Shown: piece after piece, positions 1 through 64,000 of the stretch | Layout: each line of letters begins with the position of its first letter | How positions within the stretch are numbered: the stretch's first letter is position 1 | Source: a bacterium | GTDB taxonomy: Bacteria > Patescibacteriota > Minisyncoccia > JAHIHE01 | Reading direction: 5' to 3' | Length of the DNA stretch: 64,000 nt | NCBI GenBank assembly: GCA_030693205.1 | Contig: JAUYBG010000010.1 | Span: forward strand, 2,059-66,058 | The notes under the pieces: generated by a model | Database searches by the model: none | Seen by the model: only the letters and a program-made list of their open reading frames with translations | What the model was told of the DNA's origin: nothing | Made by a program: the position numbers and the translations under genes

Positions 1-1033
1 ACCGATTTTTTCCATAGAGGTGTCTACTGAGGCAGGAACTGGTCACAATGCATTTCAAAGATTCGCAAGATTAGCCGCTTCTGTGGAAAATAATGTACCA
101 GCATTTTATATTTACCCAGAAGCAGCAATAATTACAAGACAAAATACTCCTCCGTCTTGGGATAAAATAAATCCGCTAGTTTTTAAAGCGTTAGATGATG
201 TAATGTCTATTTATAAGATTCCAGCACTTTTGTATTACTTCCCGTCTGATTTTCGAGGAAATATTAACAATGCAGCGACATCGCCAAACTTACGCACAAA
301 GGGATTGAGGTTTGATTTAAACCGTCAATTTGCAGGAAGTCCTGACAGTACAGACTCTGAAATGCAGAAAATGTTTTTAGCTATAAATGAAATTATTGAG
401 GTTGTCGAAGATGACGGAGTTATAAATGGGCGTGAAAAATTGCTCAGCAAAAGAACACTTATAGATAGAAAGAATTTCATGCAAAATGAATATTCTAGTA
501 AGGGTGGTAATACAAATATGTCGCCACTTTCCGCAACAGTCAAAATTCCCACTCAGTACCTGCTGAATTATTTATCAGATTTTGAAAATAGCGATTATCA
601 AATAGGTGAATTATTGCGAAGTCGCCAAGAAACAATTGTTTACAAAATCGATGCCGCCTTTCGAGGCGACCCATATCCAGGTGCATTGGCAGCAATTGAT
701 TATTTGGCTTGTCGAGAAGGCAAATCTTTTGAAGAAAGGAAATATAATCTAGTGTTAGCATGGGGTGAATTTTCTATTGATGAACAAAATCAAACAATCG
801 TACTTGGCGGCACTAAGAGTGATGTAAATGACTTTGTAGATGCTGTAAAAGCTAGTGAAAATAAAAACTTACTAACAAAAAATTACTCGGATTTATTAAG
901 CTCGGAAATCCCTCGCTACTATATGCAAGTTAGATATGGTTCTACTTTTTCTAAAGTGAAACATGTAAGAGTATTCTCCTACTTTGCTGACGCAATCTTA
1001 TTTCCTAATGGATCATTATGGAGAGACGCATAA
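1..1033 (+). CDS. Hypothetical protein of at least 337 aa. The reading frame is open to the window start, so it may be 5'-truncated. It sits 5' of, and overlaps, a small nuclease gene.
   Basis: Long ORF (20..1033 in the track, first codon GTG) with no in-frame stop back to position 2. No recognisable catalytic motif. The region is AT-rich relative to the ribosomal genes. It overlaps the next ORF by 16 nt. Confidence 0.5.
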   Translation, partial: PIFSIEVSTEAGTGHNAFQRFARLAASVENNVPAFYIYPEAAIITRQNTPPSWDKINPLVFKALDDVMSIYKIPALLYYFPSDFRGNINNAATSPNLRTKGLRFDLNRQFAGSPDSTDSEMQKMFLAINEIIEVVEDDGVINGREKLLSKRTLIDRKNFMQNEYSSKGGNTNMSPLSATVKIPTQYLLNYLSDFENSDYQIGELLRSRQETIVYKIDAAFRGDPYPGALAAIDYLACREGKSFEERKYNLVLAWGEFSIDEQNQTIVLGGTKSDVNDFVDAVKASENKNLLTKNYSDLLSSEIPRYYMQVRYGSTFSKVKHVRVFSYFADAILFPNGSLWRDA

Positions 1034-1473
1034 GTGAAGAAAGTGTAACAAAAACAATTATTTCTTGGCTTGAGAAAAATGGCTGGAGCATTATCTGCTT
1101 TGATTTTCCACAAAGCGGAACAGGGAAAGTTTTGCATTCAAATAATCGTGCGGGGTTAAAAAATAAAGATTCAATAATTCCAGATATTGTTGCTATAAAA
1201 AATGGTGTCGTGATTTTTTGCGAAAATAAAGATAGGTTTTCTTTTTCCGACTTTCAGAAGGTAGAAAGTATAAAAAAAGAAAATAATTATTCGGACTCTA
1301 TAAATAAACTCCTTTCGTCTTATCAATACACTTCTATTTACTACGGAATCGGTTTGCCAATTACCCCTCAAAATAGAGAAAAAATAAACGAAAGCAGGAC
1401 ACAAGTTGATTTTGTTATTGAATCTAATGGTGGCAATACAAGAGTTGATTATCAAATTAAAAATATTTTTTAA
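1018..1473 (+). CDS. PD-(D/E)xK nuclease-fold protein resembling archaeal Holliday-junction resolvase Hjc or a restriction-endonuclease-like core
   Basis: The pattern E..V..L...GW.V.......SG......IIPDIVAIKNGVVIFCENK matches the Hjc/Mrr-type helix-strand-PD...ExK architecture (D67, E81, K83). It overlaps the upstream ORF by 16 nt, suggesting translational coupling. Confidence 0.5.
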   Translation: MERRISEESVTKTIISWLEKNGWSIICFDFPQSGTGKVLHSNNRAGLKNKDSIIPDIVAIKNGVVIFCENKDRFSFSDFQKVESIKKENNYSDSINKLLSSYQYTSIYYGIGLPITPQNREKINESRTQVDFVIESNGGNTRVDYQIKNIF

Positions 1474-1698
1474 TTTCCAATTTTTTCCTCCCGCCTCTTG
1501 CCAAAACTTTCCCTTTAGTGTATGATTAAAAAGTTGTTTCAGAAGAATCTGAATGTTTTGTTTTGACTCCGGGAAAAGATTGATTTTGGATGAAATTTTG
1601 AAGTGATTATTTCCTCAAAAACAACACAAAACTAGCCCATTTTTTTTATTTTGTCTGAAGCGAAACTGCGTATTTTTAGCGAAAATCGGGGTAGGGGC

Positions 1699-1725
1699 TT
1701 GACTAATTTCCGATACTGTTATAAT
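1699..1725 (+). promoter_or_regulatory. Sigma70-like promoter upstream of tuf (TTGACT, roughly 15-nt spacer, TATAAT)
   Basis: Near-consensus -35 and -10 hexamers about 55 nt upstream of the tuf start codon. Confidence 0.45.
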
Positions 1726-1778
1726 ATATTTAAATACAATATATAATTCATAATTATAAAACAAAATAATATAATACT

Positions 1779-2978
1779 ATGGCAGAAAAATTTGAAAGAG
1801 TAAAACCGCACGTTAATGTCGGAACTATCGGACATGTTGATCACGGCAAGACCACTTTGACCGCGGCAATTTTAAAAAATTTGACAGCAGCTGGAATGAA
1901 AGCGCAAAACAAAGGCGTGGAAGATTTGGATAAGGCTCCGGAATCAAAAGAGCGCGGCATTACTATTGCCACCGCTCACGTGGAATATGAAACCAATGCC
2001 AGACACTATGCGCACGTGGATTGTCCGGGACACGCAGACTATATTAAAAATATGATTACAGGCGCCGCCCAAATGGACGGAGCGATTTTGGTTGTCAGCG
2101 CGGTTGACGGCCCGATGCCACAAACTCGAGAACACATTTTGTTAGCTTATCAGGTTGGTGTTCCTCAGGTTGTGGTCTTTTTGAATAAAGTTGACCAGGT
2201 GGACGACAAAGAATTGGTTGATCTGGTGGAAGAAGAAGTCCGGGAATTGCTCACAAAATATCATTTTGCCGGCGATAAAGTCCGATTTATCCGCGGATCC
2301 GCTTTGCAAGCTCTGGAACACAGCTGCGGCAAGATAGATTGCCCGAAATGCGGTCCGGTCATGGAATTAATGAAAGCTTTGGACGAATCTATTCCTGAAC
2401 CGGTTCGAGATGTCGATAAGCCGTTATTGATGCCGATCGAAGATGTCTTTTCTATTGAAGGAAGAGGCACGGTCGTTACAGGAAGAATTGAAAGAGGCCG
2501 AGTGCATATTGGCGATGAAATCGAGATCGTTGGCTTGAAACCGACCACCAAGACTGTCGCTACCGGCATTGAAATGTTCAATAAATCCCTTGATGAAGGT
2601 TTGGCTGGCGATAACGCCGGAGTGCTTTTGCGCGGCACCAAAAAAGAAGATGTCGAGCGCGGACAAGTTTTGGCCAAGCCCGGATCGATCACTCCTCACA
2701 CCGAATTTGAAGGCGAAGTTTATATTTTGACCAAAGAAGAAGGCGGACGACATACTCCATTTTTCAACGGCTACAGACCTCAATTCTATATCAGGACCAC
2801 TGACGTCACTGGAGAAGCGACTTTGCCAAAAGGCACTGAAATGGTCATGCCTGGCGATACTGTCACAGTCACGGTGAAATTGATCTCCCCGGTCGCGCTG
2901 GAACAAGGAATGAGATTTGCGATTCGCGAAGGCGGACACACTGTCGGCGCCGGAGTAGTTACTAAAACAATCAAATAA
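1779..2978 (+). CDS. tuf: Elongation factor Tu
   Basis: [11 protein letters not shown]-loop, DCPGHADY and NKVDQVDD motifs, and full-length EF-Tu colinearity. A Cys-rich segment ([10 protein letters not shown]) lies in domain 1/2 linker region. Confidence 0.97.
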
Positions 2979-3082
2979 GAGCTCAGCCCTGCACTAAAAC
3001 TGCAGGGTTTAGAGTGTTTTTACGAGTGAAATCGTAATAATTAATAAAATAAAAAGAAAGTCTAAAAGATTTTTACATTAAA

Positions 3083-3451
3083 ATGACAACGACTGCCAAG
3101 AAAGATTCTGGAATAATCAATTCCTCTACAACTAAAGACGAAGAAGTTAAGCCAAGAATTAGAATTAAAATTAGAGCTTACGACAGTAAGATCATTGATG
3201 AGTCCGCAAAATTGATTGCTGAAACTGCCTTGCGCGGAGGCGCCGAGATCAGAGGACCATTGCCGCTTCCGACCGAAAAGAAGAAATACACTGTCAATAA
3301 ATCAACCTTCGTCCACAAGGATGCCAGAGAGCAGTTTGAGATCAGGGTTCACAAGAGATTGATCGATATTATCAATCCGACCCCGAGAATTATTGATTCA
3401 TTGACGAATTTGTCCTTATCAGCCGGAGTGGATATCGAGATCAAGATGTAA
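3083..3451 (+). CDS. rpsJ: 30S ribosomal protein S10 with a roughly 25-aa N-terminal extension
   Basis: RIRIKIRAYDSKIIDES...GPLPLPT...HKRLIDI consensus. Confidence 0.93.
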   Translation: MTTTAKKDSGIINSSTTKDEEVKPRIRIKIRAYDSKIIDESAKLIAETALRGGAEIRGPLPLPTEKKKYTVNKSTFVHKDAREQFEIRVHKRLIDIINPTPRIIDSLTNLSLSAGVDIEIKM

Positions 3452-3582
3452 TGTTTAGAGAGCGGAGAGTGGAAGGTAGAAAGTAGCAGAGTAAAGAAAT
3501 TTTAAAATTCAGTACGTGATGATTCAAGTCCCAGATTTTAATATAGATAGCGCGGGATACTGAATTGGTCAGAAGTTAAAGA

Positions 3583-3632
3583 AACCGAGATTACGGTTTG
3601 TGCATAACTTACGACTCGGTTTTTGTTTTTGA
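3583..3632 (+). terminator. Intrinsic-terminator-like hairpin plus T-run between rpsJ and rplC. It may be a terminator or an attenuator.
   Basis: AACCGAG...CTCGGTT stem followed by TTTTTGTTTTT, in the 200-nt rpsJ-rplC gap. Confidence 0.4.
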
Positions 3633-3653
3633 AAAAGCATATAATAATAACAT

Positions 3654-4265
3654 ATGGTAAAATTCATTTTAGGAAAAAAACTCGGAATGGCAAGAGTGTT
3701 TGAAAAATCAGGAAAATCTGTTCCAGTGACTGTATTGGAAGCGGGTCCTTGTGTCATTTCGCAAATTAAGACTGAAGCGAAAGACGGATACAATGCCGTG
3801 CAGATCGGATTTGGCAAAGAAAAGAAAGTTTCAAAACCGAAAGCCGGACTTTTAAAAGGTTCGCATCTGGCTAAACATTTGAGAGAATTCGTAACCAAAG
3901 ATGTCGCTTCTTACAAAGTAGGTGATAAGATCGATGTTTCGATCTTTGCCGAGGGAGATATGGTAAAAGCCAGCGGCGTCACCAAAGCGAAAGGTTTTGC
4001 CGGCGTTATGAAAAGACATGGTTTTTCCGGCGGTCCCGCTTCTCACGGACAGAAACACAGCGCCAGAGAAAGAGGCTCAGTCGGTCCGAGGTTTCCGGAA
4101 CACGTCGTCAAGGGAGTCCGAATGCCGGGTCGGATGGGCGGAGTGCGCTCGACAGTCATCAATTTGCCGGTATTATCGATTGACAAAGAAAATAATTTGA
4201 TCGCTCTGAAAGGCGCGATTCCGGGCAACAAAGGAGCTTTGATCGAAGTAGTCAGCATTAAATAG
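3654..4265 (+). CDS. rplC: 50S ribosomal protein L3
   Basis: N-terminal L3 signature MVKFILGKKLGMARVF and conserved synteny. Confidence 0.95.
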   Translation: MVKFILGKKLGMARVFEKSGKSVPVTVLEAGPCVISQIKTEAKDGYNAVQIGFGKEKKVSKPKAGLLKGSHLAKHLREFVTKDVASYKVGDKIDVSIFAEGDMVKASGVTKAKGFAGVMKRHGFSGGPASHGQKHSARERGSVGPRFPEHVVKGVRMPGRMGGVRSTVINLPVLSIDKENNLIALKGAIPGNKGALIEVVSIK

Positions 4266-4282
4266 AACGGATAATTATACAT

Positions 4283-4912
4283 ATGATCAAGACTAATTTA
4301 TATAATCAAGAGGGAAAGGTAGTGGGAGAAATGGATCTGCCTGAGAATATTTTTGGACTGAAACCCAAGAAAGACTTGATGCACGAAGCGGTGGTCGCTC
4401 AAGAGGCGAATAGCCGGATAAAATACGCTCACACCAAGACCCGCGGAGAAGTACGCGGAGGCGGAAAAAAGCCATTTGCCCAGAAACACACGGGACAAGC
4501 CAGACAAGGTTCGATCAGGTCTCCGATTTGGAGGCATGGCGGAATAACTTTCGGTCCTACCGCTGACGCTTCCTATGGGAAAAAGATCAATTTGAAAAAG
4601 AAAAGATTGGCGTTGCATATGGCTCTGGCTTCCAAGCTGAACGATAAAGTCTTGTATATTATTGACGATCTGCGCCTTGCCGATGCCAAGACAAAAACTT
4701 TCGCTAAGATCCTGAAAAATCTCGGCGTAGCCAAGACTGCTTTGATCGCGCTGCCCAAGACGGATAAAAATGTCTATTTGGCCAGCCGCAATATTCCCGG
4801 AATAAAATCTATCCTAATCGGATCTTTGAATATAGTGGACGTATTGCGATACAAGAACTTGATAATGCCGAAAGAATCGATAGCCGCAATCGAGAAAACA
4901 TTTAAGATATAA
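4283..4912 (+). CDS. rplD: 50S ribosomal protein L4
   Basis: L4 motif AHTKTRGEVRGGGKKPFAQKHTGQAR and synteny. Confidence 0.95.
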   Translation: MIKTNLYNQEGKVVGEMDLPENIFGLKPKKDLMHEAVVAQEANSRIKYAHTKTRGEVRGGGKKPFAQKHTGQARQGSIRSPIWRHGGITFGPTADASYGKKINLKKKRLALHMALASKLNDKVLYIIDDLRLADAKTKTFAKILKNLGVAKTALIALPKTDKNVYLASRNIPGIKSILIGSLNIVDVLRYKNLIMPKESIAAIEKTFKI

Positions 4913-4928
4913 AATTCATTAAAAGCAT

Positions 4929-5327
4929 ATGACAATTCTTGATAAAGTTAAAAACATCGCCAAAAAACCGGAAGCGGAAAAGGCTGCAAAAGTTGAAAAG
5001 AAAAACGCCGGAAAGGATTTTAAGAAGAACAAGATATCGAAAGATAAGATCAGCGCGATTATTTTTGAGCCGCTTTTCACGGAAAAAATTTCCAATTTGA
5101 TGCCGTTGAATAAATATGCTTTCAAAGTGGCGAACGGAGCCAATAAGATTGAAGTGAAAAAAGCGATCGAAGGGCTTTATGAAGTGAATGTGACGAGCGT
5201 TAATATGATAAAAACCTCAGCTAAGCCGAAAAGAGTCGGAAGACGGGAAATGGTCAAGCCGGGATTTAAGAAAGCGATCGTGACGCTAAAAGCGGGCGAA
5301 AGCATCGAGCCGGCAAAGACCAAGTAA
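4929..5327 (+). CDS. rplW: 50S ribosomal protein L23 with a Lys-rich N-terminal extension
   Basis: Core sequence IFEPLFTEKISNL...KVANGANKIEVKKAIEGLY. Confidence 0.92.
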   Translation: MTILDKVKNIAKKPEAEKAAKVEKKNAGKDFKKNKISKDKISAIIFEPLFTEKISNLMPLNKYAFKVANGANKIEVKKAIEGLYEVNVTSVNMIKTSAKPKRVGRREMVKPGFKKAIVTLKAGESIEPAKTK

Positions 5328-5360
5328 AAAGTTTTAAAATTTTATTCACAGAGAAAGAAT

Positions 5361-6185
5361 ATGGCAATAATAGAATATAAACCAACAACCGCCGGAAGAA
5401 GAGGCGCGTCAGTGGTAAAAAATGATTTCGTAACGACAGCCAGGCCTGAAAAATCCTTGACGCTTGGTCACGCAAAAAAATCAGGACGGGCCAAAGGCAA
5501 GATCTCGACGCGGCACAAGGGCGGCGGAGCAAAAAGATTGTACAGGATCATTGATTTCGGACAGGATAAGGTCAATATTCCGGCCCGGGTCGCTTCGATC
5601 GAATATGATCCGAACCGCTCGGCTTATATCGCGCTTTTGAATTACAAAGACGGCGAAAAAAGATATATTTTGGCCCCGGAAGGATTGAGAGCGAATGATG
5701 AAGTTATCGCTTCGGCCAATGCTCCGGTAAAAACCGGCAACAGATTGATTTTGAAAAATATTCCGGTTGGCACCAATATACACAACATCGAACTGACTCC
5801 GGGAAAAGGCGGGCAGATCGTCCGCACGGCAGGCGCTTTGGCCATAGTAAGAGCCAAGGAAGGCGGCTATGTGCATCTCGGTTTTCCTTCAGGCGAAATA
5901 AGAATGCTCTCGGAATTATGCTGGGCTTCGGTCGGACAGATAGGCAAGGCGGAATTTCGGATGAGAAATTTGGGAAAGGCCGGAAAATCCCGATGGCTGG
6001 GCAAACGCCCGGGCGTGCGAGGTTCGGCGATGAATCCGGTTGACCATCCGCACGGCGGAGGCGAAGGACGCCAGCCGATCGGTTTGAAGCATCCGAAAAC
6101 TCCCTGGGGAAAGATCGCGATGGGAAAGAAAACTAGAAATAAGAAAAAATTATCAGAAAAATTTATTATTAAACACAGAAGATAA
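5361..6185 (+). CDS. rplB: 50S ribosomal protein L2
   Basis: [14 protein letters not shown] start, and the GRNxxGxITxRHKGGG-like [11 protein letters not shown] and [13 protein letters not shown] motifs. Confidence 0.96.
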
Positions 6186-6195
6186 AATAATTTAT

Positions 6196-6558
6196 ATGTC
6201 AAGAAGCACTAAAAAAGGTCCTTTTGTGGACGAAAAATTGATAAAGAAGATCGAGAAGCTGAAGATCGGCGACAAGACGGTTATTAAGACTTGGAGCAGA
6301 GATTCGACGGTTATTCCTCAAATGATCGGTTTTACGTTTGGCGTGCATAACGGCAAGACGCACATTCCTGTGCTGGTGACGGAAGATATGGTAGGCCACA
6401 AATTGGGCGAATTTTCTCTGACGCGCAAGTTTAGCCGGCACGGCGGAAGAATGCAGAGAGAACTCGAAGCGGCTGCCAAGGCGGCTGAAGCGGCCAAAAC
6501 CGCTCCGGCGGGCGCCGCAGCTCCGGCGGCCAAAGCTGCTGAACCGGTCAAGAAATAA
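6196..6558 (+). CDS. rpsS: 30S ribosomal protein S19 with an Ala/Lys-rich C-terminal tail
   Basis: [10 protein letters not shown]...[13 protein letters not shown] core. The tail reads [29 protein letters not shown]. Confidence 0.94.
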
Positions 6559-6592
6559 TAATTAAAGCAATATAAATTAGAAATTTTAAAAT

Positions 6593-7036
6593 ATGCCAGT
6601 AAAAGTTTACCTAAAAAATTTAAGAACAGCTCCCCGCAAAGTCCGGTTGGTTGCCGATCTCATCAGAGGATTAAGAGTTGATGAAGCGATGGAACAATTG
6701 AAATATATTCCCAAAAGAGCGGCTGTGCCTGTAATGAAACTCCTGGAATCGGCAGTGGCGGCGGCGGAGAATGATTTTAAAATGAAAAAAGAAGATCTGT
6801 TTATTTCAAAAATAACCGTTGATGACGGCGCGACCCTGAAAAGATCCATGCCGCACGCGATGGGCCGGGCTTTCCCGATATTGAAAAGAACGAGCACTGT
6901 CACTATCGAGCTCGATAAAAAAGCCGTAGAGCTGGAAGCGCTGGAAGAAAAAAAATCGGAAGAATCTCGGGAAGTTTTGGCAGGGGAAGCGAAAGAAGAA
7001 GCGCTGAAAAAAAGAAAAAGTAAAAAACAAGAATAA
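6593..7036 (+). CDS. rplV: 50S ribosomal protein L22 with a charged C-terminal extension
   Basis: Sequence LRTAPRKVRLVADLIRG...AMEQLKYIPKRAA. Confidence 0.93.
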   Translation: MPVKVYLKNLRTAPRKVRLVADLIRGLRVDEAMEQLKYIPKRAAVPVMKLLESAVAAAENDFKMKKEDLFISKITVDDGATLKRSMPHAMGRAFPILKRTSTVTIELDKKAVELEALEEKKSEESREVLAGEAKEEALKKRKSKKQE

Positions 7037-7057
7037 TTAATCCATTTTAAACTTGCT

Positions 7058-7750
7058 ATGGGACACAAAGTAAATCCGTTATTATTTAGACTAGGCTACA
7101 CTGTCAATTGGACGAGCCGCTGGTTTGGCGACAAAAACTTTCCGGAACTTCTGAAAGAAGATTTTGGCATTCGAAAGATCCTTATGGAAAATTTGAAAAA
7201 AGCGGCAGTGGAAAAAATTATCATCGACAGGGCGTCTAACGTTGTCACGATCTCCATTCTTTCCGCGAGGCCCGGAGTCATAATCGGACGGGGCGGAACC
7301 GGCATCGAGGATCTGAGAAAAATGCTGAAAACGAAGCTTGGATTGAAAAAAGAAGTTAAACTTGATGTGCTCGAAGTGAAAGATCCGGAATCCAGCGCGG
7401 CGATCATCGGGCAGGAAATTGCCAGTCAGATCGAGCGGAGGATCGGCTGGAAAAGAGCCCTGAAAAGAATGCTGGAAACGGTAATCAGCAAAAAAGGAGT
7501 TCAGGGAATAAAGATCGCGATCTCCGGGCGGCTTGATGGGGCGGAAATGGGCAGGCGAGAATGGCTCGCCAAAGGAAAAATTCCCTTGCACACGCTTCGA
7601 AGCAATATTGATTTTACCAGAGCGACGGCTTTTACGACTTATGGCGCGGTAGGGATAAAAGTTTGGGTGTATAAGGGCGAAGTGTTTGACGAAAAAGCGG
7701 AGGCGAAAAAAAGCAAAAAAATAAATAGTACTTCTACTCCAATTAAATAG
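7058..7750 (+). CDS. rpsC: 30S ribosomal protein S3
   Basis: [23 protein letters not shown] start and KH-domain region. Confidence 0.95.
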
Positions 7751-7776
7751 TTCAGTACAAGCAAATAAAACTAAAT

Positions 7777-8199
7777 ATGTTGATTCCAAAAAAAGTAAAA
7801 CACAGAAAACAGCAAAAAGGCAGACGGAGATTTTCCGGCGTGGCCAGCCGCGGCACTGATCTGAATTTTGGCAGCTACGGAATTAAAGCTCTCGAGACTT
7901 CGTGGGTTTCCGCCAGGCAGCTCGAAGCGGTAAGAAGGGTTTTGACCAGATACACCAAGCGCGGCGGAAAAATATGGATCAGGGTTTTTCCCGATAAGCC
8001 GATAACGGTCAAAGGATCAGAAGTTCCGATGGGCGGAGGAAAAGGCTCTACTGATCATTTTGTGGTCGCTATCAAGCCAGGAAGAGTTTTGTTTGAGATC
8101 GACGGCGTAACCAGAGAGGAAGCCCGGGAATCGATGAGGCTTGCTTCGCACAAACTTCCCATTAAAGTGAAATTTATTGAAAAGCAGCACGCTAACTAA
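7777..8199 (+). CDS. rplP: 50S ribosomal protein L16
   Basis: [18 protein letters not shown] start and synteny. Confidence 0.95.
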
Positions 8200-8218
8200 T
8201 ACTTTATAAACCAAGATC

Positions 8219-8419
8219 ATGAAAGCCAAAGAATTAAAATTAAAAACAATCGAGGAATTAAAAAAGATCATTGCTGAAACGAGAGAAAATACTTTATCTT
8301 TGAATATGGAAAGAGCCAACAGGAAGCTGAAAAAAGTATCGCAGTTCAAGAAAAACAGGCAGTTGATCGCGAGAATTCTAACGATCATCGGAGAAAAAGA
8401 AAAAACAATAAAGCAATAA
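8219..8419 (+). CDS. rpmC: 50S ribosomal protein L29
   Basis: Sequence MKAKELKLKTIEELKK...LSLNMERA, 66 aa. Confidence 0.9.
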   Translation: MKAKELKLKTIEELKKIIAETRENTLSLNMERANRKLKKVSQFKKNRQLIARILTIIGEKEKTIKQ

Positions 8420-8460
8420 TTTAAAAACAAGAGATTTAAAATTTCAATTTAAACAAAATC

Positions 8461-8748
8461 ATGGAAAAAAAAGTCAATAAAACAATTTCTAAAGAAGGAA
8501 ATGAAAAAAAGAAAAGTATCCGCCATTTGGTCGGAACAGTGGTCAGCGCCAAGATGCAGAAAACGGTAGTTGTGGCTGTTGATAAATTGAAATTGCATGA
8601 AAAGTATCGAAAGCAATATAAAGTAACCAAGAAATACAAGGCGCATGACGAGAAAGGCGAATACAAAGCCGGAGACAGGGTGATCATTCAGGAGACGAAG
8701 CCGATGAGCAAAGAAAAACGCTGGATAGTGATAGGTAAAGCAAAGTAA
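8461..8748 (+). CDS. rpsQ: 30S ribosomal protein S17
   Basis: Sequence GTVVSAKMQKTVVVAVD...KYKAHDE..GDRVIIQETKPMSK. Confidence 0.93.
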   Translation: MEKKVNKTISKEGNEKKKSIRHLVGTVVSAKMQKTVVVAVDKLKLHEKYRKQYKVTKKYKAHDEKGEYKAGDRVIIQETKPMSKEKRWIVIGKAK

Positions 8749-8771
8749 TTTATAAATAAGACAATAGAAAT

Positions 8772-9140
8772 ATGATCCAAGTATTAACAAATTTAAAAGT
8801 TGCAGACAATAGCGGAGCCAAGATAATCCGATGTTTTAGGATTTTGGGCGGAACGCGCCACCGCTACGCCAAGATCGGCGATATTGTCGTTGCTTCGGTC
8901 AGGCAGGGAGATCCGAAAGGCGTGGTAAAAGAGCATGAAGTCGTGAAAGCGGTGATTGTCAGGCAGAAAAAAGCTTTGCGCCGGACAGACGGCACTTATA
9001 TCAGATTTGACGACAACGCGGCAGTGATCATCGACGAGAACAAAGAACCCCGGGGATCGAGAATTTTTGGTCCGGTTGGAAGAGAATTGAAAGAAAAAGG
9101 CTTTAGTAAAATTATTTCCTTGGCTTCCGAGGTATTGTAA
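8772..9140 (+). CDS. rplN: 50S ribosomal protein L14
   Basis: [17 protein letters not shown] start. Confidence 0.96.
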
Positions 9141-9162
9141 TAAATTATATCCGAATAAAAAT

Positions 9163-9471
9163 ATGAAGATCAAAAAGAATGACAACGTATTGGTGATAAA
9201 AGGAAAAGACAGGAACAAGACCGGTAAGGTTGTTGGAATTTTGCCTGAAAAAGGAAAAGCTGTCGTCGGCGGATTGAATATGATCAAGCGCCACCAGAAG
9301 CCGAAAAGAAGCGGACAAAAAGGCCAGATTTTAAGCGTTGAAGCTCCTATAAGGATCGAGAATCTTATGGTGATCTGCCCGAAATGCGGCAAGCCGGCCA
9401 GAGTAGGATACAAGAAGCTGGAAAACGGAGAAAAAGTCAGGATTTGCAAAAAATGTAATCAAGAAATTTAA
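9163..9471 (+). CDS. rplX: 50S ribosomal protein L24 with a C-terminal CxxC...CxxC zinc ribbon
   Basis: KOW-like N-terminus KIKKNDNVLVIKGKDRNKTGKV, and a C-terminal CPKCG...CKKC. Confidence 0.93.
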   Translation: MKIKKNDNVLVIKGKDRNKTGKVVGILPEKGKAVVGGLNMIKRHQKPKRSGQKGQILSVEAPIRIENLMVICPKCGKPARVGYKKLENGEKVRICKKCNQEI

Positions 9472-9497
9472 AATAAACCAGTTATCAGTTTAAATAT

Positions 9498-10040
9498 ATG
9501 TCAAGATTAAAAGAAAAATTTATAAAAGAAGTCATCCCGGCTATGAAAAAAGAGTTCGGTTATAAGAACGACATGGCTGTGCCGCGCATGAAAAAAGCGG
9601 TTATTAACGCCGGAGTAGGCAAGTCTTTAGATAATAAGAAGCTTTTGGATCAGATAGTGTTTGATATCGCCGCGATCACCGGACAGAAGCCCGTGTTGAA
9701 GCTGGCCAAAAAATCAATTTCGAGTTTTAAGATCAGAGAAGGAATTCCTGTTGGCGTGGCAGTGACGCTCAGAGGCGAAAAAATGTATGAATTTATCGAC
9801 AAGCTTATCAATATCGCTTTGCCCCGGGTTCGTGATTTTCGCGGATTGCCGGACAATTCTTTTGATGGACGAGGCAATTTTTCCTTGGGAATTCGCGAGC
9901 ATTATGTTTTTCCTGAAATTAACGCCGATGTGACCTCGAGTATTTTTGGATTGCAAGTGACGGTAGTGACCGACGCGAAAAGCGACAAAGAAGCAAAGAG
10001 TTTATTAATTCATTTGGGTTTTCCCATTAAAAAAGAGTAA
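9498..10040 (+). CDS. rplE: 50S ribosomal protein L5
   Basis: [24 protein letters not shown] start and synteny. Confidence 0.95.
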
Positions 10041-10048
10041 AAAATATT

Positions 10049-10234
10049 ATGCCAAGAAAAGCCTTAGTTGTAAAAGCATTAAAAAAACCTAAGTATATGA
10101 CCCGCACGATCAGGCGCTGCTGGAAATGCGGACGCAAGCGCGCTTTTATGCGAGATTTTGGACTTTGCAGGATTTGCTTCAGGGAAATGGCTTCGATCGG
10201 AGAGATACCTGGCGTAAAAAAATCTTCGTGGTAA
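10049..10234 (+). CDS. rpsZ: 30S ribosomal protein S14 type Z (zinc-binding)
   Basis: 61 aa with a [20 protein letters not shown] zinc ribbon. Confidence 0.93.
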
Positions 10235-10276
10235 TTTAAATATTAAGAGAATCAAATTTACATTTAATTATATATT

Positions 10277-10669
10277 ATGACAGATCCAATAGCCGATTTA
10301 TTAACAAGAATTAGAAACGCTCAACGCGCCGGTAAAGAAAAAACCGTAATTGAGCCCGCCTCCAACATAAAACTGGATATTTTAAAGATATTCAAAAAGG
10401 AAGGGTATTTGGAGAAAATCGGCGTAAAGAGCGTTGACAATAAATCTTTTGTTGAGGTTGGCTTGAAATATGTAAACAATAAGCCCGCTTTTTCCGGCGT
10501 GGTGCGAGTGAGCCGGCCCGGGCAAAGAGTTTATGTCAAGAAAGACAAGGTGCCGTATGTGCTTCAGGGATTCGGATTGGCGATCATTTCCACCTCCAAA
10601 GGATTGATGACTGACAAAGAAGCGCGAAAACAAGGACTGGGCGGAGAATTAATTTGTAAAATTTGGTAA
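10277..10669 (+). CDS. rpsH: 30S ribosomal protein S8
   Basis: MTDPIADLLTRIRNAQ start. Confidence 0.95.
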   Translation: MTDPIADLLTRIRNAQRAGKEKTVIEPASNIKLDILKIFKKEGYLEKIGVKSVDNKSFVEVGLKYVNNKPAFSGVVRVSRPGQRVYVKKDKVPYVLQGFGLAIISTSKGLMTDKEARKQGLGGELICKIW

Positions 10670-10687
10670 AAATCTAATTAAAATATT

Positions 10688-11236
10688 ATGTCTAAAATCG
10701 GTAAAAAACCAATTATTATTCCGGATGGCGTCACGGTAAAAGTGACCGGCAAGGAAGTTCACGTAAAGGGTTCGAAAGGCGAGCTGTCTTTGATAGTTGA
10801 TGGCGCTATTAATATTGAAATGAAAGACAAAGAGATGGTTCTTTCCATCGGAGAAAGCACTAAAGAAAATAAATCAATTTGGGGAACTACCAGAATGCTG
10901 ATCGCCAATATGATAAAGGGTGTCACGGAAGGTTTTGAAAAACGCCTCGAGATCCAGGGAATTGGTTTTAAAGCGGCTTTGCAAGGCAAGAACAAGGTAA
11001 TTTTGAGTGTCGGATTTACGCACCCGGTGGAATTTACCGCGCCGGAAGGCGTGGAATTCAAACTTGAAAAGAATTTCATCATAGTTTCCGGCATTGATAA
11101 GCAAAAAGTCGGGCAGATCACGGCGGAGATAAGAGCTTCCAAGCCGCCTGAACCGTATTTGGGAAAAGGGATTCGCTATGTCGGCGAGGTTGTAAAGAGA
11201 AAAGCGGGAAAGAAAGTCGTATCAGCAGCGAAGTAA
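10688..11236 (+). CDS. rplF: 50S ribosomal protein L6
   Basis: [17 protein letters not shown] start with the two-domain L6 pattern. Confidence 0.94.
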
Positions 11237-11270
11237 AATTAAAATTAAAAATTTAGAATTATTTAAGAAT

Positions 11271-11669
11271 ATGTCAAAAGAAAATGTAAGTTTTAAAAAA
11301 TTGAAGAAAGACGCCCGCCATTTGAAAATAAGGGCAAAAATCAAAGGAACAGCCGAAGTTCCGAGATTGGCCGTGTTCAGAAGCAATGCTCATATTTACG
11401 CGCAATTGATCGATGACGAGAGCGGCAAGACTTTATTGAGCGTTTCGGACAAAGAAATAAAAACAGCTCGAGCTAAATCTTCCGGCAAGGACGATAAGGG
11501 TGAAAACGGCAGAAGGATCGCTGTCGCCAAGCAGGTGGGTTTATTGGCGGCCGAGAAAGCAAAAAAGGCCAAGATCGAGAAAGTTGTTTTCGACAGAGGC
11601 GGATTTAAATATCATGGAAGGATAAAATCAATTGCCGAAGGCGCCAGAGAAGGCGGAATGAAGTTCTAG
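11271..11669 (+). CDS. rplR: 50S ribosomal protein L18
   Basis: [18 protein letters not shown] core. Confidence 0.92.
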
Positions 11670-11736
11670 ACGGTAATTTATCAAGTTGGATAAAGTAAAA
11701 TTTTATAAAAAAGTATTATTCATAAAAATTTCAAGA

Positions 11737-11800
11737 ATTATGATTTATGATTAAAGATTTAAGAATAATTCGTAAATCATAAATCTTAAATCGTAAATCA
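11737..11800. repeat. GATTTA/TAAATC inverted-repeat hairpin element, copy 1 of 5, in the rplR-rpsE spacer
   Basis: tgatttatgattaaagatttaag...cgtaaatcataaatcttaaatcgtaaatc. The arms are reverse complements (gatttatgattta / taaatcataaatc). Confidence 0.6.
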
Positions 11801-11806
11801 AACAAT

Positions 11807-12352
11807 ATGGTTTTTAGAGACAAAAGAGAAAAAAGCGAATATGATCAAAAACTTCTGGAAGCTAGCCGCGTGGCTCGCGTGGTTAAAGGCGGAAAGCGCT
11901 TCAGTTTCAGGGCTTTGGTGATCATCGGAAACCGGAAAGGAAAAGTTGCAGTCGGAGTCGCTAAAGGCGCTGATCTTACCGATGCTACCCAGAAATCCGT
12001 GACCAATGCCAAAAAATCGATCATTGTCGTGCCGATTACGAATGGCAGCATTCCTCATGAAGTTTATCAGAAATATGGAGCAAGTATGGTTTTGATAAAA
12101 CCGGCTCCCAAAGGAAGCGGTATTATTGCCGGCGGAGCGGTTCGCACGATTTTGGAATTAGCCGGAGTGGCAAATGCTTCCGGTAAAATACTCGGCTCTA
12201 CTAATAAGCTGAATTGCGCGCGAGCGACAATAATCGCATTGGGAAAATTTAAGTCCAATACTCGCCCTGTCAATATGCAAGCCAAGAAAATCGCGGAAGC
12301 GCCGGCAAAAGAGGCAAAAGGCGTAACGGAAGAAAAAGCTAAAAGCAAATAA
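11807..12352 (+). CDS. rpsE: 30S ribosomal protein S5
   Basis: RVARVVKGGKRFSFRALVIIGN...GAGVIAGG pattern. It is followed directly by rplO, so there is no L30 gene. Confidence 0.94.
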   Translation: MVFRDKREKSEYDQKLLEASRVARVVKGGKRFSFRALVIIGNRKGKVAVGVAKGADLTDATQKSVTNAKKSIIVVPITNGSIPHEVYQKYGASMVLIKPAPKGSGIIAGGAVRTILELAGVANASGKILGSTNKLNCARATIIALGKFKSNTRPVNMQAKKIAEAPAKEAKGVTEEKAKSK

Positions 12353-12398
12353 TAAATAATATTATAGTTAAATTTTTGAGAAAGATAAGTTAAACTTT

Positions 12399-12821
12399 AT
12401 GCAAATTCACGAACTTACATTAAGCAAAAAAAGAAAAAGAGGGCAAAGAGTCGGCCGAGGCGGCAAGCGCGGCATTTATTCAGGCCGCGGCAATAAAGGC
12501 CAAAAAGCCCGAACAAATCACCGATTGAAATTAAAGAGGATCGGCTCCGGTTTGGCGCGCCATGTGCCGAAATTAGGCGGGTTTGTCAGTCTTAGCCCCC
12601 GATCAACCGCAGTTGATATTAAGAGATTAGAGGAAAAATTTTCCAACGGCGAATTGGTCACTCCTGTTTCGCTGAAAGCCAAGGGGATCATTAAGTCCAT
12701 TAAAAACCCCGTGAAAATCGTCGGAAATACCACACTTACTAAAAAATTTACAGTTAAAGATTGTCTGACAACCGTTTCTTCTAAAAAAAGCATAGAAAAA
12801 GCCGGGGGAATAATAAAATAA
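12399..12821 (+). CDS. rplO: 50S ribosomal protein L15
   Basis: MQIHELTLSKKRKRGQRVGRGGKRG start. Confidence 0.94.
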   Translation: MQIHELTLSKKRKRGQRVGRGGKRGIYSGRGNKGQKARTNHRLKLKRIGSGLARHVPKLGGFVSLSPRSTAVDIKRLEEKFSNGELVTPVSLKAKGIIKSIKNPVKIVGNTTLTKKFTVKDCLTTVSSKKSIEKAGGIIK

Positions 12822-12827
12822 TTATCA

Positions 12828-12935
12828 ATTTTCAATTTACAATGAATTTTCAATGAAATAATTTTCAAACAAAAGGTTTAAAAATTAAAGAATTAAAAAT
12901 TTAATAAAAATTAGAAATTAGAAATTGAAAATTTA
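12828..12935. repeat. AT-rich imperfect palindrome in the rplO-secY spacer (aattttcaattt / aaattgaaaatt arms)
   Basis: Arms are reverse complements, as seen in the sequence. Confidence 0.45.
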
Positions 12936-12942
12936 AATCCAT

Positions 12943-14214
12943 ATGTTTGATAAAATTTTAAAGATTTTTCAAATAAAAGAGCTTCGCAATAAGATTCTGT
13001 ATGTCCTGGGGATAATGATCGTTTTTCGGTTGGCTTCGCATTTTCCCGTACCGGGAGTCGATACTGAAAAATTGCGGGCTTTTTTTGAGAATAACCAGCT
13101 TTTTGGCTTGCTTAATTTATTTTCCGGAGGCGGACTTTCAAGCCTTTCAATCGTAATGCTTGGAGTGGGTCCGTATATCACCAGTTCCATTATTATGCAG
13201 CTTTTGACAATGATCTTCCCTTCTTTTAAGGAAATGTATCACGAGGGTGGAGAAGCGGGAAGGCAAAAATTTAATCAATATTCAAGAATTTTGACAGTGC
13301 CGTTGGCTTTGCTCCAGGGATATGGAATGATAAAATTATTTCAGAATCAGGGAGTTCTTGATATTATGAGCAATCAGACGATGATCTATACCTTGGTTGT
13401 GATTACCGCTGGAACAATATTTTTAATGTGGCTGGGAGAATTGATCACTGAACAAGGCATTGGAAATGGCATATCTTTGATAATTTTCGCCGGAATTGTT
13501 TCGCAAATGCCGGAAACAGCGATAGGGAAGCTTACTTTAATGGACGCGAGTCAGATCCCGGGATATATAATATTCTTGGTTTTTTCGGTATTAGTTGTCG
13601 CCAGCGTCGTTTTGGCCAACGAAGCCCAGAGAAATCTTCCCGTTTCTTACGCCAAAAGGGTGCGGGGCGGAAAAATGTACGGCGGGGTGAATACTTATTT
13701 GCCGCTGAAGGTAAATTCTGCCGGAATGATCCCGATAATTTTCGCGATGTCGATAATGCTTTTTCCCGGCATGATCGGTTCTTTTTTGGTTACATCCAAA
13801 TATCCCGCGGTCGCATCCGCCGCCGTTTACATTGTTGCATTGTTTGAAAATCAAACTTTTTATGGAGCGATGTATTTTATCATGGTAGTGTTGTTCACAT
13901 TTTTCTATACGGCGGTAGTTTTCGAACCGCATACGGTCAGCGAGAATTTGCAAAAACAAGGCGGTTTTATCCCGGGGATCAGGCCGGGAAATCCGACCAA
14001 GGAATATTTATCCTACGTGATCAACAGGATCACTTTGGCCGGCGCGGTTTTCTTGGGATTGATAGCGGTTTTGCCGTTTATCGGGCAAGCGTTCACGGGG
14101 GATACCAGCTTAGTATTGGGAGGCGCGGCGGTATTGATCGTCGTTGGCGTGGTGCTTGATACGGTCCGCCAGATCGAAGCGCAGATCGTAACCAAAGATT
14201 ACGAACAGTATTAA
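12943..14214 (+). CDS. secY: Preprotein translocase subunit SecY
   Basis: 423 aa with 10 TM segments, LRNKILYVLGIMIVFRL start and a GIGNG motif region. Confidence 0.95.
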   Translation: MFDKILKIFQIKELRNKILYVLGIMIVFRLASHFPVPGVDTEKLRAFFENNQLFGLLNLFSGGGLSSLSIVMLGVGPYITSSIIMQLLTMIFPSFKEMYHEGGEAGRQKFNQYSRILTVPLALLQGYGMIKLFQNQGVLDIMSNQTMIYTLVVITAGTIFLMWLGELITEQGIGNGISLIIFAGIVSQMPETAIGKLTLMDASQIPGYIIFLVFSVLVVASVVLANEAQRNLPVSYAKRVRGGKMYGGVNTYLPLKVNSAGMIPIIFAMSIMLFPGMIGSFLVTSKYPAVASAAVYIVALFENQTFYGAMYFIMVVLFTFFYTAVVFEPHTVSENLQKQGGFIPGIRPGNPTKEYLSYVINRITLAGAVFLGLIAVLPFIGQAFTGDTSLVLGGAAVLIVVGVVLDTVRQIEAQIVTKDYEQY

Positions 14215-14305
14215 ACGCAAGTTCAATAAAACCGTAAAAATATAAAGTTTTTATCAGGTTATTTAAAATTTTAATTTTATAATCTTAGGGATTTTATAAA
14301 ATCTT

Positions 14306-14977
14306 ATGTCTCCATTTGTTATTACTATTATCGGTCCTCCGGGTTCGGGCAAGGGCACGCAAGGAAAAGTCGTTGCTCAAAAATATAATTTAAATCACAT
14401 CGGTGTTGGAGATCTCGTAAGACAGTTGATCGTTCTTGATACGCCGCTAGGCAAAAAAGCAAAAGATAATTATGATAAAGGAGTTCCCCAGCCGGATGAA
14501 ATTATTATTCAGGCTGTTAAGGAAAAAATAGAAAAAATGTCCGCGAGTCAGCGGAAAAAAGGTTTTCTTTTTGATACCTTTTTGTCTTTTAATCAGGCGA
14601 AAGCGTTCGATGAAGTTTTAAAAAATTATGATTTGCCGGGAAGTTTAGCTATTTATTTGAATATTAGCGCCGATACTGTCATTGAAAGAACCGAGAAACG
14701 GCTCATTTGTTCAAAATGCGGCGCTGTTTTTTTGTCCAAAGATCCGGCTTATAATACTGGGAAGTGTGACAAGTGCGGCGGGGATCTGATGGTCCGAAGC
14801 GATGATAAGCCCGAAGTGGTGCGTCGAAGGATTGAAGAATATAAATCAAGAATGCTGGATCTGAAAAAATATTATCAGGACAGAAAAAGGCTGATCGTCA
14901 TTAATGGCGAGCCTGCAATTGAGGAAATTCACAAGGATATTATTAAAAAGATAAATGAATTTCACAAAACCAAATAA
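14306..14977 (+). CDS. adk: Adenylate kinase with a Zn-lid type LID domain
   Basis: GPPGSGKGTQ P-loop, CSKCG...CDKCGG lid and RRRIEEY. Confidence 0.9.
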   Translation: MSPFVITIIGPPGSGKGTQGKVVAQKYNLNHIGVGDLVRQLIVLDTPLGKKAKDNYDKGVPQPDEIIIQAVKEKIEKMSASQRKKGFLFDTFLSFNQAKAFDEVLKNYDLPGSLAIYLNISADTVIERTEKRLICSKCGAVFLSKDPAYNTGKCDKCGGDLMVRSDDKPEVVRRRIEEYKSRMLDLKKYYQDRKRLIVINGEPAIEEIHKDIIKKINEFHKTK

Positions 14978-15623
14978 TTTGATCATTTTAGGCCCTTCCG
15001 GCTCGGGCAAGGGAACTCAAGCTGAACTTTTAGCGCGGAAATTTGATCTGAAAATGGTGGATGGCGGAGAATATTTAAGAAGCATTCTGGCCTCAAAAAG
15101 CGGTGCTTTTAAAAAATTGGCGGAAAAAATGAACAAAGGCAATCTGGCTCCTACTGATATAATCAGAGATTGGATAAAGAAGCAGGTTTTCGGAAAACCT
15201 ATCAGCCGCGGATTGATCTTTAGCGGACAGCCCAGGATGATCGGCGAGGCAAAACTGACATTGAAATGGTTTCGGGAAAGCAAGCGGGGAGTGCCAGTAG
15301 TGATCTTTTTAAAAGTTTCAGCGCGAGAAGTGCTGAAGCGTCTGGCAAAAAGATATATTTGCGAAAAATGCAAAAAAGTATATACTTTAAATGAATTTCC
15401 CAAGAAGCCTTGCGGAGCTTGCGGAGGAAAAATTATCAAGCGCGCCGACGATACGCCGAAATTGATACGGAACAGATTGGCATATTTTCGCGAACAGGTG
15501 GCGAAAACTTTGGAATTTTTTAAGAAAAAAGGAATTTTGATCGAGATAAACGGCGAGCAAGGAGTAGCTTTAGTAAATCGGGAAATACTAAAGAAAATTA
15601 GCGATCATTTCCGTCGTAATTAA
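14955..15623 (+). CDS. Second adenylate-kinase-family paralogue with a Zn lid, overlapping adk by 23 nt
   Basis: GPSGSGKGTQ P-loop, CEKCKKVY...CGACGG lid, and RADDTPKLIRNRLAYF. Confidence 0.85.
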   Translation: MNFTKPNNLIILGPSGSGKGTQAELLARKFDLKMVDGGEYLRSILASKSGAFKKLAEKMNKGNLAPTDIIRDWIKKQVFGKPISRGLIFSGQPRMIGEAKLTLKWFRESKRGVPVVIFLKVSAREVLKRLAKRYICEKCKKVYTLNEFPKKPCGACGGKIIKRADDTPKLIRNRLAYFREQVAKTLEFFKKKGILIEINGEQGVALVNREILKKISDHFRRN

Positions 15624-15637
15624 TTTGAAAGGTATGC

Positions 15638-15710
15638 AAGATTTATGATTAACGATTTAAGATTTATGAGTAAGGCTCGAACTATAGCCGTATTCTTAAA
15701 TCATAAATCA
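15638..15710. repeat. GATTTA/TAAATC inverted-repeat hairpin element, copy 2, in the adk2-map spacer
   Basis: aagatttatgattaacgatttaagatttatgag ... ttcttaaatcataaatca. Confidence 0.6.
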
Positions 15711-15717
15711 AAATATC

Positions 15718-16491
15718 GTGATTTATATCAAAACTCCCCAAGAGATCGCTTTGATCCGTGAAGGCGGGAAAATCCTCGCGCAAATATTGGAGGATCTGGG
15801 TCAGTCGGTAAAGCCGGGAATGAAAACAATTGAACTGGATAGGCTTGCTGAAAGCCTTGTTTTTAAATATGGCGCGGCGGCGGCTTTTAAAAATTATAAG
15901 CCCGATTTTAATCATGACGGCCAGGGTGGTTTTCCGGCGAGCGTTTGCGTGTCGGTGAATGAAGAAGTGGTGCATGGAATTCCGGGAGAACGGGTGTTGC
16001 AGGAAGGCGATATCGTGAGTTTGGATATGGGAGTTTTGTACAAAGGTTATTTTACGGATGCGGCGATCACGGTTGGCGTGGGAAAAATTTCGCCAGAGGC
16101 CCAGAAATTAATCGCGGTGACAAAAAGATCCCTGGAGCTAGCGATTGAGAAAACCAAGATTGGCAATCATTTGGGCGATATCGGTTTCGCGGTGCAATCT
16201 TACGCGGAAAAAAACGGTTTTTCAATAGTGCGGGATCTGGTGGGGCATGGAGTGGGAAAATTTATCCACGAAGAGCCGGAGATCCCTAATTTTGGCAAGC
16301 CGGGCACGGGGTTAGAAATAAAAGAGGGAATGGTTTTGGCTTTTGAGCCGATGGTAAATGTTGGCGGTTATAAAGTTAAAACTCTGGTTGATGGCTGGAC
16401 TTATACGACTTGCGATAAAAGTCTTTCGGCGCATTTCGAGCATACGGTGGCGGTGACGAAAAACGAAGCGGAAGTGCTGACGAGGCTATAA
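15718..16491 (+). CDS. map: Methionine aminopeptidase type I
   Basis: GTG start, metal-ligand context FTDAAITVGVG...HGVGKFIHEEP...FEPMVN. Confidence 0.93.
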   Translation: MIYIKTPQEIALIREGGKILAQILEDLGQSVKPGMKTIELDRLAESLVFKYGAAAAFKNYKPDFNHDGQGGFPASVCVSVNEEVVHGIPGERVLQEGDIVSLDMGVLYKGYFTDAAITVGVGKISPEAQKLIAVTKRSLELAIEKTKIGNHLGDIGFAVQSYAEKNGFSIVRDLVGHGVGKFIHEEPEIPNFGKPGTGLEIKEGMVLAFEPMVNVGGYKVKTLVDGWTYTTCDKSLSAHFEHTVAVTKNEAEVLTRL

Positions 16492-16544
16492 TTTATTGAC
16501 AAAAAACGCAACAATAGTTAAGCTATGGCTAGGAGGAATGATGA

Positions 16545-16922
16545 ATGGCTGAAAATAATGGGAATTCGGAAAGGTGTTTAGGGCCGATACCCCACACTGA
16601 AAATATTGAAAAATTAAATTCAGCAATTGTCGCGCTTAACGGATGCCGCGGTAAAAAGCTTAAAAACGCGCTTGCCAAGGTCGAGGGATTCAGCGATATT
16701 CGTGTCGCCAAAGATATTGTCGTGTACGGTATCAAGTATTGGCGAACGATTTCTTTTCTAAAAAAAGAAGGAGATTGCGTAAATATTTCGATTCCCTACG
16801 ATAATGGTTCCGGCTTGGAAAGGCCGATCGCTATTTTCAAAGACAGTATCGTCGGCATTGATACTGTTGAAGCGCTTGTCGGAAGAATTTCCGAAGAATT
16901 AACCAAAGAAAATCAAATTTAA
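16545..16922 (+). CDS. Hypothetical protein (125 aa)
   Basis: ORF with reasonable codon usage. No known motif. It lies where infA, rpmJ and rpsM would normally follow map. Confidence 0.55.
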   Translation: MAENNGNSERCLGPIPHTENIEKLNSAIVALNGCRGKKLKNALAKVEGFSDIRVAKDIVVYGIKYWRTISFLKKEGDCVNISIPYDNGSGLERPIAIFKDSIVGIDTVEALVGRISEELTKENQI

Positions 16923-17018
16923 GGGCATAAACCGCCCTTTATTTTTTTGCATTGACTTTTAGCCAAGTTATGTTTAGTATGTATTTAATCGATTGCTCTT
17001 TAAAGCAAGGAGGAAGAA

Positions 17019-17732
17019 ATGAAAAGAATATGCTTAAAGGTAAAAAGTCTGCGGTTAGTTTCCCTTAAAAGCGATTTAGGGGAAGAAAAAACAGTACGGG
17101 CGACGCTAGAACTTGGTAATGCGCTTAATATCGCGGGCGTTCAAGCCGGATACGAAAAGGAAGGCGGATCATTCCATCAAAACTTGTCTATGGCATCGCT
17201 AAGATTGATGGACACCCCCTTTCTACACAGAAAAGAGAAAGAGAAAAACACGCCGTTGCATTTGCTTGAAGAGATCATATGCGAAGCAATTTGGTTTTTC
17301 TTCAAACAAAACGAGGTGCGAATGCGCGATCTATTGGGACAGAAATTAGACGATTTCGATCTCGAAGAGTTTTTTCCGGAATGGAATGATCGCGAATTGG
17401 CAATACCGGTTGAGTTTATCAAGCTGAGTAAGTTTGATTGCCGCCACCAAAACGGAGACGTAAGCGCTGACATTCAGCTCGGGCATCACTTTATCGTTTG
17501 GGGTGTAAAAATATATGACGGAAGGGGCGTTTTTGAACTTTTTGATGAAAACATCAGAAGCAGGGAATTAAGGAAAGTCATCCGTGAAATGATAAAAAGG
17601 AATGCGGAATTGCAAGAGCACGTCAAATATCTTTCCAAGCACGGAATTAGCGATATGGGCGAAGAAGTATTTATTGACAAAACCGAAGGGTGCGATCCCA
17701 AAAGCTTGCCGCCGCCAGTAAGCTTTTGTTGA
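17019..17732 (+). CDS. Hypothetical protein (237 aa)
   Basis: ORF preceded by a GGAGGA SD and its own promoter-like TTGACT..TAGTAT. A terminator lies downstream. Confidence 0.55.
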   Translation: MKRICLKVKSLRLVSLKSDLGEEKTVRATLELGNALNIAGVQAGYEKEGGSFHQNLSMASLRLMDTPFLHRKEKEKNTPLHLLEEIICEAIWFFFKQNEVRMRDLLGQKLDDFDLEEFFPEWNDRELAIPVEFIKLSKFDCRHQNGDVSADIQLGHHFIVWGVKIYDGRGVFELFDENIRSRELRKVIREMIKRNAELQEHVKYLSKHGISDMGEEVFIDKTEGCDPKSLPPPVSFC

Positions 17733-17747
17733 AGAATTAAAATATAA

Positions 17748-17790
17748 AACCAGTTGAGCCTCAAACTCGCTGGTTATTTTTTTGTTTTTT
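17748..17790 (+). terminator. Rho-independent terminator
   Basis: AACCAG ttgagcctcaaactcg CTGGTT followed by a T-run. Confidence 0.6.
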
Positions 17791-17845
17791 TATTCTTGAT
17801 TTAATGCCAAAAATGGCATAGAATCAATTAAAGTAATAGAATTTT

Positions 17846-18049
17846 ATGATTCCTTATCAGACAAAAATTAAAAAACTTCCCGGCACAAGTTATAACGAAC
17901 CAAGTGCAAGGGAAAATCCAAATAAAAGGAATGAGACCTTTTATCGTTTTGCCGGTTTAACCAAAGATAAGGAAATATTTTACGCGCAAGTCAAGGAAGA
18001 TAAAAAGAACGGCAGAAAATATTTTATGTCTTGTTTCTCGCCCGAATAA
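17846..18049 (+). CDS. Small hypothetical ORF (67 aa)
   Basis: ORF only. A promoter-like extended -10 lies upstream. Confidence 0.25.
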   Translation: MIPYQTKIKKLPGTSYNEPSARENPNKRNETFYRFAGLTKDKEIFYAQVKEDKKNGRKYFMSCFSPE

Positions 18050-18187
18050 CCGTAATAAAAAAATCCCCCGCCCATGTGGAGTGTATAAACTCCTGGCCGA
18101 GGATCCTATAGTTAATATACTACTGACTAGGTACCTTGTCAATGGCTTGATAGCTTTCTGTGGATAAAATGCATCTTTTATAGCCCT

Positions 18188-18213
18188 GCCCGCCCTTTGG
18201 CGGGCTTGCTTTT
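18188..18213 (+). terminator. GC-rich hairpin terminator
   Basis: GCCCGCC cttt GGCGGGC followed by ttgctttt. Confidence 0.5.
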
Positions 18214-18396
18214 AGCTTAAAAAGGGCATAGAATTAATTAAAGTGAATTAAAGGATTTTGGGGGTGAGAATTTGGGGTAAATATGCATAAAAGGAGGATA
18301 AAAGCCTCTTTTTTGTATCTTTTACTCTTGCGTAAAATTTATTTTAATATACAATTACTGTAAGCGTAAATCAATAAAACAGCCTGTTCTAAAAAT

Positions 18397-18687
18397 ATGA
18401 GTTTTATAGAAATTAATATAAATAATTCTTTTAATAAAAAAGAAAATCACGAAGTGGGAAAAAGTAGTATTCCTAATAAGTTTCCGATTCTAAATCAAAA
18501 TTTTAACAAAGTGAATACTGAAACTAATTCTCTGAGTGCAGTTTCTGTTACAAACAGTGCTTCGAGCGAATTAGTTAATAATTGGTTGAAGGGTATAAAA
18601 CCATCTATTATGAGAGATGTGCTTGTTGGAGCTACCAGTGCCACAATAGGTGCGATTATTACTTATTTAATTTTAGGTATCAAATAA
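18397..18687 (+). CDS. Hypothetical tail-anchored membrane protein (96 aa), AT-rich
   Basis: C-terminal hydrophobic helix VLVGATSATIGAIITYLILGI. The region is about 28% GC. Confidence 0.45.
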   Translation: MSFIEININNSFNKKENHEVGKSSIPNKFPILNQNFNKVNTETNSLSAVSVTNSASSELVNNWLKGIKPSIMRDVLVGATSATIGAIITYLILGIK

Positions 18688-18695
18688 TTAAAAGT

Positions 18696-19388
18696 ATGAA
18701 AAAAGAAATTAAAAAAATTCAAACAGCTATTTTTTATAAAAATTTCCAACTGGGAAATACCTACGATAAATCAAAAATTCTTCTAGAATTGAGAGAAAAA
18801 GTTGGAAGTATATTTGACGGCGAACCAATAATGTTTCCTATACCATTTGGTACGCCACCAGAAATTCCGAGAATTATTTTAAATAGTAAAGATGGAATTT
18901 ATTCATGCCATGTAGCGTTAGATAGAACCTATGTTTTTTATAACGCAACCGAAAATTTAGAAAACATAGATAGAGTATTAAGTAAACAAAAGGATAATTC
19001 TTTAAAATTATTTGATTTTTTAAAATCTAAAAATTCTATTATAAATAGGGTTGGTTTTATAATAGAATTTGAAATTACGATAGATGATGAAAATGGATCT
19101 GAATATTTAAAGAAAGAATTTTTTTTAGATAGTAAATTTACAGATCCAAAAGAGTTAACATTTAGATATAATAAAGCGGATAAAACTAAAGGTGAGACAG
19201 GAATGAATAATTTAATTACAGTTTTAGGAAAAGCTGATAGAGTGGTAAAAGTACAGTTAGATATTAATAGTATTGCTGAAACAATGGATAACTCTGATTT
19301 TACAAAAGAAAATTTTACGGAAATTATTGATTATGCAATTATTAAAATCCCACCAATATTAGAAAAATTTCCAATTTTTGAATTATAA
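18696..19388 (+). CDS. Hypothetical protein (231 aa; start moved to MKKEIKK)
   Basis: The ORF-track start at 18582 overlaps the previous gene. An ATG at 18696 sits immediately after the upstream stop. Confidence 0.5.
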   Translation: MKKEIKKIQTAIFYKNFQLGNTYDKSKILLELREKVGSIFDGEPIMFPIPFGTPPEIPRIILNSKDGIYSCHVALDRTYVFYNATENLENIDRVLSKQKDNSLKLFDFLKSKNSIINRVGFIIEFEITIDDENGSEYLKKEFFLDSKFTDPKELTFRYNKADKTKGETGMNNLITVLGKADRVVKVQLDINSIAETMDNSDFTKENFTEIIDYAIIKIPPILEKFPIFEL

Positions 19389-19393
19389 ATTTT

Positions 19394-19921
19394 ATGTCTA
19401 GGAATAATAAAAATAAACTTAAGCAAATTAAATCGGTTGAGACTGCGCAGGAAAATTTAGGTTCTTCTGCCGAAACACCAAAATCAGAAATGACTACTGT
19501 ATTAGAATTAGCCTCATCGGTAAATAAACACGAAGAGAGAATTAAAAACTTGGAAAAGGATATAAATAATCCAGAATGGGTACAAAAATTAGTTCATTCA
19601 CAATTATCCCAATCTCATATTATAAAGTTTATATTAATTATTTTTTTGATAATTTTATTATTCTCAACTCTTCTTTTTTATATTTTAATAATTTTTAAAA
19701 TAAATAATTTGATTACCATTTTTGAGTATATTAAAAATGATAAAGTTTTAAATATTGATAGTAAATTAATGGATAGTTTTAATCAATTATTTTATGAAAC
19801 AAAGATAACGGTTAATTTTATTGCTTACATTTTAGGAGGTATTACGACTGTTGGTATTTTGGGAATATTATTAAAAAAATTATTAGAAAAATTTATTGAA
19901 AATCTATCTATTAAAAAGTAA
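19394..19921 (+). CDS. Hypothetical membrane protein (175 aa)
   Basis: Two hydrophobic segments. AT-rich. Confidence 0.5.
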   Translation: MSRNNKNKLKQIKSVETAQENLGSSAETPKSEMTTVLELASSVNKHEERIKNLEKDINNPEWVQKLVHSQLSQSHIIKFILIIFLIILLFSTLLFYILIIFKINNLITIFEYIKNDKVLNIDSKLMDSFNQLFYETKITVNFIAYILGGITTVGILGILLKKLLEKFIENLSIKK

Positions 19922-19942
19922 TAATTAAATAAAACAATTTTT

Positions 19943-20086
19943 ATGCAAACACAAAATCTAATCAAGCAAATTGAAAAAGCAAGAAATTCAAAGGTAATTA
20001 CTTATATCACTAGCGATAGGCAGGGTCCGATTCAAACGCCTCAAGAGCAAGTAATGTGGCGGGTGGTCGGGCAGGGGTGGAAATAA
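19943..20086 (+). pseudogene. Degenerate N+C-terminal remnant (47 codons) of the S49-like protease gene found at 25950..26975
   Basis: The first roughly 28 codons (MQTQNLIKQIEKARNSKVITYITSDRQG) and last roughly 19 codons (PIQTPQEQVMWRVVGQGWK) match the ends of the 341-aa ORF at 25950. By eye, nucleotide identity is about 92% and 82% respectively. Confidence 0.75.
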
Positions 20087-20109
20087 TTCGCGCATAAATA
20101 AATATCACC

Positions 20110-21153
20110 ATGAATCGCCAAAAATCAGAACTTTATTTTTTACTTATTCTCCTTGCGGGAATCTTTATCCTCGCCTTTTTTATTTTCAGTCCTTTTCTCT
20201 ATGCGTTGATCTTGGCAATTGTTTTTGCAATTGTTTTTGAATCACTGCATAAAAAATTACTTACTATGACGCGAGATAGAAAGAGCTTGTCGGCGTTTCT
20301 CGCTACTATCTCTGTTTTTACCGTTGTTGTTGCGCCTCTCGCGCTTTTAGGCATACAGATTTTTCAGGAAGCAACCGGGCTTTACTTTTCTCTCATTGAG
20401 AATGGCGGCGCAACCGATCTTTCTCGCATCGTGAATGACGCCATACAGAACCTTAAAAGATTTTCTCCTGTGCCGATAGAATTTTCCGTTGATGTTAATC
20501 AATATTTAAAGCAGGGATTAAGCTGGCTGCTCCAGCATCTTGGTCCGCTCTTTGCGAATATTGCTAAAGTAATGGTGGGCGTTTTTATATTTCTCATCGC
20601 TCTTTATTACTTGTTTAAAGATGGCTGCAAACTGAAAAGAGCTATCATCGCTTTAAGTCCTTTGCAAGACATTCACGATGAAGCGATTTTTAATAAACTT
20701 GCCTTGGTAATTAATTCCGTCGTCAAAGGGAGTCTCACGGTGGCGCTCGTTCAAGGCATACTGACCGCAGTCGGGTTTGCTATTTTCGGAGTTCCCAATG
20801 CGATTCTATGGGGCAGTGTTGCGGCAATAGCCGCGTTAATGCCCGGCATTGGAACATCGCTGGTGATCCTACCGGCTATTCTCTACTTATACTTTAGCGG
20901 AGAGACGCTTTTTGCGGCCGGTCTTTTTATTTGGGGAATGACAGCGGTGGGGCTTATTGATAATTTTTTAGGTCCTAAGCTGATTGGGCGCGGCACGCAT
21001 TCGCACCCCTTAATTATTTTCCTCTCGGTCATTGGCGGCATTGGATTTTTTGGACCCATTGGTCTCTTGCTGGGACCTCTCACTATAAGCCTGCTTTTTG
21101 CCCTTTTGGATATTTATTCCTCTTTGACAAGGAAAGAAAAATCTATAATGTGA
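20110..21153 (+). CDS. AI-2E family (UPF0118, PerM/YhhT-like) transporter
   Basis: 347 aa with 7-8 TM segments in the characteristic AI-2E arrangement (GSLTVALVQGILTAVGF...PLIIFLSVIGG). Confidence 0.75.
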   Translation: MNRQKSELYFLLILLAGIFILAFFIFSPFLYALILAIVFAIVFESLHKKLLTMTRDRKSLSAFLATISVFTVVVAPLALLGIQIFQEATGLYFSLIENGGATDLSRIVNDAIQNLKRFSPVPIEFSVDVNQYLKQGLSWLLQHLGPLFANIAKVMVGVFIFLIALYYLFKDGCKLKRAIIALSPLQDIHDEAIFNKLALVINSVVKGSLTVALVQGILTAVGFAIFGVPNAILWGSVAAIAALMPGIGTSLVILPAILYLYFSGETLFAAGLFIWGMTAVGLIDNFLGPKLIGRGTHSHPLIIFLSVIGGIGFFGPIGLLLGPLTISLLFALLDIYSSLTRKEKSIM

Positions 21154-21457
21154 ATCTACGATTAAAAAATATGCTTCCCGACAAACAAAGTAAAATTAAA
21201 AGAGTAATCTTTATCAGCATTATTATTTTGCTTCTTCTGTCACTTGTTTTGCCTTTAGCGGTTGGTTATTAAAAATAAGGATGAAAGCTGGAGAGGAAAA
21301 CCGCCGGCGTAATTTTTATTGATTTATTAAAGAAACATTGCTATAATTGGCAGCGAGAGAGAAATGGAAAAAGCTACTGCTTTTACATTTCGAACGAGCG
21401 AACCAATTATATTGTATTCAGTTATATAATTGCTCTATAATTATTTAATATTAACCT

Positions 21458-24193
21458 ATGAATATTTCAAAATACCTTATGCAGTTCTCCTTTGTCGGGA
21501 TTTTTGCCACCTTTATCCTTTTCTCAAGCATTATCGCCTTAGTTACTGATTGGTGGTGGTTTTCTGAAGTGAGCCATACGCAAATTTTTATTAAATCTCT
21601 AACCGCTAAAATAGCGCTGTTTTCGGCAGCGGGGATTTTTACCGCCATTTTTTTGCTTGCCAACTTCTCTTTGGCGCTTCGCTCGAAAATTTCTTGGACA
21701 GCAATGTTGCCGGAGTCGTTGATCGGCCAGCCGGTGAATGTGGATAATCGCATTGTTAAAAGATCAGCCGTTATTTTTAGTTTGGCAATCGCGTTCTTTT
21801 TCGGACTGGTAGCCGCGGCTAATTGGCAGGATGTTTTAAAATTTATTTCCGGCGCGGCTTTTGGCTCGTCAGACCCCATCTTTAATAAAGACATCGGATT
21901 TTATATTTTTTCTCTTCCGGTCTTTCAGACGGGGTTAGGCCTAATAAAATTTCTCGTTTTGTTATCGCTCGCCGGCTGCGCGATCATATATTTTTTGCGG
22001 GGCAGCCTTAATGTTGCAAATTTGCGATTACTTAAGCAATTGCAAATTGAACGCGGGGCTAGAATCCATCTTGGCATCTTGCTTGTAATTTTTCTCGGAA
22101 CCATTGCCGCCGGTGTCTATCTTTCCCGCTTCGAACTGCTCACAAGCCAAAGCGGCTTAGTTTTTGGCGCGATGTATACAGACACAACCGTGAGAATATT
22201 TATGCTTTGGATTTCAATAACTGCGGTGGCGCTTGCGGCAGTTTCGGCCGCCTTTTGGGCATGGAAAGGAAATTTGTCGCTGCTTGTCGGAGCAGTTTCT
22301 TTGTATGTTGTCGTAGGATTCGCCGGAGCGATAATTCCGTCTCTTGTTCAAAAACTGGCAGTTGCTCCCAATGAGCTCGTGAAAGAAACGCCGTTTATTA
22401 AGCATAATATCGCCGCTACCCGTCAGGGGTTTGCGCTTGATAAAATAGAGGAGCGGGAAATCTCGGGAGATAAACCCATCACCGCGGCTGATATCGCGAA
22501 CAATAATCTCACGGTCAAAAATGTGCGGCTTTGGGATAGAAAACCCCTTCTGTCAACTTTTTCCCAGATACAAGAAATCAGAACCTATTACGAGTTTGCC
22601 GAAGTTGATAATGATCGTTATATCATAGACGGAGAAATTCGCCAGATCATGCTTTCTCCGCGCGAGCTCGCTTCAGCCAGTCTGCCGAATAGAAATTGGA
22701 TTAACGAACGGCTCACCTTTACGCATGGATATGGCGTGGCGGCCGGACCGGTGAACCAAGTTACCCCAGAAGGCTTGCCGGTTTTGTTTGTTAAGGACTT
22801 GCCGCCCAAGTCGGATGTGAAAGAGCTTGAAATTACGCGTCCGGAAATCTACTTCGGCGAGCTTTCAAACGATTATGTCATTACCAAAACAAAATCCCGC
22901 GAGTTTGATTATCCCAAGGGCGAAGAAAATGTCTACGCGACATATGAGGGCAAGGGCGGGGTGGAGATAAACTCGTTTTTAAGGCGTGTCTTTTACGCAG
23001 TGAAATTCCAGTCGCTTAAACTGCTTTTGTCCAACGACATAACCAGCGAAAGCCGTATTTTGTATTACCGCACTATTGCCGAGAGGGTTGCCAAAATCGC
23101 CCCGTTTTTAGTATTTGATAGAGACCCCTATATTGTCATTGCCGACGGCAAGGTGTATTGGATCGTCGACGCCTATACCACGAGTGACCGTTATCCTTAC
23201 TCGGAACCTATACGGTTAAATGGCGGAAAGATAAACTATATCAGAAACTCGGTAAAGGCGGTGGTTGACGCGTATAATGGCAGTGTTGTTTTCTATCAGG
23301 CGGATGCAGAGGATCCGATTATAAAAACATATGCCAATATTTTCCCCGGAACATTCAAACCAATGTCAGAAATGCCGGAGAGCTTGGTTTCTCATTTGCG
23401 TTACCCCGAAGATATTTTTACTCTGCAGACTGCCGCGTATTCGGTCTATCACATGGATGATCCGCAGATTTTTTACAACAAGGAAGATCAGTGGGAGATT
23501 CCGGCCATTGCGGCAGAAGGAGAAGGGGCGTCACGCGCAGGTGGAATTCCGCCGATGCAACCGAGGCATATTATCATGAAGTTGCCCGGAGATAAAAAAG
23601 AAGAATATGTTTTGATGTTGCCTTTTACTCCACGGGCAAAAGACAATTTGTCTGCATGGATAGTCGCTAGGAACGACGGAGAAAGCTACGGTAAATTGTT
23701 AGTCTATCGTTTTCCTAAGGACAAGCTCGTGTTCGGACCCAAACAGATCATAGGCCGAATTAATCAAGACTCCGAGATTAGCCAGCAGATCTCGCTTTGG
23801 AGCCAAGGCGGGTCGCAAGTAATCCAAGGTCCGCTTTTGGTCATCCCGATTGAAGAATCGCTTTTGTATGTGCGCCCGCTCTATCTCAAGGCTGAAGCCG
23901 GAAAAATTCCGGAGTTAAAACGAGTGGTGGTGGCGTATGAAAATAAAATTGCCATGGAAGAAACGCTGGAAGAAGGATTAGTGAAAATCTTTGGCAGCGG
24001 AGCGGGAGTACGACCACAGGGAACCGCGACAGCAAAACCATCCGCTTCAAGCAGAATACCATCTCAAGATATTCAGGAGCGCATACAAAGAGCATTGGGA
24101 ACATATGAAGAGGCGCTTCGAGCGCAAAGGGATGGCGATTGGGCGCGCTATGGCGAAGCCATCAGACGATTGGGAGATATTCTTAAGCAATAA
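21458..24193 (+). CDS. UPF0182-family large membrane protein (911 aa)
   Basis: N-terminal multi-TM region with a TDWWWFSEV motif and a large C-terminal soluble region. Size and architecture are typical of UPF0182. Confidence 0.6.
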   Translation: MNISKYLMQFSFVGIFATFILFSSIIALVTDWWWFSEVSHTQIFIKSLTAKIALFSAAGIFTAIFLLANFSLALRSKISWTAMLPESLIGQPVNVDNRIVKRSAVIFSLAIAFFFGLVAAANWQDVLKFISGAAFGSSDPIFNKDIGFYIFSLPVFQTGLGLIKFLVLLSLAGCAIIYFLRGSLNVANLRLLKQLQIERGARIHLGILLVIFLGTIAAGVYLSRFELLTSQSGLVFGAMYTDTTVRIFMLWISITAVALAAVSAAFWAWKGNLSLLVGAVSLYVVVGFAGAIIPSLVQKLAVAPNELVKETPFIKHNIAATRQGFALDKIEEREISGDKPITAADIANNNLTVKNVRLWDRKPLLSTFSQIQEIRTYYEFAEVDNDRYIIDGEIRQIMLSPRELASASLPNRNWINERLTFTHGYGVAAGPVNQVTPEGLPVLFVKDLPPKSDVKELEITRPEIYFGELSNDYVITKTKSREFDYPKGEENVYATYEGKGGVEINSFLRRVFYAVKFQSLKLLLSNDITSESRILYYRTIAERVAKIAPFLVFDRDPYIVIADGKVYWIVDAYTTSDRYPYSEPIRLNGGKINYIRNSVKAVVDAYNGSVVFYQADAEDPIIKTYANIFPGTFKPMSEMPESLVSHLRYPEDIFTLQTAAYSVYHMDDPQIFYNKEDQWEIPAIAAEGEGASRAGGIPPMQPRHIIMKLPGDKKEEYVLMLPFTPRAKDNLSAWIVARNDGESYGKLLVYRFPKDKLVFGPKQIIGRINQDSEISQQISLWSQGGSQVIQGPLLVIPIEESLLYVRPLYLKAEAGKIPELKRVVVAYENKIAMEETLEEGLVKIFGSGAGVRPQGTATAKPSASSRIPSQDIQERIQRALGTYEEALRAQRDGDWARYGEAIRRLGDILKQ

Positions 24194-24255
24194 AAGATTA
24201 TTAAGCCAAAAATGATAAACTAAAGTTATAGGTAATCCAAAAAGAGGGAATTATT

Positions 24256-25722
24256 ATGATTATGCCAAACCTTAAGCAATTACTTAAAACGCTTAATCTA
24301 AAGCAACAAGCTTATGTAAATTTGAATTTGCCCGATTCTAAAAATGGAGAATATCTTCTTGCCGCTTTTCATTTAGTATCCGGGGGAAAGTTAAACATTC
24401 TGCAGGCGGCGGCGGAAATTGCCGCAGAATCTTCCACCGGCACAACTTTCAAAGTAAACACGGAAACTTCCTTTTCCAGAGAAATGAACGCGCTCGTTTA
24501 TCAGCTTGATCTAAAAAGAAACCTTGTTTGGGTTGCCTATCCCTGGAGACTTTTTGACAGAAGAGGAAATGTGCAGAATATCTTAACCTATATTGCTGGA
24601 AATATTCTTGGAATGAAAGAAGTGAGCGCTTTAAAATTATTAGATGTCTGGTTCCCTCCGGCAATGCTTGAACAGTATGATGGTCCAAGCTATACTCTTG
24701 ATGATATGCGAAAATATTTGAATGTCTATGGCAGGCCGATTTTAGGAACAATCATAAAACCCAAAATGGGATTAACCTCGGCGGAATACGCGGAAGCCGC
24801 TTATGATTTTTGGTCCGGTGGCGGAGATTTTGTCAAGAACGATGAGCCTCAGGCGGACCAGGACTTCTGTCCATACGATAAAATGGTAAAGCATGTAAAG
24901 GAAGCGATGGACAAAGCCGTCAAAGAAACCGGAAGGAAAAAAGTCCATTCGTTTAATGTTTCGGCGGCTGATTTTGACACAATGATCAAAAGGTGCGAGA
25001 TGATTAGAAATGCCGGTTTTGAACCGGGAAGTTACGCGTTTTTAATTGATGGCATTACGGCGGGATGGATGGCAGTACAGACATTAAGAAGAAGATATCC
25101 CGATGTATTCATTCATTTTCACCGGGCGGGACACGGCGGTTATACCAGACCGGAAAACCCAATAGGATTTACAGTATTGGTTTTATCTAAATTTGCAAGA
25201 TTGGCGGGAGCTTCAGGAATTCACACAGGAACAGCCGGCGTGGGAAAAATGAAAGGAAGTCCGGAAGAAGATGTTGTTGCCGCGCGCAATATTTTGCGTT
25301 TTAAAAGCAAAGGGCATTTCTTTGAACAAGAATGGGCGACAATACCCGAAACGGACAAAGATGCCATAAATCTTGTTCATAAAGATATTGCTCACAGGGT
25401 TATTTTAGAAGATGATAGCTGGAGAGGCATGAAGAAATGTTGCCCGATTATTTCCGGGGGTTTAGATCCGACATTGCTAAAGCCGTTTATTGATGTGATG
25501 GGAAATATAGATTTTATTACAACAATGGGCGCGGGATGCCACGCGCATCCAAAAGGAACCGCTGCCGGAGCAAAAGCATTAGTTCAAGCGTGCGAGGCCT
25601 ATAAAAAAGGGATTGATATTAAAAAATATGCCAAAAAACACAAGGAACTGGCAGAAGCTATAAGGTTTTTCTCAAAGGGGAGAGAAGAAATAAAACAAGC
25701 AAGGAATACGGAAAGGAGTTAG
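24256..25722 (+). CDS. rbcL: RuBisCO large-subunit-like protein, form II/III type
   Basis: IIKPKMGLT (catalytic Lys region), GGGDFVKNDE, IHFHRAGHG and GTAGVGKMKG motifs. Confidence 0.88.
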   Translation: MIMPNLKQLLKTLNLKQQAYVNLNLPDSKNGEYLLAAFHLVSGGKLNILQAAAEIAAESSTGTTFKVNTETSFSREMNALVYQLDLKRNLVWVAYPWRLFDRRGNVQNILTYIAGNILGMKEVSALKLLDVWFPPAMLEQYDGPSYTLDDMRKYLNVYGRPILGTIIKPKMGLTSAEYAEAAYDFWSGGGDFVKNDEPQADQDFCPYDKMVKHVKEAMDKAVKETGRKKVHSFNVSAADFDTMIKRCEMIRNAGFEPGSYAFLIDGITAGWMAVQTLRRRYPDVFIHFHRAGHGGYTRPENPIGFTVLVLSKFARLAGASGIHTGTAGVGKMKGSPEEDVVAARNILRFKSKGHFFEQEWATIPETDKDAINLVHKDIAHRVILEDDSWRGMKKCCPIISGGLDPTLLKPFIDVMGNIDFITTMGAGCHAHPKGTAAGAKALVQACEAYKKGIDIKKYAKKHKELAEAIRFFSKGREEIKQARNTERS

Positions 25723-25949
25723 TTTGGCAGTTATCCTTCTTCGGCCGATTATATCAAAAGTACCCTCCTAATTTTATAAAAAAATCGTGAAATGCCATCA
25801 GATTTGGCATGGATTATTTACAAATCCAAATACTGCATTATTTAGATTACATTCGTTAGAAGTTTTACCACCTACACTTCTGAGAACAGAAGAAATATTA
25901 AAAAAATAGAACAAAAAAAAATTTTAAAATTAATTCAAAAACAATTCTT

Positions 25950-26975
25950 ATGCAAACACAAAACCTAATCAAGCAAATTGAGAAATCAAGAAATTCAAAA
26001 GTAATTACTTATATCACTAGTGACAGGCAGGGGCCGGTGAATGCCCGGATTGCCATGGATATAATTCCGATTGTCAGCGCGCAATTACGGAAGATCGGAC
26101 GAGTGCCGAAGATAGATCTATTTTTATACAGCTCCGGCGGAGATACGATGGTGCCGTGGCGATTGGTTTCAATGATCCGCGAATATTGCGATACTTTTAG
26201 CGTTTTAATTCCTTATAAATCCCATAGCGCCGCGACAATGATCTCGCTCGGAGCGGATGAAATTGTAATGACGGATCTGGCGGAGCTCTCACCGATTGAT
26301 CCTTCGACAGCCAATGTTTTTAATCCTACTGATCCGGCGAACCCGCAAAGCAAAATTCCCATTTCCGTGGAAGACGTGATGGCATATTTTGACCTCGCGA
26401 AAAGCAAGTTTGGCATCAAAAGCGATGCGGAACTGGCAAAAATATTCAATAAATTCGTGGAAGCCAATCCGCAAATTCATCCTCTCGCGCTTGGCAATGT
26501 CAACCGCATTCATAACTTGATCCGGATGCTGGCCAAAAGTTTATTGAAAAGCCACAAGAAAAGAATGACCGATAATGAGATTGCCACGATCGTGGATTAT
26601 TTCACGGAGAAACTTTATTCCCATCAATATTTTATCGGCCGGCGCGAAGCGAAAGATGACTTGGGTTTGAAAAATGTCGTTAATGCCGACAGCGATCTCG
26701 CGAAATTGATGTCGGAACTTTACGAAGAATACAAAAAAGAAATGGGTTTGGGCGCGAACTGGAACGCCGAAGCGGAGCTGGGCGATGGCAGGGCGATAAA
26801 TACTAAAACCTATAAACTGGCTTGCATTGAAAATACCGATGAATCGAATTATTTTGAGCTTATTTTGGAATACCGGAAAGGCCAGGTAAATATTGTCCAG
26901 CAAACTCCGCAAGGCCCGATCCAAGTGCCGCAAGAGCAGGTGATGTGGCGAGTAGTAGGGCAAGGGTGGAAATAA
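25950..26975 (+). CDS. S49 / SDH-family (ClpP-fold) serine-peptidase-like protein
   Basis: LYSSGGDTMVPWRLVSMIREY...SHSAATMISLGADEIVMTDLAELSPIDP matches the SppA/SDH Ser-protease core. Confidence 0.65.
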   Translation: MQTQNLIKQIEKSRNSKVITYITSDRQGPVNARIAMDIIPIVSAQLRKIGRVPKIDLFLYSSGGDTMVPWRLVSMIREYCDTFSVLIPYKSHSAATMISLGADEIVMTDLAELSPIDPSTANVFNPTDPANPQSKIPISVEDVMAYFDLAKSKFGIKSDAELAKIFNKFVEANPQIHPLALGNVNRIHNLIRMLAKSLLKSHKKRMTDNEIATIVDYFTEKLYSHQYFIGRREAKDDLGLKNVVNADSDLAKLMSELYEEYKKEMGLGANWNAEAELGDGRAINTKTYKLACIENTDESNYFELILEYRKGQVNIVQQTPQGPIQVPQEQVMWRVVGQGWK

Positions 26976-27126
26976 ATTATAAGTTATCAAGTTATAAAGT
27001 AGAAAGTTATAAAGTTAAAAATAAGGTAAAAAATAGCCGGCGGAAAATTAAATTCGTCGGTTATTACGGTTTCTACATAAGGTATTCGGCGGAGCCGAAA
27101 CTTATCGTAAAATACCCACCCTGATA

Positions 27127-27163
27127 CCCCGCAGTAAAGCTGCGGGGTTGGGTTTATTTTTTT
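27127..27163 (+). terminator. Rho-independent terminator
   Basis: CCCCGCAG taaag CTGCGGGG followed by ttgggtttattttttt. Confidence 0.65.
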
Positions 27164-27426
27164 ATAAAAAGAAAAAAGAAGGTTTTAAATTATTTAATTT
27201 AAATTGCCTTCTTTGCGAGTTTTGTTTTTTAATAAGGGTGCAGTGATTATAAATCGTCAGTAGGGATTGGGGAGTGGGGGTTAATGGGCTTCGTTGCCCT
27301 ATAAAAAAAGTTTCTGAATATTCTATCTATGCTTGCCTTAATTGGCTTGCCTTACTGACGACAAATAAAGTATAAATTATTAATTGTTATTTGTCAAGAG
27401 AGGAACATTTATGTTAAGATGTAGTT

Positions 27427-28308
27427 ATGAATAAAGATTGTTACGTGATTTTTGCAAAAACTAATCATAATTTTATGCCTAAAAAAATTTTTATCACCAA
27501 TATTCAGGGCGAGAAAGAATTGTTTTCGCTCGGGAAAGTTTTCAGGAGCGCCAAAAGAGTGGGCGCTTCGGATCAGGAAGCGAAAAAAATTTCTACTGCT
27601 ATCGAGCAAGGGGCGTATTCCGGAATGAAAACCACGGAGATTTTTACGAAAGTGAGAGAAATGCTCGAGAAAAAAGACTTGAAGGCAGTTATGCGGTTTA
27701 ATCTCCGGGAAGCGATGAGAAAACTCGGTCCGACCGGGTATTCGTTTGAAAAATACGCGGGAGAGGTTTTCAAAAGCATGGGCTACAAGGTTAGTCTGAA
27801 TTTATTTATTCCGGGAAAATGCGTGACCTACGAAATTGATTTTTTGGCGGAAAAAGACGATTTTATTTATATCGGCGAATGCAAATACCACAAATTGCCG
27901 GAAGGAAAAGTGGATCTGCAGATAGCTCTTGCCAATTGCGCGCGGTTTCATGATATATTGGCGGCGGGAAAATTCGAAGGCAAAAAAGTAAAATCTATCT
28001 TGGTCACGAATACGAAACTTACCACTGAAGCGATAAAATTTTCCGAATGCAAGGGCATAGATCTTTTGGGCTGGCGGTATCCGGCGGAGCAGGGCCTCGA
28101 GTACTTGATCGAAAGCAGGAATCTCTATCCACTGACCATTTTACCGTCATTTTCCGGAAGATTGTCGGAATCTCTCTCTGCCCAAAAAACAATGCTGGTA
28201 AAAAATATATTGGAAATGAAGGATGCCGATTTTCCAGAGAAAAAAGAATTTTACGCCGAGGGATTCGATGCTTTGGTAAAAGAGGCGGAGATTCTTTTAA
28301 AAAAGTAA
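27427..28308 (+). CDS. ATP-cone domain fused to an Mrr-like PD-(D/E)xK restriction-endonuclease domain
   Basis: The N-terminus has an NrdR-type ATP-cone pattern (KIFITNIQGEKELFSLGKVFRSAKRVG...AKKISTAIEQ). The C-terminus has GYSFEKYAGEVFKSMGY...EIDFLAEKDDFIYIGECKYH (D-x-E-C-K). Confidence 0.65.
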   Translation: MNKDCYVIFAKTNHNFMPKKIFITNIQGEKELFSLGKVFRSAKRVGASDQEAKKISTAIEQGAYSGMKTTEIFTKVREMLEKKDLKAVMRFNLREAMRKLGPTGYSFEKYAGEVFKSMGYKVSLNLFIPGKCVTYEIDFLAEKDDFIYIGECKYHKLPEGKVDLQIALANCARFHDILAAGKFEGKKVKSILVTNTKLTTEAIKFSECKGIDLLGWRYPAEQGLEYLIESRNLYPLTILPSFSGRLSESLSAQKTMLVKNILEMKDADFPEKKEFYAEGFDALVKEAEILLKK

Positions 28309-28323
28309 AAAGAGAAAAAATAT

Positions 28324-29262
28324 ATGATCTTGATTGTCGGAGCGACTGGCTATATTGGCAGGCGCGTTTTGAAAATTTTAGCCGAGAAAAATATTCCTAT
28401 CAGATGTTTGATAAGAAAACCCACTATTCAAAAATTGGATGTTCTTGGGCTTGTAAAAGCGGAAAATAAAAATATCAGTTATGTCACAGGCAACGCGTTG
28501 GATTATGATTCGCTTTTAGCGGCCACGAAAGGCGTGAAAATCGTTTATTATTTTATCCATCATATGGACAGCAGCATTTCCGGCGGAGGGGAGAGATTTG
28601 ACAAACTTGATCGGCTGGCGGCGGAAAATATGGCGCGCGCTTGCCGCGAGAACAAAGTGCAGAGGATCATTTATCTTGGGGCAATATGCGACCCAAAAGA
28701 AAAATTATCTCTGCATCTTAAAAGCAGGAAAGAAGTGGAAGATATTATTTCCAAAAGCGGCGTTGATTATACGATTTTTCGGGCTTCGGTTATTATCGGA
28801 CGCGGAGCGGCCGCATTTGATCTTATTGACAGTATGGTAAAAAAAATTCCCATTATCCCGATCATTGATTCGGATGCGACTAAAGTACAGCCGATATTTT
28901 ATAAAGACGTGATAAAATATTTAGTCGATTGTCTTGATAAAAAAGCCACTATAAACAAGAGTTTTGATATTGGAGGCAAGGATGTTTTGAGTTATGAAGA
29001 AATTGTCAGACAATACGCGAAAGAATTAAAAATTAAAAGATATTATTTCAGAATTAAAGGAAATTGGCGCCGGCTTGTGGCCAAGGGTTTAAGCATTATA
29101 TCTCCGGTTAACGCGAATGTGGTCTATTGGCTAACCGAATCTTTGCGCAACACTATGGTGGCGAATCCGGATGATGCGGAGAAATTAAAAAAGATCTTTG
29201 GTTTTGAGCCGCGGGGGTTCAAGGAAAGCATCGGAAAAATTTTAAATGAAATTTCCACATAA
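28324..29262 (+). CDS. NAD(P)-binding Rossmann-fold protein (NmrA / atypical SDR-like)
   Basis: MILIVGATGYIGRRV glycine-rich start. Confidence 0.7.
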   Translation: MILIVGATGYIGRRVLKILAEKNIPIRCLIRKPTIQKLDVLGLVKAENKNISYVTGNALDYDSLLAATKGVKIVYYFIHHMDSSISGGGERFDKLDRLAAENMARACRENKVQRIIYLGAICDPKEKLSLHLKSRKEVEDIISKSGVDYTIFRASVIIGRGAAAFDLIDSMVKKIPIIPIIDSDATKVQPIFYKDVIKYLVDCLDKKATINKSFDIGGKDVLSYEEIVRQYAKELKIKRYYFRIKGNWRRLVAKGLSIISPVNANVVYWLTESLRNTMVANPDDAEKLKKIFGFEPRGFKESIGKILNEIST

Positions 29263-29272
29263 AAACTAGAAC

Positions 29273-29767
29273 ATGAGAAAATATTATAAATTTTTTATCG
29301 TAATAACATTGTTTTTTGCTGTCGTGATTTTATTTTTTGCGAGCTATAAACCGGCATTGGCTCCGGAAAATCCGGAAAGCGTTTTTAGAGAGCTGAAGAT
29401 CAATGGAAAAATAATCAACGCGGAAATCGCGGATACGCCTGAAAAACAAGTCAGAGGGCTTTCCGGCAGAAAAAATCTTTCCGAAAATCAAGGCATGCTT
29501 TTTATTTTTAATACTTCCGATCATCATTCTTTTTGGATGAAAGATATGAATTTCAGTTTAGATTTTATTTGGATAAGCGGGGATGAAATTATGGAAATAA
29601 CTCGAAATGTAAAACCGGAAGATTATCAGCCCGCTTCGACTTCGGCGAATCGAGGCGAGCCACCCAGATCACTTATTTCGAAAAGCAAAGTTGATAAAGT
29701 TTTAGAGGTTAATGCTGGTGTAGCGGACAGTTTAAGTATTAAAGAAGGGGATAAGATAAAATTTTAA
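29273..29767 (+). CDS. DUF192-family protein with N-terminal signal/TM
   Basis: Sequence MLFIFNTSDHHSFWMKDMNFSLDFIWI, and its size. Confidence 0.6.
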   Translation: MRKYYKFFIVITLFFAVVILFFASYKPALAPENPESVFRELKINGKIINAEIADTPEKQVRGLSGRKNLSENQGMLFIFNTSDHHSFWMKDMNFSLDFIWISGDEIMEITRNVKPEDYQPASTSANRGEPPRSLISKSKVDKVLEVNAGVADSLSIKEGDKIKF

Positions 29768-29838
29768 TTTAGATTTTCTCAGCCATATCATCAAAATTAC
29801 GATTTGTCAAGCGCGGGTTAAAATGCTAAAATGAATTT

Positions 29839-30240
29839 ATGTCTAAGATCCTAGCCATTGATTATGGAGAAAAAAGAGTGGGGCTGGCCACGGCCATTGA
29901 GGAGCTGAAAGTAGCTTTGCCTTTTGGCATTATTGAAAACAAAGGGTATCTTGATCTGGTGCCGGAAATTATGGAAATTTGCCGGAAAGAAATGGTAACT
30001 AGAATTGTAGTGGGTATTCCCGCGGGTTTAAGCGGAAAACCGACCGAGCAAACCATAAAAACCAAAAAATTTATTGAGATATTGAGGGAAAAAACAGGCA
30101 TTCCGGTAGAGGAACAAAGTGAAATTTTCACTTCACACGAAGCGAGAGGCATATTCAAAGATGCCGGAGTCAAAAAGAAGAGAATTGATGAATCTGCGGC
30201 GGTTCTAATCCTGGCGGATTATCTGGAAAGGCGGGGATAA
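29839..30240 (+). CDS. ruvX: Putative pre-16S rRNA nuclease / Holliday-junction-resolvase-like YqgF
   Basis: ILAIDYGEKRVGLA...RIVVGIP. Confidence 0.85.
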   Translation: MSKILAIDYGEKRVGLATAIEELKVALPFGIIENKGYLDLVPEIMEICRKEMVTRIVVGIPAGLSGKPTEQTIKTKKFIEILREKTGIPVEEQSEIFTSHEARGIFKDAGVKKKRIDESAAVLILADYLERRG

Positions 30241-30280
30241 CCCGCCTTTTATAGTTTTGATAAATGTGGTATAATAAGGC

Positions 30281-30345
30281 AGGATTTAAGATTTATGATT
30301 TACGAATATTTTTTTACTTTTTCTTAAATCTTAAATCATAAATCA
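30281..30345. repeat. GATTTA/TAAATC inverted-repeat hairpin element, copy 3
   Basis: ggatttaagatttatgatttacg ... cttaaatcttaaatcataaatc. Confidence 0.6.
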
Positions 30346-30375
30346 AAAACATATTTTAATTAATTAAACCAGCTT

Positions 30376-31125
30376 ATGGATAATGAAACCGATAATTTAA
30401 AAAACAGCGTTTATCTCTCTGTCATTGTTCCCGCCTATAATGAAGAAAGTCGAATTAAAAAAACATTAGAATCAATTGCCGCATTTTTATCGCGGCAAAA
30501 TTATCTGGCAGAGGTTTTAGTGGTTTGCGACGGGTCTATCGATAAGACTGCCGAAATTTCAAAATTATTTTCTGAGAAAATTTATAATCTTAGAGTTATA
30601 GAGAATAAAGAAAATCACGGCAAGGGATATGTAACGAGGCAGGGCATGCTTGAGGCGCGCGGCGCGTTTCGTGTTTTTATGGATGCTGACAATGCCACTT
30701 CGCTGGATCAAGTTGACAGATTTTTACCTTTTTTTAAAGAAGGATACGATGTGGTGATCGGCGACAGAGATCTGAAAGAAAGCAAAATCGCGGTTCATCA
30801 ATCGCGCCTTAAAGAGCTCCTGGGTGATTTTGGAAATTTTTTGATACAAATACTGGCAGTGCCCGGCATAGAGGATACCCAGTGCGGGTTCAAGGTTTTT
30901 AGCAAAAAAGCTTCCGAAGAAATATTTAAGAAGATGACCATCGATAGATGGGGCTTTGATATTGAAGCTTTGGCGCTGGCTCTCAAACTTGGCTATAAAA
31001 TTAAAACTGTGCCGATTGTCTGGGTTAACGATCCTAATTCCAAAGTAAATTTTAGCGGGTATATTAATACTTTTGTGGAATTAGCCAGGATAAAATGGAA
31101 TTTAATGACGGGAAAATATAACTAA
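30376..31125 (+). CDS. Family-2 glycosyltransferase (dolichyl/polyprenyl-phosphate hexosyltransferase-like)
   Basis: LSVIVPAYNEE, DGS.D.T and DAD motifs. Confidence 0.8.
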   Translation: MDNETDNLKNSVYLSVIVPAYNEESRIKKTLESIAAFLSRQNYLAEVLVVCDGSIDKTAEISKLFSEKIYNLRVIENKENHGKGYVTRQGMLEARGAFRVFMDADNATSLDQVDRFLPFFKEGYDVVIGDRDLKESKIAVHQSRLKELLGDFGNFLIQILAVPGIEDTQCGFKVFSKKASEEIFKKMTIDRWGFDIEALALALKLGYKIKTVPIVWVNDPNSKVNFSGYINTFVELARIKWNLMTGKYN

Positions 31126-31130
31126 TTCAA

Positions 31131-31205
31131 GTGATTTAAGATTAAAGATTTACGATTTAAGAATAATCAAAGATTCATAAATCATAAATCATAATTCATA
31201 AATCT
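31131..31205. repeat. GATTTA/TAAATC inverted-repeat hairpin element, copy 4
   Basis: gtgatttaagattaaagatttacgatttaag ... cataaatcataaatcataattcataaatc. Confidence 0.6.
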
Positions 31206-31209
31206 TTTT

Positions 31210-32202
31210 ATGTCTTCTTTATCTGAAATTCGCCAGGATCTAGTTAGCGGCGCGTGGGTTGTGATCGCCACCGGACGCGCTAAACGCCCCGACGATTTTA
31301 AGAACAAAAAAGATCAAAAACCCAACGAAAACGGGGGCGAATGTTTTTTTTGCGATATGTCAAAACAGGCCAAACCGGTTTTGGTTTACGAAAAGTCGAA
31401 AGGGGACTGGACAGTAGCGGTCGTGCCCAATAAATACCCGGCTTTTGATTACTCGAAGAAACTGGATAGGCGGACCGAAGGGCCTTTTTCAGTAGTCAAT
31501 GGCGTCGGATATCACGAAGTTATAATTACGCGAGATCACGCAAAGCACATTGCACTTATGAGCACGGTTCAGGTTATGGAAATAATAAACGCTTATCAGG
31601 AGCGATACTTGAATTTAATGAATAAGAGATTTGTGGATTATATTTCTATTTTTCACAATCATGGCAAAGAAGCGGGAGCGTCGGTCAATCATCCCCATTC
31701 GCAACTGATCGCTATGCCGGTCATTGATCCGGATGTTTACCGGAGCTTGAACGGCTCTGATAATTATTGGCATCAGAACAAAGAATGCGTTCATTGCGTA
31801 ATGATCGATTGGGAAAAAGAAAATAAAAAAAGAGTTATATTTGAAAATAAAGATTTTATCGCGTTTTGTCCTTTTGCCTCGCGGAGCGCTTTTGAAGCGC
31901 GGATCTACCCCAAATTTCACGCGCCGTATTTTGAGAGAATTACTCCGGCCGGCAAGATCCAGCTTGCGGAAGCGCTAAGGATAGTTTTGGCAAAGATCAA
32001 TATAGGGCTGGATAATCCGCCGTATAATTTTTTCTTGCATACCGCGCCTTGCGACGGCAAAGATTATCCTCATTATCATTGGCATTTTGAAATTATGCCG
32101 AAAACTTCCATTTGGGCCGGTTTTGAACTAAGCACCGGAATCGAAATTTCCACTATTGAGCCGGAAAAAGCGGCTGAGTTTTTAAGAGAGCAAAAAGTTT
32201 AG
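31210..32202 (+). CDS. GalT-family (HIT superfamily) nucleotidyltransferase, galactose-1-phosphate uridylyltransferase-like
   Basis: HPHSQLIAMP (HxHxQ), Cys/His zinc site CFFC..., and length. Confidence 0.75.
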   Translation: MSSLSEIRQDLVSGAWVVIATGRAKRPDDFKNKKDQKPNENGGECFFCDMSKQAKPVLVYEKSKGDWTVAVVPNKYPAFDYSKKLDRRTEGPFSVVNGVGYHEVIITRDHAKHIALMSTVQVMEIINAYQERYLNLMNKRFVDYISIFHNHGKEAGASVNHPHSQLIAMPVIDPDVYRSLNGSDNYWHQNKECVHCVMIDWEKENKKRVIFENKDFIAFCPFASRSAFEARIYPKFHAPYFERITPAGKIQLAEALRIVLAKINIGLDNPPYNFFLHTAPCDGKDYPHYHWHFEIMPKTSIWAGFELSTGIEISTIEPEKAAEFLREQKV

Positions 32203-32214
32203 TAGATCAAAATC

Positions 32215-32339
32215 ACTGCATTTGTCATTCCGAACTTGTTTCGGAATCTATAATAGTATCTGTAGCGCTCAATAGAATCAATAAAAATATAAACGAGTAT
32301 TAAAGATCCTGAAATAAATTCAGGATGACAAAATAAATT
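32215..32339 (+). promoter_or_regulatory. Structured 5' leader of tpiA: an outer TTTGTCAT/ATGACAAA stem enclosing two hairpins and ending 7 nt before the ATG
   Basis: The inverted repeats are seen directly in the sequence (cattccgaa/ttcggaatc and cctgaa/ttcagg). Confidence 0.35.
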
Positions 32340-33107
32340 ATGACCGATCGAAAAATCATTATTGCCAATTGGAAAATGAATCCGGAAACTTTTAGCGAAG
32401 CCAGGGAGCTTTTTAATGCTATAAAAAAAGAAACGAGAAAGACGGAAAACGCGGAAGTGATCATTGCTTCTCCCGCGCTTTGGCTTCCGCAATTGAAGAT
32501 CAATGATGGCGATAATATAAGCATTGGAGCGCAAAATATGCATTGGGAGGAAAAAGGCGCTTATACCGGAGAAATTTCCCCGGTAATGCTTAAAGACGCG
32601 ATGGTGAAATACGTAATTGTCGGGCATTCGGAAAGAAGAATGTATTTTGGGGAAACTGACAATACGATAAACGCAAAAATTTTAGCGGCTTTTAAAAATA
32701 AACTGATACCGATCTTGTGCATTGGCGAAAAACTTGAAGAAAAAAACGAAGAAAAGACTCAGGATGTTATTAAAAAACAGATAAATGACGCTTTCGCCAA
32801 TATTACGGAAAACGAAGTTGAGGCGAATAAAATTTTTATTGTTTATGAGCCGATTTGGGCGATAGGAAGCGGCTTAATTCCGACTTTTGATGATATTTTA
32901 AGCTCCAAATTGCTGATCAAAAAAATGCTTGCTGGTTTTTATAGCCGGCAGGTTGCCGATAAGGTTCCAATTTTATATGGAGGAAGCGTCAGCAGCCAGA
33001 ACGCGAAGGATATTATCAATAAAGGCAATATGGATGGTTTGCTGGTAGGAGGATCAAGCATTAAAGCAAATGAGTTCATAAATATAATAAAAGCGGTGTC
33101 AAATTAA
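32340..33107 (+). CDS. tpiA: Triosephosphate isomerase
   Basis: IIANWKMN, VGHSERR, EPIWAIGSG and YGGSV motifs. Confidence 0.95.
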   Translation: MTDRKIIIANWKMNPETFSEARELFNAIKKETRKTENAEVIIASPALWLPQLKINDGDNISIGAQNMHWEEKGAYTGEISPVMLKDAMVKYVIVGHSERRMYFGETDNTINAKILAAFKNKLIPILCIGEKLEEKNEEKTQDVIKKQINDAFANITENEVEANKIFIVYEPIWAIGSGLIPTFDDILSSKLLIKKMLAGFYSRQVADKVPILYGGSVSSQNAKDIINKGNMDGLLVGGSSIKANEFINIIKAVSN

Positions 33108-33108
33108 A

Positions 33109-33210
33109 TAAAAATTAAAAGTGAAAAATTAAAAACGATAGATAAAAATTAAAAATTTTAGATTTTAAATTATCATTTTTAGTTTTTCGTTTTAAATTTT
33201 TCATTTATAT
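33109..33210. repeat. AT-rich imperfect palindrome in the tpiA-fba spacer
   Basis: The left arm gaaaaattaaaaacga is mirrored by tcgttttaaatttttc. Confidence 0.4.
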
Positions 33211-34071
33211 ATGTTTTTTCCCGCAAAAAAATTACTGCTTGATGCCAGGCGGCGCGGTTACGCGATTGGCGCTTTTAATACCGGAAATCTCGAAATAACT
33301 CAGGCAATAATCAATGCCGCAGTGGCGAAAAAATCGCCGATAATTATTAATGTCTCGGAAGCGGCCATTGAATACGCCGGACTCGATGCTATCGTTTCCA
33401 TTATAAGATCTTTGGGCGCTGATAGAGAGGCGAAAAAAATACCGATGGCGATCCAGGTTGATCATGGAAAAAAGATCGAGAGATTTCCCGATTATATTAA
33501 AGCCGGATTTACCGCGCTGATGATGGATGCCTCAAGGCTTTCTTACGAAGAAAATGTTTCTTTGACCGCAAAGACGGTAAAATTGGCGCATAAACATAAA
33601 GTTAGCGCGCAAGGCGAGCTGGGCGCTGTGCCTTATAAAGGCGAAGAAGCGAAATTCAATGTTTGGGAAAAAGCGATGACTGATCCAGAGCAGGCGAAAG
33701 AATTCGTGAAAAAGACGGGAGTGGATTATCTGGCGGTGGCGATCGGCAATGCTCATGGTTTTTACAAAGAGCGGGAAGATCTGGATTTTATTCGTTTGAA
33801 AAAAATATTTCAGCTTGTCAAAATTCCTTTGGTGCTTCATGGCGCATCGGATTTTCCGGATATCAAGATAAAAGACGCAATTCGGAGAGGGGTGGCATTG
33901 TTCCATATCGATACGGATATACGAGTGGCTTTTAGTTTTGCCATAAAAGAATATTTGGGAAAAAATCCGGCCGAATACGATCCCAGGAAGATCTTGGCTT
34001 TTGCCAGGAAAAAAACCCAAGACGCGGTCGAGAAAAAAATGGAAGTTTTCGGCAGCGCGGGAAAAGCGTGA
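33211..34071 (+). CDS. fba: Class II fructose-bisphosphate aldolase
   Basis: GYAIGAFN and metal-ligand His residues in QVDHG and LHGASDF. Confidence 0.9.
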   Translation: MFFPAKKLLLDARRRGYAIGAFNTGNLEITQAIINAAVAKKSPIIINVSEAAIEYAGLDAIVSIIRSLGADREAKKIPMAIQVDHGKKIERFPDYIKAGFTALMMDASRLSYEENVSLTAKTVKLAHKHKVSAQGELGAVPYKGEEAKFNVWEKAMTDPEQAKEFVKKTGVDYLAVAIGNAHGFYKEREDLDFIRLKKIFQLVKIPLVLHGASDFPDIKIKDAIRRGVALFHIDTDIRVAFSFAIKEYLGKNPAEYDPRKILAFARKKTQDAVEKKMEVFGSAGKA

Positions 34072-34105
34072 TCTTTGGCGGATAATTTTATTAATGTAAT
34101 TTTTT

Positions 34106-34543
34106 ATGTTCTTCCTCGATTTTTTCCGCCGCTTGAAAGACAAGCACGGACAAAAAGTTTCATTTCTTATTTTAGTGTCTTTTCTGTTCGCTTTCGTGGT
34201 GGCGAGAGTATATGCTTTGGTTGCTGCGCCAATTTTGGAAATAGGAGGAGTTCATATTCATCATTTGAATTTTGGCATCAGTTTATTGGCCATTTCCGGT
34301 TTGCTTGGATTTTATTTCTCCAATTCCAGATGGCGGAATAAAATAATCACTTTATATGGTATTGGCCTGGGGCTCACATTCGATGAGTTTGGCATGTGGC
34401 TTCATCTGGAAGATCACTACTGGACGCGCGTCAGCTATGATGCGATTATAATTATTTCTCTTATTTTATTGAATGCCATATTTTTTGGCGAACGCTGGTT
34501 ACGGATTTTGAAATATATTTTTTCCGGAGCAAAAAATAAATAA
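34106..34543 (+). CDS. Hypothetical membrane protein (4 TM)
   Basis: Hydrophobic segments only. No motif. Confidence 0.45.
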   Translation: MFFLDFFRRLKDKHGQKVSFLILVSFLFAFVVARVYALVAAPILEIGGVHIHHLNFGISLLAISGLLGFYFSNSRWRNKIITLYGIGLGLTFDEFGMWLHLEDHYWTRVSYDAIIIISLILLNAIFFGERWLRILKYIFSGAKNK

Positions 34544-34567
34544 TTTTATAAAAAAATTTGAGAGGGG

Positions 34568-35248
34568 GTGACGATAATGTTGGCTTATGAAAATATAAAT
34601 ATCGAAGTGGCAACCGCAATTTGGGATAAAATGGTCGCTTTTTTTCTTAATTTGGCGCTGGTTTTCGGAATAATAATTTTTGGTTGGATTATTGCGGTGA
34701 TCGTCGGAAGAATTGTCCGTCAAATTCTAAAAGCTATCAACATTGACAGTCTTTTGGTTGCAAGCGGATTGAAAGAAAGGTTTGAAAAATCCGGCATAAA
34801 AATGAGCTTGGTCAGGATTGGCGAAGATGCGGCCAAATGGATAATAATTTTGCTGACCGTTACTATCGCGACTGAATCCGTTGGATTGGGACAGGTTTCA
34901 AGTTTTTTGAACAATATCCTGAATTATATTCCGAATATAATAATTGCGGTAATAATTTTGGGTATTGGCATTTTGATAGCGGAGTTTTCTTACCGAATTG
35001 TCAGCGGCAGCTTCAAGACCGCGGCGTTCGGTTCGCCGAAAATTTTTGGCGAAATGGCCAAATGGGCGATAATAATCTTTGCGCTTCTAATCGCGCTTGA
35101 CCAATTGGGTTTGCAGCTGGAGTTTGTTAAGATCTTGTTTACCGGAATGGTGGCGATGATCGCTATTGCCGGAGGCATTGCTTTCGGTTTAGGCGGAAGA
35201 GATATGGCTAAGGGAATTTTAGAAAAAACCAGAGAGAGAATGAAGTAA
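34568..35248 (+). CDS. Membrane protein with repeated conserved-TM-helix units, resembling the N-terminal module of MscS-like proteins
   Basis: Internal repeats of a roughly 55-aa hydrophobic unit. Confidence 0.45.
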   Translation: MTIMLAYENINIEVATAIWDKMVAFFLNLALVFGIIIFGWIIAVIVGRIVRQILKAINIDSLLVASGLKERFEKSGIKMSLVRIGEDAAKWIIILLTVTIATESVGLGQVSSFLNNILNYIPNIIIAVIILGIGILIAEFSYRIVSGSFKTAAFGSPKIFGEMAKWAIIIFALLIALDQLGLQLEFVKILFTGMVAMIAIAGGIAFGLGGRDMAKGILEKTRERMK

Positions 35249-35478
35249 GATTATCATAGCTTGTGTTGCGCGTTAAATTATGCCTGATAATAAAGGCGGA
35301 GTATTTTGTATTTTTTAGGTTATATTTTTAATGTGGATAACACGCGTAAAAATATTTTCTTAAACATTGTCTTGTAATATTAAGCAATTTCAATTCTTAA
35401 CTATGTTTGGCAATCTATTGCGTTAGATAACCTCTTTTTAAAGATAGATACGCAAAATGCTTCTGCCTGCCAAAGGTC

Positions 35479-35544
35479 TTGACAAGGTTATTGGATATGC
35501 TAGTATATATGGGACTTGACAAGATAATTTGATGTGGTAATATA
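35479..35544 (+). promoter_or_regulatory. Tandem sigma70-like promoters upstream of the 23S rRNA
   Basis: TTGACA-N16-TAGTAT (35479..35506) and TTGACA-N16-TAATAT (35516..35543). Confidence 0.55.
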
Positions 35545-36349
35545 AATAGGCATTTAGAGAGAAAAACCATCATTAAACTAATTATTAGGGACAGAGACGG
35601 AAACTTTTATTTTATAAATTATTTTATGGAATATTTAACGACAACCTACCAGGAAAGGAAGCGCAAAAGTTAAACGTCATTATTTTAGTTTTATTAATTG
35701 CCCGCTTCCAAGAGAAAGACGGGTTTTTTAGTTAAAAAAAATAAATTTGTGTGAAAATTGCAGTACATTAAAAATAATGTATCGCAATTTCTACACAACA
35801 GTTTGGGTAGAAAGTTCGCTTACAATTTATATTTATTATAGTCTTAAATCGTCAAGAGGATATTTATTTGCTCTGATCTGCCAATTTGGCGGAACAATGC
35901 GGGTAAGATATTCTAAAGTAAACAACCCCGAACCAATCTGCCAGCGAGCAGATGCTACGGGGTAAAAATCTTCAAAACTAGTAATCGCTGATTGCTAGTT
36001 AAAGTAAAAATGAAAAACTCATACTAAGAGTATATGGTGGATGCCTTGACATAAAAAGTCGATGAAGGACGTGGTGTAACTACGAAAAGCCTCGGTGAGC
36101 CGTTAACAGGCCGTGACCCGGGGGTATCCGAATGGGGAAACCCTTCTGAGTAAACCTCAGAAATTATTATCTGAATTAAGTAGGGTAATAAAGAGAACCT
36201 AGGGAAGTGAAACATCTCAGTACCTAGAGGAAAAGAAAAAAATGTTAATATTGATAACGGTGGCAGACATTATTTATTTAATGCCTACATCGGTATCGGT
36301 ATTATTTATTCCCTGAGTAGTGGCGAGCGAAATGGGAAAAGCCTAAACC

Positions 36350-36592
36350 TCTCGATGCGTGACATCGGAATTTTCAAGCACCAATTTTCAAGCACCAAAC
36401 AAAATTTAAATAACCAAAATTCAAAACTCCAAACAAATTGGAATTTAGAAAATTGGGATTTGGAATTTGATTGGGATTTGGAATTTGGGATTTGGAGCTT
36501 CCGCTGTTGCGCAGCGGGTGGTGTTGCAAGGTGGGTGCGTTATCGGAGTAATCCGGTACAGAGCTAACTAAATGTAATTTGATTAGTCAAAT
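36350..36592 (+). repeat. Roughly 220-nt expansion segment with tandem repeats inside the 23S 5' domain
   Basis: It lies between the conserved GAGCCTAAACC and TTCCTGGAAAGGACG. It contains ttttcaagcacca repeated twice and gggatttggaattt-like units repeated three times. Confidence 0.7.
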
Positions 36593-36762
36593 GTTCCTGG
36601 AAAGGACGACCAAAGAGGGTGATAGTCCCGTAGATGAAAATCATTACATGCTCTGAGTATCTATTCTTAAGTACCATAGGGCCAGAGAAACCCTATGGGA
36701 ATCCGGCAGTACTACTAACTTTGTCGCAAGACAAACTGCCAAGGCTAAATACTTTTTATGAT

Positions 36763-36799
<37 letters not shown>

Positions 36800-38252
36800 T
36801 AGCCCGTTTAGGGCAGTGAAATAGAAACTGAAATCATATACTTACAACGAGTGGGAGCCTTGCTTCGGCAGGGTGACCGCGTGCTTTTTGCAGAACGAAC
36901 CAACGAGTTTGCTAGGTATTGCAAGTCTAAGCTCTTCGGAGCGGAGGCGTAGTGAAAGCGAGGGTTAAATACCCGTTTAGCAATACTTACAAGACCCGAA
37001 ACCAGGTGAGCTAGCCATGAGCAGGATGAACCTCAACGAAAGTTGAGGGGAGGTCCGAACCCATTAGCCGTGCAATACTATGGGATGACTTGTGGTTAGG
37101 GATGAAATTTCAATCGAACTTGGTAATAGCTGGTTCTCTCCGAAATAGCTATAGGGCTAGCGTCCTTTGTTCCACTTTGGGGGTAGAGCACTGAATGGAC
37201 ACGGCTGGACTTTTGTCTACCTTGTCCAAACAAACTCCGAATACCAAAGTGCCAGAGAAGGGCAGTCAGAACGTGAGGGCTAAGCTTCACGCTCAAAAGG
37301 GGAACAGCCCAGATCGTCGTCTAAGGTCCCTAAATCTATGCTAAGTGATTTTAAGGAAGTGAGGTTTCTTAAACAGCTAGGAAGTTGGCTTAGAAGCAGC
37401 CATCTTTTAAAGAGTGCGTAACAGCTCACTAGTCTACTGAAATCTTGCGCCGAAAATGTCCGGGGCTAAGCATAGTACCGAAGACACGGGTTGTCATGTC
37501 CTCCGGGATGTGGCAGCGGTAGGAGAGCGTTCCATACGCAGTGAAGTCTGAGCGCGAGTAAAGATGGAGTGTATGGAAGTGAGAATGTTGGTATGAGTAA
37601 CATGAATTATGGTGAGAAACCATAACACCGAAAGCTTAAGGTTTCCTGGGCAACGAAAATCAACCCAGGGTTAGTCGGTCCTAAGGCGAGGTCGAAAGAC
37701 GTAGTCGATGGATAGCTGGTTAATATTCCAGCACTACTATATGTCATGATATGGAAGGACGCAATGTGGGAGGTTGGGCACATTATTGGATTTGTGTCAA
37801 TATCTTGTAGGCTGATTCGCGAGGCAAATCCCGTGGATCTTTGAAAGCAATTTCATAAAAGCCGAGAGATGTTGGAACTTCTGCCTAAGGGCGGGAGAAC
37901 CTAACTGGGGTCATGTTGCCAAGAAAATTTTCTAATTTATCATATAGTAACCGTACCGCAATCCGACACAGGTGAGCAGGCATCAGCGTGCCAAGGTGTA
38001 CGGGAGAACTCTTGTTAAGGAATTCGGCAAAACAACGGCCGTAACTTCGGGATAAGGCCTGCCTATCGCAAGATAGGCTGCAATAAAAGAAATCAGGGCG
38101 ACTGTTTAACAAAAACACAGGTCTATGCTAACCCGCAAGGGGATGTATATGGGCCGACGCTTGTCCAGTGTCAGAACGTTAAGGTTGGAAGTGAAAGCTT
38201 TCGGCTGAAGCGCTGATGAACGACAGCGGTAACTATAACCGTTCTAAGGTAG

Positions 38253-38630
38253 TGGATTTACTTAAGGAAGTGAATTCACTAGGATTGGAACGGCTATAGG
38301 GAGAACAGTCAAGGAAAAAAAGTAGCTGCCCATTTCTGTAAAAAGAAATGTCCATTTGGCCATATGCTGGAAACTCTGGTGAATCTGATGTTACTATGGT
38401 ATAATACGCACATAGACAATATGAGAAAATATTATGCCGAGTAAAAATACATTCAGTGCAGACAATCAGCAGGAAAGGCCAGAAATATTATAATATTTCT
38501 GGAATCCTCAGAGATCAAACGCCAAAACCATTGATAGAAAGATGGTAAGATATGACCCTATCTCTATGGCGACATAGAGGGATATCAACAAATATCCATT
38601 TCGTTTAATGACGGAATAAAAACAAATGAG
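38253..38630 (+). other. Roughly 378-nt insertion in 23S rRNA at the conserved GGUAG|CGAAAUUCC site. It is a candidate ORF-less group I intron or an intervening sequence.
   Basis: The conserved flanks are contiguous in typical 23S rRNAs. The insert is AT-rich with no long ORF. Confidence 0.6.
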
Positions 38631-39191
38631 CGAAATTCCTTGTCACTTAATTAGTGACGTGCATGAATAGCGGAACGACCCTGGTACTGTCTCAACAAGT
38701 GACCCGGTGAAATCGCATTAACAGTGAAGATGCTGTTTACCTGCAGCTAGACGAAAAGACCCTATGAAGCTTTACTATAACTTGGTATTGAGCCAAATTT
38801 TGAAATGCTTAGAATAGGTGGGAGACTTCGATCCTTAATCTCCGGATTAAGGGGAGTCGCAATATGAAATACCACTCTTTTTACAATTTTGTTCTAACCT
38901 CATACCGTAATCCGGTATAGGAACAGTGCCTGGCGGGTAGTTTGACTGGGGCGGTTGCCTCCTAAAAAGTAACGGAGGCGTTTAAAGGTCGGCTAGGCGC
39001 GGATGGAAATCGCGCTGATAGCGCAAAAGCATAAGCCGGCTTTACTGTGAGACTGACGGGTCGAACAGTTGCGAAAGCAGAATTTAGTGATCCGATGTGT
39101 CCATGTAGGTGGCACAAAGCTCAACGGATAAAAGCTACTCTAGGGATAACAGGCTAGTCCAGTCCAAGCGTCCATAGCGACGACTGGGTTC

Positions 39192-39227
<36 letters not shown>

Positions 39228-39775
39228 AAGAAGCTCCCAAGGGTTTGGCTGTTCGCCAACTAAAGCGGTACGTGAGCTGGGTTCAAACCGTCGTGAGACA
39301 GGTTGGACTCCTATCTACTGCAGGCGTAGATACTTGCGAGAACTCTTTTCTAGTACGAGAGGACCGAAAAGAACGAACCTCTGGTGCACCAATTGTCATG
39401 CCAATGGCATAGTTGGGTAGCTAAGTTCGGACGAGATAAACGCTGAAAGCATATAAGCGTGAAACTCATCTCAAGATTAGGTATCATAGATTCCAGAGAG
39501 ATGATCTGGTAAAATTCTGTCGCAAGACAGAACTGATAGGGTGCAGGTGTAAGTGTAGCAATACATTCAGCCGAGCACTACTAATGAATCATTGGAGTTT
39601 TTCATAACTTACTTTAACCGGCAATTAGCGGGTGTTATGAGAAGATAATGTTTATGATTGATTTGAATACTATATAAATATAAATTTAAGGGAATACGAA
39701 TTTTAGGTATTTACCCCGTTAAATAAAATTTTAATAAATTTTGGATTGTTTTTTTTACAATTCATTTAATAGGGG

Positions 39776-39804
39776 TTGACATTTTATAAAATTAGTGATA
39801 TTGT
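39776..39804 (+). promoter_or_regulatory. Promoter (TTGACA-N17-TATTGT) inside the 23S-5S spacer
   Basis: Consensus -35 and a reasonable -10 about 35 nt upstream of an ATG. Confidence 0.45.
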
Positions 39805-39839
39805 TATTCAGTAAATCATTAATATATAAAAATAAAATC

Positions 39840-40181
39840 ATGGATTCAGAAAAATTTGTTCCAGAAGAAGCAAAAGAGGAATATAGAACAATTAAAATTG
39901 GTGGAAAAGAAGTTAAAATTAAAAAACCAAAAAGACCAGAAGTTGTAGAAGCGGAAGAAAAAGAACAAGGTGAGCCTTCAGAAACAGAGGTTATACCGGA
40001 GCCAGGTTGGGAAAACTATGGAAAAGATACAGCGAAGCGATTGAGTGATGAAGTTTCAGATTCGGCAGGAGAGCGTCTTATTGATTTTGATAAGTTGGAT
40101 GATAACAAAGATAACGAAAAAACTCCTAAGACGGCAAAAGAAGCGATTGAATTATTAAAGAAAAGCAAAGAAGCAAAATAA
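39840..40181 (+). CDS. Small acidic/Lys-rich protein (113 aa) encoded between the 23S and 5S rRNA genes
   Basis: ORF with a low-complexity E/K-rich sequence and its own promoter. The ORF-track start at 39795 was trimmed to MDSEKF. Confidence 0.45.
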   Translation: MDSEKFVPEEAKEEYRTIKIGGKEVKIKKPKRPEVVEAEEKEQGEPSETEVIPEPGWENYGKDTAKRLSDEVSDSAGERLIDFDKLDDNKDNEKTPKTAKEAIELLKKSKEAK

Positions 40182-40303
40182 GATTTGTTTTAAAATTATT
40201 TCATTGAAAATTGATTGTAAATTGAAAATTGAGATTTGTCTGGCTATGCCAGATCCCGCGTAGCGGGAAAAATTAACAACCTCAGTCCTAAAGGACTGGA
40301 ATT

Positions 40304-40421
40304 TGCCCCGGTGCTATAATGGCGGTAATGTACCACCTCTTCCCATTCCGAACAGAGTCGTGAAAGTTACCAGCGCCGATGGTAGTTGGTTTACCAGCGA
40401 GAGTAGGCCAGTGCCGGGGCA
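40304..40421 (+). rRNA. rrf: 5S rRNA
   Basis: TGCCCCGGTG...CCATTCCGAAC...GCGCCGATGGTAG...GAGAGTAGG...CCGGGGCA. Confidence 0.9.
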
Positions 40422-40431
40422 TTATCACTAA

Positions 40432-40457
40432 ACCCCACCGAAAGGTGGGGTTTTTGC
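40432..40457 (+). terminator. Rho-independent terminator after the 5S rRNA
   Basis: CCCCACC gaaa GGTGGGG followed by ttttt. Confidence 0.7.
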
Positions 40458-40671
40458 TTGCCCCACACCAATTCTTTAGTTAAAATTCACATAAAAAAAT
40501 AAAGCAAGCCGGAGGCGATTCCGCGAGAACATTTTTTGTTTATAAATAAACTCTATTCGGAATTTGGTGCAGGGTGCATGGAGCTTGACTTTTTTCTATA
40601 ATAAGATAAGATTATTAAACGATTGAAAAATCGTCAGGAGGAATAAAAATGAACAATAAGGAGGTGTTGTT

Positions 40672-41190
40672 TTGAGCTGTTCTTCTTCACACGCAAGAGA
40701 TGTGAAACAAAAGCTAGATCTGGATTTACCTTTTCCAATAGGCGCACATTGGCAATCATACAAAAAAGATCAAGCGAAAAAGGATGAAGATGTCAACAAT
40801 AGGATATTTGTCGTTTACTCTATAAGTACAGAACGATTATCCGATATTAAAGACTTGACTAGAAAGCGAGATGGTAAATATGGGCGAAAAGCGCATTTAA
40901 TAGTTGTTCTAAAAATAAACAAAATTGGTTTAGGAAATATTTTGCAAGCAATTATTTTTGTGAAATCAGTTATTTTAGTCAAAGACATTGAATGGGTTGA
41001 TGTTGGTGAAAAGATATTGAGATGTCTCGCTGATACTTTAAATAGCGCAGAAAAATCCGATTATGGCATTAAAAAATGGCATTTCAACAAGGATAATATA
41101 ATCCTTGTTGCCCCATCAAAACTTATTCAGCATAATATTACTGAAAAAATAAAAGAATGTATGCAAAAAATCGCGTCGAATGGTAAATAA
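40672..41190 (+). CDS. Hypothetical protein (172 aa), TTG start with a strong AAGGAGG SD
   Basis: ORF plus SD. No recognisable motif. Confidence 0.5.
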   Translation: MSCSSSHARDVKQKLDLDLPFPIGAHWQSYKKDQAKKDEDVNNRIFVVYSISTERLSDIKDLTRKRDGKYGRKAHLIVVLKINKIGLGNILQAIIFVKSVILVKDIEWVDVGEKILRCLADTLNSAEKSDYGIKKWHFNKDNIILVAPSKLIQHNITEKIKECMQKIASNGK

Positions 41191-41361
41191 TATTTAGAAG
41201 GGAAAAATCCCTTTTTTTTTGCTCAAGAAGAAAGAAATCGCCCCATTTTTTTATAGATCAATATTTCAGCGTTTTTCTTTGACAAATTTTTATATATCGA
41301 GTAATATAAAATCAATGGAGGAATGAACCCTTCAATTTTTTAAAAAAAGAGGTGAAAGAAA

Positions 41362-41997
41362 TTGAGGAAGGACGAAAATTTTGTGGACTACGGAAAGTAT
41401 CTTAAGTGCAGTATACCCAGATTTTGGAGAATACTTCAGGAGGAAAGAGTTAAGGGAACGATAAAGACTTGGCATCATGTATTTACCGGAAAATTAAAAA
41501 AAGGGGCATGGACGAAAAGAAACTGGAGTAAAAATCGGCTTGAGGAAGAGTTTAAAGATCACGGACTGGATATGGATGAGGGCGCGTATTTAGCCGCTTC
41601 AATACACTGTGTTCTTAATCAATTGCTTCGTAATAGTTCTCCGCCGGCAATTTTTGCAAACTTAAATTGTATTTTTGACAGTACATTTATTGATCGGAGT
41701 ACGAAGGAATATTTTACGAAACTTGTATTGTATGTTGTGGAAGAGAAATTAGAACGGCGGATTCTGAATAGAGAATACCTCAGTCTGGAAAAAATAAATG
41801 AATTTGTTGAAAGCGTAAGCCGAAAATCTCTTGTGATCCATATGGATGTTAACGATGGTAACAAAAGAAATACTGAATATATAATGTCTTTATTCAACGT
41901 AACAAGAGAAGATATTGTCCATTTTCTTAATAGGAACTTTCTTCCAAAAGACTGGCCAAAATACCCCGAAGAATTATGGGACTTATATTTGCGATAA
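41362..41997 (+). CDS. Hypothetical protein (211 aa)
   Basis: ORF with no known motif. Confidence 0.5.
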   Translation: MRKDENFVDYGKYLKCSIPRFWRILQEERVKGTIKTWHHVFTGKLKKGAWTKRNWSKNRLEEEFKDHGLDMDEGAYLAASIHCVLNQLLRNSSPPAIFANLNCIFDSTFIDRSTKEYFTKLVLYVVEEKLERRILNREYLSLEKINEFVESVSRKSLVIHMDVNDGNKRNTEYIMSLFNVTREDIVHFLNRNFLPKDWPKYPEELWDLYLR

Positions 41998-42014
41998 GTC
42001 CTTTTTTTATTCAC

Positions 42015-42045
42015 CCCTTGACAAAATCCTATAGTGTGCTATACT
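42015..42045 (+). promoter_or_regulatory. Promoter TTGACA-N16-TATACT
   Basis: Consensus hexamers, followed by a roughly 370-nt untranslated region. Confidence 0.45.
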
Positions 42046-42421
42046 GGATAGTCATGAATTAACTATGCAAAAGGCGTACATTTCAACAGCAGTTGATCCG
42101 CCGCAGGGGCGGAAAAACTCATATAAGAGGAGAGACATTAATTTTGGCTTACCCTTCGATAAAACTCAGGGCAAGTTTAAAGCAAAATTAGGCTGTTAAC
42201 TAAAGGCGTACAGTCTGATATTCAGTAATTAATGAGTAAAATCGCTTTTAAGCGTATTAGGCATATATTATATTGATGGGCAGTTAAGAGATTTCCTCAA
42301 AATTGTAATTATTTATGAGATTGGGGTTATCTTTCAACTGCCTATTATTTTTTTCAAGTCTATATTTTTTGTAGATTTGGAAAAGCTTCTGAATCAAAGA
42401 TTCGGAGGTGGAAAATAAAAG

Positions 42422-42682
42422 GTGATCAAAATGGACATAATAGAATGGGTTCTTGGAGCCGGACCAAAATGGAATATGCTTTTTGGCATAATTGTGGCTC
42501 TGCTCGGAGCATATGTGGCGATAAATGCCACAACAAGCTCGGTGAATTTATTCACCAAGGGGATAGATCAAGTGATAGGGTTGGCTATCGTAGGGCTCGG
42601 TTGCGCATATGCCGTAATATGGCATTACGAACAGCGCGAACAGCGCCAAGCTGCCAGACCAATAACGTCAAGCAGCCGCTAA
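42422..42682 (+). CDS. Small two-TM membrane protein (86 aa)
   Basis: Two hydrophobic helices. Confidence 0.45.
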   Translation: MIKMDIIEWVLGAGPKWNMLFGIIVALLGAYVAINATTSSVNLFTKGIDQVIGLAIVGLGCAYAVIWHYEQREQRQAARPITSSSR

Positions 42683-42769
42683 TCCCGCCAATCATTGATC
42701 CATTTCTTCTTTTTTTCTAAACCGTAACAGCAGTTATGCAGAATCTTGCCGTAGAGCAGAGATAAAAAG

Positions 42770-43798
42770 TTGGGGTTTAGAAAAAGGAAGAAAAATATTT
42801 CGGATAAAAATTTTTTAATCATCAAAACCTTTAGAAAAAACAATTATTTAAAGGTTTTTTTGATGTTCGATAATTTTTTGCTTTATGGAAGTATATTTGC
42901 TATAATTCAAACAAAGATATTTTTTATCATTAACCTTTTATATATGACCTTTTTTGGCAGAATTTTTCGCAAATTATTGTTTGGAGGAGTTTTTTTGTTT
43001 TTTATCGCCGGATCTTCGTACTATATTTATCAGGTATATTTTCCTACTTTGCCAAGCTGTAGCGATAATATTCAAAACCAGGATGAGGCCGGTGTTGATT
43101 GCGGCGGAATATGCGAAAACGAATGCCCTCCGTCTCCTCCGCCAGCCGATACCAAACCGATCGATGTGGCTTGGACCAGAGTGATCAATAGCGATGTCGG
43201 CGCGTATGACTTAGTGGCGAAAATAATCAATCCCAATTTATATTGGGGTGTTGCCGAGTTTAAGTATGATTTTATCGCGCGAGACAGCAATGGTACTGTG
43301 GTAATTGAACGAAGCGGAACGTCGTATCTTCTTCCCAATGGTTACGATTATTTAATCATTCCTTCCGTAAAAACAGATAAAATTCCCGTAAATCCGGCGG
43401 AATTGAATATTATAAAAGAAGGCCAGAAATGGGCCAGTGTCAGTTCGGTCTATAATAATTTATCGCTGTCGCTTCCTTTCAGGGGAAAAACATATACCGC
43501 CAAAGGCGAGAATGGTCTTCCTGTGGTTTCCGCAATTTTGACCAACGCCACCACTTTTGATTTTGATAAAATTGATATTAAGGTCGTTCTTTTTGACGAA
43601 AACAATGAACCGATGGGGGTGAATGTTTCGGATCGCCGAACAATGCGTTCCGGGGAAGAACAGAGTTTACGTTTATTTTGGAATACCGCGTTTCAAAAAG
43701 AAGTTTTTAATCAGGATTTTAAAGCCACGACAAACGTATTTGATTCGCAGAATTTCATGAGCCGTTTTGGCACCGGCGAAAAAATTCGCGAGTATTGA
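42770..43798 (+). CDS. Hypothetical membrane-anchored extracytoplasmic protein. The true start may be 42944 (MTFFGRIF).
   Basis: N-terminal TM then a roughly 280-aa domain. Located upstream of ftsW/rodA. Confidence 0.5.
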   Translation: MGFRKRKKNISDKNFLIIKTFRKNNYLKVFLMFDNFLLYGSIFAIIQTKIFFIINLLYMTFFGRIFRKLLFGGVFLFFIAGSSYYIYQVYFPTLPSCSDNIQNQDEAGVDCGGICENECPPSPPPADTKPIDVAWTRVINSDVGAYDLVAKIINPNLYWGVAEFKYDFIARDSNGTVVIERSGTSYLLPNGYDYLIIPSVKTDKIPVNPAELNIIKEGQKWASVSSVYNNLSLSLPFRGKTYTAKGENGLPVVSAILTNATTFDFDKIDIKVVLFDENNEPMGVNVSDRRTMRSGEEQSLRLFWNTAFQKEVFNQDFKATTNVFDSQNFMSRFGTGEKIREY

Positions 43799-43810
43799 TA
43801 ATTCAAGGCT

Positions 43811-44950
43811 TTGAAAAATTTATTTAATATGAACATAGGATCTATAAAAAACATAGACTGGTTTTTGTGCGCTCTGGTGATTATATTGGTTGTTTTCGGG
43901 CTGGCGGCTATTTATTCTACCTCTTTTGACAGCGCGAAAATCGTAAATTTCGAAAAGCAGGCAATTTTTTCCGTTATCGGCTTTATTTTAATGGCGGCAA
44001 TTATTTTAACGGTGGATTACCGGATGCTGAGGATCTATAGCGGAATTCTGTATTTGGGAGCGGTGTTATTCTTAATTTTAATAATCGCGACCGCTTCCAG
44101 TATCAGGGGAGTTTATAGCTGGTTTGATTTTGGAAGTTTTAGCCTTCAGCCGACGGAATTCATTAAAATAATTTTAGTGGTAAGTCTGGCTAAATATTTT
44201 TCAACCAGGGATATCGGCGATTTCAAACACGTGATCATTTCCAGCATTTACGCCGGGATTTTTATAATACTTATTGTCTTGCAGCCTGACGTAGGAATGG
44301 CGGCGATTTTTGTGATCATATGGGTTTCAATGAGTGTGGCTGCCGGATTAAAATTCAGGCATTTTGTTATTTTGGCACTGGCATTGATAATTTCGGGAGC
44401 TTTTTCCTGGGGTTACGTTTTTAAGGATTATCAAAAAGACCGCATCTTTATTTTTATAGATCCTTACAAAGATCCCCAGAAGAGAGGATACAATATTATC
44501 CAGTCAAAGATCGCGATCGGATCCGGAGGCTTATTGGGAAAAGGATTCGGCCGCGGCACTCAGAGCCAGCTTAATTTTTTGCCGGAAAAATATTCTGATT
44601 TTATTTTTGCGGCCTTGGCCGAGGAATCCGGATTTTTGGGAGTGACAATGCTTTTTATAATTTTTGCTTTTATTTTCCGGCAAATATTTTCCGTGATCAA
44701 AAAGATCAACGACTCTTTCGGCAAGTTATTGATCTTCGGCAGCGGGGTGATGATCTTCAGCGGTTTTTTCATAAACATAGCTTCAAACCTCGGCCTTTTG
44801 CCCGTGACGGGGATTCCTTTGCCTTTCATAAGCTACGGAGGAAGCTCTCTAGTCGCCACTTTGATGACCATAGGGCTGATCCAGAGCGTGATTGTCAGAA
44901 ATGAAGAATCATACAAAATCAAAGACGATATAATTGACAGCTATCACTAA
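43811..44950 (+). CDS. ftsW: SEDS-family peptidoglycan glycosyltransferase (FtsW/RodA)
   Basis: 10 TM segments and GSGGLLGKGFGRGTQSQLNFLPEKYSDFIFAALAEESGFLG. Confidence 0.9.
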   Translation: MKNLFNMNIGSIKNIDWFLCALVIILVVFGLAAIYSTSFDSAKIVNFEKQAIFSVIGFILMAAIILTVDYRMLRIYSGILYLGAVLFLILIIATASSIRGVYSWFDFGSFSLQPTEFIKIILVVSLAKYFSTRDIGDFKHVIISSIYAGIFIILIVLQPDVGMAAIFVIIWVSMSVAAGLKFRHFVILALALIISGAFSWGYVFKDYQKDRIFIFIDPYKDPQKRGYNIIQSKIAIGSGGLLGKGFGRGTQSQLNFLPEKYSDFIFAALAEESGFLGVTMLFIIFAFIFRQIFSVIKKINDSFGKLLIFGSGVMIFSGFFINIASNLGLLPVTGIPLPFISYGGSSLVATLMTIGLIQSVIVRNEESYKIKDDIIDSYH

Positions 44951-45163
44951 AAGTGTTAACATATTAATTACAAGCCGTCTAAAGATTGATTAAAGGGTTT
45001 TTAAAGCGGCTTTTCGTGATTTTAGCTATTTAGGTCTATTTTACCCCAGTCGCCAATTACCCGATATTTAAGCGAGTTAATCGGAACAATCATTTTGAAA
45101 AATACGTTTGAATGTCTTGAATATTGAATTATGGCAACGGGGTAAACGTAATACAAAAATATT

Positions 45164-45493
45164 ATGGAAAGATTTTATCCTAATTTAGATTTAAAATTTT
45201 TCGCCAATTGTCCTCTTTGCAATAAGCAGTATAATCCCAAGGAAATAAGGATTATAGACAAAAAAGAAGGGCTAATCGTCCTATATTTTATTTGCTCGCA
45301 CTGTAAAAGCGCTGTTATATCTTCCATTAGCGCCGGAGCTTTGGGAATAATGGCGGTTAGCATGATCACGGATCTAAGCGCGGCGGAAGTCGACATGATC
45401 AAGAGCGAAGAGACAATATCGTCAGATGATATTCTGGCCATTTATAATTCTTTTAAAAATCGATCAGTCAAGCAAAATTCACAGAAATTATAA
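45164..45493 (+). CDS. Hypothetical zinc-ribbon protein (CxxC...CxxC) with a hydrophobic segment
   Basis: CPLCNK...CSHCKS. Confidence 0.45.
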   Translation: MERFYPNLDLKFFANCPLCNKQYNPKEIRIIDKKEGLIVLYFICSHCKSAVISSISAGALGIMAVSMITDLSAAEVDMIKSEETISSDDILAIYNSFKNRSVKQNSQKL

Positions 45494-45535
45494 AAACCCC
45501 GATCAATATTGATTAATAATAATTAAAAACATCAT

Positions 45536-46246
45536 ATGGAAAATTTTGTCCTGGAGGCGACATCAAGGGATGTCAAAAGTAAAAGCAAGAAATCAGCGAA
45601 CAAGGAAAAAGTAATACCGGCGGTTGTTTATGGGCATGGTTTGAAAACCCAGTCAATAACGATTCCTCTCGTTAGTTTTGAAAAGATCTTTAAGAAAGCC
45701 GGAACTAATACCATTGTTTCGCTTAAACTGGATTCTGATAAAAAACAGGTTTTGATTTATGATTATCAGCAAGACCCGGTCAGCGATCAATTTATCCATG
45801 TGGATTTTTATGCCATCAAGATGGATGAAAAGATCGAAGCGACTATTCCATTGAAGTTTATCGGAATATCTCTCGCGGTTAAAGATAAAGGCGGAGTGCT
45901 GGTCAAGAACATGGAAGATGTCAAGGTCAAATGTTTGCCCGCGGATCTGCCTCACGAAATAGAAGTGGATCTGTCCGTTTTGAATTCATTTGAAGACAGG
46001 ATCAGGATTTCAGACCTGAAGATCGGAGCCGGAGTGGAAATCCTGGTTGATGACAAGAAGCAGGTTGTGGCCAACGCGATTTTACCCAAAGAAGAAAAAG
46101 AAGAAGAAGTGGCAGGCAAGCCCGAGGAAAACGTCCAGGCGGTGGAAGGGATCAAGCCCAAGGAAGGTGAAGTCGTCGCGGAAGGCAGCAAGAAAGAGAA
46201 GAAGGAAGGGCAAAGAGAGGTCAAAAAAGAGCCAAAGAAGAAATAA
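45536..46246 (+). CDS. rplY: 50S ribosomal protein L25 / general stress protein Ctc with a K/E-rich C-terminal tail
   Basis: Sequence KVIPAVVYGHG...IHVDFYAI... with a two-domain Ctc-form length. Confidence 0.85.
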   Translation: MENFVLEATSRDVKSKSKKSANKEKVIPAVVYGHGLKTQSITIPLVSFEKIFKKAGTNTIVSLKLDSDKKQVLIYDYQQDPVSDQFIHVDFYAIKMDEKIEATIPLKFIGISLAVKDKGGVLVKNMEDVKVKCLPADLPHEIEVDLSVLNSFEDRIRISDLKIGAGVEILVDDKKQVVANAILPKEEKEEEVAGKPEENVQAVEGIKPKEGEVVAEGSKKEKKEGQREVKKEPKKK

Positions 46247-46259
46247 ATTAGCGAGTTTT

Positions 46260-47615
46260 ATGTTAAAAAAATATTTTTTTTATATATTTTTTAGCAGATT
46301 AAACAAAAAAGTAATTGCAAGCGCCGCAATCGCTTTTTTGTTTTTGTTTTTTTCGGTTTCAGCGCCAGCAGCAAAAGGCGCGACCACTGCCGAGCAGCAA
46401 GCCGCGCTTGATGATAAGAAAGCCCAGCTCGAAGAGCAAATTGCCAACTTAAGAAAAGAAATAGAAAATTACAAGGTGGATATCGGCCAGAAAGAAAGCG
46501 AGAAAAAAACCATTACCAAAGAAGTAAATCTATTGACCAAAAAAATTAACGCTTTAAAGCTGGAGATCAACAGCACGGAAATCGAGATCGAGAAGATCGG
46601 CTATGACATCAAATCAACGGAAGAAAAAATATCAGCTAACGAGCAAAATCTGGCCAAACAAAAAGAATTTTTAAAAGAATTAATACGTTCGATCTATATG
46701 TCGCAAGATAAATCGCTGGTGGAAGTTTTATTGGGATATAGCCAGCTGTCTGATTTTTTAAGCGAGTTTCACAGGCTGGAAAAGATCAATGGTAATGTCA
46801 AAAATACGATCGAAAGCATTAAGCTTGCCAAGCAAGAATTGGAAAAAGACAAAGGAGAACTGCTTGACGTGCAGGAAGAGAAAAATAATTTATTGGTTTT
46901 GAGGGAGAATCAAAAACAGGATGTGCAAGTTAATAAAAACGAGAGGCAGCAGATTTTAAATTTGACGGTTAAGGAACAAAAAGCGCTTCAAGAGCAGCTT
47001 TCCAAAGGCGAAAAATTATTACCGGCGATGATCGCTCAATTAAGGTCTTTGCAAATTGCCGGGCAGGTGATCAACGCTGATACGGCTATTGCGGTGGCAA
47101 AATTTATTTCAAGCGTTACAGGAGTAAGAGCGGCTTTTGTTCTTGGCGTTTTAAAAGTTGAGACGAATTTGGGATCCAATCTAGGCAGCGGTTATTATAA
47201 GACGGATATGAGCCCGAAGCAGCATCCGACTTTTTTGGAAATAATAAATGAACTTGGTTTGCCGGATAACGTGCCGGTAAGCAGGAAGCCGGTAGGTTAT
47301 ACGGGCTGGGGAGGAGCCATGGGGCCGGCGCAAATGATGCCGACGACCTGGCTTGGCTATAAGTCGGGAGTTACGGCCATTACAGGGAATAACCCTCCTA
47401 ATCCCTGGAATATTAGCGATGCGGTAGCTGCTATGGCTTTATATGTTTTAAAAACTCCGGGAGTCATTAATCACGATTATAATGCCGAATATGAAGCGGC
47501 GGCGAGATATTTTGCCGGAAGCAACTGGAAAAAGTATACTTGGTATGCTCAGAATTCCAGCGGAACGGGAGTTATGGATTGGGCGGCAAGATACGAGGAA
47601 TTGCTGAAAGGATAA
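46260..47615 (+). CDS. Secreted coiled-coil protein with a C-terminal lytic-transglycosylase-like (MltB/Slt family) domain
   Basis: N-terminal signal/TM, a roughly 250-aa heptad-rich region and GWGGAMGPAQMMPTTW in the C-terminal domain. The ORF-track start at 46047 is a spurious upstream extension. Confidence 0.6.
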   Translation: MLKKYFFYIFFSRLNKKVIASAAIAFLFLFFSVSAPAAKGATTAEQQAALDDKKAQLEEQIANLRKEIENYKVDIGQKESEKKTITKEVNLLTKKINALKLEINSTEIEIEKIGYDIKSTEEKISANEQNLAKQKEFLKELIRSIYMSQDKSLVEVLLGYSQLSDFLSEFHRLEKINGNVKNTIESIKLAKQELEKDKGELLDVQEEKNNLLVLRENQKQDVQVNKNERQQILNLTVKEQKALQEQLSKGEKLLPAMIAQLRSLQIAGQVINADTAIAVAKFISSVTGVRAAFVLGVLKVETNLGSNLGSGYYKTDMSPKQHPTFLEIINELGLPDNVPVSRKPVGYTGWGGAMGPAQMMPTTWLGYKSGVTAITGNNPPNPWNISDAVAAMALYVLKTPGVINHDYNAEYEAAARYFAGSNWKKYTWYAQNSSGTGVMDWAARYEELLKG

Positions 47616-47732
47616 AATATAGATTAAAATATTTACAATCTAAAAGCCCTGCTTTTTTGCAGGGCTTTTAGATTGTTTTTTCCTCCATAAAGTTTTATTT
47701 TTAGAGAGTGCGTTGCATATTTAAATTTTATT

Positions 47733-48311
47733 TTAATTTAAATTTTTTACCAAGGGAACATATTTTGACAAATTTTCAATTTGTTTTTGATTCAATCCTT
47801 TCGCTTTTTCAATGCCTTGTTTGATCAAGTCGTTGCTGAATTCCACTTTTTCGCCTACCGCCAATACCTTGCTTCCAATTTTCTTTTTTAGATAATCTTC
47901 GGCGTAAATTTTTTGTTCGGCGCTTAAATTTTCTTGAGTGCTTCCCAAATATTCTTTAACCGCTCTTCTGGCCAAATGGGTGACTCCTTCTGATTTTGCC
48001 GCGATTTGCACGCTGGCGTTTTCATTTGTGCTGGCAATTGTTGCATCCGATTTTTTAGCTTGCGCCGTATTATCCGCGTTCTTTTCGGTGGTTTGAGTTT
48101 TTTCTTCCGGTTTATTTTGTTCGGATTCTTTGGATTGTTCCGCCTGCGGAGTCGGGGTTGGGGTTGCTTTGTTTTCCGTGGAAGATTTGTTGTCGGACCA
48201 TGAAGAGTTCAGGGCGATAGCCAGGATTATTACCCCGACTATCAGTAAGCGCCAGTTTTGTTCGATAGTTTTAGTCAGAGTTGCAATTATTCCTTCTTTT
48301 TCTTCGCTCAT
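47733..48311 (-). CDS. Hypothetical membrane-anchored protein with a Thr/Pro/Gln-rich linker
   Basis: ORF with N-terminal TM. Confidence 0.5.
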   Translation of the reverse strand: MSEEKEGIIATLTKTIEQNWRLLIVGVIILAIALNSSWSDNKSSTENKATPTPTPQAEQSKESEQNKPEEKTQTTEKNADNTAQAKKSDATIASTNENASVQIAAKSEGVTHLARRAVKEYLGSTQENLSAEQKIYAEDYLKKKIGSKVLAVGEKVEFSNDLIKQGIEKAKGLNQKQIENLSKYVPLVKNLN

Positions 48312-48350
48312 TTATTTTCACCGCCTTTCTGTTTAGTTTTTTTAATTATT

Positions 48351-49301
48351 TCAAGCATCAATTTTAATTTTAGCGATTCTGTTTAATCCGCGCAAATCTT
48401 TTATAACAGTAATTTTATGTTTTGGCAAGTATTTTTTAGCTGAATTTTTTATTGCCGGAATTTGCCGCGGGTCGGATTCTAGGTAAATTTTGGCGTTTTT
48501 CGCCAGATATTCAGGTGATTGGCGGAAAAAATCTGTAAAACATTTTAATCCATCAGCGCCGGCCAGCAAAGCATTTTTTGGTTCATACTTGATTGTGTAA
48601 AATTCCGGCGATTGCCCGCTGTTTTTAAGACGCTTGTAATAATCTTTTCTTACATAGGGTAAATTAGCCAGTAAAAAATCTATTTTTGTGTTTTTCGGCA
48701 GCGCCTTCAGTAGATTGCCTTTTTTAAAAATAATATTTTTTTCACAATTATGATTTTTGGCGTTTTTTCTGGCTATGCGTAAAGCAGAAGAGGAAATATC
48801 AGTGGCGTAAATTTTTGCGTTTTCGATCTGTCCCGCATTTTTTAGGCTTTTTGCGATTGCGATAGCGATCGCGCCGGATCCGGTGCCAATATCCACGATT
48901 GTGGTCTTTTTCATTTTGGCGGTTTCAACGAGAATTTCTTTCAGGCTTTCTTCGACCATTATTTCGGTTTCTGGCCGGGGGATAAGGACGTTTTTATCGA
49001 CATGAAATTCCAAGCCAAAAAATTCCTTTTTTCCGATTATATAAGCGATAGGTTCAAATTTTCCGCGGCGCTTGATAAAGCTATTAAATTTAATTTCTTG
49101 CGGTTTAGAAAGAGCGTAGTCGTTGTGTGCATAGAGCCAAGTCCGGTCGTTTCTGAATGATTTTGGCTTATTTTTGGATTTATTTAAGGTATATAACAGC
49201 AGTATTTCCGCATCAAGAGAGGATAATGTGACATTTTTATCGTTCAGTATTTTGGTGCCGATTTGGAGTGATTCTTTGATGGTCATTTTTAAATTTTTCA
49301 A
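48351..49301 (-). CDS. prmC: Release-factor glutamine N5-methyltransferase
   Basis: IVDIGTGSGAIAIA SAM motif, NLPYV (NPPY-type) and a position directly downstream of prfA. Confidence 0.88.
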   Translation of the reverse strand: MKNLKMTIKESLQIGTKILNDKNVTLSSLDAEILLLYTLNKSKNKPKSFRNDRTWLYAHNDYALSKPQEIKFNSFIKRRGKFEPIAYIIGKKEFFGLEFHVDKNVLIPRPETEIMVEESLKEILVETAKMKKTTIVDIGTGSGAIAIAIAKSLKNAGQIENAKIYATDISSSALRIARKNAKNHNCEKNIIFKKGNLLKALPKNTKIDFLLANLPYVRKDYYKRLKNSGQSPEFYTIKYEPKNALLAGADGLKCFTDFFRQSPEYLAKNAKIYLESDPRQIPAIKNSAKKYLPKHKITVIKDLRGLNRIAKIKIDA

Positions 49302-49488
49302 TATTCAACAATAATCTAACTTTTTAAAAATCAACCCGCAGGCAACTAACAAAGCATTCTTTATTATAAAATGTTTAAGTCGCTGAGGACTGAGTGAGGT
49401 TAGTAATAACAAACAACTTGAATAAAAGTAACTTCCGAACGTATTTTTAAGAAGTTAGATTATTGTTATTTCCTTCGGCGATTTAATC

Positions 49489-50553
49489 TTACTTTTTCTT
49501 TTCCAGTTCTTTTCTCAAAGCATCAACAATATTTTCAATATGCCCTTCCAGGATTTTGTCGAGATCTTGCCAGCTTTGCTTGATGCGGTGATCGGTGACT
49601 CGATTTTGGGCGAAATTGTAGGTTCGGATCTTTTCACTGCGGTCGGCCGTGCCGATCTGCTCTTTTCTCATCGCCCGATCCTCAATTTCTTTTTTTTCTA
49701 TTTCCGCGGCAAGCAGACGGCTTCGCAAAACATTCAGAGCTTTTTCTTTGTTCTTGTGCTGGGATTTCTCGTCCTGGCATTTCACTACCAGTCCGGTGGG
49801 CAAGTGAGTAACTCTAATGGCGGATTCGGTTTTATTGACGTTTTGTCCGCCCGGACCGCCGGAACGGAATACGTCGAATTTCAAATCTTGAGGCCGGATG
49901 ACGACATCGGCTTCTTCGGCGTGCGGCAAAACCGCCACCGAAGCGGTGGAAGTATGGATTCGACCGGCTTTTTCAGTGGTGGGAATGCGCTGAACGCGAT
50001 GAACTCCGCTTTCGTATTTCATATAGCGATAGACATTTTCGCCGTTGATTTCAAAAGTGACGTCTTTGAATCCACCGCTGGCCGAAGCGCTGGAATCGAT
50101 CAATATCGGCTGCCAGCCGTTTTTTTCGGCATATTTGGTGTACATTCGGAATAAGTCAGCGGCAAAAAGCGCCGCTTCTTCGCCGCCGGTACCGGCTCGG
50201 ATCTCGACGATGGTGTCTCGGCTGTCGCGTGGGTCAGGCGGATTGATTTCGTCGGTCACTTCCGGTTCTAATTTATTTAGTTCTTTTTGAAGTTTTTTCA
50301 ACTCGTCTTCGGTCATTTTGATCAGGTCGTTGTCTTTTTCGGTTTTCAGGATTTCTTCGTTTTCTCGGATTTCGGTTTTGACTTTGGCCAATCGTTCCAT
50401 TTTTTTGATAGTTTCAGTGAGTTTTTTTTGTTTTTTCATCAGTTTCTGGGTTCTCTGGATATCAGAAAAAATCTCAGGGTTGCTGAGTTCAACGGTTAAT
50501 TTCTCGTATTCTGTTTTGAAGTTTTTTAAGACTTCGTCGTATTGAACTTCCAT
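49489..50553 (-). CDS. prfA: Peptide chain release factor 1
   Basis: GGQNVNKTESAIR (GGQ) and RIPTTEKAGRIHTS (PxT-type codon-recognition region, here PTT). Confidence 0.93.
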   Translation of the reverse strand: MEVQYDEVLKNFKTEYEKLTVELSNPEIFSDIQRTQKLMKKQKKLTETIKKMERLAKVKTEIRENEEILKTEKDNDLIKMTEDELKKLQKELNKLEPEVTDEINPPDPRDSRDTIVEIRAGTGGEEAALFAADLFRMYTKYAEKNGWQPILIDSSASASGGFKDVTFEINGENVYRYMKYESGVHRVQRIPTTEKAGRIHTSTASVAVLPHAEEADVVIRPQDLKFDVFRSGGPGGQNVNKTESAIRVTHLPTGLVVKCQDEKSQHKNKEKALNVLRSRLLAAEIEKKEIEDRAMRKEQIGTADRSEKIRTYNFAQNRVTDHRIKQSWQDLDKILEGHIENIVDALRKELEKKK

Positions 50554-50565
50554 GGTATTTTTGAT

Positions 50566-50670
50566 TTGTGCGATACTTGTTTGTCATTGCGAGGAGCCGA
50601 AGCGACGAAGCAATCTAAATTTAAGATTTGAGATTGCCACGCTCCTTTTAGTCGCTCGCAATGACAGACG
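50566..50670 (-). promoter_or_regulatory. Long nested hairpin in the prfA 5' leader
   Basis: 12-bp perfect arms TTGTCATTGCGAG / CTCGCAATGACA enclosing nested GCGAC/GTCGC and GCAATCT/AGATTGC stems. Confidence 0.4.
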
Positions 50671-50865
50671 AGGGCTTTTTAGCGCAAAAAATAGCATTGA
50701 ATATTTCGTTGTTCTATGCTATGTTTAATAGCGACAAGTAGTATTGTTATATCATAATTTGGCGAGGAAGACAAGTTTAAATGATATATAAAGATATTTT
50801 CGCATAATGACGAGTTAGGCGAAATTCATTTTTGGCCTAAACAAAATAATAAATAACTAAACACT

Positions 50866-51309
50866 ATGATTATCATTCACATCCTAATATCAATAGTATT
50901 CTACTTTATTTTAATGTATCTAAGCATAAATCTGTTAGGGCTGCTCGCGAGAGGATTCTTTACCAATCCAGAAATCGATAAATTAAAAACTGAAACTAAA
51001 CATGATTTTATTAAAGAGGAAATTAAAAAATCTGAACGTGCCGATAAATTGCTTAATGTAATCGCGTTTTTGGCAATTATTGGTTATCTTTATGCCACAT
51101 TTCATTTTTGGAATATAGGAGTTACTGCTGTTGCATTAGTATTGATGTTAGTAAGACTCCCTGCTTTGCTTTGGGAAATAAAAACAGGGCAACATCTTAA
51201 TCGTGTTGCTTCAGCTTTATCGATGCCCAAAAACGCTTTATATTACATCACCACTTTTTTAACTTTCGCAGCCCTACCAGCTTTATATTATTCCTTGTAT
51301 CGTTTTTAA
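50866..51309 (+). CDS. Hypothetical membrane protein (147 aa, 4 TM), AT-rich
   Basis: Hydrophobic helices. Low GC. Confidence 0.5.
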   Translation: MIIIHILISIVFYFILMYLSINLLGLLARGFFTNPEIDKLKTETKHDFIKEEIKKSERADKLLNVIAFLAIIGYLYATFHFWNIGVTAVALVLMLVRLPALLWEIKTGQHLNRVASALSMPKNALYYITTFLTFAALPALYYSLYRF

Positions 51310-51315
51310 AATAAA

Positions 51316-51909
51316 ATGATAATTTATTACAATAGTAAAGAAGAAAAATTACTTAAACAGCTCGAAAAAATGCACAGCAGTTCACAAAAAATTAACCTTA
51401 ACAATTCTATTGGTGAACTTAAATGTATTTTACTAGATAAGCCACATTATTTAACGAGTGTTCAAGTGAACAGGGACGGACTGCTCGGTTCATTAAGAAG
51501 GATTGAATGCGCTTATCGTTGGTGTGAAAAAGCGCCGTTAAATTACGAAGGATCTGACAAAAGAGAAGCGTTAACATTAGTTTTTTTTCATAATTCAAAA
51601 TGTTTCATAGAAATTTTAAAAAAGTGTTTTATAAAATTTAGTTCAAATAAAAAAAATAAAAAAGTATTTCATGAAATTACAACAATAAGAGATCTTTTTG
51701 CTCATTCATACGAAAAAGATTTTTTTGGAAAGAAAACTTTTATAAGAATTAATATTAATCATCAGTTTAACAAAGGTCTTTTTGAGTTAGAAGTTTTTAA
51801 TTTTGATACTTCAAAAAAAATATATGGGATATTTTTTTCTCTTTCAGTTTTTTTATCAGAGATAGAGGAATTAGTTAAAGAATTAATTAATCATATAAAG
51901 AAAAATTAG
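51316..51909 (+). CDS. Hypothetical protein (197 aa), AT-rich
   Basis: ORF only. Confidence 0.45.
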   Translation: MIIYYNSKEEKLLKQLEKMHSSSQKINLNNSIGELKCILLDKPHYLTSVQVNRDGLLGSLRRIECAYRWCEKAPLNYEGSDKREALTLVFFHNSKCFIEILKKCFIKFSSNKKNKKVFHEITTIRDLFAHSYEKDFFGKKTFIRININHQFNKGLFELEVFNFDTSKKIYGIFFSLSVFLSEIEELVKELINHIKKN

Positions 51910-51929
51910 ATGAGTTAATAAAGTCTATT

Positions 51930-52763
51930 ATGAACATAAAAACCCAAACCGCAAAAATCGCGATTTTTCAAAAAAAAGAAATTCGTAAAGTTATTTATAA
52001 AAACGAATGGTGGTTTGTAATTACTGATATTATTGTAGCGTTGACTGATTCTATTCAGCCGGAAGGATATATAAAAGATATGCGCCGCCGAGACGAAGAA
52101 CTTTCCAAAGGGTGGGGGCAAATTGCCACCCCCCTTAAGATACTTACAAAAGGCGGTTTGCAAAATATGAATTGCGCCAATACTGAAGGTATTTTCCGCA
52201 TAATTCAATCAATTCCTTCCCCTAAAGCCGAGCCATTCAAGCGTTGGCTGGCCAGAGTCGGTTATGAACGGGTAAAAGAAATCGAAGATCCGGAACTGGC
52301 CACCAAAAGAACCCGCGCGCTTTATAAAGCCAAAGGATATTCCAATGCATGGATCGAGAAAAGAATGCGCGGCATCGAAGTCCGCGAAACTTTGACCGAT
52401 GAATGGAACAAGCGGGGCGTAAAAGAAGGGCAGGAATACGCGATTTTAACCGCTGAAATTTCCCAAGCGGCTTTTGGAATGACGCCAAGCGAATACCAGA
52501 AATTCAAAGGCTTAAAAAGAGAGAATTTGCGGGATCATATGGATGATTTGGAATTGATATTTACCATGCTTGGCGAAGCTTCAACCACTGAAATCGCCAA
52601 GAATAAAAACGCTCAAGGTTTTGTCGAAAATAAAGTTGCCGCCATAAAAGGTGGAAGCGTGGCTGGCAAAGCGCGAAAAGATTTGGAGAAAAAAAGCGGC
52701 AAAAAAGTTTCAACTAAAGAAAATTATTTATTAAAAGCGGAAGATAAAAAAAGATTAAAATAA
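51930..52763 (+). CDS. Bro-N domain protein (phage antirepressor-like) with a KilA-C/DinD-like C-terminal region
   Basis: Matches Bro-N: NEWWFVITDIIVAL... resembles the PWFVAKDVAEAL-type segment, and KAEPFKRWLARV resembles EAKAFKRWV... Confidence 0.65.
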   Translation: MNIKTQTAKIAIFQKKEIRKVIYKNEWWFVITDIIVALTDSIQPEGYIKDMRRRDEELSKGWGQIATPLKILTKGGLQNMNCANTEGIFRIIQSIPSPKAEPFKRWLARVGYERVKEIEDPELATKRTRALYKAKGYSNAWIEKRMRGIEVRETLTDEWNKRGVKEGQEYAILTAEISQAAFGMTPSEYQKFKGLKRENLRDHMDDLELIFTMLGEASTTEIAKNKNAQGFVENKVAAIKGGSVAGKARKDLEKKSGKKVSTKENYLLKAEDKKRLK

Positions 52764-52824
52764 ACCAAAACAAAAATCGAGGTTTAACCCTCGATTTTAA
52801 AATATCTATATAAATTTTATGCGG

Positions 52825-53142
52825 TTAGACTTTCGCTTCAGTAACCGGTTCGGTTTTAGCTTTCGCAACTTCCGGTTTTTTAGCTTCAACTTTTTCAGCT
52901 TTCTTGCCGGTTTTTGCTTTTTTGGCTTTCGCTACTTTTGGTTTTTTCTTAGCCATTAATTTCTGGAATCTTTCAACTCGTCCGGTAGTATCAATGAGTT
53001 TCTTCTTGCCGGTATAGAACGGATGGCAAGATGAGCAAATTTCCACCAAAAGTTCCGGTTTGGTCGACATGGTTTCGAAGCTCGCTCCGCAAGCGCATTT
53101 TGCTATTGATTTGATATACTTAGGATGAATTTTCGGTTTCAT
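52825..53142 (-). CDS. rpmE: 50S ribosomal protein L31 (zinc-binding form) with a Lys/Ala-rich C-terminal tail
   Basis: MKPKIHPKY...CACG...[11 protein letters not shown]. Start trimmed from the ORF-track 53193 to the MKPKIHP ATG. Confidence 0.88.
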
Positions 53143-53341
53143 AGAAATAGGTCTTAATTTAAATAGATTATAACAATAAAAGCATTCTAGCACGGAATAA
53201 GATTCTTGACAAGAGGGAGGTGATAAGCTATTATATGTATATTGTAAATTATTAATTTTTAACGATTAACCCATAGCTTAGATACGATATAGCTATTTTC
53301 ATATACTATATGTACTATCCTGAAATACAGCGATAGAAAGG

Positions 53342-54034
53342 GTGGGTAGAAAGAAAAAACTTATGGAAATGTTAAAAGCGGGAGTTCATTTTGGACACAA
53401 GACTACGAAATGGAGTCCGAAAATGGCGCCTTTTATTTTTGGCGTGAGAAACGATACTCATATTATCGATTTGGAAAAAACCATTATTAAGCTCAATGAA
53501 GCTCTGGTTTTTGTCAAAAAACTTGCAAAAAACAACGGCGTAATTATTTTTGTGGGAACAAAAAAGCAGGCAAAAGCCTATATCAAAGAAGTTGCCATAA
53601 AGGCGAATATGCCTTATGTTGCTGACCGCTGGATCGGCGGCTTGTTGACCAATTTTTCGATAATTTCCAAACAGATCAGGCTAATGGAGCAATTGGAAGC
53701 GGATATGAAAAGCGGCGCTTTGGATAAATATACCAAGAAAGAAAGAGTGATGATAGAAAAGAAAATAAAAAAATTAAACCAGAAATTCGGCGGATTGAGA
53801 TTGCTCAAGAAATTGCCGGACGCGGTATTTGTGACCGATATCAACGAAGACAGGATTGCGGTCAATGAAGCGAGGGATAAAAATATTCCGATCATTGCCT
53901 TGGCTGATACAAACGTGGATCCCGGTTTAGTAACTTATCCGATCCCGGCCAATGACGACGCGCTGAGTTCGATCAAAGTGATCGTGAATAAGATCGTGGA
54001 AGAATATGAAGCCAACAAGCCGGCAAAAAAGTAA
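53342..54034 (+). CDS. rpsB: 30S ribosomal protein S2. The true start may be the downstream MEMLKAG.
   Basis: MLKAGVHFGHKTTKWSPKM...ADRWIGGLLTNF. Confidence 0.93.
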   Translation: MGRKKKLMEMLKAGVHFGHKTTKWSPKMAPFIFGVRNDTHIIDLEKTIIKLNEALVFVKKLAKNNGVIIFVGTKKQAKAYIKEVAIKANMPYVADRWIGGLLTNFSIISKQIRLMEQLEADMKSGALDKYTKKERVMIEKKIKKLNQKFGGLRLLKKLPDAVFVTDINEDRIAVNEARDKNIPIIALADTNVDPGLVTYPIPANDDALSSIKVIVNKIVEEYEANKPAKK

Positions 54035-54054
54035 AATAAATTTTACGGATATTT

Positions 54055-54140
54055 TTTGATTTAAGATTTACGATTTAAGATTTACGAATGAATGAATTAA
54101 TTATATTCATAAATTATAAATCATATTTCATAAATCGTTT
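54055..54140. repeat. GATTTA/TAAATC inverted-repeat hairpin element, copy 5, in the rpsB-tsf spacer
   Basis: tgatttaagatttacgatttaagatttacgaatg ... cataaattataaatcatatttcataaatcg. Confidence 0.6.
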
Positions 54141-54146
54141 ACAATC

Positions 54147-54737
54147 ATGGAAGACGCAAAAAAATTAAAAGAATTAAGAGCGGAGACGGGCGCGAGCATT
54201 TTGGATTGCCGAAACGTGCTCTCGGAAATGAAAGGCGATATGGAAAAAGCGAAAAAGATCCTGGCTGAAAAAGGAAAGAGCAAGATCGGCAAAAAAGCCG
54301 GACGCGCGACGGGAGAAGGCGTGATCACTTCGTATATTCACAGCAACAAAAAGATCGGGGCTCTGGTGGAGCTTAGTTGTGAGACCGATTTTGTGGCTAA
54401 CAATGAACAGTTCTTGCAATTGGCTCATGATATCGCGATGCATATTGCCGCGTCCGAACCTCTGTGCGTGGATAATCCGGAAGCGGATCCCGCGATCGCC
54501 AAGATGATCGAGGAAGAAAGAAAAAAAGCCATGGAAGAATTCAAAAGCAAGCCTAAGGCAATGATCGAGAATATTGTCGCCGGAAAGATCAAGAAATTTT
54601 CTGACAGCATAACCTTGGTCAAGCAACCATATATCAAAGATCCGGAAAAAACGATCGGCGATCTTCTCGGAGAAGCGATAGCGAAATTGGGAGAGAATGT
54701 CAAAGTCAAAAGATTTTGCAAATTCAAAATTGATTAA
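54147..54737 (+). CDS. tsf: Elongation factor Ts (short form)
   Basis: LRAETGASILDCRNVL UBA-like N-terminus, and ALVELSCETDFVA. Confidence 0.92.
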   Translation: MEDAKKLKELRAETGASILDCRNVLSEMKGDMEKAKKILAEKGKSKIGKKAGRATGEGVITSYIHSNKKIGALVELSCETDFVANNEQFLQLAHDIAMHIAASEPLCVDNPEADPAIAKMIEEERKKAMEEFKSKPKAMIENIVAGKIKKFSDSITLVKQPYIKDPEKTIGDLLGEAIAKLGENVKVKRFCKFKID

Positions 54738-54784
54738 ATAGATTTAATGATTTCGAGAAAGGCGATTACCCTTTATCGGGTTAT

Positions 54785-55609
54785 TTGTTTTTTATGATCG
54801 GACGAATTAAAATATATCCTTGGGAAAAAGAGATCGAGATCGATTTGGGCAATTGCAATCTGAAAAAAGGCGATTACGTGATCATTAAGAACGCTGAAAC
54901 GGAAGATGAAATGGAGGCGGTGCAGATCTTGGACGCGAAAGAAAGCGCGGATAGCGCTTCGAGACTGTCGAAATCAGCCGTTATGGTTAAAATTGCGGCC
55001 GCCAGCGATATTAGCGCGGTGAACAATTATAATTCAAAAAAAGAGGAAGCGCTGAACTTTGCCAAAAAACAAGCGAAAAAAAATGATCTGGACATCAAAT
55101 TTATCGATGTTCAGTATAATTATGACGGTTCGCGGATCACGTTCGGATTTGTCGCTTCGCAAAGAATTGATTTCAGGGAGCTGGTGAAATCTCTCTCAAG
55201 GCATTTTCAGAAATCGATCAAGATGGTGCAGGTCGGATCTCGCGACGAAGCCAGGAATTTCGGAGGAGTGGGCGGATGCGGAAGGCGATTATGCTGCGCG
55301 AGTTTTTTGAAAAAAATAGAAAGTGTCACTCTGAATGACGCGAAAATTCAGCGCATGGATCAGCGCGGCTCGGCTCGGCTCAGCGGGATTTGTGGAAGGT
55401 TGAAGTGCTGTCTGGCCTTTGAATCGAAAACCTACGAAGAGCTGAACGCGAGTATGCCTTTTATGAACAAAGAAGTGGAAACGAGAAAAGGCAAAGGAAA
55501 AGTGGTCGATATCTATGTTCTTGAGAAGAGAGTAAAAGTTCTACATGCCGACGGCACTTATGATTTTTTTGAAATCGACGAGGTCAAATTAATTGAAAAA
55601 AAGAAGTAA
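54785..55609 (+). CDS. PSP1-domain protein (RicT/YaaT-like)
   Basis: C-terminal Cys motifs GGCGRRLCCASF and CGRLKCCLAFE typical of the PSP1 C-terminal domain. Confidence 0.75.
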   Translation: MFFMIGRIKIYPWEKEIEIDLGNCNLKKGDYVIIKNAETEDEMEAVQILDAKESADSASRLSKSAVMVKIAAASDISAVNNYNSKKEEALNFAKKQAKKNDLDIKFIDVQYNYDGSRITFGFVASQRIDFRELVKSLSRHFQKSIKMVQVGSRDEARNFGGVGGCGRRLCCASFLKKIESVTLNDAKIQRMDQRGSARLSGICGRLKCCLAFESKTYEELNASMPFMNKEVETRKGKGKVVDIYVLEKRVKVLHADGTYDFFEIDEVKLIEKKK

Positions 55610-55617
55610 TTTAGCTT

Positions 55618-56346
55618 ATGATCTACGATGTTTTTTTGCCATTTATAATAATTTTTTCTATTTTCAGCATCATCATAATTTTGGCGCGGAAAATACCGGA
55701 TATTTCTCTGGAGACCGAACCGAAAAAAGACTGGCTTAGCGAGAAAGCGAAAAAGCAGCACAGAACGACGGTTATATTCTGCCGGGCGCTGTCGATCTCA
55801 GAAAAAACTTTGAGGCAATTGAGAATACATATTCTGAAGCTGGACGCTAAAATTTTCAGCTTGATCCAGTATTTGCGAAAAAAATCCGCGAAAAAACTGG
55901 AAGACCTCAATACGCTGTCCTATAAAACTTTCACTCCTGCGGTTGAGAAGAAGGCGGATAAGCCTCAATTTTCGCCGAAGCCGGCAGTTCAAGTCGTCGA
56001 AAGGGATATTTTGCCGGTAGCTCCGGCGCAGGCAGCACCTCTTGTCGTTAAAACTTCAGTTCCGCCGAAAAATACGTCGAAAACCGATAAGGCGCTCGGA
56101 TACGCTAATAAGATCTCAGCAAAACTTCAGTATAAAATAGAGGAAAGAAAGCTGTTGCATATTATCGCCAAGAGCCCTAAAAATGCCGAAAACTATAAAA
56201 AACTGGGGATGCTTTATTATAAGAATGAAAATTATCTAGATACTGAAGCGGCTTTTATCGAATATTTAAAATTAAATCCTTCCGATGGTGAAATCAGGAA
56301 AATAATGGAAAAAGTTGCTCATAAAAATAGGGAAAAAAAATCTTGA
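55618..56346 (+). CDS. Membrane-anchored protein with a C-terminal TPR-like repeat
   Basis: N-terminal TM. NYKKLGMLYYKNENYLDTEAAFIEYLKLNPSD resembles a TPR unit. Confidence 0.5.
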   Translation: MIYDVFLPFIIIFSIFSIIIILARKIPDISLETEPKKDWLSEKAKKQHRTTVIFCRALSISEKTLRQLRIHILKLDAKIFSLIQYLRKKSAKKLEDLNTLSYKTFTPAVEKKADKPQFSPKPAVQVVERDILPVAPAQAAPLVVKTSVPPKNTSKTDKALGYANKISAKLQYKIEERKLLHIIAKSPKNAENYKKLGMLYYKNENYLDTEAAFIEYLKLNPSDGEIRKIMEKVAHKNREKKS

Positions 56347-56486
56347 TCTCGGTTTGAATGTTTGTGTTTATGCCGATGTAGCTTCCTCCTTCGCTTGGAT
56401 ATTAATCCGAGCTTCGGAAGGATAAGCAGTGAAATTAATAAAATTATTAGCACTTCGTAGCTCTGGTTATTACCAGAGAGAAGTAG

Positions 56487-56558
56487 TGCCGATGTAGCTC
56501 AGTGGTAGAGCAACTGTTTTGTAAACAGTAGGTCGTCGGTTCAAATCCGACCATCGGC
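56487..56558 (+). tRNA. tRNA-Thr (anticodon TGT)
   Basis: Cloverleaf folded by hand. GCCGATG acceptor, GCTC/GAGC D-stem, ACTGT/ACAGT anticodon stem with loop TTTGTAA, and GTCGG-TTCAAAT-CCGAC T-arm. No encoded CCA. Confidence 0.85.
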
Positions 56559-56560
56559 TC

Positions 56561-56643
56561 CGGGCGGATACCGAAGTAGTCAAACGGGGCAGACTGTAAA
56601 TCTGCTGACCTAGGTCTTCGATGGTGCAAATCCATCTCCGCCC
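56561..56643 (+). tRNA. tRNA-Tyr (anticodon GTA) with a long variable arm
   Basis: GGGCGGA acceptor, anticodon loop CTGTAAA, long variable arm, and GATGG-TGCAAAT-CCATC T-arm. Confidence 0.85.
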
Positions 56644-56676
56644 ACAGATAGATTTTGGTTATTGAAAGCATAGTAG

Positions 56677-56749
56677 TGCCGTTGTAGCTCAGTTGGCAGA
56701 GCAATTCCTTGGTAAGGAGTAGGTCTCGGGTTCGAGTCCCGACAACGGC
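56677..56749 (+). tRNA. tRNA-Thr (anticodon GGT)
   Basis: GCCGTTG acceptor, anticodon loop TTGGTAA, and TCGGG-TTCGAGT-CCCGA T-arm. Confidence 0.85.
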
Positions 56750-56937
56750 TCAAGAAAATACTGCCTTCCGGGGCAGTATTTAAAATTTATGGCAATCTTT
56801 AAAACGGACGAAAAGTCATTGATGAATTCGAAATAAGCTAAGATAAGGGAAAATATGGAATTTGCCGCGTAACCCTTGATAAAATATTTAGTTTGTGGTA
56901 AAGTTAAGATAATAATAGCTATTGAACAAAACTCTTA

Positions 56938-57543
56938 ATGGGCGGCGCCAAAGAGGGTTTTCTGTTTTGGCATAGAAAATTTAAAAAAGGAAAATGCACA
57001 CCGCGAATCGTTCCAAATAATTTAATGAAGAACTTTTTAATAAAAATTATCGCAGTTTCAATTATTGGATCTTTGGCGGGAGGGTCGCTGTTTTATCTTT
57101 GGAAAAATAAATACGCATTTTCCAAAGATCAGATCATAATCGAAGAAGACCTGAGCAATAAAATTGAAAAAAAAGATTCGCAAAAAATGGAAGACGACAA
57201 GAAAATTTCCGACGGAATAGCCGCGATAATCAATTATGTGGAAAAGAATATTAACAAGATTTCTCCTGAAAAGCCGGCCAGCGGATTAACTTGGCGTTCC
57301 GTGAAAATTTGGTTTATCGATGATAAGAATTTTTATGTGGATTACAATGATGAAGTACTGAATGCCAGAAGAGTCTTGATGTCCCAATCAGTTTCGGGAC
57401 CGGCGGCGGAGTATAAGGTTCTGGGATTTTTTATTCCGGGGGAAAATGGCTGGATATTGAAATCAGGCAAAGATATCGGAGGGGCGACATCTCTTAAATT
57501 ATACGAGAAGAACGAGACAAGCAGCGAATGGATAATTAAATAA
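56938..57543 (+). CDS. Hypothetical membrane-anchored protein. The likely start is 57025 (MKNFLIK).
   Basis: ORF with an N-terminal TM after the internal Met. Confidence 0.45.
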   Translation: MGGAKEGFLFWHRKFKKGKCTPRIVPNNLMKNFLIKIIAVSIIGSLAGGSLFYLWKNKYAFSKDQIIIEEDLSNKIEKKDSQKMEDDKKISDGIAAIINYVEKNINKISPEKPASGLTWRSVKIWFIDDKNFYVDYNDEVLNARRVLMSQSVSGPAAEYKVLGFFIPGENGWILKSGKDIGGATSLKLYEKNETSSEWIIK

Positions 57544-57559
57544 TTATTAAATAAAGATT

Positions 57560-57715
57560 ATGTCACAAGAAAGACTAACAAAGATGAAATGCACGGTTTG
57601 CAAAAAAATCGGATATTTTACTTTTAAAAGCAAAGAAGCGGCGAAAGAAAAATTAGAATTGAACAAGTTCTGCAAATTTTGCCGAAAACATACTCCGCAC
57701 AAAGAATCCAAGTAA
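57560..57715 (+). CDS. rpmG: 50S ribosomal protein L33 (51 aa, zinc ribbon). It is absent from the ORF track because it is shorter than 60 aa.
   Basis: Translation MSQERLTKMKCTVCKKIGYFTFKSKEAAKEKLELNKFCKFCRKHTPHKESK has the CxxC...CxxC motif and sits in the classic rpmG-tRNA-Trp-secE-nusG context. Confidence 0.8.
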   Translation: MSQERLTKMKCTVCKKIGYFTFKSKEAAKEKLELNKFCKFCRKHTPHKESK

Positions 57716-57752
57716 TTTCGTTTGGCGCTAAAAAGGTTTACGCAACCTTTTT

Positions 57753-57823
57753 AGGAGTGTAATTCAGTGGCAGAATGCCGGTCTCCAAAACCGGATACGG
57801 GGGTTCGATTCCCTCCACTCCTG
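57753..57823 (+). tRNA. tRNA-Trp (anticodon CCA)
   Basis: AGGAGTG acceptor, CCGGT-CTCCAAA-ACCGG anticodon arm, and GGGGG-TTCGATT-CCCTC T-arm. Confidence 0.85.
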
Positions 57824-57925
57824 CTAGAAAAAAAAGGGGGGGGGTGAGGGAGAGAACTGGGAAAGGGATCGGCAAACCAAGAAGATAATTTTTTATCAAC
57901 TAAATAGCGCGGTCTAATTAAATAT

Positions 57926-58645
57926 ATGGCAGAGAAATTAAAAAATATTCCAAACCATATTGCTTTTATACCTGATGGCAACCGCCGATGGGCCGCGAAT
58001 CATATGATGGAAGTTTGGAAAGGGCACGATAAAGGAACTTCAGTCGTTAAAGAGATGATCAAAGAAGCGGTCAGGATGAAAATTCCACATTTTTCTTTTT
58101 GGGGTTCTTCTCTGGACAATATTGCCAAGCGCTCAAAAGAAGAAGTTTCATATTTGTTTAAAATATTTAAAAATAATTTTACAGACCTGGCAAAAGACAA
58201 AGACATCCATCAGAACAAGATCAGGGTGAATGTTTTCGGCCGATGGCGTGAATTGTTTCCCGAAGATGTTAAGAAAGCGATTGAACACGCGATAGAGGTG
58301 ACCAAAGAATACAATGAACATTTTTTTAATGTTTTTCTGGCATATAGCGGAATTGATGAAATGGAAGAGGCGGTCAGAAAAATATCGGAAGAAGCGATAA
58401 AAAATCCGAAAATAAAAATTACGGTTGAAACGATTAAAAACTATCTTTTTACCAGGCAATTGCCGAAGGTTGATTATTTGATACGAACCGGAGGAGATCC
58501 TCATTTGTCGGGGGGGTTTATGATGTGGGAAACTGCGGACACTCAGTTGTATTTTTTGGATAAATATTGGCCGGATTTTACGGTGGAAGATTTTCGCACG
58601 GCGATTGAGGAATATGGCAGGCGGCAAAGAAAATTTGGCGCATAA
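57926..58645 (+). CDS. uppS: Undecaprenyl-diphosphate synthase (cis-prenyltransferase)
   Basis: HIAFIPDGNRRWA and the conserved cis-IPPS regions. Confidence 0.9.
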   Translation: MAEKLKNIPNHIAFIPDGNRRWAANHMMEVWKGHDKGTSVVKEMIKEAVRMKIPHFSFWGSSLDNIAKRSKEEVSYLFKIFKNNFTDLAKDKDIHQNKIRVNVFGRWRELFPEDVKKAIEHAIEVTKEYNEHFFNVFLAYSGIDEMEEAVRKISEEAIKNPKIKITVETIKNYLFTRQLPKVDYLIRTGGDPHLSGGFMMWETADTQLYFLDKYWPDFTVEDFRTAIEEYGRRQRKFGA

Positions 58646-58661
58646 ATATTTTAACGACCAT

Positions 58662-59288
58662 ATGAACTCATCAAAACAATTAATTGATGATCTGATCAAT
58701 GAAGGGTATCTTATGACCCCGCGCATCATTGATGCGTTTAGAAAAATAGATCGCGCGGATTTCGTGCCGGAAGAATCAAAGTCGGAAGCTTATGTTAATG
58801 CCCCTTTGCCTATCGGATACGGACAGACGATCTCTCAGCCACTGACAGTGGCTTTTATGTTGGAATTGTTAAAACCGGAAAAAGGGGATAAAATACTGGA
58901 TATCGGTTCGGGATCCGGCTGGCAGACCGCGCTTTTGGCCGAGATTGTGGGCGCAAGCGGCCAGGTATTCGGACTTGAGATCATCAAAGCGCTTAAAGAA
59001 TTCGGGAAAAAAAACGTTGCCAAGTATGGTTTTATCGAAAAAGGAATCGCAAAGATCATTCCCGTTAATGGCTCCATAGGATTCGAAAAAGAAGCGCCTT
59101 TTGACAAGATCATCGTCGGAGCTATGTCATCCATCGCGCCCAAAACTTTTTTGGGGCAACTGAAGATCGGAGGCCGTCTCGTGATACCATACGCGGGGAG
59201 CGTGTGGCTTCTCGTAAAAAAATCGGAAAAAGAATTTGAAGAATATGAATATCCGGGATTCGTTTTTGTGCCGCTAGTTGCTAAGTAA
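58662..59288 (+). CDS. pcm: Protein-L-isoaspartate O-methyltransferase
   Basis: ISQPLTVAFMLELL, ILDIGSGSGWQTA and VGA motifs. Start moved to the first ATG after the uppS stop. Confidence 0.85.
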   Translation: MNSSKQLIDDLINEGYLMTPRIIDAFRKIDRADFVPEESKSEAYVNAPLPIGYGQTISQPLTVAFMLELLKPEKGDKILDIGSGSGWQTALLAEIVGASGQVFGLEIIKALKEFGKKNVAKYGFIEKGIAKIIPVNGSIGFEKEAPFDKIIVGAMSSIAPKTFLGQLKIGGRLVIPYAGSVWLLVKKSEKEFEEYEYPGFVFVPLVAK

Positions 59289-59315
59289 TTTAAGGATTTT
59301 GCTTTATTATTCATT

Positions 59316-60347
59316 ATGTCTATACAGAAAATTAATTTTATTATAATAATTTTATTATTTGCTTCGGCGGCAATAACTGCCGGCATGTATTTTTATGTCG
59401 CGGATCAAGTTGAAAAGCCCGTCGAGAAAATAGGTTTTTACAGGAATTTTATAATTTCAACAGGCGAAAGCGCCAGGCAAATCGGCGAGAATTTAGCCAA
59501 GGAAGGCCTTATCAAAGATTCTTTTTATTTTAAATTCTATCTTTGGAAATCGGGACTGAAAAGTTCGATCAAGGCCGGCGAGTATAATTTGTCTTCGGCG
59601 ATGAACATTCCCGGAATCGTGGATATCATTTCAAAAGGAAAAATTGTCGAGAAGGAAGCCACCGTTTTTATCCCTGAAGGGCTTACCAGCGCGGAAATAG
59701 AAGAAATTTTTGTTGAAAATGATTTATTAAAAAAAGGCCAGCTTGAAGAGGCTGTACAGGAAAAAAATTTAAAAAGGTATTATAAATATGATTTTTTGCT
59801 TGATAAGCCGAAAGGCGCGAGCTTGGAAGGATATCTTTTTCCCGATACTTACATTTTTTACAAAAAAACGACTTCGGAGGAAATTATCGAAAAAATCCTT
59901 AATAATTTTGACAAGAAAGTTGATTTGGAAATGCGAGCCGAAATAGCCAGGCAGGGCAAAACAATTTTTGAAGTCTTGACTCTCGCTTCGATCGTACAGG
60001 AAGAGGCCAACGGCGCCAGCGATATGAAGATTGTCGCGGGGATTTTTCAAAATCGCCTGGCTATGGGGAAAGCCCTGGAAGCCGATTCAACAATAAACTT
60101 TATTACCAAAAAGAATATGTCTCAGGCGCTTTATTCGGATCTGGAAATTTCTTCGCCGTATAATACTTACAAAAATATCGGATTGCCTCCGGGACCCATA
60201 GATAATCCCGGACTTGATGCGGTAAGAGCCGTAATTTGGCCGAAAAAGACTTCTTATCTGTATTTTTTGCACGCTCCGGACGGAAAGGCTTATTATGGCA
60301 ATACTTATGAGGAACATTTAAAAAATCGGGCAAAATATCTTAATTAA
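59316..60347 (+). CDS. mltG: Endolytic murein transglycosylase MltG (YceG-like)
   Basis: N-terminal TM, LASIVQEEA and GLPPGPI signature motifs. Confidence 0.88.
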   Translation: MSIQKINFIIIILLFASAAITAGMYFYVADQVEKPVEKIGFYRNFIISTGESARQIGENLAKEGLIKDSFYFKFYLWKSGLKSSIKAGEYNLSSAMNIPGIVDIISKGKIVEKEATVFIPEGLTSAEIEEIFVENDLLKKGQLEEAVQEKNLKRYYKYDFLLDKPKGASLEGYLFPDTYIFYKKTTSEEIIEKILNNFDKKVDLEMRAEIARQGKTIFEVLTLASIVQEEANGASDMKIVAGIFQNRLAMGKALEADSTINFITKKNMSQALYSDLEISSPYNTYKNIGLPPGPIDNPGLDAVRAVIWPKKTSYLYFLHAPDGKAYYGNTYEEHLKNRAKYLN

Positions 60348-60361
60348 AATAACGCGGAAAA

Positions 60362-61003
60362 ATGCTTAAGTCGGTAAATAAAATTATTAAAGTTTTAGTG
60401 CTCGGAGACGCTTTTTTGAATAGCGGCTGGGGTTTGATAGCGCCTGTTTTTGCGATTTATATAATTCAAAATATCAAGGGAGGGGATATAATGGTGGCAG
60501 GTTTTGCCGCAGCGGTTTATTGGATCGTGAAAAGCATTATTCAGATGCCATTCGCGAAATATCTCGACAGGAACCATGGAGAAAAGGATGATTTTTATGC
60601 GGTATTTTTTGGCTTATTGCTGGTCAGCTTGGTTCCTTTGGGCTATATGGTTTCGACGCTGCCATGGCACATATACGCGTTTCAAATTTTGTACGCGATC
60701 GGGATGGCATTGGTGGTTCCTGCCTGGTTCGGGCTTTATACCAGGCATATTGATAAAGGGAAAGAAGCGTATGAATGGAGCGTTTATAGCACTTCTTTTG
60801 GTTTTATAGCGGGGATTTCCGGCGCTATTGGCGGAGTGATCGCGGCGGCGATCGGATTCAAGATTATTTTTTTACTGATCAGCTTTTTTACGATTATGGC
60901 GGCGACCATTTTTTATTCCCTTCGCGACGAGATCACAGCGGTTCATATTCATAATACCAGTGTAAAAGCGGTCGATGTGCCAGCTGAAAAATTGCGTTTT
61001 TAG
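60362..61003 (+). CDS. Hypothetical six-TM membrane protein (MFS-half-like)
   Basis: Six hydrophobic helices. Confidence 0.45.
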   Translation: MLKSVNKIIKVLVLGDAFLNSGWGLIAPVFAIYIIQNIKGGDIMVAGFAAAVYWIVKSIIQMPFAKYLDRNHGEKDDFYAVFFGLLLVSLVPLGYMVSTLPWHIYAFQILYAIGMALVVPAWFGLYTRHIDKGKEAYEWSVYSTSFGFIAGISGAIGGVIAAAIGFKIIFLLISFFTIMAATIFYSLRDEITAVHIHNTSVKAVDVPAEKLRF

Positions 61004-61175
61004 GCTCTTAATTTATCATAAAACTCTTTATATTAAAGGTTGTTTGACAGGGTTGACATTAAATTGGCAATGAAGTATAATGGATTTAGATATAAAGTAA
61101 AACCCAAGCGAGGGTTTTTTAAAATCCCCCAGCTTTATAGTGGTTAGTTTGAGTCAGTAATGTAAAAAGAAACAT

Positions 61176-61373
61176 ATGAATATTATAGAAAAACCGATTA
61201 ATTTTTTTAAGGAAGTAAAAATAGAGCTTACTAAAGTAACCTTTCTTTCAAGAGAGGACCTGATCAAGAATACCATGTCCGTTATTTTGGTCAGTATCGC
61301 ATTTTCTATTTTTTTAGGCGGAGTGGATTATATTTTTATGTATTTAATCAAGACGTTTTTATTGAAAATTTAA
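61176..61373 (+). CDS. secE: Preprotein translocase subunit SecE
   Basis: 65 aa with a single C-terminal TM, located immediately upstream of nusG. Confidence 0.85.
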   Translation: MNIIEKPINFFKEVKIELTKVTFLSREDLIKNTMSVILVSIAFSIFLGGVDYIFMYLIKTFLLKI

Positions 61374-61374
61374 T

Positions 61375-61917
61375 ATGTCAAAACAAGTACAACAAGGCAA
61401 GAATTGGTACGCGATCCATACTTATTCGGGTTATGAAGACAACGTGACGCGAAATTTAATGCAGCGCATTGAATCTATGGGTATGGAGGATAAGATCCTC
61501 AATGTATTAGTGCCAAAAGAAAAGAAGATAAAGATCAAAGCGGGAAAAAGAAAGATCATCGAAGAAAGAATTTTCCCCGGTTATGTTTTGGTGGAAATGA
61601 TCGTCACCGATGATTCTTGGTACGTGGTTAGGAACACGCCGAATGTTACCGGATTTGTCGGTTCGGGCACGACTCCTACCGCGGTTTCGCCGGAAGAAAT
61701 TGAAGTTATAAAAAAGAGAATGGGCGTTTCGGAACCTAAATACAAGATCGATGTGGCAAAAGACGATGCGGTAAAAATTGTCGATGGTCCTTTCAAGGGA
61801 TTTGACGGCAAGGTAAGCGAAGTGGACGAAGAAAAAGGAAAGATAAAAGTTTTGGTTTCTATGTTTGGCAGAGAAACACCGATCGAATTAGACTTTTTAC
61901 AAATTAAGAAAATATAA
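61375..61917 (+). CDS. nusG: Transcription termination/antitermination factor NusG
   Basis: NWYAIHTYSGYE NGN domain and a C-terminal KOW (VKIVDGPFKGFDGKV). Confidence 0.93.
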   Translation: MSKQVQQGKNWYAIHTYSGYEDNVTRNLMQRIESMGMEDKILNVLVPKEKKIKIKAGKRKIIEERIFPGYVLVEMIVTDDSWYVVRNTPNVTGFVGSGTTPTAVSPEEIEVIKKRMGVSEPKYKIDVAKDDAVKIVDGPFKGFDGKVSEVDEEKGKIKVLVSMFGRETPIELDFLQIKKI

Positions 61918-61926
61918 AATAAAAAT

Positions 61927-62355
61927 ATGGCAAAAGAAATAAAAACAAAAATCAAGCTTCAAATTCCGGCGATGAAAGCGACTCCGGCTCCTCCGGTTGG
62001 TCCGGCGCTCGGACAGCACGGGCTTAATATCCAGGATTTTTGCACGAAATTCAACGCCGCGACCAAAGCGATGGCCGGTGATATCGTTCCTGTTGAAATA
62101 ACCGTTTTTGTCGACAAAACTTATACTTTTATTCTTAAAACCCCTCCGGCCGCCGAATTGCTCAAAAAAGCCGCGGGAATAGAAAAAGGTTCCGGCGAGC
62201 CTAATAAGAAAAAAGTCGGGAAAGTGACAAACGAACAGATCAGAGAAATAGCGGAGAAAAAAATGAAAGATCTGAATGCCAATGATATTGAAGCCGCGAT
62301 GAAGATAATCAAAGGTACGGCGCGAAATATGGGAATAACAATTGCAGAAAAATAA
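61927..62355 (+). CDS. rplK: 50S ribosomal protein L11
   Basis: [24 protein letters not shown]. Confidence 0.95.
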
Positions 62356-62420
62356 ATAATATATTAATTTAATTTGTGGGAGTTTTTTTAAAAAACGTTC
62401 GTACCACGAAAGGAAAAAAT

Positions 62421-63113
62421 ATGGCTCGATCAAAAAGATACAAAAAACTAGAGAGTAAAGTCGATAAAACGAAAATTTACGATATTGATGAAGCTTTCAA
62501 GGCTTTAAAAGATTTAGCCAGCGCTAAATTCGATGAAGCGGTTGAAGTTCATGTTAAATTGGGAATTGACGCTTCGAAAGCCGATCAAGCGATCAGAGGA
62601 ATGGTCAGTTTGCCGAATGGAACGGGCAAGACAAAAAAAATCGCCGTATTCGCGGAAAGCGCGAAAGGCGAAGAGGCAAAAAAAGCCGGCGCTGATATAG
62701 TCGGCGGGGAAGATCTGATCGCGAAAATAAAACAAACGGGAAAGATCGAATTTGATATCGCGGTGGCCACTCCCGATATGATGAAAAAACTGGCTCCGAT
62801 CGCCAAAATTTTGGGTCCCAAAGGCTTGATGCCTTCGCCGAAAACGGAAACCGTGACTATGGATATCGCGAAAGTTGTCGGCGAGCTTAAAAAAGGCAAA
62901 GCCGAATTTCGTTCCGATGATTCGGGAAACGTGCATATTTCTATCGGGAAGATATCTTTTGATCCGGCAAAACTCAGGGAAAATTTCATTGAATTCTTGA
63001 GTACTTTGAAAAATACCCGGCCTGCCGCCACCAAAGGCGAATTTATCAAGGGAGCGGCGATCTCGACCACTATGGGTCCGTCTTTAAAAGTTAATTTTTC
63101 AGTAAAAAAATAA
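62421..63113 (+). CDS. rplA: 50S ribosomal protein L1 (start at MARSKRY)
   Basis: Sequence KRYKKLESKVDKTKIYDIDEAFKALKD...PDMMKKLAPIAKILGPKGLMPSPK. The ORF-track start at 62376 was trimmed. Confidence 0.92.
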   Translation: MARSKRYKKLESKVDKTKIYDIDEAFKALKDLASAKFDEAVEVHVKLGIDASKADQAIRGMVSLPNGTGKTKKIAVFAESAKGEEAKKAGADIVGGEDLIAKIKQTGKIEFDIAVATPDMMKKLAPIAKILGPKGLMPSPKTETVTMDIAKVVGELKKGKAEFRSDDSGNVHISIGKISFDPAKLRENFIEFLSTLKNTRPAATKGEFIKGAAISTTMGPSLKVNFSVKK

Positions 63114-63131
63114 ACTTAAAATAAACCCATT

Positions 63132-63527
63132 ATGTTTAAAATCAATTTAAAAAATGTTTTAAGGATTATATTGATAGGTTTGGGAATATTGCTGGTGATC
63201 ATTGCTCTTGGAGTTATCAGCTCGAGAGTCGCAAGTAAGGATAGCAATATAAAAATTGAATACACGATTAGTGATACAAGCAGCACGACGGTTTTTGAAG
63301 CTTTAAAAAGCCATACTGAAAAGAATAAAATTGAATTAACATATAATTATAACTTTCCGAAGCTTGGCGTTCTGGTTGATAGTATTGTCGGAATAAAAAG
63401 CGGTACGGATAATAAATATTGGCAGTATTATGTCAATGATAAACTGGGCGAGGTGGCGGCGGATAAGAAGGAAATAAAAGCGGGCGATAAGGTGGAATGG
63501 AAATTTGAAAAAGTGCCGGAATTCTAA
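63132..63527 (+). CDS. Hypothetical membrane-anchored small protein (131 aa)
   Basis: N-terminal TM plus a roughly 100-aa domain. It sits where rplJ/rplL would be expected. Confidence 0.45.
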   Translation: MFKINLKNVLRIILIGLGILLVIIALGVISSRVASKDSNIKIEYTISDTSSTTVFEALKSHTEKNKIELTYNYNFPKLGVLVDSIVGIKSGTDNKYWQYYVNDKLGEVAADKKEIKAGDKVEWKFEKVPEF

Positions 63528-63599
63528 TTTTGTTTAAAAATAGCTCTTAGGCAAATTTATTAAAACTAAATTTGTTTTTAAGCTGTTCTTAAATCGAGG

Positions 63600-63795
63600 C
63601 AAGGATAGCCGTGAATTGAGATATTGAGCGAGGAGAATCCAAATAAATGAGATTCGTTATCTTAATTTATGAATAGACTACAGATACTCGCATCTGAGGA
63701 AAATTTGAACCTTGAAAGGAAAGCGGTTGGATAATTATGCAATCAGGGAAAGCCATGAAACTGTGAGATAACAATATCCAACCGCCCATCTAATC
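63600..63795 (+). ncRNA. Candidate cis-regulatory structured RNA (riboswitch-like leader with partial TPP-aptamer-like motifs)
   Basis: CAGAT/ATCTG hairpin followed by CTGAGG, then GAACCTTGA, GGATAAT and AGGGAA in TPP-aptamer order. An 11-bp perfect stem GCGGTTGGATA / TATCCAACCGCC ends 10 nt before the downstream ATG. Confidence 0.3.
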
Positions 63796-64000
63796 TTATG
63801 AATAAATTAAACATAAAATATAGTTTAATCATTGGTTTGGGAATAATTATTTTTGGCGTGATTGCCAGATTTTTTTTGCTAAAATTCGTCGGTATTCCTA
63901 ATTTTGAGATCATTACCGCGCTTACTTTGGTCAGCGCTGTTTTTTTGGGCCGGGCGTGGGGAATTGTCGTGCCGCTTTCGATCATTGCCATAACTGATGT
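63796..64000 (+). CDS. 5' part of a polytopic membrane protein, possibly an ECF-type S component or vitamin transporter, truncated by the window end
   Basis: ATG at 63796. The translation MNKLNIKYSLIIGLGIIIFGVIARFFLLKFVGIPNFEIITALTLVSAVFLGRAWGIVVPLSIIAITD stays open to the window end. Confidence 0.4.

Follow-up and report, generated by a model that had tools for sequence, protein, structure and literature searches.

Two genes upstream of tuf in a bacterial MAG probably encode a split restriction endonuclease of the BtsI/BsrDI type

Two overlapping genes open the window, i.e. the whole 64,000-nucleotide stretch of DNA that was analysed, and with a probability of roughly 0.75 they encode the large and small subunits of a split, heterodimeric restriction endonuclease of the BtsI/BsrDI type within a restriction-modification cassette. 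Most likely, the pair belongs to the class formed by BsmI, Mva1269I, BsrI, BtsI and BsrDI, in the split form known from BtsI and BsrDI. The cassette is patchily distributed and horizontally transferred, and here it lies just upstream of tuf. Gene structure, motifs and their conservation, a fold match to BsmI, gene linkage, phylogenetic spread and the depletion of CASTG in carriers were observed directly.

Gene layout and composition

The features on which this reading is based, with the evidence for each, are as follows.
1..1033, + strand: 3' part of the large-subunit gene (codons 69-411 and stop); open frame, identity to Q8N37_01810, AF2/Foldseek match to BsmI
17..61, + strand: in-window part of the Cb site, E74 (17-19), Q87 (56-58) and R88 (59-61); invariance, BtsI B spacing
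1018..1033, + strand: 16-nt overlap of the large and small genes; ORF coordinates, with a -16 junction recurring in relatives
1018..1473, + strand: small-subunit gene, 151 aa, PD-(D/E)xK nuclease, proposed top-strand catalytic subunit (Ct); ORF, AF2/Foldseek, linkage
1180..1230, + strand: canonical motif of the small subunit, P55 D56 (1180-1185) and E69 N70 K71 (1222-1230); invariance, BtsI A spacing
1474..1488, no strand: right-hand end of the sequence common to cassette copies; alignment with loci L001 and L002

From nt 2, the frame of the large-subunit gene reads without interruption to its TAA stop (1031-1033), and the small gene begins within its 3' end on the same strand. Translational coupling of the two genes is likely, judging from this 16-nt overlap. 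The first-pass annotation had described an AT-rich, overlapping same-strand pair followed by tuf, and the composition and context agree with that description. GC is 34.5% in the gene pair versus 39.8% in the remaining window, only 6.5% of equal-sized windows have a GC as low, and GC3 is 0.27 and 0.25 for the two nuclease genes versus 0.46 for tuf, which lies at 1779..2978 and is followed by the S10 operon. No signatures of fusA, rpsL or rpsG were found anywhere in the 64-kb window, and an Rfam scan of positions 1-3200 returned no RNA element.

The length of 337 aa first given to the upstream ORF needs correction, since there is no in-frame stop upstream of the GTG at 20. As had been suspected, this ORF extends past the window start: the window holds the last 343 codons, encoding residues 69-411 of a 411-aa protein, and the first 68 codons lie outside. 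The encoded part is 100% identical to Q8N37_01810 (P0001, an NCBI MAG protein), and the small protein is identical to Q8N37_01815.

The large protein

The 411-aa protein carries a non-canonical (Cb) nuclease motif, P59 D60-X13-E74-X12-Q87 R88, of which P59 and D60 are encoded outside the window and only E74, Q87 and R88 inside. All five residues are invariant among 41 homologues, and the protein thus has the non-canonical site that characterizes the BsmI/BsrI/BtsI/BsrDI class. A second pattern, D301...E313-R-K315 (D-X11-E-x-K), was set aside, as its lysine is not a conserved residue (K315 is R in P0110), which leaves one conserved nuclease site.

The AF2 model (pLDDT 78) was compared with the PDB using Foldseek, and the four BsmI entries 9f38, 9ez7, 9ezd and 9ez5 were recovered at E 2e-9 to 2e-8 with probability 1.00. 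These were the only matches at E <= 0.001, the next having E 0.018 and probability 0.08. The superposition has a TM of 0.41 over the query and an rmsd of 11 Å, and hence domain placement differs between the model and BsmI. BsmI itself has a bottom-strand nuclease at its N-terminus, a top-strand nuclease at its C-terminus and, between them, a domain of unique fold (PMC11889245); its N-terminal and central domains together are about the size of the large protein. By sequence, neither phmmer nor a profile hmmsearch against all PDB sequences, BsmI included, gave a BsmI match to the large protein at E <= 10, and no PDB chain at all was found by sequence homology. The proposed link to BsmI rests on a predicted structure and a short motif. 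Both nevertheless revise the earlier view that the first protein has no recognizable motif.

The small protein

An E...PD...ExK core had been noted in the second protein, and conservation bears it out. The core comprises E7/E8, P55 D56, E69 and K71 (P55 D56-X12-E69-N-K71), and D56, E69 and K71 are invariant in 116 diverse representatives at 26-51% identity. With this canonical PD-Xn-ExK site, the 151-aa protein corresponds to the separate small subunit of the class (about 18-25 kDa). Foldseek matches of its AF2 model (pLDDT 90.6) are generic PD-(D/E)xK domains, including XisH, the R2 element endonuclease, Nt.BspD6I and Bax1, in line with the nuclease fold that the first-pass annotation had proposed to look for. 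BsmI, whose C-terminal nuclease domain is FokI-like, is absent from the top 50 PDB fold matches. Further, a profile search against 1.84 billion representatives found no fusion of the small domain to a large protein among the best 150 of 295, all of which are stand-alone proteins of about 140-170 aa; Rosetta-stone support for the pairing of the subunits is therefore lacking.

Scans of both proteins against Pfam, NCBIfam and PADLOC gave nothing above threshold. In addition, neither protein matched any model of the known anti-phage defence systems in PADLOC-DB at E <= 1.

Linkage to a C5 methyltransferase

The large and small genes are neighbours in every one of about 155 related loci, which come from many bacterial phyla. 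Starting from the small protein, the large gene was found directly upstream in 80/80 loci of species-representative genomes; starting from the large protein, the small gene was found downstream in all 76 metagenome loci with room for it. The junction of the pair is -16 in 54 of these 76 metagenomic loci and -13 in 9 more. Linkage in 156/156 loci with room is consistent with, but does not prove, a double-strand cleavage that would need both subunits. The pair thus co-occurs in other genomes as a patchy mobile cassette and not as a housekeeping pair, and the initial suggestion of a restriction-type, translationally coupled pair of nucleases fits these data.

A C5 DNA methyltransferase (PF00145) is encoded directly upstream of the large gene in 77/77 and 74/76 loci with room, often at a distance of 0-5 nt, and about 150 loci have it on the same strand. 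Such close adjacency on one strand in so many loci is linkage at the level of the operon rather than co-location in an island. Similarly, the methyltransferase, large and small proteins split in parallel into the same two subgroups, and in L166 the methyltransferase gene is preceded, at a distance of 4 nt, by a controller-like HTH_3 gene. Two loci, L029 and L082, have no C5 methyltransferase within 5 kb, and there the two nuclease genes are still together. The constant adjacency of the pair and the upstream methyltransferase in relatives indicate that the pair is part of a methyltransferase/large/small cassette and not the orphan module that had been considered. The earlier statement that no methyltransferase is present is right for the window and wrong for relatives, where the next gene upstream is one. 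An adjacent cognate methyltransferase, as expected of a Type II system, is found family-wide; in this window the corresponding position is off the 5' end. A search with the closest relative's methyltransferase brought up no intact counterpart from this MAG's 195,904-bp contig among its best 120 homologues. Exact-sequence look-ups of the large, small and tuf proteins encoded in the window, aimed at the DNA upstream of it, found no entry.

Spread and mobility

Large proteins that are 73-100% identical occur across candidate-phyla-radiation MAGs, Bacteroidota, Bacillota, Neisseriaceae and others. In the alignment with L001 and L002, homology extends about 15 nt past the stop codon, beyond which the sequence is specific to each host, and a serine recombinase neighbours the cassette in L166 and L082. 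High identity across phyla, low GC, differing flanks and recombinase neighbours together identify the cassette as mobile. No homologues were detected in PLSDB plasmids or INPHARED phages, and only 3 were found in IMG/VR. The homologues form about 1,260 clusters for the large subunit and about 295 for the small subunit at 50% identity.

Predicted recognition sequence

CASTG was named in advance as the candidate site, from the RNTG/CANY core of the class and the single C5 methyltransferase. Ranked by depletion among 512 five-mers, CASTG comes first in the flanks of Clostridia-type carriers, with an observed-to-expected ratio (O/E) of 0.36, and fifth in those of the remaining carriers (O/E 0.72). 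The motif is below expectation in 27/28 and 56/74 carrier loci, respectively. An E. coli control, which is not from the carriers' own taxa, gave an O/E of 0.93, and the 64-kb window itself is not depleted (O/E 1.02, 56 sites). M.TspRI is a known m5CASTG methyltransferase (PMC3141236), and the avoidance of CASTG in carriers suggests that their DNA is likewise protected as m5CASTG. The likely recognition sequence is CASTG (CAGTG/CACTG).

Comparison with characterized enzymes

BtsI (GCAGTG 2/0) and BsrDI (GCAATG 2/0) are heterodimeric Type IIS endonucleases (Xu et al., 2007; PMC1950550) and, like the present pair, consist of two separately encoded subunits in a restriction-modification gene cluster. 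Mutagenesis has shown that D58/E72/Q85R86 of BtsI B are needed for bottom-strand nicking and has supported D65/E78/K80 as the catalytic residues of BtsI A (PMC1950550). The D-X13-E-X12-QR spacing of BtsI B is identical in the large subunit here and the D-X12-E-x-K spacing of BtsI A is identical in the small subunit, and a basic residue follows two positions after the ExK lysine in both (R73 here, K82 in BtsI). A large and a small nuclease with these two motifs have thus been published for BsrDI and BtsI (PMC1950550), and the pair is not the new nuclease-partner system that had been raised as a possibility. There are also differences. The subunits are of 411 and 151 aa here and of 328 and 164 aa in BtsI, and no similarity was found beyond the motifs, the comparison being made on the published motifs. 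BtsI and BsrDI have two amino-methyltransferases and a 6-bp site, whereas a single cytosine-5 methyltransferase and a predicted 5-bp site, CASTG, are found here. Moreover, the BtsI genes are separated and divergent, while here the order is methyltransferase, large, small, with the nuclease genes overlapping.

BsmI and Mva1269I (GAATGC 1/-1; PDB 9f38; PMC11889245) each unite two catalytic domains in one chain. BsmI is the sole confident structural match of the large subunit, and the likeness would extend to one nuclease site per strand with sequential action. Unlike the present proteins, to which HMMER sees no sequence similarity, BsmI is a single 676-aa chain, and its second nuclease domain corresponds here to a separate 151-aa protein.

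TspRI cuts both strands outside its site and leaves 9-nt overhangs. It has a single C5 methyltransferase, and its site is the same CASTG inferred here from k-mer avoidance; the likeness is one of site and methyltransferase, and PMC2441816 gives TspRI as a single, unclassified enzyme of the palindrome type. Nt.BspD6I with its small subunit (and Nt.BstNBI) offers a further parallel, in which a small PD-(D/E)xK subunit complements a large site-recognizing nickase, and the nuclease domain of Nt.BspD6I is among the fold matches of the small protein. However, its large subunit is about 600 aa, has another fold with no match to the large subunit here, and recognizes GAGTC.

Alternative explanations

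C5 methyltransferases are known to be accompanied by Vsr-type genes of about 150 aa, which raises the question of whether the 411-aa protein could be a complete endonuclease and the 151-aa protein a Vsr-like repair nuclease nicking T:G mismatches that arise from deaminated 5-methylcytosine. The cassette does contain a C5 methyltransferase, the small protein is of the size of such companions and has a restriction-endonuclease-like fold, and, in its own genome, its C-terminal half has changed more rapidly than the large subunit has. Vsr lacks the canonical ExK lysine, however, and this lysine is invariant in the small protein. Neither Pfam nor NCBIfam gave a Vsr (PF03852) match at E <= 1, and no Vsr structure is among the top 50 fold matches. 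The small gene also overlaps the nuclease gene and not the methyltransferase gene, and in L029 and L082, which have no methyltransferase nearby, it is still found with the large gene. Further, the large protein has one conserved site, yet it resembles a family that needs two. We consider the Vsr-like role improbable.

The remaining alternatives would remove either the methyltransferase or the restriction function from the picture. A stand-alone, methylation-independent defence or toxin module, with methyltransferases merely co-located in defence islands, would accord with the window and the best homologues having yielded no methyltransferase for this MAG, with the failure of PADLOC, Pfam and NCBIfam to recognize either protein, and with the two loci that lack the methyltransferase. 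It is nonetheless very improbable in view of the adjacent same-strand methyltransferase in about 150 loci from many phyla, the co-divergence of all three proteins into the same two subgroups, an architecture and motifs that are those of a characterized restriction enzyme class, and the avoidance by carriers of the site of a known m5C methyltransferase. The resemblance of the second protein to Hjc, reported initially, was recovered: among proteins of solved structure, archaeal Hjc is the closest to it by sequence (E 0.002-0.003 across the PD...ExK hairpin; E 0.002-0.06 over 27-30 residues for PDB Hjc sequences overall, a sub-threshold similarity). Size and the common E-PD-ExK pattern are shared as well, and some sources (some JGI annotations) name the protein "Holliday junction resolvase". 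A true Hjc-type resolvase serving recombination or mobility of the element is scarcely credible even so. The Pfam Hjc model (PF01870) scores 14.4 bits (E 0.038) against a cut-off of 21.1 and covers only residues 48-74, i.e. 27 residues of the catalytic hairpin, and the top 50 fold matches include no Hjc structure. Neither the genomic setting nor the predicted role is that of Hjc. The gene is never found apart from the large nuclease gene, and its bacterial hosts possess resolvases of their own. Hjc-related nuclease domains are, moreover, already known from restriction enzymes such as BpuJI (cited in PMC2441816).

Proposed mode of action

For a split BtsI/BsrDI-type enzyme, we infer subunit interaction, strand assignment, the recognition sequence and an intact methyltransferase in this genome. 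A region within the 411-aa large subunit would recognize the DNA, and its N-terminal site (P59 D60, E74, Q87 R88) would nick the "bottom" strand. The 151-aa subunit would contribute the second, canonical site (P55 D56, E69-x-K71); presumably inactive by itself, it would join the large subunit already bound to DNA and cleave the opposite strand, the two nicks amounting to a double-strand break at the site or beside it. Host DNA would be shielded by the cytosine-5 methyltransferase, predicted to be encoded immediately upstream of the large gene and off the window, through protection of the target CASTG as m5CASTG. A small helix-turn-helix gene, controller-like, precedes the methyltransferase gene in close relatives.

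Implications

The system is of an ordinary kind, and no new kind of defence mechanism is revealed; its family is without annotation in the libraries searched (Pfam, NCBIfam, PADLOC). Assigning its members as BtsI-type subunits would correct the annotation of protein clusters now labelled "hypothetical protein" or, wrongly, "Holliday junction resolvase". Large subunits of the BsmI/BtsI class are natural site-specific nicking enzymes, and an addition with a new specificity and only one m5C methyltransferase would be of use as a reagent.

Tentatively, the pair may represent an experimentally uncharacterized split-enzyme family of many phyla, with the site CASTG, a single m5C methyltransferase and a large subunit that alone would act as a strand-specific nickase for a 5-bp site. 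In some Clostridia, two large subunits, one of them fused to its methyltransferase, appear to share one small subunit, and if this sharing is true the small subunit would be an interchangeable cutting module. The distribution of the cassette implies very recent transfer across phyla, among candidate-phyla-radiation bacteria, Bacteroidota and Firmicutes, with the present copy having landed beside a core translation operon.

A probable split restriction endonuclease gene pair

Two genes at the start of the window probably encode both subunits of an endonuclease that belongs to a mobile Type II restriction-modification cassette with BtsI/BsrDI (BsmI-class) architecture, a reading that we put at about three in four. 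The relevant features are:

1-1033, + strand, large-subunit gene, 3′ part; frame open from nt 2, TAA stop at 1031-1033
1018-1473, + strand, small-subunit gene, 151 aa; ORF with ATG start at 1018
1779-2978, tuf, with the S10 operon next

The 16-nt overlap of the pair, reported in the first-pass annotation, is seen in the ORF coordinates. The same annotation started the first ORF at a GTG (nt 20) while suspecting that it might run past the window edge. The suspicion was right and the start was not: no stop lies upstream of the GTG, and a database search places the window part at residues 69-411 of a 411-aa protein. The in-window residues are identical to Q8N37_01810, an NCBI MAG protein on a 195,904-bp contig, and the small product is identical to Q8N37_01815. 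The pair is moderately AT-rich, as first described, with 34.5% GC versus 39.8% in the remaining window (only 6.5% of windows of that size reach so low a value) and GC3 of 0.27 and 0.25 versus 0.46 in tuf. A 305-nt spacer with promoter-like hexamers separates the pair from tuf, and the window contains no str-operon genes.

Elsewhere in the window, the only EF-Tu/EF-G-type GTPase signature is that of tuf at 1779-2978. Many bacteria have tuf between a tRNA group and rpmG/secE. The order at 56488-63113 is tRNA-Thr, tRNA-Tyr, tRNA-Thr, a 201-aa ORF, rpmG (57560-57715), tRNA-Trp, uppS ... secE, nusG, rplK and rplA, and this slot holds no tuf. The match to 23S rRNA (36012-39605) is 3594 nt long against a model of 2925 nt; the gene therefore carries insertions that total ~670 nt, either intervening sequences or introns, a common feature of candidate-phyla-radiation bacteria. 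A 5S gene follows at 40307-40419, and no 16S gene occurs in the window.

Linkage to a C5 methyltransferase

In the closest copies, from groundwater metagenomes (large protein 98% identical) and a Taibaiella genome (78%), a PF00145 C5 methyltransferase gene (386-419 aa) lies directly 5′ of the 411-aa gene and the overlapping small gene lies 3′. The co-occurrence that had been proposed for checking was found in two samples. With the small protein as query, the large gene was directly upstream of the small gene in 80/80 species-representative genomes, and on long enough contigs a methyltransferase stood 5′ of the large gene in all but two loci (L029, L082). With the large protein as query, 80 metagenome contigs were collected; where there was room, the small gene came next in 76/76 and a methyltransferase preceded the large gene in 77/77, with a large/small junction of −16 nt in 54 and −13 nt in 9. 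In a close relative (L166), the gene for a 66-aa HTH_3 protein lies 4 nt before the methyltransferase gene. The cassette order is (controller-like HTH), methyltransferase, large nuclease, small nuclease. No methyltransferase was noticed at first because the window begins inside the large gene; none from this MAG's contig was among the top 120 methyltransferase homologues.

Predicted folds and catalytic sites

Neither protein was recognised by Pfam, NCBIfam or PADLOC. The sole library signal was a match of the small protein to Hjc (14.4 bits, below the 21.1 cut-off, residues 48-74 only). PDB sequence searches gave no match for the large protein, with no detectable BsmI homology at that level, and for the small protein only marginal Hjc matches confined to the PD...ExK hairpin.

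Foldseek with the AF2-modelled large protein (pLDDT 78) gave exactly four PDB matches at E ≤ 0.001, all BsmI (E 2e-9 to 2e-8, prob 1.0; modest TM-score), the first other match being at E 0.018. The confident small-protein model (pLDDT 90.6) matched assorted PD-(D/E)xK nuclease domains, among them the FokI-like domain of Nt.BspD6I, with neither a specific BsmI match within the top 50 nor a Vsr match. The structural check suggested in the first-pass annotation links the large-protein model to BsmI; nothing specific links the modelled small subunit with the C-terminal domain of BsmI.

BsmI, a Type IIS enzyme made of one chain, has a bottom-strand nuclease at its N-terminus and a FokI-like top-strand nuclease at its C-terminus, and the fold of its central domain is not otherwise known (PMC11889245). 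The cassette nuclease would comprise two proteins. BsrDI and BtsI are split forms of this class (Xu et al., 2007, PMC1950550). Their large subunit carries a non-canonical (P/A/F)D-X13-17-E-X12-QR motif and alone nicks the bottom strand; their small subunit has a canonical PD-Xn-ExK motif and is required for the top-strand cut (PMC1950550). The BtsI literature (PMC2909958) places part of the top-strand domain in the large subunit. Mutagenised BtsI B residues D58/E72/Q85R86 (PMC1950550) correspond to P59 D60, E74 and Q87 R88 in the cassette (D-X13-E-X12-QR), invariant across 41 sequences. BtsI A D65/E78/K80 (PMC1950550) corresponds to P55 D56, E69 and K71 (D-X12-E-x-K), invariant across 116 representatives of 26-51% identity, and a basic residue two positions past the lysine is K82 in BtsI and R73 here. 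The subunits measure 411 and 151 aa versus 328 and 164 aa in BtsI. No fusion proteins of the small subunit occurred among the best 150 representatives.

Alternative readings

The Hjc-like PD-(D/E)xK core described earlier survives as a resemblance, not as family membership; a true Hjc resolvase is unlikely, given a partial, sub-threshold match and a strict restriction-modification context. The C5 methyltransferase makes a Vsr-like repair nuclease attractive for the small protein, but this too is improbable: no Vsr family match was obtained and no Vsr structure is among the top 50 fold matches, the ExK lysine is invariant, and the small gene is coupled not to the methyltransferase gene but to the nuclease gene, with the nuclease pair kept at L029 and L082 where no methyltransferase is nearby. 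An orphan module, one of the initial ideas, finds no support when a methyltransferase adjoins the pair in about 150 loci of relatives, and this operon-level linkage also speaks against a methylation-independent module. The other initial idea, a new nuclease-partner system, is not supported either, because BsrDI and BtsI already have the large-plus-small arrangement with these two motifs.

Spread and variation

Hosts in the small-protein sample include Bacteroidota, Bacillota, Acidobacteriota, Gracilibacteria, Neisseriaceae, Arcobacter, Elusimicrobia, Bifidobacteriaceae, Chlorobiota and others, yet the large protein is 73-100% identical among its best matches. Homology between the window and its closest copies ends ~15 nt past the small-gene stop codon, beyond which the flanks differ. 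Large serine recombinase genes (Resolvase + Recombinase + Zn_ribbon_recom) adjoin the cassette in two unrelated hosts (L166, 8118-9996; L082, 8133-9857), at L082 together with YqaJ and RecD-like helicase genes. Given the host range and identity, the ends of homology and the recombinase gene of L166, the methyltransferase/large/small unit is a mobile cassette; small integrative or prophage-like elements may carry it.

Against the closest copy (L002), DNA identity is ~93% across the large-subunit gene and 71-75% over the final 270 nt of the small gene (window 1200-1473, L002 2685-2958); the protein-level figures are 98% versus 74%. The comparison suggests that the C-terminal half of the small subunit is mosaic/recombined or evolves fast. 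Some Clostridia MAGs have an expanded cassette (L024, 1298-6401; also L051; in part L012, L014, L041 and L155). An 813-aa ORF there joins the C5 methyltransferase in frame with another paralogue of the large subunit, which is 49% identical and keeps an intact PD-X17-E-X12-QR. After it come the usual large subunit, one small subunit and another C5 methyltransferase that differs from the first. As only one small subunit accompanies two large subunits and two methyltransferases, this catalytic subunit may be shared. In a 69-kb ENA contig (L001, large subunit 98% identical), 2-3 short ORFs stand in place of the methyltransferase gene and of each of several housekeeping genes (aminotransferase, Mur ligase; 6834-7992, 13560-15611), a pattern more suggestive of frameshift errors in the assembly than of genuine pseudogenes.

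Candidate target sequence

The BsmI/BtsI-type family shares an RNTG/CANY core (PMC1950550). Because a single C5 methyltransferase must methylate cytosine on both strands, a CASTG-like degenerate palindrome was expected before any counting. The k-mer counts cover 0.8 Mb of carrier host sequence that flanks the cassette and are set against a maximal-order Markov expectation.

Observed/expected (O/E) CACTG/CAGTG and rank among 512 five-mers
All carrier flanks: 0.66; rank 3
Clostridia-type subgroup, 185 kb: 0.36; rank 1; 27/28 loci below expectation
Remaining carriers: 0.72; rank 5; 56/74 loci below expectation
E. coli K-12, 50 kb: 0.93; rank 137
Window: 1.02; rank 273

The cassette family probably targets CASTG, although the counts are suggestive only, the comparison genome being E. 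coli K-12 and not the carriers' own taxa. No extra base flanking CASTG was specifically avoided in carrier flanks. A C5 enzyme could plausibly have this specificity, since M.TspRI is a documented m5CASTG methyltransferase (PMC3141236). CASTG is not depleted in the window, which is consistent with a recently acquired cassette but adds no support of its own. GGCC is the most depleted tetramer at 1474-64000 (O/E 0.53, z −9.9), a possible sign that the genome has, or once had, a HaeIII-type restriction-modification system outside this segment.

Proposed mechanism and significance

By analogy with BtsI, BsrDI and BsmI, the large subunit would recognise the site and nick one strand with its N-terminal site. 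The small subunit, presumably inactive alone, would dock on the large subunit, perhaps on its C-terminal 60 residues (a low-confidence AF2 region), and cut the second strand, while the upstream C5 methyltransferase would protect host DNA. Because the start and stop codons overlap, the two subunits would be produced in step. The system is of an ordinary kind and the finding is real: on this reading, the cassette proteins are a new, unannotated member family with one m5C methyltransferase. Its interest lies chiefly in annotation and in the natural nicking enzyme that it might yield.

Follow-up and report, generated by a model that had tools for sequence, protein, structure and literature searches.

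Five hairpin-forming elements in the spacers of a 64-kb stretch of a CPR genome (the window, meaning the whole stretch of DNA that was analysed) raise the question of what kind of repeat they are and how it came to lie between genes. A sequence-only reading of this DNA had described near-identical copies at five sites and offered three identities for them: a dispersed REP/MITE-like element, a family-specific terminator or a protein-binding motif. All five sites were present where it had placed them, each in a spacer between genes (Table 1), and Pfam bore out the names of the flanking genes, the pairs being L18 and S5, adenylate kinase 2 and Met aminopeptidase, RuvX and GT2, GT2 and a GalT/HIT-like protein, and S2 and EF-Ts. 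The motif GATTTANGATTTA, with at most one mismatch, matched 25 times in the window, compared with 1.35 ± 1.14 matches (maximum 4) in 100 dinucleotide shuffles of the window, and all 25 of these matches were inside the five elements. Strict period-7 arrays numbered 8 in the window and 0.3 in block shuffles, and TRF reported period 7 at 10/10 arms of E1–E5. The elements thus have the three or more tandem 7-nt units, above chance, of a heptanucleotide simple sequence repeat (SSR), together with its intergenic location (5/5 window copies).

Table 1. Hairpin elements and neighbouring features in the window (distances from upstream stop to element and from element end to next start codon, in nt)
Feature	Position	Strand	Location	Make-up	From stop	To start	3′ flank
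E1	11735..11799	+	rplR–rpsE spacer (L18, S5); rpsE ATG at 11807	left arm GAATTAT GATTTAT GATTAAA GATTTAA GAATAAT; centre TC; right arm GTAAATC ATAAATC TTAAATC GTAAATC	65	7	AAACAAT
E2	15640..15709	+	adk2–map spacer; map GTG at 15718	four GATTTAN-type units and GAGTAAG; GC-containing loop GCTCGAACTATAGC; two or three NTAAATC	16	8	AAAATATC
E3	30283..30344	+	ruvX–GT2 spacer	three GATTTAN and GAATATT; T-rich loop; three NTAAATC	42	31	AAAAACAT
E4	31133..31204	+	GT2–galT-like spacer; next ATG at 31210	left arm GATTTAA GATTAAA GATTTAC GATTTAA GAATAAT; centre CA; right arm AAGATTC ATAAATC ATAAATC ATAATTC ATAAATC	7	5	TTTTTATG
E5	54058..54136	+	rpsB–tsf spacer; tsf ATG at 54147	four GATTTAN and GAATGAA; loop; TATATTC ATAAATT ATAAATC ATATTTC ATAAATC	23	10	GTTTACAA
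AATTTTC/GAAATTN hairpin	12827..12933	+	rplO–secY spacer	architecture as E1–E5			
Period-7 A/T-rich hairpin	33106..33219	+	ends at next ATG (33211)	architecture as E1–E5; units TAAAAAT/AAATTTT, TCATTTT			
Repeat-built foldback, 158 nt	36357..36515	+	within 23S rRNA gene	right arm GGGATTT/GGAATTT heptads			
ruvX intrinsic terminator	30226–30250	+	just upstream of E3	canonical, GC-rich			
Promoter-like site	30248–30275	+	after ruvX terminator	TTTATA, 16 nt spacer, TG-TATAAT			

The five elements share one plan, in which three to five tandem GATTTAN heptads lead to a GAAT…ATTC centre and three to five NTAAATC heptads follow, over 62–79 nt with a G+C content of about 18–25%. Their loops are mutually unrelated and the mean column identity of the copies is 60%, so that 'near-identical' overstates a likeness that consists of the heptad consensus and the common centre. 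E1–E5 are best read as one family of non-coding foldback repeats with the unit GATTTAN and the palindromic centre GAAT…ATTC. Hairpin formation stood up to a fold check at all five sites, where the predicted RNA minimum free energy was −15.6 to −20.5 kcal/mol (z of −3.0 to −5.8) and the predicted DNA value −8.4 to −12.7 kcal/mol. In every predicted fold, 6-bp helices alternate with single mismatches, giving stems of 21–31 pairs broken by 1×1 mismatches; the heptads retain their hexamer core, whereas the seventh base varies freely and is mostly unpaired (15 of 21 N positions mismatched, 9 of them A·A). The arms first described as GATTTA(A/T/C)GATTTA with complementary partners do pair, but that description missed the 7-nt tandem unit and its mostly mismatched seventh base.

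The GATTTA hairpins extend well beyond this genome, to at least 120 loci in about 12 phyla that include Patescibacteria, Bacteroidota, Verrucomicrobiota, Planctomycetota and Chloroflexota; no Bacillota hairpin was among the 120 matches listed. Copies across phyla lay outside long ORFs in 115 of 122 cases, and the 104 whose neighbouring genes could be classified were flanked by co-directional (66), divergent (21) or convergent (17) genes. They were nearer the upstream stop in 40 cases and nearer the downstream start in 12, at a median distance of 12 nt past the upstream stop. Stability favoured the sense strand in 16 hairpins and the antisense strand in 23 (P=0.24), and was evenly divided in a second set (27 versus 27), whereas the 23S rRNA foldback, used as a positive control, reached −52.3 kcal/mol in sense and −38.9 kcal/mol in antisense, an asymmetry of 13 kcal/mol. 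The hairpins occur in either orientation and in every intergenic class, with no excess stability of the sense strand. The genomes that carry GATTTA also contain many further inverted arrays of other heptads, and their arrays are mostly of period 7 (222, versus 40, 19 and 3 for periods 6, 8 and 9).

The median of 12 nt past a stop codon, the position of the window hairpins downstream of stop codons and the TTTTT directly after E4 are what one would expect of AT-rich, Rho-independent terminators or attenuators. The terminator scan nevertheless called none of the five (0/5), because they have no G+C-rich stem and no T tract: one G–C pair per heptad provides the sole G–C pairs of the stems outside the E2 loop, and E4 is the only copy with a T run. 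Nor do the elements mark the ends of transcription units, since E1, E2 and E5 are internal to the essential spc and rpsB-tsf operons and E3 comes after a terminator and a promoter; among the cross-phylum copies, moreover, the 21 between divergent genes have no place in such a scheme. The genome uses ordinary GC-rich terminators, as behind ruvX, which sets the AT-rich hairpin apart as another kind of feature. The intrinsic terminator was therefore rejected, the suggestion of a family-specific terminator is not supported, and we consider any AT-rich variant highly improbable. The genes that the elements had been said to lie downstream of were correctly named, but a closer description is that the elements abut the gene that follows, 5–31 nt from its start.

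Since they lie inside operons or right after a promoter, the hairpins are probably transcribed, and the RNA would form A·U-rich duplexes of 21–31 bp broken every seventh base. E3 begins 8 nt past the TG-TATAAT −10 box, which places it at the predicted 5′ end of the GT2 mRNA. The predicted stems would provide the largely uninterrupted dsRNA, of roughly 20 bp or more, that an RNase III substrate has, and co-transcription makes the GATTTAN elements plausible RNase III or mRNA-stability hairpins. REP elements, for comparison, are co-transcribed and can stabilise upstream mRNA, and the Correia/NEMIS MITEs of Neisseria are inverted repeats in spacers whose co-transcribed hairpins are cut by RNase III. 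No RNase III signature was found within the window, and no Rfam 15 covariance model matched the five sites at the gathering score or at E≤5. A rival reading is a selected cis-acting RNA element that splits or processes cistrons, guards the downstream mRNA at its 5′ end or places ribosomes on start codons without a Shine–Dalgarno sequence, its heptad make-up being merely the mode of construction. All five copies end shortly ahead of a start codon, and a Shine–Dalgarno-like sequence precedes only 8 of 62 genes, indicating that initiation here depends on context; the hmw hairpin considered below is a working precedent.

Comparison of the same spacers in relatives bears on this proposal from both sides. 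The relative L133 (87% identical) keeps the terminator and promoter between ruvX and GT2 but carries a GTATTAN hairpin, and in both L133 and L134 the order is promoter, heptad hairpin, GT2, with heptads other than GATTTAN; GAAATTA stands at this site in L134/135 and none in L136/137. E1 shares 94% identity (62/66) with its positional counterpart in L127, whereas the third-codon positions flanking it are only 43–54% identical (saturated), and no recombination tract was visible around E1 between the two. Such conservation argues for selection. However, the degenerate units are uncompensated in the opposite arm, the hairpins lack the strand asymmetry in stability that an RNA element should have, and hairpins are missing from the equivalent spacers, only 28–41 nt long, of the closest relatives. 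A selected RNA element is also at odds with the replacement of one heptad family by another in near-identical strains, with the closeness of cross-phylum copies to the upstream stop and with their occurrence between divergent genes, and we regard it as possible but doubtful.

The same comparison showed that the class of heptad hairpins is fast-changing. In L121 and L122, whose flanking genes are 99.5–99.7% identical and whose other spacers are 97.6–100% identical, identity across the spacer between L6 and L18 drops to 31%, and each strain has its own heptad family there; whole hairpins thus differ in one spacer between near-identical strains. The L18–S5 spacer contains GATTTA in the window and in L127, CAATTAA in L124 and none in L121 and L125, and the rplO–secY spacer of L127 has a GATTTA hairpin instead of the AATTTTC type of the window. 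Heptads at orthologous sites also include GAAATTA, CAATTAA, TTAACAT and GTATTAN. Many heptad families therefore coexist, and one spacer holds different families in different relatives. Arms gain and lose whole heptads, in the manner of slippage-type SSR dynamics: the rplO–secY hairpin of the window differs from its L124 orthologue by indels of +7 nt and −14 nt, which shows for the AATTTTC family the variation in unit number known from heptanucleotide SSRs, and unit numbers are equal in E1 and its L127 orthologue.

This exchange of heptads weighs heavily on the notion of a dsDNA operator or iteron array whose heptads would each take up a single subunit of a repeat-binding protein, or else a nucleoid-associated protein. 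WATCACW heptads, in arrays both direct and inverted, are the targets of the omega repressor of pSM19035, and contiguous 7-bp units, direct and then inverted, with a constant hexamer core and a free seventh base, would suit a protein of this kind, as would the promoter next to E3 and the recurrence of GATTTA units in many phyla. Yet the heptad sequence changes at orthologous sites, and a single operon has, among relatives, at least six unrelated heptad families in its spacers, for each of which a genome of about 1 Mb is unlikely to encode a protein. Omega and RHH operators have one heptad per regulator and lie at promoters, whereas most copies here are operon-internal and only E3 is promoter-adjacent. 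With other heptads at orthologous sites and several families per genome, the protein-binding motif proposed earlier is unlikely as a sequence-specific operator, and the array model as a whole is very unlikely.

A true MITE would have heptad arrays as transposase-binding inverted termini, would depend for its movement on an enzyme supplied in trans (from the chromosome, a phage or a plasmid) and would have spread horizontally among phyla. The elements are indeed multi-copy, found in either orientation and present or absent among relatives, and one element is shared at one site by distant genomes. Lineage subfamilies exist in Parabacteroides (conserved loops, both orientations) and in a Planctomycetota MAG (8 copies with conserved 35-nt arms), a CPR-wide signature is provided by the GAAT…ATTC centre (5 of 20 CPR copies versus 1 of 102 in other phyla, P=4×10⁻⁴), and L121 contains nested hairpin copies. 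Terminal inverted repeats are present, although trivially so for any palindrome. Against a MITE, no direct repeat indicative of a target-site duplication flanks E1–E5 or three L121 copies, the five window copies have unrelated loops and the ends are not fixed: in L121 and L127, multi-copy, near-identical long cores are surrounded by variable outer heptads with ends ragged in heptad steps, and the interior is conserved only in some lineages (Parabacteroides, L121). The motif is also nearly absent from viral contigs, with 2 matches versus 0, 0 and 2 for composition-matched heptads, counts too small for power. The source genome was covered over 64 kb plus 7 kb. We consider a transposase-driven origin improbable.

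We propose, with a probability of about 0.5, that the five elements are REP-like simple-sequence-repeat foldback repeats, one family in a broader heptad class that grows by slippage and is exchanged by recombination. Small palindromes would expand by replication slippage, with 7 nt as the favoured unit, and recombination or gene conversion among arrays, not a transposase, would spread them; as self-contained hairpins they would be tolerated, and they probably act as RNase III cleavage sites or as exonuclease barriers protecting mRNA ends. The term 'dispersed REP/MITE-like' was right in this broad sense, as the elements are multi-copy, extragenic, palindromic and variably present in relatives. 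The 94% identity of E1 to its L127 copy counts against our proposal, because neutral, fast-turnover repeats should have diverged more, and the CPR-enriched centre likewise implies descent within one coherent and long-lived lineage, not repeated origin de novo. In a wider scheme, heptad foldback hairpins would be an unrecognised cross-phylum class of elements with their own propagation and a real role. Propagation might then occur, for example, by an expansion of heptads coupled to transcription and RNase III, of the kind seen in hmw, or by a hairpin-specific recombinase; the hairpins might cut or stabilise operon mRNA, and even expand rRNA helices, in bacteria with little Shine–Dalgarno use, and a specific factor might recognise the GATTTA family, which would then be a conserved lineage. 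We entertain this wider scheme only tentatively and think it unlikely.

The closest known counterparts of the proposed foldback repeats are the heptanucleotide SSRs that are over-represented in bacterial intergenic DNA, an excess proposed to arise by slippage (PMC4679880, PMC4692102). Examples are the TAACTGA repeats of Beggiatoaceae, Cyanobacteria and Bacteroidetes (PMC4679880) and the intergenic GGGAATC of Xanthomonas and GGGGATT of Nostoc (PMC4692102); Mrazek's long SSRs and the cyanobacterial STRR belong here as well. The GATTTAN elements resemble these repeats in their tandem 7-nt units, almost exclusively intergenic location (often a few nucleotides before start codons), presence in ribosomal-protein operons, patchy cross-phylum spread and length variation between relatives. 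GGGAATC, which reads GATTCCC on the other strand, has the GATT core in common with GATTTAN, and some pairs of the Xanthomonas repeats are inverted and could form stem-loops. Unlike in known heptanucleotide SSRs, both arms of every GATTTAN copy are heptad arrays, making the hairpin the rule and not the exception; the AT-rich unit permits no G-quadruplex, several families coexist and swap at one spacer among relatives, and the genome is that of a CPR bacterium. Among heptad-repeat hairpins in the literature, we found only one that experiments have worked out, the (ATCTTTC)n repeat in the 5′UTR of H. influenzae hmw1A, a transcribed heptad SSR that forms a long hairpin and is cut by RNase III, and whose changes in repeat number require the hairpin, RNase III and transcription (PMC12721329). 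It differs from GATTTAN in having heptads in the left arm only, opposite a G-rich region, and in being a single locus for a phase-variable adhesin, whereas GATTTAN is dispersed in housekeeping operons. The Foldback (FB) transposons of Drosophila have long inverted arms of short tandem repeats around a variable middle; they are eukaryotic and kilobase-sized, with repeat units of 10–31 bp. MITEs end in fixed termini, are flanked by target-site duplications and keep their interior conserved, features that were not found for GATTTAN elements. The REP/BIME and RAYT-associated palindromes of Proteobacteria are likewise short, extragenic, imperfect, multi-copy palindromes in either orientation (PMC3733652). 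REPs, however, are 20–40 nt long and G+C-rich, with a GTAG or CGTC head and no tandem units, and E1–E5 share none of these features.

No other long simple repeats are as over-represented between bacterial genes as heptanucleotide repeats, for which hmw is the one worked-out case. The present elements add that such repeats can be systematically organised as two-armed hairpins, that these fill spacers of the most expressed and most conserved operons in minimal CPR genomes and that one spacer can hold different hairpins in strains with about 99.7% identity elsewhere; the GATTTA unit is also found in gut Bacteroidales that are in culture and thus open to experiment. Cultured carriers include Parabacteroides, Butyricimonas and Flavobacterium. 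Should the hairpins be signals for processing or stability, CPR gene expression would have them as a major feature; if selfish or neutral, they would provide a new instance of repeats multiplying in genomes of very small size, and would in practice cause assembly breaks and hypervariable spacers.

The tandem unit, the other heptad hairpins in the window (Table 1) and the extent of the class beyond one genome had not been part of the sequence-only reading. Intervening sequences in bacterial 23S rRNA genes are extended stem-loops at helix tips that are removed by RNase III. The foldback in the 23S rRNA gene of the window, inserted at a helix tip at about positions 283–288 of the Rfam model, resembles such sequences, whereas the five GATTTA elements sit in mRNA spacers.

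All five hairpins that the sequence-only reading had described are present in the window, and Pfam assigns their neighbours (L18/S5, Adk2/Map, RuvX/GT2, GT2/GalT-HIT-like and S2/EF-Ts) in agreement with the gene names it had given. In each of these elements, E1 to E5, the left arm comprises three to five tandem GATTTAN units, some of them degenerate (GATTAAN, GAATTAN), and the right arm three to five NTAAATC units; the innermost unit, GAAT… (GAGT in E2), lies opposite …ATTC, and the loop beyond it (2-14 nt) displays no similarity among the five. The motif is strongly enriched: the double-unit pattern GATTTANGATTTA (at most one mismatch) matched 25 times in the window, always within the E1-E5 spacers, versus an expectation of 1.35 (at most 4) in shuffled sequence, and eight strict period-7 arrays were found versus 0.3 in block shuffles. 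The elements are predicted to fold, as had been proposed, into 6-bp helices with single mismatches between them, with a minimum free energy (MFE) of -15.6 to -20.5 kcal/mol as RNA (z -3.0 to -5.8), about equal stability for the opposite-strand RNA, and -8.4 to -12.7 kcal/mol as DNA. However, the copies are not near-identical, as had been stated; their mean column identity is 60%, and they look alike because they share a unit. The degenerate units have no compensating change in the opposite arm. The seventh heptad base is unpaired at 15 of 21 positions across the five elements and tends to be an A in both arms of the sense strand; the A.A mismatches at this base thus follow from strand composition, and selection against pairing was rejected because the 6 of 21 positions that pair compare with 34% expected from the marginals (p=0.40).

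Coordinates of heptad hairpins, shorter period-7 arrays and the 23S rRNA gene in the window
Feature	Coordinates	Location	Remarks
E1	11735-11799	L18/S5 spacer	genes on +
E2	15640-15709	Adk2/Map spacer	genes on +
E3	30283-30344	RuvX/GT2 spacer	genes on +
E4	31133-31204	GT2/GalT-HIT-like spacer	genes on +
E5	54058-54136	S2/EF-Ts spacer	genes on +
AATTTTC/GAAATTN hairpin	12827-12933	rplO/secY spacer	same build as E1-E5, other unit
TAAAAAT/AAATTTT hairpin	33106-33219		same build as E1-E5, other unit
AAAATTA x4	11235-11261		shorter period-7 array
ATTGAAA array	40203-40234	just upstream of 5S rRNA	shorter period-7 array
23S rRNA gene	36012-39605		3594 nt versus 2925-nt model; insertions at about 36240-36305 and 36357-36515

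A wider class of heptad hairpins includes the GATTTA hairpins as one of its families, as is evident from other units in the window (Table) and from the ribosomal operons of four relatives from groundwater and sediment (contigs L121, L124, L125 and L127), retrieved through their S5 homologues. Identity to the window is 85-93% for L124 and L125 (S5, L18, L15 and SecY), 84-88% for L121 (S5, L18 and L15) and 50-76% for L127. In L121 and L127, nearly all operon spacers are ~80-160 nt long and made of a heptad hairpin, belonging to unrelated families (GAAAGTA/TACTTTC, AGTCNNT, CAATTAA and AAAGTTA); copies within one genome have identical cores of up to ~100 nt and ends that differ by whole heptads. 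Heptad-hairpin spacers are few in L125 and the window, where the remaining spacers measure 1-35 nt. The 327-nt S3/L16 spacer of L121 (1000-1326) apparently holds several adjacent or nested heptad hairpins with the units TTCGAAA and AAATGTT, and the L14/L24, L24/L5 and L6/L18 spacers of this contig have an apparent inner hairpin nested within the loop of an outer one.

With its S10-spc-alpha ribosomal-protein cluster and a 23S gene that contains large insertions, the window is typical of CPR/Patescibacteria. The larger insertion (158 nt) sits at a helix tip and is a repeat-built foldback, with AATTTTCAAGCACC x2 opposite GGGATTT/GGAATTT heptads; it has the look of an intervening sequence or an expansion, and its architecture matches that of the intergenic hairpins. 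About 60 nt upstream is a second insertion, of 62 nt. Elsewhere in the window, an inverted repeat at 50576-50672 (TTGTCATTGCGAG...CTCGCAATGACA around AATCTAAATTTAAGATTTGAGATT) resembles a GTCATTGCGAG/GTCATTCCGA motif found in the spacer at 32225-32330 and in a spacer of L124 (4923-4965), and such repeats may form a second, G+C-richer family of dispersed palindromes.

Comparison with known systems places the GATTTA hairpins, with a probability of roughly 0.85, among REP-like foldback repeats made of heptanucleotide simple sequence repeat (SSR) arrays. REP elements stabilise mRNAs, the hairpins of Correia MITEs are cleaved by RNase III, 23S intervening sequences are helix extensions excised by RNase III, and Drosophila foldback elements have arms built of tandem repeats; all four are analogues in behaviour or architecture. 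The proposal of a dispersed REP/MITE-like element was right in spirit, but the tested features that define REPs and MITEs were absent from the GATTTA hairpins, whereas those of heptanucleotide SSRs were present. Among long simple repeats, those with heptanucleotide units are described as the commonest type in many bacterial genomes, and a proposed cause is polymerase slippage on a 7-nt footprint (Mrazek et al. 2007, as summarised in PMC4679880 and PMC4692102). TAACTGA repeats, which occur in Beggiatoaceae, Cyanobacteria and some Bacteroidetes, precede start codons by a few nucleotides, also in ribosomal operons, and have no known function (PMC4679880), and Xanthomonas GGGAATC repeats (GATTCCC on the other strand) sometimes form inverted pairs capable of stem-loop formation (PMC4692102). 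Literature searches with heptad dimers returned only unrelated papers, and those on CPR repeats only Borg tandem-repeat papers; we found no paper that treats two-armed heptad hairpins as a class of dispersed elements, or that reports the GATTTA unit or CPR cases, which is weak evidence given the incomplete literature coverage.

The units turn over rapidly between relatives. The rplO/secY hairpin is 89% identical between the window and L124, and the indels are exactly 7 and 14 nt, which in this alignment reads as slippage-type change. L121 and L122 encode identical S5 proteins and are 99.5-100% identical in their L24, L5, L6, L18, S5 and L15 genes and 97.6-100% in other spacers, and yet their L6/L18 spacers share only 31% identity (140 nt of the GAAAGTA family versus 103 nt of the TTAACAT family). 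Between the same contigs, S14 (4110-4295 in L121) is only 87% and S8 96% identical, with neighbouring genes and spacers at 99.5-100%; such a mosaic is suggestive of frequent recombination over short tracts in these CPR populations. The ruvX/GT2 5'UTR is occupied by GATTTAN in the window, and in the 87% identical L133 the same terminator and TGTGGTATAAT promoter are followed by a GTATTAN hairpin. At this site, GAAATTA hairpins were found in L134 and L135 and other heptads in L154 and L204, whereas L136, L137 and L168 have no hairpin and look leaderless; the TATAAT located 7 nt before the GT2 ATG in L136 and L137 suggests leaderless mRNAs. Similarly, the L18/S5 site carries a CAATTAA family in L124 and nothing in L121 or L125. 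Because orthologous sites carry other heptads, a protein-binding motif, another earlier suggestion, is unlikely.

A comparison at E1 points the other way. The most distant relative, L127, has a GATTTA element at the same L18/S5 site, and the two hairpins are 94% identical (62/66), compared with 74% for the rest of the spacer and 43% and 54% for third-codon positions of the flanking genes. A recombination tract around E1 was discarded as an explanation, since identity at third positions close to the spacer (0.55 and 0.67) falls within the range of the remaining gene sequence (0.30-0.70). Judged from this comparison, the conservation of E1 is at odds with simple neutral turnover.

To assess distribution beyond the lineage, one genome per GTDB species was scanned for GATTTANGATTTA, a gap of 8-38 nt and TAAATCNTAAATC. 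At least 120 stretches matched, versus about 0.07 to 7 expected by chance, the figure varying with composition (our own estimate). By record titles, the matches listed comprise 41 loci in Bacteroidota (among them the cultured carriers Parabacteroides sp. ASD2025, P. massiliensis, Butyricimonas muris, Gabonibacter massiliensis, Flavobacterium and Emticicia), 19 in Patescibacteria, 15 in Verrucomicrobiota, 12 in Chloroflexota, 9 in Planctomycetota, 7 in Proteobacteria, 4 each in Acidobacteriota and Desulfobacterota, 9 in other or unclassified phyla and none in Bacillota or Cyanobacteria. Among these listed matches, some lie in genomes of 55-67% G+C, nearly all are intergenic, and the neighbouring genes point the same way at 66 copies, diverge at 21 and converge at 17. 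Some subfamilies are specific to a lineage: eight copies in one Planctomycetota MAG have 35-nt arms in common and loops that vary, and the loop TCATCGACAC recurs among Parabacteroides copies of both orientations. By a strict test, the GAAT…ATTC centre occurs in 5 of 20 CPR copies versus 1 of 102 others among the matches listed (p=4e-4), with more discernible by eye. Inverted arrays of other heptads (GACAATT, CAATTCA, CGTGAAA, GAAAATT and others) are numerous at the same loci, where the matches listed gave 222 arrays of period 7 versus 40, 19 and 3 of periods 6, 8 and 9. Moreover, 318 kb of CPR sequence picked independently of the motif (GT2 orthologue loci) held 17 arrays of period 7, built from 15 units that did not include GATTTA. 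GATTTA is therefore one of many units. In viral contigs, the GATTTA motif matched twice, versus 0, 0 and 2 for the permutations GTATTA, GTTTAA and GATATT, counts too low for a comparison of units.

E1 to E5 all lie in co-directional gaps and end 7, 8, 31, 5 and 10 nt, respectively, before the next start codon. A Shine-Dalgarno-like sequence within 20 nt of the start was found for only 8 of the 62 predicted window genes, most starts being preceded by A/T-rich sequence, so its absence after the hairpins is a property of the genome and not of the elements. Rfam gave no match at the five sites, even at E<=5. The alternative of a family-specific terminator proved wrong, as none of the five was called in a terminator scan and the defining features of terminators were absent. 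Use of the arrays as promoters was also rejected, a scan of the five giving only a weak minus-strand match in E4. A device placing TAA/TGA stops in all three frames through the 7-nt period was considered but set aside, because stops are common in AT-rich spacers anyway and the AATTTTC and GATTCCC families have no stops on one strand. Upstream of E3 are a canonical GC-rich terminator (30226-30250) and then an extended -10 promoter (TG-TATAAT ending at 30275), so E3 should form the extreme 5' end of the GT2 mRNA. In contrast to the AT-rich heptad hairpins, a perfect 18-bp G+C-containing palindrome between convergent genes (47635-47676; ACAATCTAAAAGCCCTGC / GCAGGGCTTTTAGATTGT) is likely a bidirectional intrinsic terminator.

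If sense-strand RNA were under selection, G.U pairs should favour sense over antisense stability. The sense strand was the more stable in 16 and the antisense in 23 operon spacers of the window and relatives (p=0.24), and the 54 co-directional cross-phylum copies among the matches listed split 27 versus 27, whereas the positive control, the 23S hairpin insertion, was 13 kcal/mol more stable as the rRNA strand (-52.3 versus -38.9 kcal/mol). Position is also inconsistent across taxa; the window copies lie near the next start, but the cross-phylum copies among the matches listed are nearer the upstream stop (40 versus 12). The lack of strand bias, of compensation and of a consistent position argues against a strand- or position-specific RNA function as the raison d'être of the elements. 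These results do not argue against hairpin formation in the transcript, which the position of the elements makes unavoidable. The only mechanistic study that we found on a heptad-repeat hairpin concerns the hmw1A 5'UTR of H. influenzae, where RNase III cuts a long hairpin whose left arm is (ATCTTTC)n, and changes in repeat number need the hairpin, RNase III and transcription (PMC12721329).

We propose, at about even odds, a combined evolutionary and RNA account, in which heptad hairpins would evolve by heptad slippage, be exchanged by recombination, be tolerated, owing to their self-folding, in spacers and at the rRNA helix tip, and probably serve in operon transcripts as RNase III hairpins or as barriers to exonucleases. 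No RNase III signature was found within the 64-kb window, a fragment too small to inform on the genome. Given the conserved E1, the phylum distribution and the CPR-wide GAAT…ATTC signature, the elements may yet have a genuine function or be recognised by a sequence-specific factor.

L213, a public contig from this organism, extends 6.9 kb past the window end and has no further GATTTA hairpin there, only a terminal array of AAATCCC x4.3 (13878-13907; GATTTGG heptads when read from the opposite strand), at which the assembly probably broke. The window also has tandem adenylate kinase genes (14306-14977 and 14955-15623) that overlap by 23 nt, a pair likewise present in L124 and L127.

Follow-up and report, generated by a model that had tools for sequence, protein, structure and literature searches.

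Genes and features downstream of map

The window, that is the whole analysed stretch of 64,000 nt, derives from a genome of the Patescibacteria (CPR). The six plus-strand open reading frames that an initial annotation had placed after map are all borne out, with the lengths of ORF5 and ORF6 having a chance probability in AT-rich DNA of P ~4e-11 and ~1e-8, respectively. A seventh open reading frame of 47 codons (19943..20086), part of the AT-rich block, had been overlooked. The region extends from the promoter of ORF1 to an intact protease gene and comprises the following features:

16496..16524, plus strand: ORF1 promoter (TTGACA, 17 nt, TAAGCT), then AGGAGG at 16531-16536
16545..16922, plus strand: ORF1, 125 aa, lineage-restricted resident gene, GC 40.7%
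16921..16948, plus strand: terminator-like hairpin with T run, 3' of ORF1
16952..16980, plus strand: promoter-like site before ORF2 (TTGACT, 17 nt, TAGTAT), inside the unit common to L074
17019..17732, plus strand: ORF2, 237 aa, uncharacterised family, GC 42.9%
17749..17792, plus strand: hairpin and T run after ORF2, closing the ORF1-ORF2 unit
17795..17834, plus strand: P* copy 1 (CTTGATTT..GCATAGAATCAATTAAAGT), repeat family D3
17846..18049, plus strand: ORF3, 67 aa, GC 34.8%
18050..18142, minus strand: conserved non-coding element, promoter TTGACA-17-TATATT followed by a long hairpin with U run
18205..18244, plus strand: P* copy 2, conserved promoter element
18245..18396, plus strand: leader, common to L038 (after P*) and L001 (before the ORF4 homologue)
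18397..18687, plus strand: ORF4, 96 aa, TM helix at the C terminus (residues 74-95)
18696..19388, plus strand: ORF5, 230 aa, cytoplasmic, ATG start (18582 in the mechanical ORF call)
19394..19921, plus strand: ORF6, 175 aa, charged N-terminal part and two TM segments (~69-111 and 138-164)
19915..20086, plus strand: SDH protease gene remnant (~30 nt of upstream sequence, first 87 nt, last 57 nt)
20110..25722, plus strand: AI-2E family transporter, UPF0182 protein and RuBisCO large-subunit-like gene, between remnant and intact protease
25950..26975, plus strand: SDH-type ClpP-like serine protease of 341 aa, intact, the conserved gene that anchors the hotspot

Known motifs had been reported to be lacking and, indeed, ORF1 to ORF6 have no match in Pfam, NCBIfam or PADLOC, the sole profile match among the six being that of ORF5 to phrog_24110 (1e-5), a family whose function is not annotated. 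The sequences used for comparison are all metagenome assemblies, of which only about five belong to the close clade, with L001 as the closest relative.

ORF1 and ORF2 are resident genes

ORF1 belongs to a family of five members among 5.8e9 proteins; the order map-ORF1 is found in L068 and L069, and the protein is 81% identical in L038. Its promoter and the AGGAGG motif are kept in an alignment of four genomes (window, L038, L068 and L069), and it is this conservation that supports the promoter, not the overall promoter scan, which performed no better than chance (17 sites found versus 16.3 expected from shuffles). A hairpin equivalent to the one 3' of ORF1 is carried by L068. ORF1 and ORF2 recur together with normal GC in L038 and L074, with exactly the unit 16495-17783 showing 87% nucleotide identity to L074, and the unit is absent from L001. 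The promoter-like and terminator signals previously ascribed to each of the two genes are present, and the same genes do occur in the same place in relatives with normal composition; ORF1 and ORF2 are two independent resident genes, each equipped with its own promoter and terminator.

The family of ORF2 comprises about 80 clusters, and in L070-L073 one member has a core-like context. The two halves of the protein form an internal two-fold repeat (probability 79%), ORF2 being made of a beta-rich module in tandem, which may be SpoVG-like. The C-terminal half aligns to residues 6-78 of SpoVG (PF04026; PDB 2ia9) with a strand pattern and a ...GHH.IVW.VKIYDG... stretch in common, the N-terminal half repeating the same module; in contrast to SpoVG, ORF2 is twice as long and ends in a conserved Cys/Pro-rich C-terminal tail. 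The similarity is weak (E 0.66 to PDB 2ia9; hhalign probability 22-42%), the ORF2 model, with a pLDDT of 46, is too poor for fold comparison, and none of 62 family members gave a Pfam match.

The ribosomal operon ends at map

The region had been thought to interrupt the conserved ribosomal superoperon. The genes for infA, S13 and S11 follow map within 3-10 kb in all 13 non-CPR loci with downstream sequence, versus none of the 16 Patescibacteria loci that extend 3 kb or more beyond map, where infA-rpsM-rpsK never succeeds map. In the Patescibacteria, the ribosomal operon stops at map in the 16 loci; therefore, nothing has been interrupted and the genes after map are not insertions, which corrects a tempting assumption about Patescibacteria genes in this position. 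Equally, none of infA, rpmJ, rpsM, rpsK, rpsD, rpoA and rplQ is encoded downstream of the region within the window and, since the rest of the operon never resumes there, the region is not an insertion into the operon.

The AT-rich block and the history of the segments

The AT-rich block, previously estimated at about 28% GC, is real and even lower in GC, 24.4% over 18320-19930. With the 59 genes of the window as reference (mean 41.6%, sd 4.4), ORF4 (28.9%), ORF5 (24.8%) and ORF6 (22.3%) have z values from -2.9 to -4.4, and only these three are atypical; ORF1 (40.7%, z -0.2), ORF2 (42.9%, z +0.3) and ORF3 (34.8%) are compositionally ordinary and, therefore, the six genes do not constitute a single island. 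Other AT-rich small genes are present in the window, for example 51316..51909 with 25% GC. Comparison with relatives at the same site shows ORF5 and ORF6 to be absent from L001, L038 and L068, ORF1 to be present in L068 and L069, and ORF3 and ORF4 to be present in L001. At least four segments with separate histories make up the region.

That a single horizontally acquired six-gene island of defence, toxin or phage-derived nature was inserted into the superoperon after map is accordingly very improbable. The reality of the AT-rich block, the lack of an open reading frame with known function and the joint absence of ORF1-ORF2 and ORF5-ORF6 from L001 would fit such an island, which is, however, largely refuted by the normal GC of ORF1 and ORF2 and their recurrence beside map or each other in L038, L068, L069 and L074, by the end of the operon at map in 16/16 Patescibacteria loci, and by the different histories of the segments together with a lack of phage relatives. 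Horizontal acquisition is nevertheless supported for 18320-19930, which is AT-rich and patchy, and falls for the lineage genes ORF1 and ORF2.

A swap-prone slot between a conserved promoter and the SDH protease gene

P* occurs in seven copies in five genomes with an invariant core. In L068, the minimal relative, P* is located 64 nt before the start codon of the SDH protease gene, and the order map-ORF1-P*-SDH represents the empty state of the locus. The protease itself is 91-93% identical in L001, L038 and L068, with the L001 orthologue assigned to Pfam PF01972; the match to NCBIfam NF047768 (5.7e-17) is below the cut-off of that model. Common to the window and L001 are map, ORF3, ORF4, the 5' remnant of the SDH gene, the SDH gene and the next gene, and everything between differs. 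The slot of L001 is occupied by DUF3800, NYN, PIN, TIGR04255 and HEPN-like genes of 23-33% GC, at the expense of ORF5-ORF6, and that of L038 by a DUF6941 gene and a TM protein.

Partial gene copies accompany these exchanged genes. SDH remnants are found in both the window and L001; in the window, the parts meet in frame at a microhomology of 10 nt, which creates the 47-aa reading frame 19943..20086, and the only intact copy is located ~6 kb downstream of the ORF6 cassette. ORF3 derives, by loss of 207 bp in frame, from a gene for a 136-aa protein that is located after map in L001. The genes of 20110..25722 are absent at the equivalent place in L001, L038 and L068. The conserved non-coding element at 18050..18142 displays 94% identity to L001 over 89 nt, has a promoter scoring 11 of 12 and folds with -21.2 kcal/mol (z -4.15); with no match to an Rfam family, it is a candidate RNA of ~55 nt, oriented convergently with ORF3.

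Considered together, these observations are best explained by a mosaic region, from 16495 to the protease gene, located where the S10-spc-secY-adk-map operon naturally ends, with ORF1 and ORF2 as resident genes and, from 17795 onwards, a swap-prone slot holding different AT-rich genes in each relative. We assign this reading as a whole a probability of roughly 0.6. P* normally precedes the protease gene by 64 nt and the AT-rich genes lodge between the two; the exchange we infer would probably proceed by homologous recombination via P* plus leader on one side and the protease gene on the other. Such exchange would leave behind duplicated, subsequently decaying copies, namely the protease remnant of 47 codons, ORF3 in its shortened form and P* copy 2. 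The cassette of the window genome is ORF4-ORF5-ORF6, carrying both usual partners of the SDH protease. No integrase or transposase domains and no att-like repeats were found in the region, where the P* copies and the SDH fragments are the only meaningful repeats. A donor of the AT-rich cassette was not identified.

Defence islands and hotspots in prokaryotes are situated between conserved core genes. The slot resembles them in its fixed position, conserved bounds, variable small AT-rich conflict-type genes and nearby restriction-modification (R-M) systems, but differs in that it splits a transcription unit, separating a conserved promoter from the protease gene, in having no integrase or mobile-element backbone, and in the partial anchor-gene copies left behind. 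Integron-type cassette arrays equally combine a resident promoter with a changing series of closely spaced genes that lack promoters of their own; in contrast to these, integrase and attC-like repeats are missing here and exchange seems to occur via long conserved flanks.

Homologues of ORF5 and ORF6 beside protease and R-M genes

The genes of the cassette are closely packed, with gaps of 8, 5 and 21 nt between ORF4, ORF5, ORF6 and the protease remnant. ORF4 has a homologue only in L001 (68% identity). ORF5 is modelled with high confidence (pLDDT 91.7) as a duplicated beta-alpha-beta3-alpha fold (TBP-like or AdoMetDC-like) and is 42-53% identical to 20 homologues, which with ~20 clusters among 5.8 billion proteins amounts to a patchy distribution. 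ORF6 is 28% identical to a 170-aa protein of L040 (E 5e-22) with motifs in common, encoded in the same place after the ORF5 homologue.

In 12 of 13 other contigs, an SDH gene is directly upstream of a close ORF5 homologue, with an ORF6-type TM protein directly downstream, and we have defined the trio of SDH protease, ORF5 and TM protein from these 12 contigs. A type III or type II R-M system adjoins the pair in eight of them. In L040, where the ORF5-ORF6 pair is AT-rich as well, the neighbours are a type III Mod (PADLOC MTase_III, 1e-191) and Res (REase_III, 3e-87); type III Mod/Res were detected by tblastn beside the homologues in five further contigs, and Mod and Res follow the ORF6 homologues in L040-L045, L048 and L049. 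Type II-like methyltransferases and unassigned neighbour genes, as read by eye, adjoin the pair in L052 and L054, and in L047 and L050 the trio occurs without R-M.

In these type III loci, ORF5 and ORF6 are homologous to the two genes between the SDH protease and Mod-Res. The window differs: its ORF5-family gene is followed by the two-TM ORF6-family gene, but ORF4 takes the place of an intact SDH gene directly upstream, the adjoining protease copy is the 47-codon remnant, and the order ORF5-ORF6-protease remnant is the reverse of that in the 12 contigs of the trio, each of which starts with the protease, a reversal not derivable by one simple event. Mod and Res are absent between 16492 and 20110, and therefore the cassette may be an inert leftover. 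In its full form, this explanation would have a decayed SDH-linked R-M island of no present function, deprived of its methyltransferase, its restriction enzyme and the greater part of one protease copy, for which the neighbouring in-frame deletion remnants, ORF3 and the protease remnant, also speak. On the other hand, ORF5 and ORF6 are full-length and retain all family-invariant residues (21 in ORF5), the trio exists elsewhere without R-M and the SDH gene at 25950 is intact, which makes decay decidedly unlikely.

A rather less unlikely, though still improbable, alternative regards ORF4 to ORF6 as native, fast-evolving and lineage-specific genes that serve the envelope or membrane of an episymbiotic CPR cell, with low GC due to weak selection and incidental adjacency to SDH and R-M genes. 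It is consistent with two of the three products being membrane proteins, with the lack of defence-model matches and mobility genes, with ORF4 being common to L001 and with the other AT-rich small genes of the window. Against it stand the replacement of ORF5-ORF6 by other gene families in L001, the absence of the pair from L038 and L068, the rarity of homologues and their fixed SDH partnership in distant CPR lineages, where the SDH protein is only 67-76% identical, and the two types of R-M systems that adjoin them.

A possible conflict-type role of the cassette

As ORF5-ORF6 are absent in L001, patchy in distribution and tied elsewhere to the protease and R-M, the best reading of 18320-19930 is accessory exchanged DNA with a conflict-type role, and the AT-rich part resembles a pared-down module of the phage-defence or toxin type. 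Of the initial proposal of a defence, toxin or phage-derived module, the conflict-type role is thus favoured for this part by gene neighbourhood, from which alone we infer a defence or abortive-infection role of the cassette. A phage origin is not: relatives were found neither on viral contigs (IMG/VR) nor in GenBank phage records, and the PHROG matches of the region are confined to families without assigned function. PADLOC-DB v2 models gave no match for ORF1 to ORF7, the SDH protease or the L040 homologues of ORF5 and ORF6.

In L056 (PIN, Pfam 1.6e-5), L061 and L065, modules of three genes, reminiscent of toxin-antitoxin or abortive-infection systems, open with a remote relative of ORF5 and close with a PIN or HEPN-like gene, and L001 has an equivalent set of 203-aa, 95-aa and PIN genes. 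The putative module described here differs in closing with a two-TM protein, not a nuclease, and an antitoxin-type DNA-binding domain was not found. The TIGR04255 protein in the L001 slot (2.6e-41) resembles ORF5 in length, in its first place in a three-gene module of the same slot and in an R-(I/V)-G motif at mid-length. Membership of ORF5 in TIGR04255 was rejected, with no NCBIfam match at E up to 1 and an hhalign probability of 0.2% to a true member.

As a tentative working model, which we consider less likely than not, ORF5 would be a cytoplasmic sensor or regulator, the protease a switch and ORF6 a membrane effector of a three-part conflict module, acting as an abortive-infection-type back-up to restriction, with the R-M genes lost here. 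Since SDH genes are widely distributed and strongly conserved, adjacency to them could reflect a preferred insertion site, not joint function. More speculative still is a combined scenario in which protease, TBP-like ORF5 and two-TM ORF6 would form an undescribed three-component anti-phage module of CPR bacteria, abortive-infection-type and travelling with R-M systems and, at the same time, the protease gene and its promoter would act as a recombination landing pad for cassettes between CPR lineages, the 5.8-kb RuBisCO segment being one such cassette.

Implications

CPR/Patescibacteria have few identified defence systems and only a single described phage (PMC12366544). The recurrent trio of protease, TBP-like and membrane protein by R-M systems, covered by no Pfam, NCBIfam or PADLOC model, is a concrete candidate that can be cheaply tested. 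Furthermore, the slot between a promoter and its conserved gene, with partial gene copies, provides a testable picture of accessory gene exchange in tiny, integrase-poor genomes, which may extend to metabolic genes such as RuBisCO.

Gene content and composition

The region downstream of map is best read as a mosaic, in which two resident genes are followed by a recombination-prone slot between a conserved promoter element (P*) and the gene for an SDH-type ClpP-like serine protease (SDH protease), the slot in this genome containing a horizontally exchanged AT-rich cassette. The window belongs to a Patescibacteria (CPR) genome, and its gene order runs from tuf through the S10-spc ribosomal genes, secY and two tandem adk genes to map (15718..16491). 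The closest genome locus is that of a 'Patescibacteria group bacterium' MAG, whose Map is 85% identical. Hypothetical proteins Q8N37_01945, _01950 and _01965, encoded by a MAG on a 195,904-nt contig, are identical to ORF products from the window. Exact-sequence look-ups returned no record of ORF2 or ORF5, whereas the homology database contains proteins identical to both. The following genes were considered.

16545..16922, + strand, ORF1, 125 aa
17019..17732, + strand, ORF2, 237 aa
17846..18049, + strand, ORF3, 67 aa
18397..18687, + strand, ORF4, 96 aa
18696..19388, + strand, ORF5, 230 aa
19394..19921, + strand, ORF6, 175 aa
19943..20086, ORF7, 47-aa protease remnant, not counted in the initial annotation

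Searches of ORF1-ORF7 against Pfam, NCBIfam and PADLOC gave no match, and in a PHROGs search of the same seven ORF5 matched a family of uncharacterised function at 1e-5. Neither Rfam, at the gathering threshold and also at E up to 5, nor a tRNA scan found an RNA family or tRNA in or beside the region, which thus has no tRNA-type integration site. Phage and plasmid records gave no match save one chance match in a plasmid. Nothing supports a phage origin, one of the possibilities named initially.

Compared with the 59 other genes of the window (mean GC 41.6%, sd 4.4), ORF1 (40.7%), ORF2 (42.9%) and ORF7 (41.7%) are unremarkable and ORF3 is slightly low (34.8%), while ORF4, ORF5 and ORF6 reach 28.9, 24.8 and 22.3%, respectively (z -2.9 to -4.4; GC3 13-21%), with 24.4% for the block 18320-19930. 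The AT-rich block noted initially is therefore real, covering, however, three genes and not six. Spacing between ORF4, ORF5, ORF6 and the protease remnant is tight (8, 5 and 21 nt). An assembly chimera was judged unlikely because both edges of the block run into sequence that the closest relative, locus L001, has in the same order. In DNA this rich in AT, any one codon is a stop with a probability of about 0.10, which puts the chance of an open frame at 4e-11 for the 230 codons of ORF5 and 1e-8 for the 175 codons of ORF6, so that the two frames are no accident.

The end of the ribosomal operon

The initial annotation had seen the six genes as interrupting a conserved ribosomal superoperon. None of infA, rpmJ, rpsM, rpsK, rpsD, rpoA and rplQ lies downstream in the window. 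Among 37 loci retrieved with the Map protein as query, infA-S13-S11 follows map directly in all 13 non-CPR loci having downstream sequence, but in none of the 16 loci labelled Patescibacteria that extend 3-10 kb beyond map; the same queries are able to detect CPR infA, as one is contained in L040, a Moranbacteria contig. The ribosomal operon stops at map in the Patescibacteria phylum, and no conserved operon is interrupted here.

ORF1 and ORF2

ORF1 and ORF2 are resident lineage genes. The gene order L15-secY-adk-adk-map-ORF1 homologue-SDH protease is found in the related locus L068 and adk-adk-map-ORF1 homologue in L069, and both genes occur together in L038 and L074, behind another gene than in the window. 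The window and L074 have DNA of 87% identity in common, whose limits are exactly 16495, 3 nt past the map stop, and 17783, at the ORF2 terminator; the same segment is missing in L001. ORF1 is found without ORF2 in L068, and ORF2 without ORF1 in five loci (L039, L070-L073), so the two are separate genes, with which the promoter and terminator signals assigned to each at the outset agree. Four genomes conserve the promoter and the Shine-Dalgarno sequence of ORF1. A single horizontally acquired island of six genes placed within the operon, as originally proposed, accommodates the low GC of its distal part, but with ordinary GC in ORF1 and ORF2, the recurrence of one or both in four relatives and an operon that ends at map it has become very improbable.

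ORF1 has five relatives among 5.8 billion proteins and none in the PDB, and evolves faster than Map (identity 55-66% where Map is 85-89%). Its BLAST matches to SDH (E 0.002-0.23, from a very small database) were put down to chance. The N-terminal extension of a 362-aa ORF2 relative (P0036) is not ORF1 and thus gives no evidence of fusion. The relatives of ORF2 form an uncharacterised family that falls into about 80 clusters at 50% identity; none of 62 members has a Pfam domain. The halves of ORF2 are mutually related (hhalign probability 79%, E 1.6e-5), and the second, C-terminal one shows a weak similarity to SpoVG (PDB 2ia9, E 0.66; hhalign probability 22-42%), a likeness that can serve as a lead only. 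The ORF2 structure model, built on a six-sequence alignment, has a pLDDT of 46, and its fold matches are meaningless.

The variable slot and its anchors

Window and L001 have a series of anchors in common, between which everything differs.

Shared anchors in the window and in L001
map: present in the window; present in L001; shared anchor, same order
ORF3 gene: window 17846..18049, 67 aa; L001 1713..2123, 136 aa; shared anchor
Non-coding element after ORF3: present in the window; L001 94% identical over 89 nt
ORF4: present in the window; L001 68% identical
5' fragment of the SDH protease gene: present in both
Intact SDH-type ClpP-like protease: window 25950..26975; L001 9178..10203; 91% identical
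Gene after the SDH protease: present in both

ORF3 derives, by a 207-bp in-frame deletion, from the 136-aa gene (family uncharacterised) located directly after map in L001. The L001 slot holds DUF3800 and NYN genes, then a set of 203-aa, 95-aa and PIN genes and, after its SDH fragment, TIGR04255 (2.6e-41), a 158-aa gene and an HEPN-like gene, all variable genes being of 23-33% GC. In L038 the slot contains DUF6941 and a TM protein; in L068 it is empty, with ORF1, terminator, promoter and 64 nt preceding the protease start. P* is a 40-nt element, CTTG[AC]TTT..GCATAGAAT.AATTAA, whose core (CTTGnTT ... ATAGAAT.AATTA) is invariant in seven copies from five related genomes, always on the protease side of ORF1/ORF2.

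Copies of P*
Window: 17795-17834 and 18205-18244
L001: 2225-2264 and 3033-3072
L038: 3238-3277
L068: 5179-5218
L069: 3354-3393

In the non-coding element at 18050..18142 (minus strand), which is better kept than the flanking genes, a strong promoter (TTGACA-17-TATATT) precedes a long hairpin with a U run (-21.2 kcal/mol, z -4.15). These signals would yield a candidate minus-strand RNA (18050-18107) some 55 nt long and directed towards ORF3. No Rfam family matches the element, which is restricted to the window and L001.

The SDH protease and its remnant

The SDH protease gene is the best conserved of the neighbourhood, with 91-93% identity where Map has 85% (copies at 25950..26975 in the window, 9178..10203 in L001, 4266..5291 in L038 and 5283..6308 in L068). 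Exceptional constraint may account for this, or else lineages may have exchanged the sequence by gene conversion. The protease matches phrog_11747, of uncharacterised function, at 1.8e-40, and literature on PF01972, the SDH family, TIGR04255 and a protease linked to type III restriction-modification (R-M) provided nothing relevant.

ORF7 consists of the first 87 nt and last 57 nt of an SDH gene, to which some 30 nt from upstream of that gene are attached; homology to the intact copy begins at 19915 and the frame of 47 codons (19943..20086) is kept. The 5' 99 nt are 92% identical to 25938-26036 and the 3' 67 nt 82% to 26909-26975, the halves being joined in frame at the 10-nt microhomology GCAGGGTCCG. 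Between remnant and intact gene (20087..25912) lie genes for an AI-2E transporter, a UPF0182 protein and a RuBisCO large-subunit-like protein, missing at the corresponding place in L001, L038 and L068. L001 shows a parallel: there, three cargo genes separate an SDH 5' fragment from the intact gene. If a circular molecule with an SDH homologue integrated by a single crossover, its cargo would end up between two anchor copies. The bracketed genes may have been gained in this way; loss by recombination between SDH copies is equally possible.

ORF5 and ORF6

About 20 ORF5 homologues (42-53% identity) were found, and in 12 of the 13 contigs having enough flank the SDH protease gene lies directly upstream (L040-L044, L047-L052 and L054; the exception is L046). 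Directly downstream follows a TM/coiled-coil gene, the short form of which is an ORF6 homologue (E 5e-22) with the motifs PEW..KL..SQLS and LNNL..ILEYI in common. The next genes in L040 are type III Mod (methyltransferase) and Res (restriction enzyme; PADLOC 1e-191 and 3e-87), which tblastn also detected in L041-L044, L048 and L049; L052 and L054 have instead ORFs with methyltransferase motifs (DPPY) which, with their neighbours, were read by eye as type II R-M, and in L047 and L050 the trio of SDH, ORF5 and TM protein stands alone. More distant ORF5 relatives are without SDH and head three-gene sets, of which the last gene is PIN in L056, whose set is homologous to that of the 95-aa and PIN genes in L001, and HEPN-like in L061 and L065. 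A complete SDH-ORF5-ORF6 set is present, for example, in the Moranbacteria contig JAUXSN010000039. ORF5-type genes therefore keep the company of effectors typical of conflict systems. The ORF5-ORF6 pair is AT-rich in L040 also (29% versus 42-45%).

The high-confidence ORF5 model (pLDDT 91.7, pTM 0.88) is built of a beta-alpha-beta3-alpha unit that occurs twice. Among solved structures in the PDB, Foldseek ranked AdoMetDC and archaeal TBP highest, only at low TM, and BFVD gave one uncharacterised viral protein (TM 0.54-0.60), so the predicted fold gives a fold class and no function. A relation of ORF5 to TIGR04255 or to the L001 203-aa protein was rejected, as no sequence relation appeared even with a widened profile.

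Other features of the window and of L040

The two adenylate kinase genes (14306..14977 and 14955..15623) overlap by 23 nt; L068 and L069 keep the tandem, and L001 likewise has the second copy. The 23S rRNA match (36012..39605) exceeds the 2925-nt Rfam model by about 670 nt and hence carries insertions, with no ORF of at least 100 aa inside the match; a 5S gene follows at 40307, and 16S rRNA was not found anywhere in the window. A second AT-rich islet, a 197-aa ORF at 51316..51909 (GC 25%, GC3 19%), adjoins a 277-aa gene (51930..52763). In L040, the cluster of SDH, 157-aa, ORF5-like, ORF6-like, type III Mod and Res genes (4386..12690) lies directly upstream of infA-rpmJ-rpsM-rpsK-rpsD, which is the far side of the break in the ribosomal superoperon.

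Possible role of the cassette

The initial interpretation is supported in part: horizontal acquisition and a conflict-type role are the best reading of the AT-rich part, with ORF1 and ORF2 resident and the operon uninterrupted. As rivals for the AT-rich part, native, fast-evolving membrane genes are rather unlikely and an inert remnant is quite improbable. Variable defence-type hotspots are known as a kind, and defence genes restricted to Patescibacteria and without known homology have been reported (PMC12366544); a slot inside a promoter-gene unit, the protease/TBP-like/TM trio and the leftover anchor copies are not catalogued. In the window, R-M genes are missing beside ORF5-ORF6, and the pair stands in reverse order with respect to the protease. 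Tentatively, with a probability of roughly one in three, the cassette might be a conflict module, in which ORF5 would act as sensor or regulator, the SDH protease as switch and ORF6 as membrane effector, the whole serving as a back-up of restriction.
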